Shown here: positions 1-27,534 of the stretch, piece by piece
Layout: every line of letters starts with the position of its first letter
Position numbering within the stretch: position 1 is the first letter of the stretch
Virus record (IMG/VR): IMGVR_UViG_3300023223_000479
Length of the DNA stretch: 27,534 nt
Direction: 5' to 3' (one strand)
Origin: a virus
Program-made: the position numbers and the translations under genes
The notes under the pieces: generated by a model
Databases searched by the model: none
Seen by the model: the letters and a program-made list of their open reading frames with translations, nothing else
What the model was told of the DNA's origin: nothing

Positions 1-76
1 GTAGAAAGGGTATGGGAGACTGCTAGATCTCTTAACGCTAATGAGCGAGTAGAGAGGGCTGGGTAGGTTGATTATC
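1..76. repeat. 76-bp perfect inverted repeat, copy 1 (reverse complement of 621-696)
   Basis: 1-76 gtagaaagggtatgg...gttgattatc is the exact reverse complement of 621-696 gataatcaac...ccctttctac. Confidence 0.95.
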
Positions 77-522
77 TTAGAGCCAGATCCATCTTGCCTC
101 TCGTTATGAGCAAAAATAAACAAACCCCTGAATATTTGAATATCATCACTATCTCCTCCTGCCTCATCGTGAATCCCTTCAAGAGAATCTAACTTACCCT
201 TAAGATACTCGTATACCTCATCCAATAATCCTCCTACGGCCTTCTCAGACACATGATTTAAAAGCCTACTCTTACCCTCATCATTCTGCCTATAATCCCT
301 GAATTTGTATTTCTTAGAAGGTAAATAATTAATTTTACCGTGTAATTCTATTGTCTCTGAATCAGGAGGAAGTAGTCTAAAATAGTGTCTTACATTAGGA
401 GCTAAATCCTTTACCTCAATAAAAATTCGATTACCGGAATATCCTGATACTTCTCTGGAAAGTTTCTCTTGAGCCTCTACATCTGATGTGTAGGTGTAAC
501 CCGCTACTTTTGCCTTTGCCAT
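1..522 (-). CDS. Putative single-stranded DNA-binding protein (T4 gp32-like), 3'-truncated at the window edge; not in the supplied ORF track
   Basis: Hand translation from ATG 522 is open to base 1: MAKAKVAGYTYTSDVEAQEKLSREVSGYSGNRIFIEVKDLAPNVRHYFRLLPPDSE... FRLLPP resembles the gp32 IRFLP motif. It lies downstream of the polymerase and UvsY-like genes and has its own promoter. The last ~25 codons come from the inverted repeat and are probably not native. Confidence 0.55.
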   Translation of the reverse strand, partial: MAKAKVAGYTYTSDVEAQEKLSREVSGYSGNRIFIEVKDLAPNVRHYFRLLPPDSETIELHGKINYLPSKKYKFRDYRQNDEGKSRLLNHVSEKAVGGLLDEVYEYLKGKLDSLEGIHDEAGGDSDDIQIFRGLFIFAHNERQDGSGSKIINLPSPLYSLISVKRSSSLPYPFY

Positions 523-598
523 AACTATAAATTTTTGTTTAATGATTGATACGTTACTATAGGTTAATAACCTTATTTGAACGTTTAAATTACTATTA

Positions 599-629
599 CA
601 AATATACTAAATATGTCTTTGATAATCAA
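599..629 (-). promoter_or_regulatory. Bacteroidota sigma-A type promoter for the SSB-like gene
   Basis: Minus strand reads TTG-attatcaaagacatatttag (20 nt)-TATATTTG, matching the -33 TTG / -7 TAnnTTTG consensus. Confidence 0.65.
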
Positions 630-696
630 CCTACCCAGCCCTCTCTACTCGCTCATTAGCGTTAAGAGATCTAGCAGTCTCCCATACCCTTTCTAC
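621..696. repeat. 76-bp perfect inverted repeat, copy 2 (3' end of the 631-1143 gene)
   Basis: Direct comparison with 1-76. Confidence 0.95.
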
Positions 697-1143
697 TATC
701 GCATAGCTAGCCTTAAGCCGATTCAATTGCTGCTTAATTCTTACTATATCTTTCCTGGAATTCTTAACCTCTGGTAACACCGATAACATAGATCCTACTA
801 ACTTATCAGCAGGTATATCATTAGCCTTAGCCCTACTTAATCCATCCCTACCTAGTAAAGATTCTACACTTAAAGATTTAAACTGAACATATTGGGCCGA
901 TACTATATTATCATTACTTCTCTGTAACTCATCCATAGCCCTCTCATAGTATAGTATCAAACCAGATAAAAATGATAGTGTAGGTAAAAACTCAAGCATT
1001 GTTTCCTCTGCTCCATAAGTGTTAATATCTGATAATGTAGAATTATCTATTATGGCTGTACCTGTAGTACCTCCATACTCTATAGCTACCTCATACACCT
1101 GTAAAAATTTTACATCTACTCCCTCTATTATTATGCCTCTCAT
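631..1143 (-). CDS. Helical protein, possible UvsY-like recombination mediator
   Basis: 170 aa with amphipathic coiled-coil helices (IKQQLNRLKASYAIVERVWETARSLNANER). Lies between the polymerase and SSB-like genes, with an ATGA overlap with the polymerase stop. Confidence 0.45.
   Translation of the reverse strand: MRGIIIEGVDVKFLQVYEVAIEYGGTTGTAIIDNSTLSDINTYGAEETMLEFLPTLSFLSGLILYYERAMDELQRSNDNIVSAQYVQFKSLSVESLLGRDGLSRAKANDIPADKLVGSMLSVLPEVKNSRKDIVRIKQQLNRLKASYAIVERVWETARSLNANERVERAG
1100..1114. repeat. Palindrome TGTAAAAWTTTTACA copy 1 (intragenic, near the 5' end of 631-1143)
   Basis: TGTAAAAATTTTACA, exact. Confidence 0.9.
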
Positions 1144-4100
1144 TTTGATTTCTTTTTACCTATTAATACTCCCGTACCATTATCCTGTAAATCAGCTAAA
1201 AGCTCCTCTCTTTTAAACTTTTCAATTTCTACTAAATCTTTCCAATTCTCGCCCACCTCTATATCTGATTTCATCTCTACATTATCGAACTCAAACCCAA
1301 AGTAGCTCTTATTAGGAGGGTTATTGAATGCCCTAACCATCCACCCCAAGTAACTATCCATCTGAGATCTCCTGATATATCCTAAAGCACTATCATGTAC
1401 TGTATTCAGTATATCCCCCTCATAATCTAAAATGCTCATCCTATCCTGGTGTACTATACAAGAAAATAATAATCCCTGACCACTGCTACCCTGGATAGGA
1501 CTATTCACAGATACCCGCTCATCAGAACTCCTATACTCCCTTGAGGATGAATTAATATAGGGTAGATGCCTCTTACTACCGTAGGCAGTTCTAACCCATC
1601 CATACCGCCTACCCTTAGCAATATACAATTCATGAGCCTTAGGTATATCAGGATGAAGGTTATTTAAGTAATCGCTATGTTGTGCTCTAGCCTGCTCCTT
1701 ACTAATATCAATACCATAATTAACCTTAGCATACTCCCTAAAGCTCTCAGCACTCATCTTATAGATCAATCCAAAATTCTTAGCCTTACCCTTAAACCTA
1801 TGATAATTTGCAGCCTCAGGATCATCCTGCATCATTATCTCATAATCCTCCAAACTAATATCTGTACCACTACAGGAGGCTAATGCATGTAGATCTACAT
1901 TGTTTCTAAAAGCCTCAGCCATAGTCTTAATCCTCCACAGAAACGTTAACCACCTTAACTCTGCCTGAGACAAATCCACCTGAAAAAACATATAAGGATC
2001 ATCCTGGTTAAAATCTACAGGGGTTTGAAACATTCTCTTAACATATCCTACTATCTCCTTGACCCTCTTCAACTTAGTCCTGCTAGGTATATTATGTAAG
2101 TTAGGATTTCTACTACTTATCCTTTGGGATTTCACAGTCTTAAACCTACTATGCACCCTATTATTCTCATCCAGTTTGCCTCTTATCCCCTCAAAGTACG
2201 TGCTCTTTACCGTAGACAATAGCCGGAACTCTAATATATTTTCAATTAGTCCAGTAGGATCAGGAAACAGGGATAGTATATCTTTATCCGTAGATGGGTA
2301 CGGGCCTACCTCCTTCTTATTCCTTCCTGTAGAGAAATCTTTTATAGTCCTGGTTACTACTGGCAACTCATAGTTTAACCCTGATGAACTCGTATAGATT
2401 AGTTTACCCAATTGAAGAGGAGAATTAAAATTCATCTCATAAAATAGTACAGTTTGGCCGGACCTGATAGAGTGTATTTTTCTAGCCCATGTAACAGGGT
2501 CTTTATAGGGGTAATCCTCTGAATAATAATTTTTAGCTAATACCTCTTTCCTCTTCTCGCATATAGTAGTATAGGTTTTCAAATGTACTTTATTCTCACT
2601 CTGCATTTTCTCCTTTTTTATCAAAAGCTCCTGCAATTTTTTCCTCTCAAAATTAGATATCTTTTCCTCTAATTCTCTGATTGCACCTCCCTCTATTGCC
2701 TCTCTCTCATACCTAACAAATGTTTTCACAATAGGCAAATTAACGAGTGTATTATTTATCTCCTCCAATAATACCTTACACTTATCTAAGCCCTCCTCCA
2801 TTACCTCAGTATTAACCGGCATACCTTTATACTCCATATCACCTAAAAGAGTTAGTTTAGATGTTTCATAATTCCTATATATCCGGTACAGCTTAGGATC
2901 TTTCATTAACTCGTACTCCAACAGGTATCTACCTCTTAAGGTTAAATCGTTATCAGTTGCACAATACTGACCTAAAGAGGCTAAAGGATCATTAGCATAA
3001 TCCACTCCCTCACCGTAACCCTCAAACTCTGGGTACATCTGAGGTATAATCTTTTTAAGCGCATGAGGGATATCCTCCCTCAGAGTATGATGCATTATTA
3101 AAGTATCATCTAGTCTACCTCTAAATGATAATCCCCACTCCAAACCTATAGTATAATCAAATTGAAAGTTATGGGCTACTTTCCTAATATCTGGGTTATC
3201 AAATACCTTATTGATTGTCGGTATTAGCACCTCATGTAACATAGATTCTATACCATTAGCCTTAGCATACTCCCAATTAATATACATAGCCCTAAAAAAA
3301 TCTTTATTCTCCTCACACATCACCACCACCTCATCGTTATACCTACGTATTAGCTCACCATTCTTACTCATCATTCTATCATCACCTACCCCACCCTTTG
3401 ATAATATCTCTAATACATCATTACACCCTATATTCCAGGGACTCTCACAATGCATCATAGGTAATATGTAACCGCTTCCTGGCTGAAAACTAATTCCCAA
3501 CATACTAGGCAATAGTTTTTTAAACTCTATTGAATGCTCTAGTATCTCCTTCTTACTTGTTAGCCCTTTCTGTTTCGGAAATGTCTCAAAGTCAAAGCAT
3601 ATCTCTTTTGTATCTTTGCAGTACTGTACAAGTGTATCCAGAGTAACAATGTCATTAACAAATACAGTTTTAGTCATTGTGGATACACTCTCAAACCCCA
3701 ATAAGGTATTATAGCATAATCCTACAGCCCTCTCTACTTTCTTAATATCCTCAACACTCTCAGGATCATCCTCAACTAAATAACAATTCTTAATTCTAAA
3801 CGATGAGGGGAAAGCCCAATAATCAATTAGATCCCCCTGCTCCTCAGTATATAACCTTTTCCTATTAAGCCTATACTGTATACTCGTATGATTACCAAAA
3901 TTTAGGAATGTAGTAACCTTTGCCCCAAACCCAATTATAGCTGACCAATCATCTCTATCAATAGTCTCTCCTCTCTTATCCTCCTTTTCCCAAGTATCCA
4001 ATGAGGTAACATACATTAAATCTTGTATTACCTGCCTTTGATTTTCCTTTAATCTCTTGATATCAGATATCCCATAAACACAATAACATAAGGATTCAAA

Positions 4101-4178
4101 TACTACCCTAGCTACCGCTCTGGTATACACATCATCCTTTTTATCGGATATAACTAATATAGGTTTATTTACTTTCAT
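1140..4178 (-). CDS. polA: Family A DNA polymerase with 3'-5' exonuclease and an extra N-terminal domain
   Basis: ExoI CFDFET, ExoII AHNFQFD, ExoIII YCATD; RISSRNPNLHNIP; motif A DLSQAELR; motif B RFKGKAKNFGLIY; NSPIQGS; motif C VHDS. Confidence 0.95.
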   Translation of the reverse strand: MKVNKPILVISDKKDDVYTRAVARVVFESLCYCVYGISDIKRLKENQRQVIQDLMYVTSLDTWEKEDKRGETIDRDDWSAIIGFGAKVTTFLNFGNHTSIQYRLNRKRLYTEEQGDLIDYWAFPSSFRIKNCYLVEDDPESVEDIKKVERAVGLCYNTLLGFESVSTMTKTVFVNDIVTLDTLVQYCKDTKEICFDFETFPKQKGLTSKKEILEHSIEFKKLLPSMLGISFQPGSGYILPMMHCESPWNIGCNDVLEILSKGGVGDDRMMSKNGELIRRYNDEVVVMCEENKDFFRAMYINWEYAKANGIESMLHEVLIPTINKVFDNPDIRKVAHNFQFDYTIGLEWGLSFRGRLDDTLIMHHTLREDIPHALKKIIPQMYPEFEGYGEGVDYANDPLASLGQYCATDNDLTLRGRYLLEYELMKDPKLYRIYRNYETSKLTLLGDMEYKGMPVNTEVMEEGLDKCKVLLEEINNTLVNLPIVKTFVRYEREAIEGGAIRELEEKISNFERKKLQELLIKKEKMQSENKVHLKTYTTICEKRKEVLAKNYYSEDYPYKDPVTWARKIHSIRSGQTVLFYEMNFNSPLQLGKLIYTSSSGLNYELPVVTRTIKDFSTGRNKKEVGPYPSTDKDILSLFPDPTGLIENILEFRLLSTVKSTYFEGIRGKLDENNRVHSRFKTVKSQRISSRNPNLHNIPSRTKLKRVKEIVGYVKRMFQTPVDFNQDDPYMFFQVDLSQAELRWLTFLWRIKTMAEAFRNNVDLHALASCSGTDISLEDYEIMMQDDPEAANYHRFKGKAKNFGLIYKMSAESFREYAKVNYGIDISKEQARAQHSDYLNNLHPDIPKAHELYIAKGRRYGWVRTAYGSKRHLPYINSSSREYRSSDERVSVNSPIQGSSGQGLLFSCIVHQDRMSILDYEGDILNTVHDSALGYIRRSQMDSYLGWMVRAFNNPPNKSYFGFEFDNVEMKSDIEVGENWKDLVEIEKFKREELLADLQDNGTGVLIGKKKSK

Positions 4179-4677
4179 CGTATACCCAATTATCGTTTTC
4201 TCTTTTAATTTTAGGGCTTCTCTCTATAGCCTCTAATAGTACATCTACAAGCTCATAATCCATAGAATTTAATACCTCCAATACGTCCCTCCTCAATGCC
4301 ACTCTTAGACGTTTTGTAGTTATTACATCGCCCTCCTTAGTCTTATCCTGAATAGTATTAATATATGTTTGTACAAGCTCTTTGCCATTCTCCTTAATCT
4401 CATTTTCATCATAGAAAGGATTGCCATCATAGTGCTCTGCTCTCAGTACCTCAATATTACCCTCTAAAGCCATCCTCTGAACACTCATACACACTAATGA
4501 TAAATGGCAAACCAAGCAATTCCTATCCCCTGAATCATATCCTACCTCTCCCGGCCCTTTACCAAACTCCCCACAAATATTCCTCCACCCTGGTATATCC
4601 TCCCTAACATCTTGATTCACTAACGGAACCCTTAAATCATATTTATCTTTATCTTTCTCTATCGGTACTTTATTCAT
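4165..4677 (-). CDS. Hypothetical protein with a Cys cluster (possible Zn binding)
   Basis: 170 aa; CGEFGK...YDSGDRNCLVCHLSLVC; overlaps the polymerase start. Confidence 0.7.
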   Translation of the reverse strand: MNKVPIEKDKDKYDLRVPLVNQDVREDIPGWRNICGEFGKGPGEVGYDSGDRNCLVCHLSLVCMSVQRMALEGNIEVLRAEHYDGNPFYDENEIKENGKELVQTYINTIQDKTKEGDVITTKRLRVALRRDVLEVLNSMDYELVDVLLEAIERSPKIKRENDNWVYDESK

Positions 4678-4681
4678 AGCC

Positions 4682-4696
4682 TGTAAAAATTTTACA
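4682..4696. repeat. Palindrome copy 2 (4 nt upstream of ATG 4677)
   Basis: TGTAAAAATTTTACA, exact. Confidence 0.9.
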
Positions 4697-4709
4697 CCTC
4701 TAATTCTAA

Positions 4710-4835
4710 TTAAAGATTACCCGTTAGCCTCAAACAAAACAAAACCATAACAAGTATCCAACCCATACCTAAAAATATATCCCACCAAATAGGTACTCCA
4801 ATATCTCCCGGCTCATCTTCATTAATTATAGGCAT
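4710..4835 (-). CDS. Small single-pass membrane protein (41 aa), below the ORF track cutoff
   Basis: MPIINEDEPGDIGVPIWWDIFLGMGWILVMVLFCLRLTGNL*, preceded by AAAAGGAGGT-taaca-ATG; fills the gap between palindrome copies 2 and 3. Confidence 0.6.
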   Translation of the reverse strand: MPIINEDEPGDIGVPIWWDIFLGMGWILVMVLFCLRLTGNL

Positions 4836-4861
4836 TGTTAACCTCCTTTTGTTTTATACGC

Positions 4862-4876
4862 TGTAAAAATTTTACA
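4862..4876. repeat. Palindrome copy 3
   Basis: TGTAAAAATTTTACA, exact; the 20-mer ctgtaaaaattttacacctc is identical to 4681-4700. Confidence 0.9.
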
Positions 4877-4900
4877 CCTCAATATACCCACAAATACTAA

Positions 4901-6631
4901 TCATTCACACCCTACAGGAACACCATTATTATGCTCATAAAGATACTCCACCTGTACCCCATGATCCTGCTGAGATAACTCCTTAATCAGCCTCTTACTA
5001 CCCTTCTCTACTCCTTTATGCCCCTGATCGAAAAACCCTATAATATCGAACTTAGTAGCATCACCATCTTTCCTACTACCTCTGCCTATAGCTCCCTGAA
5101 TAAAGCTTATTTCATTACCTGTAGATTCCCAATTAACCCACACCTCAATATTAGGTATATTCAGCCTCTTCTTAATAATCCTATTCGCTACTAATACCTG
5201 AATGTTACCGGATATAAACCTATCTAATACCTCTACTCTATCTGCTCCTGCAATCCCTCCATGTAAATAACCTACCTTATTCAATCCTATATCTCTGAAA
5301 AGCCTATAATATAGCCAATCTCCATATTCTATTCTAGCAGCACCAAAATATATCACTATCTGCTTATCAACCAATTGTAACTCCTTCAACGCATCTAGCA
5401 TCAACTCATACCTACCCTCACTCAAATAAATCTTATCCCTCTTAGCCCTACCTATTGAGAGTGACTTACCCCCATAAAACTTATTAAGGATCATATGCAT
5501 ATGAGGCTCTAAGCTCACCCCCCTACTTACGTTATCCTCAGTAGTTACTTTATATCTCTGACTACCAAACAAGCCCAATACAGTATATCTATTTTTACCT
5601 GAGGGACTTTTTAAAGATGTACCGGAATACCCCACCTGTAATCCTGGAAAAGTTCTATCAATAAATTTCAAAGATTGCTTAGAGGTGAACTCCTCGCACT
5701 CATCATACATCCCTACATTAAATCTCAAAAACTGCTCAGGTAATATCTTTCCTGATTTAATCCTAGCCTCTACCGTCTGCACCATACATATAGTAAAATC
5801 AGATACTACATCCCAGTTAGGAACTATCTCAACCCCCTTAGACTTTAACAGCGCCTTTATAGTTGCTTTATCAGCAGCTATAACACTAACTATAAACCCC
5901 ATTTGTATATAATCCACCACAGCCTTAGCACACCCTCCAACATCCCTAAACGGGAGCAATACCTTAGGAGATTTAATATTGTTTATTATAGCCCCTGATA
6001 GAACCGACTTACCAAAATTAACAGCCAAATCCAATAATACAGATGTAAAATATTGTCCTAACTGTTTACGATCTAATAGAGTACTCCGCATTTTATCTAT
6101 AACAGGCATTTGGTCCTCCCTTAGGTCAAACTTACCTACACTATATACCGGCTCATCAGTCAGCCTAATTGAGTTCCTTCTTTGATCCTTGAAATCATAT
6201 AGCACCTCACCATAATCCTCTACCTTATCAGGGGATTGTATAAACTGTAATACCCTCCTCAATAACCCTGACCTTATTTTTAACCTCCTGCCTGCATTGG
6301 ATATCTTGAGCACACTCTTATAGCCATCTGACATTTGCCATCGTTTAAACCATAATCCCCACTCCTCCTTCTCAGTATCATAGTGGTATTTATTATACTG
6401 CTCCCCTGTAAGGTGATAACAGATATAATTTTGAAAAAATAGCCCCTTTACATCCTCTATTATGCTCCCAAGATGTTCTTTATTCTCTACATCAAATACC
6501 TGCTCATTAACCTTCTCCCACTGCTTAACATCATCATTATATGAAAAATGATCCTGAATATCCTTTAGCAACTGGCTAGGTTCAGAATCTCTCTCTAATA
6601 CGGTCCACTGATTTGATATAGTTATAATCAT
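4901..6631 (-). CDS. Superfamily 2 DNA helicase (UvsW/DExx-like), divergent motifs
   Basis: Q motif LREDQ, Walker A LAVNFGKS, Walker B YDECE, motif III SGT, LHGG...R..VLDRF, LNIPNI, motif VI QGAIGRGSR. Confidence 0.85.
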   Translation of the reverse strand: MIITISNQWTVLERDSEPSQLLKDIQDHFSYNDDVKQWEKVNEQVFDVENKEHLGSIIEDVKGLFFQNYICYHLTGEQYNKYHYDTEKEEWGLWFKRWQMSDGYKSVLKISNAGRRLKIRSGLLRRVLQFIQSPDKVEDYGEVLYDFKDQRRNSIRLTDEPVYSVGKFDLREDQMPVIDKMRSTLLDRKQLGQYFTSVLLDLAVNFGKSVLSGAIINNIKSPKVLLPFRDVGGCAKAVVDYIQMGFIVSVIAADKATIKALLKSKGVEIVPNWDVVSDFTICMVQTVEARIKSGKILPEQFLRFNVGMYDECEEFTSKQSLKFIDRTFPGLQVGYSGTSLKSPSGKNRYTVLGLFGSQRYKVTTEDNVSRGVSLEPHMHMILNKFYGGKSLSIGRAKRDKIYLSEGRYELMLDALKELQLVDKQIVIYFGAARIEYGDWLYYRLFRDIGLNKVGYLHGGIAGADRVEVLDRFISGNIQVLVANRIIKKRLNIPNIEVWVNWESTGNEISFIQGAIGRGSRKDGDATKFDIIGFFDQGHKGVEKGSKRLIKELSQQDHGVQVEYLYEHNNGVPVGCE

Positions 6632-7597
6632 CTAAAATTGGTCTAATTTAGGTATTGATCTCTTTTGATTCTTAACCTCTCTTTTAACCTTATCCTTATA
6701 CTCAATATATCTATCTTTGGCTCCTGGTCCACACAAATATCCTAACTCTATATCTATATTCCTATCCCCTGAAAAGTTGCTATTATAGGCTTGTGTTTGA
6801 GCCTCTATCCACAAAGATATATATTTGGCTGATGCCTCAGGGGATGGATATTTAGCCTCACTCCTAGCCTCTATAAGCATCTCAAAGGCTACCAAAAACT
6901 TATACCTATATTTTATTGTGTTTGAGAATATATTAGTTACCCGCTCAGTAACTCTCATAAACTCTACAATCATAGTATCGGTGTAATCTCTATGAGAATC
7001 CCTGACTACCCTATAATACTCATTCAATAGAGATCCTGATTCTGTTTGTACGTTAGCATCTAAATAACTTTTTACTGAGAACTTTCTTTTGTTCCTCAAT
7101 AGAGGGGTTAGTATCCACACATATAGCTTATAGAATTCTCCTCTGTTCTTAGCAAATCTGGTAGCGCCTATAGACTTCCACGCCTCCTCTGCTAAATTCC
7201 ACAACGATATTAAATCCCCATAAGCCGCAGTACCCGCAATCAGTTTTTTAACAAATGCCCTATCATGTTTAAAGGGTAAATCCTTAGATACTCTTGCCTC
7301 AAATAATACATCATTCAATTGCTCCACATAATATTTAGGTACTCCTGATACTTGCTTTAATACCTGCGCTTTCTTTCTTCTATCCTTACCTGATACCTGT
7401 ATAACTATAGCACTCTCAGGTATACACTCTAACCCATCAGATTTCTTAGCCAACTCTAATACAAACTTTCTAATATTATTGGGTGTAAAATTTTTACAGG
7501 CTAATCTCATCATAGCCTGTACTGATCCCTCTTTTTGTATTAACTCAGTTAAAGCCTCTACACTCAATACCATTATAGGATTTTTGCCCTCACTCAT
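6632..7597 (-). CDS. Hypothetical protein in the replication module (basic, helical)
   Basis: 321 aa ORF abutting the helicase start; no recognisable motif. Confidence 0.75.
   Translation of the reverse strand: MSEGKNPIMVLSVEALTELIQKEGSVQAMMRLACKNFTPNNIRKFVLELAKKSDGLECIPESAIVIQVSGKDRRKKAQVLKQVSGVPKYYVEQLNDVLFEARVSKDLPFKHDRAFVKKLIAGTAAYGDLISLWNLAEEAWKSIGATRFAKNRGEFYKLYVWILTPLLRNKRKFSVKSYLDANVQTESGSLLNEYYRVVRDSHRDYTDTMIVEFMRVTERVTNIFSNTIKYRYKFLVAFEMLIEARSEAKYPSPEASAKYISLWIEAQTQAYNSNFSGDRNIDIELGYLCGPGAKDRYIEYKDKVKREVKNQKRSIPKLDQF
7484..7498. repeat. Palindrome copy 4 (intragenic, near the 5' end of 6632-7597)
   Basis: TGTAAAATTTTTACA, exact. Confidence 0.9.
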
Positions 7598-7637
7598 ATA
7601 TCTCTAATTTAATCACAATAGGTTATTCTAGCAAGGG

Positions 7638-7652
7638 TGTAAAATTTTTACA
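7638..7652. repeat. Palindrome copy 5 (divergent intergenic region)
   Basis: TGTAAAATTTTTACA, exact. Confidence 0.9.
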
Positions 7653-7659
7653 GCCTAAT

Positions 7660-7690
7660 TAGGATAGTAATAGTTAAAAGCTTACCTTTG
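7660..7690 (+). promoter_or_regulatory. Bacteroidota-type promoter for 7717-8097
   Basis: TAG-N20-TACCTTTG; near-identical architecture at 25811-25841. Confidence 0.65.
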
Positions 7691-7716
7691 ATTATAACAA
7701 AAAAGAAATAACGATT

Positions 7717-8097
7717 ATGAAAACCACTAGATACCCTATTTTAAGCTACCAAAAAGATGGTCCTAACTGCTGGTCTTTTTATATGATAGAAAAAGGAGAA
7801 AAACCTGCAAGTATCGGACCTAAATACACAAAAGAAAAAGAGTTACTGGCAGATGTGAAAAGATTCTATACAGAAAGATTTTTAACCAATTGGCTTAAAC
7901 CCGAAAAACTTGAAGGTAAATTATCTTACGAAAGATGGGAGGAGTTATTTTATGATCAAGCTAATATTGAGTTTGCAGAATCAGGAGCAGATAGGGAGAT
8001 GAGCTTTAACTTGGAAAATGAGCTATTACGCCTGTATGAGAGGTACTGTAAATACTTTAAACTATATAATAAGTATTGTACTATTCACACCCATTAA
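7717..8097 (+). CDS. Hypothetical protein, counter-oriented moron-like gene
   Basis: 126 aa, A-rich initiation region, own promoter and downstream hairpin. Confidence 0.7.
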   Translation: MKTTRYPILSYQKDGPNCWSFYMIEKGEKPASIGPKYTKEKELLADVKRFYTERFLTNWLKPEKLEGKLSYERWEELFYDQANIEFAESGADREMSFNLENELLRLYERYCKYFKLYNKYCTIHTH

Positions 8098-8117
8098 TAC
8101 TAAACTTCATAACAACA

Positions 8118-8149
8118 AATAAAGCCGGAACAATCCGTCTTTTATATTT
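8118..8149. terminator. Possible bidirectional intrinsic terminator between convergent genes
   Basis: aaagccgga-acaa-tccgtcttt stem (one mismatch) with A/T-rich flanks. Confidence 0.45.
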
Positions 8150-9163
8150 CTACCACATCGATATGGCACCTCCTACAACCCCTCTGTAAGTCTTCTCCTC
8201 TCTCTTCTCTACCCTACTCAATTCATCGTAATAAGTGCGCTCATTGATCTCTATCATATCCCTGCTCAATACATAATCCCTACCCATCTCATTAGCATCT
8301 CCCTTATCCATATTTACAGCATATACCTTTTTACCCGCTGCCTGATATAACGTATAAGCAGCATGTATACTATCTCTCCATGCTCCCTCATCGAATAACA
8401 TATAGTAAGCGCTACAATTAAACCCACATAATTTCTTTAACTGATTTATAGATAAAGTCTTACCCTGTAATGCTGTAGCCTCTATCATTGTTAAATCATC
8501 CGCTATCCCCTCGCACACAAATACATCTCCTGTTAATACACAACAATTCCACTCATTGTACAATACATCAGATTTACCTAAAGGCACCTCATGCTCCTTA
8601 GGGTTTATCCATCTGTAATCACTTCTATTGGTCGCATCCCTGGCTTGATAATATACGAGCTTACCCGTATCATCTTTAAAGGGGAATATTATCCTCCTGA
8701 AATACTTACCGGATGTCTTGGAATAACCTATACCGTAATCCCTAACCAACTCCTTTATATTGAACCCTCTGCCTCTCATATACTCCCTAGCTTCCTCAGA
8801 TAACTTACCCTCTCCCTGATCCAAGGGTATAAATTCCTTAGGCAGTTTACAGTGTTTTGGCCTTTTTATTACTTCCTCATCTATAACTCTTCCTACTGTA
8901 GGTGTAAACCCATTGATTACCTTTCCTACCTCTGAGTAGCTTATATTCTCACAGAATTGAATATACTCAAGTACACTACTCCATGATGAGGAATAATCGC
9001 AACTACTCTGATAACATTTTATAGTGTTTGTTTCTTTATGGTAATAACCGGACCTACCTAAATCCTCTACACAACATGAGCAGGGGTAATGATAATACCT
9101 ACCTACTTTCTTTACCTGATGGGTAGTGCATAACCACTCAAAACATTTATCATTGAAACTCAC
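8150..9163 (-). CDS. dnaG: DnaG-type DNA primase (Zn finger + TOPRIM)
   Basis: CSCC...CYQSSC Zn finger, YMRGRGF, RIIFPF, YQARD, TOPRIM VCEGIAD, LFDEG, GDANEM. Confidence 0.9.
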   Translation of the reverse strand: MSFNDKCFEWLCTTHQVKKVGRYYHYPCSCCVEDLGRSGYYHKETNTIKCYQSSCDYSSSWSSVLEYIQFCENISYSEVGKVINGFTPTVGRVIDEEVIKRPKHCKLPKEFIPLDQGEGKLSEEAREYMRGRGFNIKELVRDYGIGYSKTSGKYFRRIIFPFKDDTGKLVYYQARDATNRSDYRWINPKEHEVPLGKSDVLYNEWNCCVLTGDVFVCEGIADDLTMIEATALQGKTLSINQLKKLCGFNCSAYYMLFDEGAWRDSIHAAYTLYQAAGKKVYAVNMDKGDANEMGRDYVLSRDMIEINERTYYDELSRVEKREEKTYRGVVGGAISMW

Positions 9164-9171
9164 CTATTACC

Positions 9172-9186
9172 TGTAAAATTTTTACG
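9172..9186. repeat. Palindrome copy 6 (1 mismatch), just upstream of the primase
   Basis: TGTAAAATTTTTACG. Confidence 0.85.
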
Positions 9187-9276
9187 CCCCTACCTATTCC
9201 TATTTTAAGCCTATCTGATCATACCTAATACTCTATGACCCTACACCCTTACCCACACCCATATACTCCCACACAC

Positions 9277-9939
9277 CTACATCCTAGCCTCAAGAGTATC
9301 CATATTCAGTAACTCCTTACATGCATCCTCTATAATGGGCTTATCCAACCTCATTAAATATATATCCTCTGGACAATCTGTACCTTTAGGATCACACATA
9401 GCTCCAGGATATTCAATAAGCGTAACCCTTCGAGATAACCACCTAACAAACCTCATCCGCCTCTTCTTAACCTTATCGTGTAAAATACATTTAGGGATAA
9501 CCGTAACCAGCACCCCTCCAGGCATTAACAAACGATGATAATTATACCTGATATGGTCTATAATCTCATCGTCCTCAAAAGGAGGGTTTAATAATAAACA
9601 ATCAAAGTAATCATCATACCCCATCTTATGTAGAGAGAAACAATCTCTATTACTAACTCCTGGTACACCCATATCTAATACCGAGCATCTACTAGATACA
9701 AACATATTATACAATGCTATATCTATCTCATTATAAAAAGTATTAAACTCCTTAAGGACTTTTATCCCCCTTCTATTCCTATAAGCAGTAACATATGTAT
9801 TAATAAGTCTACCATACCCCCCACTGGTATCTCCCACAGCCTCAAACCTTCTATCTCCTAACATTGATACCATTAACTCAGCTACATATACAGGCGTTTC
9901 TTTAATCATACTCAAAGATACCAAAACCCTATATAACAC
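9277..9939 (-). CDS. N6-adenine DNA methyltransferase (gamma-class motif order); probable start ATG 9909
   Basis: Motif X ETPVYVAELMV, motif I GDTSGGYG, motif II NEID, motif IV LNPPF, LLMPGGVLVTVIP. Confidence 0.85.
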   Translation of the reverse strand: MLYRVLVSLSMIKETPVYVAELMVSMLGDRRFEAVGDTSGGYGRLINTYVTAYRNRRGIKVLKEFNTFYNEIDIALYNMFVSSRCSVLDMGVPGVSNRDCFSLHKMGYDDYFDCLLLNPPFEDDEIIDHIRYNYHRLLMPGGVLVTVIPKCILHDKVKKRRMRFVRWLSRRVTLIEYPGAMCDPKGTDCPEDIYLMRLDKPIIEDACKELLNMDTLEARM

Positions 9940-9961
9940 AAAAGGCTCCCAATGGGAGCCT
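9940..9961 (-). terminator. Intrinsic terminator after the ParB-like gene
   Basis: Minus strand aggctccc-att-gggagcct followed by a T run. Confidence 0.7.
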
Positions 9962-9993
9962 CAAGCGCGTTAGTTTGATTTATTCGTAGGTAC

Positions 9994-11142
9994 TTAAATT
10001 ACTCCTGAACCCTTAAGACCCCCACCATCAGGGTTATCCTGAAAATTCTGAGCCATGTAAATATTTTGCACAATATCCTCAAAAGGTAATTTCATTACCT
10101 GAGCATCAATCATAATCTGTACAATATCATCTACAATTGTACCGTTGAATCGCTTACCAAAACCCACACTCTTTTTATTAAACAAAATCTTAGAATCCTC
10201 ATCCTTAATATGGGCTGCAACTTTAGCACACTCCTCAGCGTATGAGTACCGCTCTGTACCTGCCGCTGATGAGGCTGCTGCCTGTACTGATGCTGCTGTT
10301 ACTGATCCTCCTGATGCCTCTGCCGTTGTTTGTGCTTGCGCTGCAATCTCCTCAGCACTCTTACCTCCTGTTTCTCCTGCTGATGCCAAAACTGCCGCCT
10401 TATTTGCTGCCGCAATAGATAACCACCCCTCCTCAATGCCCTTCAAAAGTTTTGGGTTACGGCCTGCCTTGAGGTAATAATAAACCAGTTCCCTGGTCAT
10501 ACCCATAGCATTGCCGATATCCGGTACACTCATATTATACTCATCCTCCAACTTAACAACATTAGCACATTTCTGGGTATTACTCCACTGCTTATGATTG
10601 TTGTTAGATATTTGACGCATCAATAATTCAGCCTCTTCTTTCTTTCCCTCAGGCTTCTTAATCAACTGTACAGCAACCAAAACTTTAGTACCATCAGTGC
10701 CGGGATACGCTTTCAAATCAAGTACCTTCCCTTCCTCATCTTTAACATTGCCTTTATTAACTTCCTGAATAGCATACATCCTACAAAATCCCTCAGCAAT
10801 ATTAACCTTAAATTGATACTTACCTCTGGCTTTAACATCAGTTACATAAGCCTCTACAGCCGTAGTCTGACCCTCTACAGCTATTTGTCTCTGCCGATCA
10901 ATAGGAGTATCAGCCTTAACCTGACTCTTATTACCTCTCGGATTAGTATTATAATTTACTATAATCTGAGGCAGAGGTAATAGTATAATCATACCGGGAA
11001 CAGGATTTTCGGGTAAACCAATTGGAATTGATCCCTCAGGACGTACAAATGCTGCTGTATCCTCTGACCCTGATACTTCAGTTGTATTACCTTCTACCGC
11101 CTCAGGAGCTTCTACTACAGGTGTTTCATTTTTCTTAGCCAT
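9994..11142 (-). CDS. ParB/Spo0J-family protein with HTH domain
   Basis: NTNPRG, GxxRxxA arginine patch (AEGFCRMYA), QISNNNHKQWS at the EN..R position, HTH MSVPDIGNAMGMTRELVYYYLK, LSIAAA; Ala-rich linker. Confidence 0.75.
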   Translation of the reverse strand: MAKKNETPVVEAPEAVEGNTTEVSGSEDTAAFVRPEGSIPIGLPENPVPGMIILLPLPQIIVNYNTNPRGNKSQVKADTPIDRQRQIAVEGQTTAVEAYVTDVKARGKYQFKVNIAEGFCRMYAIQEVNKGNVKDEEGKVLDLKAYPGTDGTKVLVAVQLIKKPEGKKEEAELLMRQISNNNHKQWSNTQKCANVVKLEDEYNMSVPDIGNAMGMTRELVYYYLKAGRNPKLLKGIEEGWLSIAAANKAAVLASAGETGGKSAEEIAAQAQTTAEASGGSVTAASVQAAASSAAGTERYSYAEECAKVAAHIKDEDSKILFNKKSVGFGKRFNGTIVDDIVQIMIDAQVMKLPFEDIVQNIYMAQNFQDNPDGGGLKGSGVI

Positions 11143-11201
11143 GATGTTATTTACTTAAATTAATATTAGATTAAACGTAATGTTTTGTTTTTATAACTAC
11201 G

Positions 11202-11233
11202 CAAATATATGTAAATAGTTTTACCTAATCAAA
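11202..11233 (-). promoter_or_regulatory. Bacteroidota sigma-A type promoter for the ParB-like gene
   Basis: Minus strand TTTG-attaggtaaaactatttaca (20 nt)-TATATTTG. Confidence 0.7.
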
Positions 11234-11249
11234 AAAACTTTCATTTACC

Positions 11250-11264
11250 TGTAAAATTTTTACA
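11250..11264. repeat. Palindrome copy 7 (between the helicase stop and the parB-like promoter)
   Basis: TGTAAAATTTTTACA, exact. Confidence 0.9.
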
Positions 11265-11267
11265 CCT

Positions 11268-13037
11268 CTAAGCATCCTCTAAATCCTCGTTTGAGAACCT
11301 ATATCCTACACTAGGCTTTAATTTACTACTTTTATCACTACTTTCTCCCTTACCCTTTTCACTCCAAAAATCTTCACAATTATCTATATGGCTTTGTGCA
11401 TCTATAGGGTAAGCTCTCATATGCTCATACTCTGCTCGGATATACTCTACCATATGATCCCCACCCCCCCTATCTCTATCCGCACTTAAAACCATCCTCC
11501 TATATCCTTTCTCCTGCTCCTCCTCTGTAGCTAGTAATACTACTACACACTCCGCGTCATATCCTATATTCTCTGTACCGGCTATCTTTAAATCCCTTAA
11601 TTTAAAATTGGGATCAGCCAGCTTGCGGTAATCCTTAACCGCCTCAATCATCAACATATGCAAGCCGTAAGAATCTCTTAGATCTTTTAGATCTTGATAA
11701 TTCTGCCTGATCCTCTCCCAATAATTTAAAGACTTATCATTAGCCTTTAAATGCTGACCCCAATCAATGATTATTGTTCTAGGTCTATCTGAATTAAAAA
11801 AATCTATATCATCATCCTGCAAGGATATTATAAGCTTCTCTAACTTAGCAGGAGTACAAGCTTTAACGTACTCCAATCGTATATTGCCTCCATCCTCAGA
11901 TATAGCATTAAGCTCCTTATCTAGCTCATCAAATATATCTTTATACAACTCCTGCTCATCATAAAACAACCCTCCTTTATTATCCAACTCCTCCCAATCA
12001 CCCTTAGCCTCTGGATTTCTAACCTTAGCCCTATAAATATATACTTTTGTATGCCATTGGTCCACCTCCTTATCTAACCCTCCTGAACTTATTATCTTAG
12101 TTCCCTCCTTAAACGACTTTATCCGGTATACCTTTTCTCCCTCAGCATATGTATTATCCTCCTCATACTTTACTACAGACTTAACTATCGTAGTTACATC
12201 AACATACACCCCACTATAAAACCACTCTTTCTCTGCACCTAATAGAGCCTGATAAAATCTCCTCTCCATCTTCAATCTACCATTCTCCAAATCAGCAAAT
12301 AATACATCACAACCCTTTTTCATTAGATGAACGGCTATATTTTGACTAATAGCCGTTTTGTACGATTTAGGAGATGATACCAATATAGTGATTCCCCTAT
12401 AATACAGTACTATAGATTCGAAGCAGGTGCCTAGTCCCTCAAGTAATTGTAAATCATCTGTATTACCAGGACCATCTAAAATATATAACCCATCTGAGTC
12501 TTCCTGTAATACGTCTGCATTAAGCTTATCTATGAATAATCTTCTTTCTTTCTGACTCCACACTATCACTTCTGAGGGTTTAATTCCCTCCTGAGATAAT
12601 TTATTAGCCTCCTCCCGTATCAGCTTAGATAAGAAGCAATGCACAATAAACTCTATCAACTGAGCTATAGTATAATCCTCATCCTCAGGAGGAGTAAACA
12701 ATACCCGCTCAAAATTCCTAAGATCCTGCTTCTCCTCTCCTGATGTTTGCTTTAACCACTTCTTAAAAGGGGTATGCTCTCTCTTTATCTGATCATACAC
12801 AACCTCACTAGGTAAATCCTCATACTCCCCATAGTACCATCCCAATAACTCTACTATTTTCTGAGCAGCAGATGAGCTAAACGTTTCCTTAAATACTGCC
12901 GCATCTACCTCCTTAAAATACTTAAAAAGCCTTAAACCTACCTGCTTAGATTTAGGCTTAAACACACCCTCACTAGATTTCTCTTTCCAAAGTAATCTAG
13001 CTATCATCTTAAGCTGTACTTGGGGAGTATATTTCAT
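11268..13037 (-). CDS. dnaB: DnaB-like (SF4) replicative helicase, divergent, with an internal insertion
   Basis: Walker A-like SSPKSYKT, VLFADLEN, Walker B IIIDWGQHL, IAGTENIGYDAECVVVL (cf. LRESGSIEQDAD), DRDRGG. Confidence 0.75.
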   Translation of the reverse strand: MKYTPQVQLKMIARLLWKEKSSEGVFKPKSKQVGLRLFKYFKEVDAAVFKETFSSSAAQKIVELLGWYYGEYEDLPSEVVYDQIKREHTPFKKWLKQTSGEEKQDLRNFERVLFTPPEDEDYTIAQLIEFIVHCFLSKLIREEANKLSQEGIKPSEVIVWSQKERRLFIDKLNADVLQEDSDGLYILDGPGNTDDLQLLEGLGTCFESIVLYYRGITILVSSPKSYKTAISQNIAVHLMKKGCDVLFADLENGRLKMERRFYQALLGAEKEWFYSGVYVDVTTIVKSVVKYEEDNTYAEGEKVYRIKSFKEGTKIISSGGLDKEVDQWHTKVYIYRAKVRNPEAKGDWEELDNKGGLFYDEQELYKDIFDELDKELNAISEDGGNIRLEYVKACTPAKLEKLIISLQDDDIDFFNSDRPRTIIIDWGQHLKANDKSLNYWERIRQNYQDLKDLRDSYGLHMLMIEAVKDYRKLADPNFKLRDLKIAGTENIGYDAECVVVLLATEEEQEKGYRRMVLSADRDRGGGDHMVEYIRAEYEHMRAYPIDAQSHIDNCEDFWSEKGKGESSDKSSKLKPSVGYRFSNEDLEDA

Positions 13038-13074
13038 AGGTAAATATACCTACAACGAACTATAATATAAAGGC

Positions 13075-13089
13075 TGTAAAATTTTTACA
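13075..13089. repeat. Palindrome copy 8
   Basis: TGTAAAATTTTTACA, exact. Confidence 0.9.
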
Positions 13090-13090
13090 C

Positions 13091-13130
13091 AAAGAAATAC
13101 CCCTAGATAGTTGGCCGTTACCTAGGGGAT
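13091..13130 (-). terminator. Intrinsic terminator at the end of the morphogenesis genes
   Basis: Minus strand cccctag-gtaacggccaactat-ctagggg followed by tatttcttt. Confidence 0.6.
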
Positions 13131-13167
13131 TCCCTTCCAAAAATAAAACCGAATCAAATGAAAAATA

Positions 13168-13380
13168 TTATCTTTTCTGGGATGCTAATAAGTCTGCTAA
13201 CCTACTACCATTACTCGCTACTATTCTCCTTTTATATTTATAGTCAGAATACTCCTCAATAGTCATACCTAACCTAATTCTTTCGGATTTATCCTGCTCT
13301 ATACGTCTTTGATTCTCTATATTTTCCATGCCTAAATATACCTCAATACCTATATAGTTCCTAACCCTATTTCCGAACAC
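13168..13380 (-). CDS. Hypothetical protein (start uncertain, possibly MENIENQ)
   Basis: 70 aa ORF between palindrome copy 9 and the terminator. Confidence 0.5.
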   Translation of the reverse strand: MFGNRVRNYIGIEVYLGMENIENQRRIEQDKSERIRLGMTIEEYSDYKYKRRIVASNGSRLADLLASQKR

Positions 13381-13426
13381 CTACAAATACTTTCCGAATA
13401 CCTTATTATTCTTTCCCAACGACACC

Positions 13427-13441
13427 TGTAAAATTTTTACA
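13427..13441. repeat. Palindrome copy 9
   Basis: TGTAAAATTTTTACA, exact; 2 nt after the stop of 13444-14010. Confidence 0.9.
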
Positions 13442-13443
13442 AT

Positions 13444-14010
13444 TCAATCATACTTAAATCTACCTCCAAATCCAGGCTGTACCGTACCCCATGATCCCAA
13501 AGCCTCATCATCCTCAAACTTATCCTCCTTACATTTGGGTTTGGGTAAGCAAGGGTATACCTTTTTATTGTCCTCCAACCATATTTTAAACATATCCAGC
13601 GACTCCTGAGCGGCTACCTTTAATCCTGATACAAAATTCTCAAACTGACCATCCTCAAATTTCTGAGGAAACTTTAAGCCCTCCTTAGATAATACAGCAT
13701 ATCCCGACTTTCTAACATACAAATACTCTGTAGCATCCACTAGAGTAGGGGTAGCCATCTCAATCAAATCTAACCACCTCTGCTCTATAGCTGTTTGATT
13801 ATTCTCGAAAGCCTTAATAGCATCACATATATCTTTGAAACAATCCCCTAGAGGCTTCTTTAGATAACGTATCTGAGCACCATCTAAATGCTTTAATACC
13901 TTATCTGGATTAAGATTAGATGTTAATAGCGTAGATTGGTTATAAAGACATTTCAATGTTATAAAGAAACATCTTGAAGCGCATTTAGTACATCCTCTTC
14001 CTGTTGACAT
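13444..14010 (-). CDS. Putative head-tail adaptor/connector (DUF6712-like)
   Basis: Directly downstream of the portal; AQIRYLKKPLG resembles the aQ...lkp.LG motif of Bacteroidota phage adaptor proteins. Confidence 0.5.
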   Translation of the reverse strand: MSTGRGCTKCASRCFFITLKCLYNQSTLLTSNLNPDKVLKHLDGAQIRYLKKPLGDCFKDICDAIKAFENNQTAIEQRWLDLIEMATPTLVDATEYLYVRKSGYAVLSKEGLKFPQKFEDGQFENFVSGLKVAAQESLDMFKIWLEDNKKVYPCLPKPKCKEDKFEDDEALGSWGTVQPGFGGRFKYD

Positions 14011-14011
14011 T

Positions 14012-15631
14012 TTACTCTATATTTTCGCCTATACCTAATTCTTTCTTAACCTTATCTGATGCCTCTGGATCACCGTGCATAGCTCTCCTCTCATCTATAC
14101 CATAACTCTTCAATACCATCTCATCAGAGGGACGCTTATTGAAGAGTCTTTTCCTACTAAAGGATACCCCTATTATAGTAGTATCTGTTTTACTTATCTC
14201 CTGTAGCCATATTGGTAGCATCACCTCAAATATCCAAAAAGTCAGAGGGTGCATTATCTCAGGCATTATAACATTATCATACCATAAATCCTCAGCAGTC
14301 TCCAACACACCTGCCTGATCACTCATACCCTGGCCCACCTGCTGAGGAGAACCTATCAATCTCCTATCAATGATTCCCCATCCCGTAAGTAATGCCCCAT
14401 CCTTTCTCTCCTCTATAACCTTGTGCATATCACTCTTATTGGTATGAGGTATCTCAGTAATAGTTATAGCCTCCCCCTTTGTTCTGGGATCTCTATACAT
14501 TATTATTATCTGCTCCGCATTGTCCACCCCCTGCAACTCCTCTCGTACCTTACCCTCAATAGCTGCTTTCTTTCCCTCATATAGCTCTTTGCCTTTATCT
14601 CCTCTCTTAGACGTATCGGCCAAAGCCACAGATACTATAAATCCCGCCATCATTCCATTTTCCATTCCGGCTACATCTCTGCTCCCTAATGCATCCTCTA
14701 TAATTACAGCATTGATAAAGCTGTTTGTCTCATATATAGGCTCAGGATAGGTATCTGAGAACAAATTAGGCTCTTTAATTAAACAGGAATATCTACCCTG
14801 ATTACCTACCTTAAGCTTTTCACTACTAAAGAAAGGATCTTTTTTATTTAGCTTAACTACGGTAGTATCCTCTACACTAGACTCATCAAAACTTTCAAAT
14901 ATTTTAACCCCCTTCAATAGCTTCTTATCCAATGATCTATCATTATAAGATGGATGCTCCCAATGAAACTCACTCTTTCCAAAGCTATCACTATCCTCCT
15001 CTGTCTCTAACTTACCCACTCTATTCTGGAAATACTTCCTCAATTGTACCTTACCTAATCTCTTAGTAGTCGGGACATCTACAGTAACCTCTTTAGCATT
15101 AACCTCAACGCTACTTGAAAATATCTTATGTACATAAGCACCCCCAAATACGGCTATACTCTGTAAAGCACCTTTTAAAAAATTATACTTATTAACACCT
15201 ATTTGTGTTAACCAGGATAGAAATTCCTCCCCATCTGCTCCTCCATCAGATTCCTCTATTATTAGTCCATTACCATATGCTAGATTTACTGCTGTTCTGT
15301 AGGATCTCTTATGGGTGTGAGAGAGCTTAAGCAACTTAAGCAGAAAGAAAGGATAATTATTATCATGACCTAACCTCATGTAAGGCTCAGAGGAGGTATT
15401 AGGCTTTCTCCTCCTCTTACTCTTATCAGTGGAATATCTGGTATATACTGTAGGTATATTGTAGTCTAGCTGTAATTCCCTTGTTGAGGCATTATATTTA
15501 TATGCATCTACCCTATAAATTTGGCCGGAATCCTTACCCATATGATCCTTAAAAAACTCATCATACCTCACATGCTTAATAGGTATACCCGCCACATTCT
15601 CCTTATCTTTTGTATCTTCGCTCTCTGCCAT
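14012..15631 (-). CDS. Phage portal protein
   Basis: 539 aa; GHDNNYPFFLLKL...SHTH...AYGNGL, YPEPIY and ENGMMAGFIV are typical of Bacteroidota phage portals. Confidence 0.8.
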   Translation of the reverse strand: MAESEDTKDKENVAGIPIKHVRYDEFFKDHMGKDSGQIYRVDAYKYNASTRELQLDYNIPTVYTRYSTDKSKRRRKPNTSSEPYMRLGHDNNYPFFLLKLLKLSHTHKRSYRTAVNLAYGNGLIIEESDGGADGEEFLSWLTQIGVNKYNFLKGALQSIAVFGGAYVHKIFSSSVEVNAKEVTVDVPTTKRLGKVQLRKYFQNRVGKLETEEDSDSFGKSEFHWEHPSYNDRSLDKKLLKGVKIFESFDESSVEDTTVVKLNKKDPFFSSEKLKVGNQGRYSCLIKEPNLFSDTYPEPIYETNSFINAVIIEDALGSRDVAGMENGMMAGFIVSVALADTSKRGDKGKELYEGKKAAIEGKVREELQGVDNAEQIIIMYRDPRTKGEAITITEIPHTNKSDMHKVIEERKDGALLTGWGIIDRRLIGSPQQVGQGMSDQAGVLETAEDLWYDNVIMPEIMHPLTFWIFEVMLPIWLQEISKTDTTIIGVSFSRKRLFNKRPSDEMVLKSYGIDERRAMHGDPEASDKVKKELGIGENIE

Positions 15632-15641
15632 ATCTTAGAGA

Positions 15642-15947
15642 TTAGTCTGAATCGTAAATAAATAAATCAAATGTAGCATGAACCACAGAAGATAAGGATA
15701 ACTCACAATAATACCTACCCACATCTAAATCAAATCCATTAGGCTCATCACACTTATGGTCTAAGGTAAAATTTATATTAGTCCATCCTAAGCAACTCTC
15801 ACCCTCTACAGTATCTTTGTACTCCTCACAATCTTTACAACTATCTGAATACACCGTAAGGGTGTACAATTGGATTCCTGTAGGAGGATCATTAATACCC
15901 TCCAAGGATATAGAATTTACAGTGTTTGTATATATGGATATCATCAT
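15642..15947 (-). CDS. Hypothetical beta-rich protein, probably a virion component
   Basis: 101 aa within the structural operon. Confidence 0.6.
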   Translation of the reverse strand: MMISIYTNTVNSISLEGINDPPTGIQLYTLTVYSDSCKDCEEYKDTVEGESCLGWTNINFTLDHKCDEPNGFDLDVGRYYCELSLSSVVHATFDLFIYDSD

Positions 15948-15953
15948 AAAGTA

Positions 15954-15988
15954 GGAATCCCTGACCCTTTGCAGGACCAGGGGTTTCC
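15954..15988 (-). terminator. Stable RNA hairpin with a GNRA tetraloop (terminator/attenuator)
   Basis: Minus strand cccugguccu-GCAA-agggucaggg, 10 bp with G-U pairs that work only on this strand; weak U tail. Confidence 0.55.
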
Positions 15989-16013
15989 ATCTGTCGAGGT
16001 AAGTAAATAAGTC

Positions 16014-16358
16014 TTAATTATTAGCCTCTGCTAGTATTTCCCGCTGTAGCACTGATACCTCCTGTATAGTCATCTTCATAACCCTATTCAAATCAGCCTT
16101 ACTCAAGATAACCCAAGTCCAAAGATTATACTTCCTAGCATAATACAAAGGCAGCATTTTAATCATCTTTGAGGTTATCTCAACGTTGTGAGTATTCCTA
16201 GAAAAAGAATCTACTACCCTATCTGCATCTCTTTTTGTATCTACAACAGATCCAGGACGAATAAGATTATTATCCTTAAGCTTAGGGCTAAATCTTATCT
16301 TAGGTCTAAACTCCTTTGGAGCCTTTTTGGTTTCCTGTGTTTTTTCCTCAACAGCCAT
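16014..16358 (-). CDS. Hypothetical protein in the structural operon
   Basis: 114 aa, directly downstream of the putative tail tube gene. Confidence 0.65.
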   Translation of the reverse strand: MAVEEKTQETKKAPKEFRPKIRFSPKLKDNNLIRPGSVVDTKRDADRVVDSFSRNTHNVEITSKMIKMLPLYYARKYNLWTWVILSKADLNRVMKMTIQEVSVLQREILAEANN

Positions 16359-16367
16359 GATACATTA

Positions 16368-16955
16368 TTATGCGGTAACAGAATCTACTAAAACATCTGT
16401 AAGAGCTACGCTGGTATCGAATACCTCCAAAAAGATATCATCTACATCATCTCCCGTAGCTACAAAAGTGGATGGGGTAAACTCTGTAGTACCCGTACCC
16501 CCCCTAATTTCTGTGAAGTTTATACCTCCTTTACGGCCTACGATGTACCAACGATTAGTACCCTTTTCCTTAAACAGAAATACTACCTCCTGACTGATAA
16601 AAGTCTTAATGACACAATAAAAAGCCCTATCCTTAATCTCTACAGAGAAATTCAAAGTTTCCTCAAACGTAGTAGTACCTGTTTCTGGATCAAACACTAA
16701 GCCCCAAATATGCTCTACAGTCTTATCCTTTGTGGATATCTTGAAGAACAAAGGAGCAGGAGGCAATACACCATCCTGAGTTACTATATCTGTGACCTTT
16801 GCATCATTGCCTCCACCTGCTGAACAATCATCCTCTACAACAGATACAAACTTTAAGCACGATACCCTAACATCAAATCCTCCACCCTTTTGAGTACCGC
16901 ATGATGAGGCAGAAGTAGCTATTTCATCGCGTATTTCGCAGCATTCCTTATCCAT
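16368..16955 (-). CDS. Putative major tail (tube) protein
   Basis: 195 aa, beta-rich, C...GG N-terminus, DPETGTTTFEETLNF, WYIVGRKGG, GGTG; directly after the capsid gene. Confidence 0.6.
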   Translation of the reverse strand: MDKECCEIRDEIATSASSCGTQKGGGFDVRVSCLKFVSVVEDDCSAGGGNDAKVTDIVTQDGVLPPAPLFFKISTKDKTVEHIWGLVFDPETGTTTFEETLNFSVEIKDRAFYCVIKTFISQEVVFLFKEKGTNRWYIVGRKGGINFTEIRGGTGTTEFTPSTFVATGDDVDDIFLEVFDTSVALTDVLVDSVTA

Positions 16956-16977
16956 GATTTATCAATTTTTGTTAACC

Positions 16978-16992
16978 TGTAAAAATTTTACA
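16978..16992. repeat. Palindrome copy 10
   Basis: TGTAAAAATTTTACA, exact. Confidence 0.9.
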
Positions 16993-16999
16993 CCCTAAT

Positions 17000-17021
17000 C
17001 CCTAACCCATATGAGCTAGGG
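17000..17021 (-). other. RNA hairpin just 3' of the capsid gene (no U tract; possible stability or attenuation element)
   Basis: Minus strand ccctagctc-atat-gggttaggg with G-U pairs. Confidence 0.4.
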
Positions 17022-17032
17022 TAAAAGGATTA

Positions 17033-18547
17033 TTACTGAGGATCAAGTGGTTGAGCAGGCTGAAATATCAACCTAGCAGGAGAGGCTTCTGTAAATGTAC
17101 CGGCTACCTGATCTAATCTGGAAATCTGGAAGCCCATATTAAACTTATTCTTAGTCCATGCCTCCTCACATTTCTCATCATATCCAGTCTTAATCTCAGA
17201 TACATCAGTTATTAAATCCGTACCTGCATGAAGATCATCAGGACGCGCAAACAGCATAAAATCATTAGGCATGAAATTCATCCTACTCAACGGAATACCT
17301 AAAAACGTAGGGCACCCTGGATTTATATCGCACTCCCCCAAAAAAGCCTTAGTAAGGGCTTTCTCTGCCTGTACCATAGCGTGCCAAATATTCCTTGCAA
17401 CCATCCAATTAGCACCAAACTCAGGGTCAAGCAAATCAGGGTTTTTACTTGCTATCTCCTCATGAAAAGCATTCATCAAATCAAATACATTACCCGATGT
17501 AACAGGAACTACATCCACACTAATAGGGGTATCAGCATCTACAAAAGGCTGAGTAATAGTAAGCACTACAGCAGCAGTACCCGTAACAGGAGAATTAGCA
17601 ACTAGGGTTTGATCCAAACAGATAAGAAACCCATCACAATTAGTAATGATTAATCGTACCTGCAAATCTACTCCAGGCTGTCCCTCTATATGTAGGGTTG
17701 TACCTCCTACATTAGATACATCAGTCCATAAGAGTACTCCATTCTGATCTACATACCCATTCAAAGGATCTGTAAGGTTAGTAACCACATCATCCAACGT
17801 AGTAGACAAATCAGTATTGAAAGGAATACTTACTCTTTGCCCGCCTAACAAGAACTCAATACAAGTACCCGTTAGATCACCTGAGAATACCCAATCATAA
17901 ATAGGAGGTAATGCAGCACCCATAGACTGAGCAGCAATCTTAAAATAACCGTCTGTATGGGCGTAATCCTCATGAGATCCGGCATAGTCCCCGTTGAACG
18001 CGTGACGGTCCCAAGTAGCCTTAGACTCTTTGAGCATTGCAATCTCCACCTCATCAGAAATAACAATCATATCCTCAGCAGCACGATGTACTCCCCTCCC
18101 TAATCCTCGCTGTCTCCAAGTCTTGATGAACTCGTTAATACAAAAGTCATCATCCTGGAAAACAGTTTGAATAGTAAGAAAACGATCTACCTTTTTACCC
18201 TTGGTAGTTGTACCTGCATCAAACCCACAATCAGTAGCACCCTTAGATGAATTAACCTTGGATTTAATTTTAGACTTAATCTCCTCTCTGAATAATCTTT
18301 GCCTTGTTTGTACATCCTCATGGAAAGTTACAAAACGTCTCCCATTACCCGCTACCTCATTGCTATCTGGAGCCTCATCCTCAAGTGGGATATCTATAGC
18401 TCCCTGTAGAATTTGGGCCTTAGCAAATACGCTTCTACGTATCATTATGGCATCCTCTACCGGATAGGTTTTAGCCTCAAACTCGTACCTATCTTTAATC
18501 GTGTGGGTGTGTCGGCAAGTGCCTAAATCACAAAGTTCGACTGACAT
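17033..18547 (-). CDS. Major capsid protein (HK97 fold) with an inserted domain
   Basis: Directly downstream of the prohead protease; DCGF, FCINEF..TW, AFNGD...DGYFK, FLGIPL...MP, DLHAGTDL are typical of Bacteroidota phage capsid proteins. Confidence 0.8.
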   Translation of the reverse strand: MSVELCDLGTCRHTHTIKDRYEFEAKTYPVEDAIMIRRSVFAKAQILQGAIDIPLEDEAPDSNEVAGNGRRFVTFHEDVQTRQRLFREEIKSKIKSKVNSSKGATDCGFDAGTTTKGKKVDRFLTIQTVFQDDDFCINEFIKTWRQRGLGRGVHRAAEDMIVISDEVEIAMLKESKATWDRHAFNGDYAGSHEDYAHTDGYFKIAAQSMGAALPPIYDWVFSGDLTGTCIEFLLGGQRVSIPFNTDLSTTLDDVVTNLTDPLNGYVDQNGVLLWTDVSNVGGTTLHIEGQPGVDLQVRLIITNCDGFLICLDQTLVANSPVTGTAAVVLTITQPFVDADTPISVDVVPVTSGNVFDLMNAFHEEIASKNPDLLDPEFGANWMVARNIWHAMVQAEKALTKAFLGECDINPGCPTFLGIPLSRMNFMPNDFMLFARPDDLHAGTDLITDVSEIKTGYDEKCEEAWTKNKFNMGFQISRLDQVAGTFTEASPARLIFQPAQPLDPQ

Positions 18548-18577
18548 ATCTATTAAAATTTTATAAGTTAATTCAAC

Positions 18578-18592
18578 TGTAAAAATTTTACA
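18578..18592. repeat. Palindrome copy 11
   Basis: TGTAAAAATTTTACA, exact. Confidence 0.9.
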
Positions 18593-18608
18593 CCCTCGAC
18601 AAAAGGTT

Positions 18609-20117
18609 TTAGATTCTATCTATGCTAGAAGATCTTTTACGGCCCTCATGCTTCCTATCCTTATCTCCCTCTTTATTATCTCCCTCACTCTTAGGATCAA
18701 TAGGATCTACCTTAGATTCTCCTGCCTTAGCAGCCAACTCGTTGTACTTGATAGCCAGCTTATTGTACTTATCAGCAGTAACCGTAGCCTCATCTCCCCA
18801 ATTCTCCTTATCTGCCTTAAGAGCGTCCCTCTCTTTAGTAGCTGTTACTAATTCCCCCTCTACCTCTGTTATTCGGGTAGCCTGGGTATCTGCTTTCTCA
18901 ATAGCAACAGTAGCCTCAGTTTCCAAAGTATCTACCTTAGTATTAGCCTCAGTCAAATCAGCCTTAACAGAATCCCTCTCCTCTGTGAGGGATTGAATCT
19001 CTGTAGCGTTTGTCTCAGCAGTTTGAGTAAGAGTAGTATTATCCGACTCCAACTTATCCATAGAAGCTCTGAGAGCGTTAGCCTCATCAGGGGTAAGCTC
19101 TACAGGCTCAGTAGTTGTGCTTTGACTTTTTGTGTACTTATCAAAAATTCCCATTTTCTTATTATTAGGAGTTACTTTAATCGTTTTCTTAGAAGTATTT
19201 CTTTTTCTTCTTGCAGATTTTACAGCATCTTGTAAAGATCCTATCTTATCTATAAGACCTAATTTCTTGGCATCTTTAGCCAAAAAAACCCTGCCTGAGA
19301 ATACTTTATCATCATCACTTAATTTCTTCCCTCTACCCTCTTTCACTGCCGCCTGAAACATTTTCCCAATGGGATTCAAAAACTTAGTAATTATCTCTGT
19401 TTTCTCTTCCTCAGATATTGCCCTAGTAGGTGGAGCAGCTATCTTATGAGTAGCATCATCGTTGGTTAGGAAAGTTATTTCTAAACCCTGATTGGTAAAG
19501 AAGCCCTCTCCATTGATATGCTGCATCACTACACCTATAGAGCCTACCTCTGAGGTTTGTCCTGATACAAATATTTCCTCTGTTTGAGATGCGGCCCAAA
19601 ACCCTGCACTAGCACACAAACCATCTACAAAAGATATTACCCGTTTCTTCTCGTTTGCATCTCTAATAGCTCTGGCTAAATCCTCTGTTCCATCTACTGT
19701 ACCTCCAGGAGTATCAAATACCAAAACAATACCAGATACTTGATCATCATCCGCTGCCTCCTTAACCAATCGTGTAACCCTGGATACTCCCGCTGTAGCA
19801 CTCATGGCATCCATATCAGCAGCCCTCTTAAACATAGTACCTATAACAGATATTATAGCTACATCCCCCTCTACATGTACTGAACCCATCCTAAATGTAT
19901 CCGACTCATCCAAATGTCCGGCTACAGGTCTTCCCCTCTTATCATCAAATCCTGCATACTTAGGAGTGTTCCGTTCCTTGTTCCCACTAAAATCATTATT
20001 CCTGTTACCCTGCATGATATTCATAGCAACAGACAGCAACTTTTCAGCGCTCTCAGGTCTTATAGCCCAAGTGCTCTGATATAGTAATGTTCCAAAGAAG
20101 GATATTCCAGTATTCAT
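18609..20117 (-). CDS. S49 (SppA/ClpP-like) prohead protease fused to a coiled-coil scaffold
   Basis: DTPGGTVDG, CASAGFWAAS, VGSIGV, SGRVF...A..LGLIDKIG; acidic heptad-rich C-terminus. Confidence 0.9.
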   Translation of the reverse strand: MNTGISFFGTLLYQSTWAIRPESAEKLLSVAMNIMQGNRNNDFSGNKERNTPKYAGFDDKRGRPVAGHLDESDTFRMGSVHVEGDVAIISVIGTMFKRAADMDAMSATAGVSRVTRLVKEAADDDQVSGIVLVFDTPGGTVDGTEDLARAIRDANEKKRVISFVDGLCASAGFWAASQTEEIFVSGQTSEVGSIGVVMQHINGEGFFTNQGLEITFLTNDDATHKIAAPPTRAISEEEKTEIITKFLNPIGKMFQAAVKEGRGKKLSDDDKVFSGRVFLAKDAKKLGLIDKIGSLQDAVKSARRKRNTSKKTIKVTPNNKKMGIFDKYTKSQSTTTEPVELTPDEANALRASMDKLESDNTTLTQTAETNATEIQSLTEERDSVKADLTEANTKVDTLETEATVAIEKADTQATRITEVEGELVTATKERDALKADKENWGDEATVTADKYNKLAIKYNELAAKAGESKVDPIDPKSEGDNKEGDKDRKHEGRKRSSSIDRI

Positions 20118-20142
20118 AATAGGTTGTGGAAAATCAAAGGTG

Positions 20143-20157
20143 TGTAAAATTTTTACA
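20143..20157. repeat. Palindrome copy 12
   Basis: TGTAAAATTTTTACA, exact (extends to GTGTAAAATTTTTACAC). Confidence 0.9.
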
Positions 20158-20267
20158 CCTACAAAAAATCAGCCTATATTTTTACGCTACAAGGTTAAAT
20201 GACCATTTTGCGTAAAAATATATAACAATACTTGCTTTATACTATATTTATACGTATGTGTACCTCT

Positions 20268-21110
20268 TTAATCTATACCATACATAGCTATAACCTTATC
20301 CCACACAACCTCAAATTTTTCTCTACTTGACCCCTTATATACTATTGTATCTGATTTAATATCGTTATCGCTTAAAATCTTATTAAACCAATTTACCCAA
20401 CCAATCAATACGCCTAAGCAGTTTTCACCTAAAATATTAATACCTTGCTTTTGTATTGTCTGAGATATGCTCTCTAATTTCTTAATAGAATCCTCCTTTC
20501 TACTACCTATTAACCTTCTTAAATTATCGTATCCAGTATGATGCATATATAACCACCTTTTAAATTCCCCATTATCTTCTCTATGATACATTATATTAAA
20601 TAAATCGTGCAAGGAATTGAATGTACCCTGACCCTCAAAAAGTATATAAAATATATCCCTATCCTTATTCTGCACCTCCACCTCCAGATACACCGTAGGT
20701 GTTAATTTATCGTATCTATGTACATGGAATATGTATGCATGGAAATCTAACCCCCCTATTTGAAACTTGCTTACAGGGGATACTACAGGCTTTTTATCAT
20801 CCTTACCGTTTAGCATAGCAAAACTAAACCCCACCTGCTCACCATTCCCCATTATAAATGTACTAACCGGCTTTAACGGTTTGTACTTAGAGCATAACCC
20901 CTTTAAAATATTTGTGGGAGATGATACTTTTACATCCGCTGCCACACTATTATTTAAGATAATAGATTCTCCCTCCTCTCCTGACTTAGGCACCCTCAAT
21001 ATTACAGACCTTCCTAAGTCAATATCTGGATGTCCCTGTACCCCTAGTTTAGCCGATTTAACATTGAACGTAGGAATAATTTTATCGTAAATACGATCTA
21101 ATGATTTCAT
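20268..21110 (-). CDS. Hypothetical protein
   Basis: 280 aa ORF between the tape measure and protease genes; no recognised motif. Confidence 0.7.
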   Translation of the reverse strand: MKSLDRIYDKIIPTFNVKSAKLGVQGHPDIDLGRSVILRVPKSGEEGESIILNNSVAADVKVSSPTNILKGLCSKYKPLKPVSTFIMGNGEQVGFSFAMLNGKDDKKPVVSPVSKFQIGGLDFHAYIFHVHRYDKLTPTVYLEVEVQNKDRDIFYILFEGQGTFNSLHDLFNIMYHREDNGEFKRWLYMHHTGYDNLRRLIGSRKEDSIKKLESISQTIQKQGINILGENCLGVLIGWVNWFNKILSDNDIKSDTIVYKGSSREKFEVVWDKVIAMYGID

Positions 21111-21125
21111 AATTTACCTCAACTT

Positions 21126-24100
21126 TTATAGTTCTGATTTAGTTTCTTGTCTTACTAGGTTAGCCTCCTGCTTTCTCTGCTCTATCAAGGAGAATACTAA
21201 TTCCTGATTCTGTACAGATTTATCTATAGTCTGTAAATCATCTCTCACCCCTGCTATCTCTCGGGTCAAACCCTCAAACCCCTCTGCTAACTCTTGGAAT
21301 ACTATATTAGTAGCACCCCCTACTCCTGTTACTGCTCCCCCTGTTTGAAATCTATACTTAGGCGCTCTAACTGGTACTCTCGGAATATTCACCATACTAT
21401 TAGAGCCTACAGATTTAACCATTCCGAATAGAGTAGACATATCCCCAAACGGCCTACCCTGTTTCCTAAGTATACCCTGATGATTTGTCCACTGTAGCAG
21501 AGGATAAAATAGCTCTGTGGCCCATCTGTTATGCTCAAACTCTCCTCCCTCTACCTCGATAGGTATTCCTCCCTGAGAGTGTCTTGGTCCCCTATGCATA
21601 CCTCCATAACCCTTTCTCCTGGTTCTTGCCGGATATCTCTTAGTAGGTACATCTCCCCCTCCTGCAAATAGCAAGGCCGTATCTCCTCCCGACTCAAGAG
21701 AAACAGATTGAGTTAGTTTCCTAGCACTGACTATGCCTGCTGCAATTGCAGCTATTATAGATATGATTGCAGCTATATTTGCAGGAAATGGTATCTTAGC
21801 CCCCTCAGATATAGCCTTGAGGTTATTACTCAAAGTCACAATATTATTACGGGCTATAGTAGCATTATCAAGTATAGATTGTATGGCTTGGGCTTTCTGC
21901 TCTGCTAGTTGTGCCTTCTTTTGTATTAACTCCTGAGTCTTCTGCTGATCCTGTAATATTTTAATCTCACTCTCTGACCTTGCCTTTTCCTCCTCAATCT
22001 CTTTCTCTTTCCTTAATGCCAACTCATCTAATAATCTCTTCTCCTCATCTGTAGAAAATCCTTTGGATTCAATATCTAATGCTCTAGCCTCAAACTCCTC
22101 CTCTATAGCGGCTAAATTATCTGAACTTGTTTGCTCTCTCTGCTCCTGAGTTCTCTTTAAATTATTTATCTCTGTATTAGCCTGATCCTCTACTACTCCT
22201 TTTATAGAAGATACTATACTAACAAAACCATCTAAAGCCTGCTTTTGAGCCTCAAGGGATTTCTTTATTTCCTCCCTCTTTTTCTCCTCTACTTCCCTAA
22301 CTTTATCTAATTCAAGGTCTTTGATATTATTTAATATCTCTAATCTCTCCTGCTCCAACTTCAAGGTATCCTCAGCCGATAATTCTAATATAGCAAGTTG
22401 ATCATTTATAAAGTCCAATTGAGCATCTAACCTATCCTGGTCAGCCTTCTCCTCGATAAGTTTTTTATCCTCCTCTAACTGCTCAAGATTTGCTAACTCC
22501 TCCTCATCTCCCTCTAATATCAAAGATATCTCATTTAACCTATTCTGCTGTACCTGTAATAGTCTGGCATCTAGCACCTCCTCTAAAGCCTTCTGCTCCC
22601 TGGCTATCCTATCTTGTGTTGATTTCTCTGTAGCCTGAGCTATCTTATCATCAAACTCCTTATTAATAGACTCTATCAGTGATACCCTTTGCTCCGCTGT
22701 AACCTGTAATAGCGTATCCTCATCTATTCCTGCCTTAATCAATGCCTGCCTCTCTGACTCAAATCCGGCTAACCTGATATCTAACCTCTCTAATGCCTGA
22801 TTCCTTAGTACCTCTAATCCCTCTATAGATTTCTCTCCACCTGCTGCCTCTGCATCGGCTAACTCTATCTCCTTAGCTATAGCGGCATTCAGCTTAATTA
22901 TTCTCTTATCCAATGCCTTAACAGCGCTCTCATGGCTTTTTATAGATTTAGCGCTTGCCCCTGTTATCTTCCTTATTAACTTCTCAGTTTCATCTATTTT
23001 TACCTGTAAAGCATCATACTCCTCTCTAGTTCTTGTTAATTCCTGATCCTTTTTAAACTGAGCTACCTCTTTCCTTAAATCCTCTAGTTTTTTCCTGGTA
23101 TCATCTATAACACCCCCATCCCCATCTCCTACAATTGACTCAGGAATAGAAGGATTATTAATAAAGAAATCGTTTATATCCCTTACCTCATCGTTTAATA
23201 CTACTGTAGCGCCCACCAAGTCTACTAAAGCTACTGAAGCCTCTGCACCCCCCTCTGCTATAACATTAAGAGCATTAGATACTGTTTCAGACAATCCTCC
23301 TCCCCCTGCTATCCTACCTACAAAAACTTCAAGCCCTGAATCTATATCAGAAAAACTATCTAAGATTGCTTGCCTCTGTTCATCTGATGTATCTCTTAAA
23401 AATCCCGATAACTCCTCATTAACTTTACGTAACTGTGAGGCACTAATTCCGGTACGCCTAATTAACTCTTGGGATGCTATTTGTTGATCTTCTATAGCCC
23501 TGGTTATACTTGCTGTTATCTGCTGCTCCCTAACCTGTAAAGCTATTTTCTGAATCAACGCCGCATTGACCGCATTTTGAGCCTTAGCTATATCTTCTAA
23601 ACTAGACTCCTCAGTTAAGAGATTAGGTAGGTATTGCTTATACGACTTATTAATCTCATCAATTGCCTCAGTCCTTTCTTTCCTACTTAACGTCTCATCT
23701 TTAGCTACCCTAAATAGTTTCTCAGACTCTACGGTTTCTTGTGCTATCGCCTTAGCTAAATCTTCCTCTAATTCAAGCTGCCTTTTTTGCGCCTCTGTTA
23801 ACCTATTAGTACCGGATGTTAAGGCTATTACAGCCCCTACTAATGCCCCTACAGCAATAGATACCCTAACTATAGGGTTTACAGATAATACTACATTCCA
23901 TGCCTGTTGAGCAGCGGTAGCCAAACCTATTGTACCTGTTAACAAGTTTGTGGCTACTATATATAGACTTGTAGCTATAGATGCAGCACTAAGTAACGGA
24001 CCTACTAAAAGCATTACCCCATTATATAATACCTGCTGTACTACAGCTAATTTAGTGGCTACTCTATTAGCTATTAATGCGGCTGTATAAGTTCCTAATG

Positions 24101-25637
24101 CAGCCGCTATAGCACCAAATAATACAGGAAATCTCTGTACTAAATCTACCGCACCTGAGAGTAAAGATATAAACCCTGTAAACCCTTGTACCACTAATCT
24201 AATAGCAGGCTCAAGGGAGTCAAATATATTCAATGCCAACCCCTCTACAGCAGAGGTAGCAGTATCTAAATCCCCTCTTACATCATCTCTTACTATAGCC
24301 GCCATATTAGCCGCTGATCCGGCTGCATTATTAAACTCCTTAGATAATCTCTCAACCTTATCAGAACCATCTAATATAGTGGCAAATGCCGCCGCTGACC
24401 TTACATCTGTTATAGCCAATATTTCAGCTAAATCAGTTCCAGAATCCTGTAGCTCTCTCAAACCTGCTACTAATTTCTCTCCTGAGTCTACACCATCTCC
24501 TAACCTCAACGATAGCTCACTTGTAGGATCAGCCAACTTTAAGAATACACTTCTCAAGGCAGTACCCGCCATTGACCCCTCAATGCCCGCATCAGTTAAA
24601 GCAGCTAAAAACGCTGTTGTATCCTCTATAGAAAATCCTAGCTGTTTAGCAATCGGTGCTATTGTCTTCATGGATTCCCTGAACTTGGTTAAATCCAATG
24701 CAGACCTTACAAAAGATTTAGCCATTACATCTGTAACCCTAACCAACTGAGTAGAATCTAATCCGAAGGCTCGTAATGTTTTAGCCGCTACCTCCCCTGC
24801 CTGAGCCAAGTCCTCACCCGTTACCGTAGCTAAATTCAGGGTAGCCTCTGTAGCGTCTAATATTTCCTGCTGATTGAATCCTAGCTTTGTAAGGACTATC
24901 TGTAATCCCCCTACCTGAGAGGCTGTAAATTCTGTAGCAGATCCTAAACGCTTGGCATCATCAATAAGAACATCAATGTTAGTGCCCTCATTTAGCGCTA
25001 ATAGAGTGGACCGGATACGGGCAAAATCTACTCCTGTAGTTATCAGTTGAGAGATTGCCTGTTTAGCCTTATTAACAATAGCAGTAACAGCAAAAGCAGC
25101 CAACAAGGTAGCTCCTACCTGTTTAAATGTAGCAGTTATATTATTACCTATCTCAGGGTAGTTACCTACATTTCTCTGGAATCTTCCACTAGCTGCCTCT
25201 GCCTCTATTAACTCCTGATTTAATTCTGCTGACTCCCTGGATAATCTCTCAAATGCTGGATTAGTTCTGCCGTCTACTGTTTGAGCAGTATTATCTAACT
25301 CTCTTCTGACACTTATTAGTCTTTGTCGGATATCATTTATACTACCCGCTGCTGCCGTACCTCTTCTTAGCTCCCTATTGAAGTCCTGTATTCTCTGTCT
25401 GCTTTGTGCAAATTGGTTTGTAAGGTTTGCCTGAGTAGAGGCTAGTGTTTCTGTATTACCCGTTGTTTGCTGTATCGCCTGATCTAGCTCATCATATGCC
25501 TCAGTCCCCTCCTCTGGTAAATCTTTTAGTAATTGCTGTAGCTCCTTTTGTTGCGCTATTAATTCCTGGGTAGATAAAGTAGCGGAATCCGTACCTACTA
25601 CTGTAATCTTATAGATTAATTCTTGAGTAATCGCCAT
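21126..25637 (-). CDS. Tail tape measure protein (TP901-like core); start revised to ATG 25637
   Basis: ~1500 aa helical; FQRNVGNY, AKRLGSATEFTASQV, GIEGSMAGTALR, hydrophobic segment, coiled coil, GPRHSQGGIPIEVEGGEF. The track's TTG start at 25679 runs through palindrome copy 13. Confidence 0.92.
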   Translation of the reverse strand: MAITQELIYKITVVGTDSATLSTQELIAQQKELQQLLKDLPEEGTEAYDELDQAIQQTTGNTETLASTQANLTNQFAQSRQRIQDFNRELRRGTAAAGSINDIRQRLISVRRELDNTAQTVDGRTNPAFERLSRESAELNQELIEAEAASGRFQRNVGNYPEIGNNITATFKQVGATLLAAFAVTAIVNKAKQAISQLITTGVDFARIRSTLLALNEGTNIDVLIDDAKRLGSATEFTASQVGGLQIVLTKLGFNQQEILDATEATLNLATVTGEDLAQAGEVAAKTLRAFGLDSTQLVRVTDVMAKSFVRSALDLTKFRESMKTIAPIAKQLGFSIEDTTAFLAALTDAGIEGSMAGTALRSVFLKLADPTSELSLRLGDGVDSGEKLVAGLRELQDSGTDLAEILAITDVRSAAAFATILDGSDKVERLSKEFNNAAGSAANMAAIVRDDVRGDLDTATSAVEGLALNIFDSLEPAIRLVVQGFTGFISLLSGAVDLVQRFPVLFGAIAAALGTYTAALIANRVATKLAVVQQVLYNGVMLLVGPLLSAASIATSLYIVATNLLTGTIGLATAAQQAWNVVLSVNPIVRVSIAVGALVGAVIALTSGTNRLTEAQKRQLELEEDLAKAIAQETVESEKLFRVAKDETLSRKERTEAIDEINKSYKQYLPNLLTEESSLEDIAKAQNAVNAALIQKIALQVREQQITASITRAIEDQQIASQELIRRTGISASQLRKVNEELSGFLRDTSDEQRQAILDSFSDIDSGLEVFVGRIAGGGGLSETVSNALNVIAEGGAEASVALVDLVGATVVLNDEVRDINDFFINNPSIPESIVGDGDGGVIDDTRKKLEDLRKEVAQFKKDQELTRTREEYDALQVKIDETEKLIRKITGASAKSIKSHESAVKALDKRIIKLNAAIAKEIELADAEAAGGEKSIEGLEVLRNQALERLDIRLAGFESERQALIKAGIDEDTLLQVTAEQRVSLIESINKEFDDKIAQATEKSTQDRIAREQKALEEVLDARLLQVQQNRLNEISLILEGDEEELANLEQLEEDKKLIEEKADQDRLDAQLDFINDQLAILELSAEDTLKLEQERLEILNNIKDLELDKVREVEEKKREEIKKSLEAQKQALDGFVSIVSSIKGVVEDQANTEINNLKRTQEQREQTSSDNLAAIEEEFEARALDIESKGFSTDEEKRLLDELALRKEKEIEEEKARSESEIKILQDQQKTQELIQKKAQLAEQKAQAIQSILDNATIARNNIVTLSNNLKAISEGAKIPFPANIAAIISIIAAIAAGIVSARKLTQSVSLESGGDTALLFAGGGDVPTKRYPARTRRKGYGGMHRGPRHSQGGIPIEVEGGEFEHNRWATELFYPLLQWTNHQGILRKQGRPFGDMSTLFGMVKSVGSNSMVNIPRVPVRAPKYRFQTGGAVTGVGGATNIVFQELAEGFEGLTREIAGVRDDLQTIDKSVQNQELVFSLIEQRKQEANLVRQETKSEL

Positions 25638-25641
25638 TAAT

Positions 25642-25656
25642 TGTAAAAATTTTACA
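25642..25656. repeat. Palindrome copy 13 (4 nt upstream of the tape measure ATG)
   Basis: TGTAAAAATTTTACA, exact. Confidence 0.9.
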
Positions 25657-25789
25657 CCCTCAAGGAGTAAGGATTGCAAATATTATTAACAAAAATATCA
25701 TTAAAGTTAGTAAAAATTATTGATATACTAATAATATTACCTTTGTGCTAACAATACTATTTTTTATATAATTAATAGTCTGTATGGGG

Positions 25790-25804
25790 TGTAAAAAATT
25801 TACA
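25790..25804. repeat. Palindrome copy 14 (1 mismatch)
   Basis: TGTAAAAAATTTACA. Confidence 0.85.
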
Positions 25805-25810
25805 TCAGTC

Positions 25811-25841
25811 TAGGAATTGTAATTAGGAAAGCTTACCTTTG
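25811..25841 (+). promoter_or_regulatory. Bacteroidota-type promoter for the plus-strand island
   Basis: TAG-N20-TACCTTTG; shares AAAGCTTACCTTTGnTTATA with the 7660-7690 promoter. Confidence 0.65.
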
Positions 25842-25846
25842 GTTAT

Positions 25847-26080
25847 ATGGAAAAGCAATTACAGCAACTTATAGATAAATACCCTCCTAACAATACTTCT
25901 TACGGACCTATAGATACTCATAAGGTTAAATTTTGTGGGGAATACGGGGAAAGCTCAGGGGAGTGTACATTATCTGAATTAGCTGAGTGGATTGAATTTC
26001 CTAACCATATCCGTTGTGTAAGTATTATTAGTGGGCGTGCTATTATTTGTGGAAAATTATACACTATAATTCCTGAGTGA
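25847..26080 (+). CDS. Hypothetical protein (plus-strand island)
   Basis: 77 aa, directly after the promoter. Confidence 0.6.
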   Translation: MEKQLQQLIDKYPPNNTSYGPIDTHKVKFCGEYGESSGECTLSELAEWIEFPNHIRCVSIISGRAIICGKLYTIIPE

Positions 26081-26301
26081 TTATGAAAGTAAAGGGAAAG
26101 ATTGTATTAGATAATGGAAGCGATTATTTTTTTGCGGATGACAAACATTATGGGTTTACTCCTTACATGGAGAATATAATGAAATCAGCTACACTTTTAG
26201 CCATAGATTTTAAAGTAAAGGTAAAAGTTATTAGGCTACTAAATAACTATAAAGAAGAAATACTATCTTCAATTAACTTTAATAGGTTTATAAATTATTG
26301 A
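26077..26301 (+). CDS. Hypothetical protein (plus-strand island)
   Basis: 74 aa, overlaps the previous stop; AT-rich. Confidence 0.55.
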   Translation: MIMKVKGKIVLDNGSDYFFADDKHYGFTPYMENIMKSATLLAIDFKVKVKVIRLLNNYKEEILSSINFNRFINY

Positions 26302-26303
26302 CT

Positions 26304-26656
26304 ATGTACGTTACTTATCAAACCCCCCCCCTTGGATTTTTGGGGGTAAACACCAACCACAAAAGACACTTGAAGCTATTATCGATTTAATAGAATCTAT
26401 TGGTGATATTCAACCAGGGCATTTAGGGGGAAATGCGATGGACAATATTTTTTTAAAAATAGATTGTTCTGGCTATAAAAAACAGGTTGTATTACCTAAA
26501 GAAACAGCGTTAATAATTAGGATGATATTAGATTCAGCAAAGGAGGATACTAAAGAAGCATATGAACAAGGTAAGAAAGATGGTGCTAATTTGCTTGCTC
26601 AACTAAGAGACGGTAATATATCTAGTTTTGATTTTGATCAGCAAACAAAATATTAG
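26304..26656 (+). CDS. Hypothetical protein probably split by a frameshift at a C9 tract (track calls only 26438-26656)
   Basis: The ATG 26304 frame stops at 26390. The 26438 frame is open back to 26294. One extra C in 26323-26331 joins them into 117 aa. Confidence 0.5.
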
Positions 26657-26658
26657 TC

Positions 26659-26673
26659 TGTAAAAATTTTACA
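26659..26673. repeat. Palindrome copy 15 (between convergent stops)
   Basis: TGTAAAAATTTTACA, exact; fills 15 of the 20 intergenic bases. Confidence 0.9.
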
Positions 26674-26676
26674 CAT

Positions 26677-27534
26677 CTAATTATTCAACAGCAATAGCAT
26701 CTCTAACTTAGCCTCCTGAGTATCTAACCTCCAATCCACAACCTTATTTAACACAAACACCCCTCCACTAAACCCCTGTAGGTGTAATATCTTTGGTAAG
26801 TTAAAATTCAAAGATTTAATATCACTATTTCTAAGGTTAACCCATACATCAAACCTCATACCCCTACTCAGCAGATCCGTTAGAAACTTATAGTCTGTGG
26901 TGTGTGTTCCCGGCTTAATCACTGGGTTAGGCACTATCACATTTCCCGTACCCCCTATATCTGGACTATTCGGATTAATAGAGAAATCGTTATAGATTAA
27001 AGGATCTCTTGTATTCTGGTAATAATCCACCTGATACGCAAACGGTAAAAGCCCCTCTACAGTTGTTACCGTATCGTTATTAAACCTCCACCTAATTAGC
27101 GTACCTGCTCCTCCTATCCATCCTAAATCTGTCGCATCTAATAACCCCTCAAACTTAATAAGCCTAGGATTTAAATCATGACTTATTATCTCTAAAGGAT
27201 CTTTCTCCTCTGCCTGTTCTGGTACAGGAGTATTTTTCATCAGACTAGGCATTATAGACTTCCACCCATCCAAGTCTATATCATGAAACTGCCAATAACC
27301 CCATTTAACGTTAAGAGCAGCCTTGCCTAGAGTTATAGTTACTGCTCCATCAGGAGGAGGAGGAGCATTTGGTCCCTGGATAATCCTGTACCTTACCTGA
27401 TCACCTACCTGTAGACATCCATACCACTCAAAATTAAACCCTACTCCTATATACTCTGCTGTTGCTGTAGGTACTCCATTAACTTCTAGTTGCCATAGAT
27501 GGTAATCGCTTACTAATAAATCGGCTATAGTCAA
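26677..27534 (-). CDS. Putative tail/structural protein, 5'-truncated at the window edge
   Basis: C-terminus VNLRNSDIKSLNF...FVLNKVVDW...AKLEML resembles Bacteroidota siphophage tail proteins; lies upstream of the tape measure gene. Confidence 0.55.
   Translation of the reverse strand: MTIADLLVSDYHLWQLEVNGVPTATAEYIGVGFNFEWYGCLQVGDQVRYRIIQGPNAPPPPDGAVTITLGKAALNVKWGYWQFHDIDLDGWKSIMPSLMKNTPVPEQAEEKDPLEIISHDLNPRLIKFEGLLDATDLGWIGGAGTLIRWRFNNDTVTTVEGLLPFAYQVDYYQNTRDPLIYNDFSINPNSPDIGGTGNVIVPNPVIKPGTHTTDYKFLTDLLSRGMRFDVWVNLRNSDIKSLNFNLPKILHLQGFSGGVFVLNKVVDWRLDTQEAKLEMLLLLNN

Follow-up and report, generated by a model that had tools for sequence, protein, structure and literature searches.

Distribution of the palindrome in the window

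A 15-bp palindrome, TGTAAAAWTTTTACA, recurs at most gene boundaries along a 27,534-nt stretch (the window) of the viral record IMGVR_UViG_3300023223_000479 and raises the question of what, if anything, reads it and to what effect. The host of this uncultivated phage is Bacteroidota-type. Thirteen exact and two one-mismatch copies (TGTAAAATTTTTACG at 9172 and TGTAAAAAATTTACA at 25790) were recovered; zero exact matches are expected by chance, and none occurred in 100 of 100 dinucleotide-preserving shuffles. A sequence-only reading had located copies before ATGs, after stops, and between convergent stops. On rescanning, 15 of its 15 coordinates were correct (13 exact, 2 one-mismatch), and all of these gene-relative positions were reproduced.

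Many copies abut genes. Those at 4682 to 4696 and 25642 to 25656 lie 4 nt upstream of start codons (ATG 4677 of a 170-amino-acid gene and tape-measure ATG 25637), and the copy at 13427 to 13441 is 2 nt past the stop of gene 13444-14010. The copy at 11250 to 11264 is 3 nt past the stop (11268) of a DnaB-like gene and 107 nt upstream of a ParB-like ATG. Further exact matches precede a 41-amino-acid ORF at 4710-4835 by 26 nt (4862 to 4876), DnaB-like ATG 13037 by 37 nt (13075 to 13089), ATG 16955 of the gene after the major capsid gene by 22 nt (16978 to 16992), major capsid ATG 18547 by 30 nt (18578 to 18592), and prohead protease ATG 20117 by 25 nt (20143 to 20157). Copies 4682 and 4862 flank the small 41-amino-acid ORF cassette on both sides. 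A terminator-like hairpin (13100-13128) is immediately upstream of copy 13075, and another hairpin (17000-17021) lies upstream of copy 16978. One of the one-mismatch copies (9172 to 9186; CGTAAAAATTTTACA on the coding strand) is 8 nt before primase GTG 9163. Two exact copies fall within the 5′ portions of ORFs, at 1100 to 1114 (codons 10 to 15 of ORF 631-1143, VDVKFLQ) and 7484 to 7498 (codons 34 to 38 of ORF 6632-7597, CKNFT). A two-mismatch look-alike within the ParB-like ORF (10056 to 10070) is probably due to chance (0.23 expected at ≤2 mismatches).

The remaining copies are associated with plus-strand genes. An exact copy in a divergent gap (7638 to 7652) is upstream of the predicted promoter of gene 7717-8097, while the second one-mismatch copy (25790 to 25804) is upstream of that of block 25847-26656, which is closed by an exact copy (26659 to 26673) that separates the convergent stops 26656 and 26677. 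The putative Bacteroidota-type −7 box of gene 7717-8097 (TACCTTTG, 7683 to 7690, plus strand; consensus match alone) is 38 nt from the center of copy 7638, and a TACCTTTG box at 25834-25841 (plus strand) is 37 nt from the center of copy 25790. A −7 box with TTTG 20 nt upstream (TATATTTG, 11202 to 11209, minus strand) belongs to the predicted promoter of the ParB-like gene and is 48 nt from the center of copy 11250. Spacing between the motif and TAnnTTTG boxes recurs at 37/38, 47/48, and 58 nt.

Conservation and replacement of the sites

The only close relative, G001, is a complete 85.8-kb phage with 62 to 77% protein identity, and it carries 44 exact and 5 one-mismatch copies. Only 2 of the 44 exact copies lie deep within ORFs, though the genome is 91% coding. 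Ten copies of the window pair with a G001 copy at the same gene junction, where the motif forms a conserved island in diverged spacers. Paired motifs are identical except for the free center and three outer-position variants (window 9172; G001 34292 and 42116), and anchored flank identity across the eight intergenic pairs is only 16 to 49%. The pairs include 4682 with G001 27963 (3 nt before its ATG; flank identity, 27 to 31%), 9172 with 32210, 18578 with 42116 (a TACG variant), 20143 with 43705, and 13427 with 36893, where the TAA of the motif is itself the stop of the gene corresponding to 13444-14010. No partner of copy 4862 was found in G001. At the two in-ORF copies (G001 orthologues 24379 and 30842), 11 of 11 codons are the same, compared with a background of 0.53: 6 of 6 for copy 1100 and 5 of 5 for copy 7484, with flanking synonymous sites differing.

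More distant relatives carry other palindromes at syntenic junctions, far above chance: TTAAACWGTTTAA in L047 (eight copies), TTAAAGNNCTTTAA in L049 (seven), CTTAAAAAWTTTTTAAG in L051 (three), and CTAAAAAWTTTTTAG in L180 (two). L057 retains five copies of YGTAAAASTTTTACR. The junction of copy 16978 is also occupied in G001, L047, and L049, that of the tape-measure gene (copy 25642) in G001 (49482) and L047 (2520), and the capsid gene of L049 is preceded by that phage's own palindrome. The sites are thus shown to be real and under selection, to sit at boundaries, and to be exchanged wholesale from one lineage to another. This genome-wide switching of the site sequence points to a phage-encoded, sequence-specific factor. 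Similar lineage-wise site replacement is seen in cognate repressor/stoperator sets (PMC6550527).

DNA site or transcript element

Across the 64 sites of the window and G001, the dyad is perfect to its innermost pair (A7 in 64 of 64, T9 in 63 of 64), while the central base is free (33 A, 30 T). An RNA hairpin cannot use this innermost pair, yet it is kept, and the hairpin itself amounts to −1.0 to −1.8 kcal/mol and was outcompeted by another fold in two native contexts. Since the hairpin is negligible and the symmetry reaches the central base, a dimer on double-stranded DNA is favored. The flanks count against a dimer, as they lack two-fold symmetry: the coding strand has G both before and after the core (G at −1, 69%; purine at −3, 91%; G at +1, 61%; T at +3, 67%). 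The extended form proposed from the sequence alone stands as a tendency across these sites of two genomes.

Spacing to codons also counts against a role in DNA only, with 28 of the 64 copies no more than 11 nt away from a start codon and a mode of 3 nt after the motif. Stop codons fall within the motif TAA or, in a second mode, 3 nt before the motif, such that the stop and start modes together form a symmetric 21-bp unit. Given the tight start-codon abutment and recurrent promoter-box spacing, an expression-linked or RNA-level role stays in play; the sequence-only reading gave no weight to either feature. An element acting in the transcript (either a protein-recognized RNA stem-loop or processing and translation-control site between cistrons, or a standard leader contributing the A-rich upstream positions that serve initiation in Bacteroidia) is the alternative that survives best, although we consider it unlikely. 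The 3-nt spacing puts the A-tract at −12 to −15 and an A at −6, and A at those upstream positions is a positive determinant of initiation in Flavobacterium johnsoniae (PMC6847099); a 2-nt spacing, however, would suit this rule about equally and is absent. On the coding strand, five of six asymmetric variants have U..G and not C..A, keeping a U-G pair as an RNA hairpin would prefer. In L057, three copies top strong terminator-like hairpins, and hairpins of L049, L055, and L057 share a UGUAAAAG-type loop (UGUAAAAAG in the case of L055). Against a transcript element stand, besides the weak free hairpin and the invariant innermost pair, the copies that are placed by promoters and not by stops, the selection on in-ORF copies, and the 25 to 37% of copies that lie in ORFs in the sole countable pair of relatives.

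Candidate reader of the palindrome

The best candidate reader is the ParB/Noc/KorB-like protein encoded at 9994 to 11142 (minus strand), which has a predicted N-terminal ParB-type domain and a helix-turn-helix (HTH) (PHROG 1033; E = 1.2e-9). Its L049 orthologue gave weak Pfam matches to ParB_N and HTH_24 (both E ~1e-4; ParB_N below the curated cut-off). Nearly all top Foldseek matches to the predicted fold were ParB, Noc, KorB, or Spo0J, from a low-confidence model (pLDDT, 51). Orthologues are present in five lineages (the window, G001, L047, L049, and L180), and each of these five, the lineages for which that region was available, places its own palindrome in the interval from the DnaB stop to the ParB-like gene, at the junction of window copy 11250. 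In L047, this palindrome is 11 nt from a TATCTTTG box. As related phages have versions of their own at matching junctions, the palindrome is most likely a docking site for a phage-encoded ParB/KorB-like protein. In place of an intact ParB arginine patch, the window protein has GFCR and its relatives have GFRR or GFVR, a degeneracy that makes CTP-clamp behavior uncertain.

The same array might instead be read by another phage protein, which we regard as doubtful. G001 encodes a 292-amino-acid MarR/Crp-like winged-HTH protein (61243-62121), of a kind that binds palindromes as dimers, and an unrecognized small protein is a further candidate. Two observations weigh against the ParB-like protein: its predicted recognition helix differs between the window (TRELVYYYLKA) and G001 (GRTAVHYYLRA) despite an identical motif, and L051 has the array with no ParB-like gene within its 13.9-kb contig. 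However, no homologue of the winged-HTH protein was found in the window or in the examined loci of relatives, and, among DNA-binding genes, the ParB-like one alone was seen to keep an upstream site in five lineages.

We tentatively favor, with somewhat less than even confidence, a model in which the palindromes are double-stranded DNA sites of a dimeric phage-encoded protein, likeliest the ParB-like protein, that governs or insulates transcription units genome-wide. The TGTA and TACA arms, about one helical turn apart and flanking an A-tract/T-tract core, would each accommodate one subunit, in keeping with a dimer of two-fold symmetry. Some 50 sites per genome mark the edges of expression units: past stops, abutting starts, ahead of host-type promoters, and on either side of inverted gene blocks. 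Bound there, the protein, possibly as a loading-and-sliding ParB-style clamp, may control or insulate these units, its own gene included, in a manner comparable to KorB on plasmid RK2 or to stoperators. Both the binding of the palindromes by the ParB-like protein and the effect of binding are what we infer here. That the copies form an array of sites for a dimeric protein and are not plain promoters had already been proposed from the sequence; central symmetry, the negligible hairpin, synonymous conservation, and lineage-wise replacement now support this view, as does the ParB-family gene of the window with its upstream copy in five lineages. The roles listed in that reading, a parS/NBS-like loading site, a stoperator-like roadblock, and a recombination site, are all candidates on the computational evidence. 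Neither a ParA family nor an integrase family was detected in G001, which makes classical partition or lysogeny immunity an unlikely role.

A phage-specific promoter or initiator, with transcripts starting at the 3′ edge of the motif under a phage sigma factor, activator, or RNA polymerase, appears improbable. It would account for copies ahead of most expression units, among them the genes for capsid, protease, and tape measure, which show no other conserved upstream element, for the prevalence of G at +1, and for copies that follow terminator-like hairpins with insufficient room for another promoter. The sequence is also lineage-specific, as are T7-group promoters. Yet a perfect palindrome would fire both ways where nearly all genes are on one strand, spacings of 3 to 4 nt would leave many genes with near-leaderless mRNAs, copies also occur ahead of complete host-type promoters and between convergent stops, a sigma-70-type scan was at chance level, and neither an RNA polymerase nor a sigma family was detected in G001. 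Recombinogenic or selfish short repeats at cassette junctions, homogenized by recombination without any trans-acting reader, would fit gene gain and loss at copies between the window and G001 (the 41-amino-acid cassette at 4682-4876; plus-strand blocks at 7638 and 25790-26673) and resemble Cluster O repeats (PMC4351075), but are very improbable given that 15 bp is very short for homologous exchange, that synonymous sites of in-ORF copies are conserved, and that recombination alone does not explain positions kept elsewhere while the sequence is swapped genome-wide.

Comparison with known systems

Dispersed site arrays of this kind are already known from Cluster O repeats, stoperators, and KorB operators. 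A ParB-family fold (by Foldseek, on the low-confidence model) and palindromic sites are also shared with Noc/NBS and ParB-parS, and Noc binds at many dispersed sites and is not known to have a ParA partner. Those systems are chromosomal and serve division-site control or segregation, whereas nothing here indicates a membrane-binding or partition role; NBS and parS sites are, moreover, even-length and often within genes. Cluster A stoperators likewise comprise tens of genome-wide sites, form cognate sets that differ among related phages and track the repressor, and act on elongation as well as at promoters (PMC6550527, PMC9283540). They are, however, asymmetric 13-bp sites, bound in temperate phages by an immunity repressor acting as a monomer and set in a single orientation to transcription, whereas here the core is perfectly palindromic and neither an integrase nor a repressor family was detected.

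The KorB operators (OB) of the IncP plasmid RK2 are similarly short odd-length palindromes with a degenerate central base, in multiple copies dispersed over a mobile genome near or far from promoters. KorB, a global regulator of the ParB family, also has such a site at its own operon. RK2 has about a dozen OB sites, compared with ~50 here in a tailed phage of lytic appearance, where neither a ParA/IncC nor a KorA-like partner was detected and the arginine patch is degenerate. As in RK2, a ParB-family protein is also encoded, and the OB core in a quoted oligonucleotide is TTTAGCGGCTAAA (PMC11790492).

Cluster O mycobacteriophages carry a 17-bp dyad repeat, TGTTCGGNNNCCGAACA, in >30 near-invariant copies per genome; its function is unknown, and a dimeric DNA-binding protein was proposed by the authors (PMC4351075). 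Both arrays have two 7-bp inverted arms, many copies in short intergenic gaps or near gene 5′ ends, and indels bounded by copies. They differ in sequence, host, and phage lineage, which are unrelated, in the center (1 nt here versus 3 nt), and in placement, with at least 90% of copies outside ORFs here and about one third clearly within genes in Corndog. Only for the present phages have a candidate reader and the replacement of sites by lineage been shown.

A conserved palindrome between genes

The 15-bp palindrome TGTAAAAWTTTTACA had 13 exact matches in the 27.5-kb window, compared with none in 100 dinucleotide-preserving shuffles. A mismatch-tolerant search recovered two further copies, at 9172 and 25790, that the sequence-only reading had claimed with one mismatch each; a two-mismatch look-alike at 10056 was within chance. 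That reading had placed the copies at most gene boundaries, and all of its positional statements were borne out when the copies were re-mapped against the window genes. Almost every gene of this phage fragment is on the minus strand, and the PHROG matches of the window include a polymerase, two helicases (one DnaB-like), a primase, methyltransferase-like and ParB-like proteins, a portal protein (weak match), and a prohead protease. The polymerase was judged to be of family A by its tblastn relatives, the capsid gene was named via synteny and relatives, and the tape-measure gene was named via the PhageMin_Tail match of its orthologues. Inverted plus-strand gene blocks have a copy and a promoter at their head, and the larger block (25847 to 26656) also has a copy at its tail. 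Separate, canonical-looking terminator-like hairpins precede the copies at 13075 and 16978. Neither the Rfam nor the tRNA scan of the window gave a hit.

No close relative was found among 50,697 phage records of cultivated phages by megablast and tblastn. IMG/VR contained only one, G001, a complete phage of 85,758 bp with terminal repeats (77% identity in the capsid protein and 62% in the polymerase). A word-index protein search returned only the window and G001 genomes, and a first metagenome scan with the capsid profile gave no matches. The window is collinear with G001 from 22.8 to 52.9 kb, and G001 has 44 exact and 5 one-mismatch copies of the motif. The sequence-only reading had expected conservation at gene boundaries in related phages, and 10 copies occupy the same junctions in both genomes. 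In these pairs the motif is identical except for the free central base and three outer-position variants, and anchored flank identity at the eight intergenic pairs is only 16 to 49%. Both window copies within open reading frames (ORFs) are orthologous in G001, with 11 of 11 codons identical, against a background of 53% same codons for identical residues elsewhere in those genes. Only 2 of the 44 exact G001 copies lie deep in ORFs, versus 91% of the genome being coding. Conservation within diverged flanks, codon retention, and avoidance of ORFs therefore show that the motif sequence is under selection and is placed at the gene boundary.

Across 64 sites in the two genomes, the core is invariant as far as the innermost pair, while the centre is free (on the coding strand, A in 33 sites and T in 30). 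Three of the seven one-mismatch variants carry C for T1 or G for A15, the outermost position. In 83 to 84% of sites, positions −1 and +1 carry G or C; G predominates on either side of the core on the coding strand, which is itself very C-poor. Position −3 is a purine, and position +3 is mostly T. Upstream stops fall within the motif's own TAA (eight cases in G001) or in a second mode 3 nt ahead of it. Downstream starts have a sharp mode at 3 nt (11 cases), with 28 of 64 copies no more than 11 nt from a start. Given stop and start modes at 3 nt, the core plus 3 nt on either side thus acts as one 21-bp unit between genes.

A 41-aa ORF at 4710 to 4835, with a strong AAGGAGGT Shine-Dalgarno sequence, lies between two motif copies with extended identical flanks (window 4681 to 4880). 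No matching ORF was found in G001, which carries an 88-aa ORF (28009 to 28275) at the equivalent place. The arrangement suggests that the 4681 to 4880 segment was exchanged as a cassette at the repeats.

Lineage-specific site sets

When the capsid profile was used in an exhaustive HMMER search, 39 relatives came to light, opening up the clade, and contigs of twelve were examined. Four of these—L047, L049, L051, and L057—have palindrome counts far above chance. In the part of each record that was analysed, L047 (syntenic, 56% G+C) has eight copies of TTAAACWGTTTAA and L049 has seven of TTAAAGNNCTTTAA. Those of L047 stand ahead of the tape-measure gene, before the post-capsid gene, after the DnaB stop, ahead of the primase gene, and, in three cases, in ORFs; junctions occupied in L049 include the capsid, post-capsid, and post-DnaB ones. 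In L051, CTTAAAAAWTTTTTAAG occurs three times, and L057 keeps five of YGTAAAASTTTTACR although its capsid is only 28% identical. A DnaB-based metagenome scan added L180 (63% G+C), with two copies of CTAAAAAWTTTTTAG, one 3 nt ahead of an ATG and the other just past DnaB, where a TATATTTG box lies at 38 nt from the centre of the copy, which comes after the DnaB stop. Several copies of one palindrome per replicon were found, as in dispersed-site systems of the KorB/Noc/ParB type (13 to 16 bp); the relatives' palindromes span 13 to 17 bp, and the variants have the core TAAAN-n-NTTTA in common.

The distribution of variants does not simply track the capsid tree. Replacement of a whole site set at conserved positions is the pattern of a co-evolving protein and site pair. 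Stoperators and their repressors are a published instance (PMC6550527). Overall, the motif is real and strongly selected, and the main inference of the sequence-only reading, an array for a dimeric DNA-binding protein, was sound.

Some relatives differ. L044 and L048 had no palindrome array in the DNA examined. L050 also had none; instead, the capsid gene and its neighbour each have an ATG abutted by a direct repeat, AACTACTACAAAAA (1447 to 1472 and 3052 to 3065), so that these junctions carry a lineage-specific leader of another kind. L052 has three copies of the palindrome YCCCATWATGGGR (2224 to 2236, 2311 to 2323, and 6437 to 6449), two of them inside inverted repeats that are long and perfect (TGTACAA...TTGTACA) and lie at gene junctions on the flanks of the capsid module.

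Duplex DNA or RNA

The motif does not fit an intrinsic terminator or REP-like element, for which a stable G+C-rich stem-loop would be expected: its hairpin is only −1.0 to −1.8 kcal/mol (z −0.8 to −2.3) and has no U-run. A hairpin-bridged Shine-Dalgarno sequence in the style of T4 genes 38/25 was rejected: the hairpin is too weak, and most genes without the motif have no Shine-Dalgarno sequence, as is expected for Bacteroidia (PMC6847099). In two native contexts the motif hairpin is not the minimum-energy fold, its stem is not lengthened by the flanks, and the invariant inner pair would fall in the loop. The weak hairpin, the position of the inner pair, and selection on in-ORF copies lead us to favor duplex DNA read by a two-fold symmetric protein over an autonomous RNA structure.

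An RNA-level role may nevertheless exist, by itself or in addition. Abutment of the start codon puts an A-tract at −12 to −15 and an A at −6, positions at which A favors initiation in Flavobacterium johnsoniae (PMC6847099); however, a 2-nt start spacing would suit these positions about equally and is never seen. Five of six asymmetric variants would retain a U-G pair in the transcript, three L057 copies sit at the tips of strong hairpins or within them, and hairpins of three lineages share a UGUAAAAG-type loop. The reading as an array of duplex-DNA sites for a phage protein is nonetheless somewhat more likely than not.

Three distant relatives have terminator-like hairpins of high stability (−15 to −24 kcal/mol; z between −4 and −8), at L049:19392-19450, L055:2384-2440, and L057:8362-8420 and 6360-6410. 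Their apices are near-identical, UGUAAAAG or, in L055, UGUAAAAAG, and correspond to one half-site of the window palindrome.

Promoter boxes and host

A second class of copies precedes host-type promoters, with a TAnnTTTG box 37/38 nt (seven cases), 47/48 nt (four), or 58 nt (one) from the motif centre. Off-series distances were 34, 34, 45, and 52 nt, and those in relatives were 38 nt in L180 and 39, 44, and 60 nt in L051. The distances give no more than a hint of 10-bp phasing of the motif centre to the box, since many cases are copies of one promoter cassette. The two plus-strand gene blocks share an opening module (7638 to 7716 and 25790 to 25846) of palindrome, 5 to 7 nt, TAGGA, and then AAGCTTACCTTTG; a related module, ATTAGGA-n10-AACCTTACCTTATCTTTGG, occurs at least seven times in G001, twice with a 10-nt insertion. 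A scan for sigma-70-type promoters was at chance (73 found versus 69 expected), and promoters of a phage RNA polymerase were rejected, as neither the large nor the small G001 proteins included an RNA polymerase or sigma family.

Beside the tape-measure gene, G001 encodes a 353-aa protein (L006:9610-10671; G001 49610 to 50671) with a C-terminal Por_Secre_tail domain, a type IX secretion sorting signal (E = 1e-5, just below the Pfam cut-off). Because this domain occurs together with TAnnTTTG boxes and a lack of Shine-Dalgarno sequences, the genomic evidence points to a host in the Bacteroidota. As a check for a host box, the 17-mer was compared with 185,579 species genomes; the matches listed were single and taxonomically scattered. 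The motif and its variants had no match in the literature searched. One G001 copy lies 3 nt ahead of the ATG of an 856-aa orphan protein (L007:12353-14923; G001 72353 to 74923) for which Pfam, PHROGs, PDB sequences, and the ESM Atlas gave no match.

A candidate reader

The minus-strand ORF at 9994 to 11142 matches PHROG 1033, "ParB-like partition protein" (E = 1.2e-9). An N-terminal ParB/Srx-type domain followed by a helix-turn-helix (HTH) is indicated by weak Pfam matches and a low-confidence model: the L049 orthologue matches ParB_N, below its curated cut-off, and HTH_24, and the AlphaFold model is poor (pLDDT 51), with nearly all top Foldseek matches to ParB, Noc, KorB, or Spo0J. For the L180 protein, alignment to the family profile had a probability of 96%. 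Five orthologues all retain N-x-R and GF-x-R. The arginine patch, which as GERRxRA is one of the CTP-binding motifs that permit a clamp to close and slide, is degenerate: the window has GFCRMYA, three relatives have GFRR, and L180 has GFVR, with the third arginine absent. Solved ParB structures gave no sequence-level match.

The gene order DnaB-like, the lineage's own palindrome, and ParB-like is found in the window, G001, L047, L049, and L180. A site therefore stands upstream of the ParB-like gene in five of five lineages, with four different site sequences; a methyltransferase gene follows in three of five and a primase gene in all five. Because the lineage's current site always stands before the DNA-binding gene, this gene looks autoregulated, the strongest link obtained between protein and sites. 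The N6-adenine methyltransferase-like gene next to it (9277 to 9939, NPPF motif) is kept as a pair with it in G001 and L047, not in L049.

ParABS partition was rejected, as the Pfam families listed for 102 proteins of G001, and for the large proteins tested separately, include no ParA/CbiA family; protein family searches of G001 likewise found no family of integrases, sigma factors, or RNA polymerases. The ParB-like gene is flanked by the DnaB-like and methyltransferase genes. Weak points of the ParB-like protein as reader, besides these negative searches, are its degenerate arginine patch, a winged-HTH protein that G001 also encodes, the sites of L051 without a ParB-like gene in its short contig, and predicted recognition helices that differ at five positions between the window and G001 despite the same motif. 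That some other phage protein reads the array is improbable. Judging from family membership and gene order, the ParB-like protein is a credible candidate for the reader, at somewhat less than an even chance.

A possible regulatory network

A joint reading, of a virulent tailed Bacteroidota phage with a KorB-like network, an orphan ParB-family clamp, and a private address code per phage, is doubtful. In this reading, the clamp would load at ~50 palindromes punctuating every expression unit and then move along the phage chromosome, either insulating and timing transcription units or transporting the adjacent N6-adenine methyltransferase along phage DNA, and reader and site sequence would co-diversify among lineages.

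If the ParB-like protein binds the sites, ParB-family global regulation would reach lytic phages, beyond plasmids and integrative elements (KorB and BisD), and a job would be suggested for orphan phage ParB-like genes and adjacent methyltransferases. The clade is tractable, with a named candidate reader, at least five site variants at the same junctions, and an autoregulatory arrangement, and it may yield compact, orthogonal protein/operator pairs for Bacteroidota.

Comparison with known systems

Cluster A stoperators are asymmetric, lie in one orientation, and serve the immunity repressor of temperate phages, whereas the motif here is a perfect palindrome whose centre is A in 33 sites and T in 30; among the G001 proteins, neither an integrase nor a repressor family was detected, and the array does not belong with the stoperators. 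Genome-wide palindromic repeats are known in several phage groups. In form, the nearest published counterpart is a 17-bp dyad repeat found in Cluster O mycobacteriophages, which has no known function (PMC4351075) and has been unexplained since 2015. The adjacent ParB-like and methyltransferase genes look like a phage ParB-methylase fusion split in two. In proposed mechanism, the closest system is KorB with its OB operators (PMC11790492); on an integrative element, another ParB-like clamp is reported to activate at long range (PMC12409273).

Follow-up and report, generated by a model that had tools for sequence, protein, structure and literature searches.

An orphan ParB/KorB-like protein as candidate reader of a tiled palindrome array in an uncultured tailed phage

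Introduction

Orphan ParB-fold proteins are common in phages, and a function is known for almost none of them. Genome-wide dyad repeats are also found in phages, and for those of the Cluster O mycobacteriophages, for example, a decade has passed with no reader known. Both puzzles may meet at the locus described here. In a 27,534-nucleotide stretch of viral DNA (IMG/VR record IMGVR_UViG_3300023223_000479, hereafter the window), a gene on the minus strand (9994..11142) encodes a protein of 382 amino acid residues, which a first-pass annotation made from the sequence alone took for an orphan ParB-like protein and for the candidate reader of a palindrome, TGTAAAAWTTTTACA, repeated across the window. 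The locus raises the question of whether this protein belongs to the ParB family, whether it reads the palindromes and, if so, whether it does so for partition, in the multi-site manner of KorB and Noc, or in some other capacity.

Results

The phage and its only close relative

The window encodes a tape-measure protein, a head protease, a DnaB-like helicase, a primase, a second helicase and a family-A DNA polymerase, with nearly all genes located on the minus strand, and its source is an uncultured tailed phage. Searches of GenBank phages with both DNA and protein queries returned zero matches. The only close homologue of the 382-aa protein is harboured by G001 (IMGVR_UViG_3300009788_000005), a complete phage genome of 85,758 bp with direct terminal repeats, which is syntenic with the window and shares with it 50-82% protein identity; when the helicase was used as a marker for further relatives, only G001 was returned. 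One strand carries nearly all genes of this genome, which is 88% coding, and the presence of a T9SS sorting domain in one of its proteins supports a Bacteroidota host. ParA was not found among the window ORFs, as the first reading had already stated, nor in the complete genome of G001 (PF13614, PF01656), in which tyrosine or serine recombinases (integrase, resolvase) and HTH proteins of the Cro/CI type were not found either. A parA gene elsewhere in the phage genome, for which the earlier reading had left room, has no counterpart in this complete relative.

The gene unit

On the coding strand, the stop codon of the helicase gene is followed after 3 nt by a palindrome copy (11250..11264), then after 16 nt by the -33 element of a promoter of Bacteroidota sigma-A style (-33/-7), TTTG-N20-TATATTTG (11202..11233, minus strand), and after a further 59 nt by the ATG of the ParB-like gene. 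Directly after the stop codon of the latter lies a terminator-like hairpin (9942..9962, minus strand) of nine pairs, six of them G-C, succeeded by a T-rich tail, TTGTGTT. The promoter, the terminator and the spacing of the palindrome from the -33 element agree with what had been read in the first pass. The G001 orthologue possesses a promoter, CTTG-N20-TACCTTTG, at the equivalent place and an equivalent hairpin downstream, and the palindrome-promoter-gene-terminator unit is kept in both phages. Given its own promoter and terminator hairpin, the ParB-like gene can be regarded as a self-contained unit. The upstream palindrome had additionally been taken as a sign of autoregulation; the copy is indeed there, but the argument drawn from it is weak, since a palindrome is present at most gene boundaries.

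Family and predicted fold of the ParB-like protein

The 382-aa protein contains the motifs NTNPRGN, EGFCRMYA (G118-x-x-R121) and RQISNNNHKQWS. It consists of a disordered stretch (residues 1-36), a ParB/Srx-type N-terminal domain (~48-180), an HTH DNA-binding domain (~185-295) and a C-terminus (residues 300-382) that would comprise the dimerisation domain, is predicted to be helical and is poorly modelled, with pLDDT below 55. Searches of the protein against Pfam and NCBIfam gave no significant match, and phmmer against the PDB yielded low-complexity noise only. The Pfam ParB_N model (PF02195) matched neither the window protein nor a six-frame translation of G001, the sequence of this family being too divergent for it, and PHROG_1033, 'ParB-like partition protein', matched at E 1.2e-9. 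The family is very small: among 1.8 billion representatives the window protein has a single close homologue (P0002, 56% identity) and three distant relatives, whose contigs were not encountered in the IMG/VR and JGI scans. One of the remote members (P0004) scores above the Pfam HTH_ParB (PF17762) cut-off and touches KorB; the same model gives E 3e-4 for the G001 orthologue and stays below threshold for the window protein. A profile built from the five sequences retrieved from the PDB, as its nine best matches, exclusively ParB-family chains (Spo0J at E 1e-3, Noc, ParB and P1 ParB), and its alignment to Spo0J places box III and the HTH in register.

The AlphaFold2 (AF2) prediction from the single sequence reached a pLDDT of 37, and the model used below was that obtained with the five-sequence alignment, in which block-mean pLDDT values are mostly 75-90 over residues 40-290. 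All of the best 21 Foldseek matches listed for this model are ParB, Noc, KorB or Spo0J chains (probability 1.0, ~240 columns). In VIA-align, KorB (8qa9) ranks first with a Z-score of 12.8 and 203/209 residues, in a match that takes in both the N-terminal domain and the HTH, followed by Caulobacter ParB (Z 12.2) and Noc (Z 11.2). Taken by itself, the N-terminal fold (~48-180) aligns to the N-domains of ParB, PadC and sulfiredoxin (7bm8, Z 8.8, rmsd 2.7, 99 residues), and residues 185-297 of the model align to the DNA-binding domains of Noc, ParB, KorB and SopB (Z 8.8, 8.2, 7.7 and 7.1, respectively). The nearest ESM Atlas clusters are likewise viral HTH_ParB/KorB proteins. The ParB-type N-terminal domain and the HTH proposed in the first-pass annotation are thus borne out by profile, PHROG and predicted fold, and the structural comparison points, as anticipated there, to ParB, Noc and KorB, with KorB in first place. 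There is little doubt that the 382-aa protein is a highly divergent member of the ParB/KorB-like class, and this identity can be considered secure.

Within the HTH domain, the putative recognition helix reads TRELVYYY in the window phage and GRTAVHYY in G001, with four positions changed between the two phages and an identical palindrome in both. The best-conserved part of the protein is the helix pair after the recognition helix, KLLKGIEEGWLS.AAA.KAAVLA.

Nucleotide-binding motifs

The phosphate motif of box II, GxxR, is kept throughout the family: G118 and R121 do not vary among the five members, and they align to GQRR of gp90 of mycobacteriophage Corndog. The position of the Glu of GERR, directly after G118, is occupied by F, Y or H throughout the family (5/5), with Phe in the window protein. 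Box III had previously been read as SNNNH; this is the outcome of the HMMER alignment to Spo0J, and hhalign against Corndog gp90 gives NNNHK instead. Both alignments retain an Asn and lack the Glu, so that the loss of Glu stands and SNNNH is one of two possible readings. Box III commonly diverges in orphan ParBs, for which the sequence cannot predict nucleotide preference (PMC12704722). With GxxR and the box III Asn kept and both Glu residues lost, it is plausible, judging from these motifs, that the protein binds a nucleotide and that hydrolysis would be slow or absent. The ParA-binding motif LG(R/K)GL, as defined in PMC12704722, does not occur in residues 1-60.

The palindrome array and its unit

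Sixteen occurrences of the 15-mer palindrome at no more than two mismatches are present in the window, against 0.23 expected, and 15-16 of them are counted as sites. Apart from the copy upstream of the ParB-like gene, they are as follows, no strand being assigned to any. The copy at 1100..1114 lies within the 5' end of a gene, at a position also occupied in G001, and that at 7484..7498 is intragenic, its position being conserved in G001. Start codons are approached by the copies at 4682..4696 (4 nt 5' of an ATG), 9172..9186 (one mismatch, 8 nt before the primase start), 13075..13089 (37 nt before the helicase start) and 25642..25656 (4 nt ahead of the ATG at which the tape-measure gene probably starts), and stop codons are followed by the copies at 13427..13441 and 26659..26673 (after 2 and 3 nt, respectively). 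The copy at 7638..7652 is located 6 nt upstream of a plus-strand promoter, TTAG-N20-TACCTTTG, and that at 25790..25804 (one mismatch) heads a plus-strand promoter module. Further copies are found at 4862..4876, 16978..16992, 18578..18592 and 20143..20157.

The genome of G001 contains 49 copies, 44 of them perfect, and none of the reversed control. In 64 aligned sites, positions -1 and +1 are G or C (S) in 81 and 86% of cases, and positions -3 and +3 are purine (R) and pyrimidine (Y) in 89 and 92%, respectively. The array described in the first pass is therefore real, and its unit is not the 15-mer but a 21-bp dyad with symmetric flanks, R-N-S-TGTAAAAWTTTTACA-S-N-Y. The preference for G in the flanks follows from the G-rich coding strand, and the GG...GG flanks were rejected as a directional signal, since the flanking positions are symmetric (S, R/Y). 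The palindrome is invariant in sequence, with no compensatory changes, and is used independently of orientation on both strands, as seen at 7638 and 25790. Symmetry, invariance and use in both orientations together point to sites in double-stranded DNA bound by a dimer. A phage RNA-polymerase promoter was also considered and is probably not what the motif represents, given its symmetry and the absence of RNA polymerase among the Pfam matches of those G001 proteins that were scanned.

Scans of IMG/VR and the JGI metagenomes with a 19-mer found multiple copies, besides the window phage, in G001 only; 17 other metagenome contigs have one 19-mer copy each and were taken as chance matches, and the 15-mer scan gave single matches among the matches listed.

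Placement and spacing of the sites

Most of the G001 sites are intergenic (42/49). Many lie 3-9 nt 5' of an ATG or 0-6 nt past a stop codon, several providing the stop codon themselves. About 11 sites are found 3-26 nt upstream of host-type -33 elements, most commonly at 6 or 16 nt. Since most sites adjoin start or stop codons, a conventional gene-expression signal would explain these positions as well, and the palindromes might accordingly be RNA or translation signals, host-factor sites or recombination boundaries, with the ParB-like gene unrelated to them. Other properties of the sites make this unlikely. As RNA the palindrome would form a hairpin of merely -1.8 kcal/mol, a negligible value for which the hairpin or terminator interpretation was rejected; the symmetric flanks and the use of sites on both strands argue against a directional signal; and the intragenic copies are kept in both phages and make the spacing more even.

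This evenness is pronounced. At a mean site spacing of 1.7 kb, the coefficient of variation (CV) in G001 is 0.62 vs 0.98 for random placement, none of 5000 simulations being as even, and the spacing is also more even than that of random gene junctions (P = 0.009). Intragenic copies are found in long genes, roughly half-way along the longest gaps between junctions, and their placement evens the spacing beyond chance (P = 3.5e-4, or 8e-4 in a conservative version); two of them lie at conserved positions in both phages. Even tiling and gap-filling suggest a protein with a limited range of spreading or sliding, more than an ordinary repressor or activator, and this pattern fits a sliding or spreading clamp of the ParB/KorB type better than an ordinary repressor.

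The same numbers bear on the partition role implied by the first-pass label of a ParB/parS system. A classical partition system, in which the phage would persist as a plasmid prophage and ParA would come from another locus, would be in line with the PHROG family name and the ParB-type fold. It is very unlikely because the complete G001 genome is devoid of ParA, of tyrosine and serine recombinases and of Cro/CI-type HTH proteins; in addition, the LG(R/K)GL motif is missing from the N-terminus, and the 49 G001 sites are evenly dispersed and do not form a centromere cluster. The lack of ParA and of lysogeny genes, together with some 50 dispersed sites, led to the rejection of a role in plasmid partition.

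Candidate readers of the array

Of the hypotheses considered, the best is that the palindrome array is read by the 382-aa protein in the manner of KorB and Noc, and we would give it a probability of roughly 40%. The multi-site mode proposed in the first pass fits the spacing statistics; the link between protein and motif is circumstantial and continues to rest, as was said at the time, on co-occurrence, now in two closely related phages. This co-occurrence says little, given that the array is found in two phages only and both possess the gene.

A different phage protein might read the palindromes, in which case the ParB-like protein would serve the replication module, by origin binding or as an accessory of the helicase or primase. 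The Pfam scan of G001 ORFs revealed one further sequence-specific DNA binder only. The candidate is a winged-helix protein of 267 aa in G001 (P0006) and 284 aa in the window phage (P0007), which matches HTH_24 above cut-off and also MarR_2, HTH_Crp_2 and HTH_36. It occurs in both array-bearing phages (51% identity) and is preceded by its own host-type promoter; its recognition helix hardly changes from one phage to the other, that of the ParB-like protein being less conserved. As a conserved DNA binder it is just as available a reader as the ParB-like protein. The outer bases TGT...ACA of the palindrome are typical of many winged-helix and CRP-type sites. About 80 small ORFs with no assigned function could conceal yet another DNA binder; Pfam HTH models match none of them. 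On the other hand, classical regulators do not need evenly tiled sites and intragenic gap-filling copies, no palindrome lies within 2 kb upstream of the winged-helix gene promoter, and phage winged-helix proteins of the HTH_36 type are often replication initiators. On balance, a reader other than the ParB-like protein appears somewhat unlikely.

The gene downstream of the ParB-like gene (9277..9909, minus strand) offers a further possibility. It encodes a small methyltransferase-like protein with PHROG DNA methyltransferase matches, a weak HsdM alignment across NPPF, SAM motif I, and no recognisable target-recognition domain, and it is paired with the ParB-like gene in G001 as well. The two proteins could represent a split ParB-methyltransferase, in which the ParB-like partner targets or activates DNA modification, possibly at or around the palindromes. 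Phages are enriched in ParB-CTPase folds fused to N6_N4 methyltransferases (PMC12704722), and a DNA thymine dioxygenase is activated by a phage ParB (PMC13229309); in these systems, as here, an orphan ParB-CTPase fold accompanies a gene of DNA-modification type (PMC13229309, PMC12704722). The modification-linked ParBs are, however, described as devoid of an HTH DNA-binding domain, and the window protein has a whole one; a terminator separates the two genes, and the methyltransferase identity is weak, with no Pfam match. A split modification system is decidedly improbable in our estimate.

Discussion

Returning to the ParB-like protein as a KorB/Noc-like reader, the closest known system is that of KorB and its OB operators on the IncP-1 plasmid RK2 (8qa8, 8qa9, 1r71), which gave the best structural match (Z 12.8). 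The ParB N-terminal domain and the HTH are arranged alike in both proteins, and both replicons have many dispersed short palindromic sites with a genome-wide role, some of which lie close upstream of a promoter and some at a distance from all promoters. RK2 carries about a dozen KorB sites, vs about 50 here. KorB slides up to ~1.5 kb from its operators (PMC11790492), a range comparable to the 1.7-kb mean spacing in G001. The systems differ in that KorB works with IncC, a ParA, and with KorA, which locks its clamp, and ParA is encoded in neither G001 nor the window; the Glu of GERRxR is kept in KorB and is Phe in the window protein; and the replicon here is a lytic-type phage, RK2 being a plasmid, with sequence similarity under the Pfam thresholds. 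Noc of Bacillus (7nfu, 7ol9, 6y93; Z 11.2) is an orphan ParB paralogue without ParA that likewise spreads from many palindromic sites distributed over a replicon, but it tethers DNA to the membrane and blocks cell division, and it acts in the context of a host chromosome. In the linear plasmid-prophage N15, the centromere palindromes of SopB are scattered over the phage genome, some of them near promoters; unlike the phage described here, N15 has only four such sites, a SopA partner and the lifestyle of a plasmid prophage.

In such a scheme, the gene of the ParB-like protein would be transcribed alone from its own promoter of host type, as its layout suggests, so that the protein would probably be made early and with no need of read-through. 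A putative dimer would load at the 21-bp dyads that tile the genome approximately every 1.7 kb, would then close into a nucleotide-gated clamp, as KorB or Noc does, and would slide or spread across the 1-2 kb that separate neighbouring sites, so that the whole genome could be covered; the purpose may be to time transcription or to coat the DNA. In full, this proposal describes a lytic-type Bacteroidota phage whose hydrolysis-impaired ParB/KorB-type clamp, with neither ParA nor KorA, loads at about 50 evenly tiled dyads and covers the genome, and it is offered tentatively, as a possibility on the doubtful side. Equally speculative is its wider reading as plasmid-style genome-wide control or shielding moved into a virus, with the Cluster O mycobacteriophages as an independent echo.

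In the literature found, which comprises surveys of orphan phage ParB folds and the work on the ParB-activated thymine dioxygenase, no phage-wide site array is assigned to a ParB-type protein. The 382-aa protein joins a known class; what would be new, as a variation on KorB and Noc, is the pairing of a tiled array with an orphan clamp in a phage of lytic type. If the protein does load at the tiled sites, a single mechanism would explain both the orphan ParB folds and the dyad repeats of phages, and clamp-based long-range regulation would reach from plasmids to viruses, in a system as small as one protein and one 21-bp site.

An independent parallel to the combination of an array with an orphan ParB-like gene is found in the Cluster O mycobacteriophages, in which a 17-bp dyad recurs more than 30 times without variation, alongside an unexplained 'ParB-like domain protein' and in the absence of ParA (PMC4351075). 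Like the phages described here, Corndog is not apparently temperate, and most of its dyads occupy short gaps between genes or positions close to gene starts (PMC4351075). Its motif, TGTTCGGNNNCCGAACA, is different and its sites, instead of being tiled, are gathered in one arm, and the authors made no link between gp90 and the repeats (PMC4351075). Corndog gp90 is itself composed of ParB_N and an HTH-like region, and hhalign pairs it with the family of the window protein at a probability of 87% (E 3.6e-6), in an alignment that covers the N-domain, box III and the HTH.

Palindrome-associated modules and strand asymmetry

At the head of the window's few plus-strand genes stand a palindrome copy in inverted orientation and then a TTAG-N20-TACCTTTG promoter, the two elements being separated by 6 nt in the plus-strand modules at positions 7638-8097 and 25790-26656, and the same inverted palindrome/6 nt/promoter module recurs many times in the complete phage IMGVR_UViG_3300009788_000005 (G001). 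Strand asymmetry is very strong, with a plus-strand GC skew of -0.2 to -0.5 over the whole window and G001, and one strand of the latter holds 123 of its 129 called ORFs. Two further palindrome copies, located 180 bp apart (window 4682-4876), flank a 41-codon ORF (4710-4835) that is missing from G001; this palindrome-bracketed ORF has the look of a small gene unit that was inserted.

Candidate palindrome-binding proteins and other G001 genes

Immediately 3' of the ParB-like gene lies a small methyltransferase-like gene (window 9277-9909, minus strand), whose product possesses SAM motif I and NPPF, without a recognisable target-recognition domain. This adjacency is also kept in G001. ParB-methyltransferase fusions are common in phages, and the pair may be a split version of them. 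The palindrome could be read not by the ParB-like protein but by a winged-helix protein (HTH_24, MarR_2, HTH_Crp_2 and HTH_36), encoded in G001 on the minus strand (61246-62046; stretch L011, 1246-2046) under its own host-type promoter; its orthologue P0007 lies on this phage's contig beyond the window, with a near-identical recognition helix. The winged-helix protein could instead be a replication initiator.

G001 also encodes a 1045-aa protein (19598-22735, minus strand; stretch L004, 5344-8478) whose SMC_N/AAA_23 motifs are those of a Rad50/SbcC or SMC-like ATPase; one palindrome copy sits in the middle of this gene. Bacterial SMC is loaded by ParB proteins, but Rad50-like recombination proteins are also common in phages.

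One G001 protein within alignment A4 ends in a T9SS sorting domain (Por_Secre_tail, C-terminal; E 1e-5), in support of a Bacteroidota host. The G001 gene at 1844-2347 (stretch L008, 1844-2347; minus strand) encodes a member of the circularly permuted YpsA SLOG family, with a Pfam match at E 3.4e-37.
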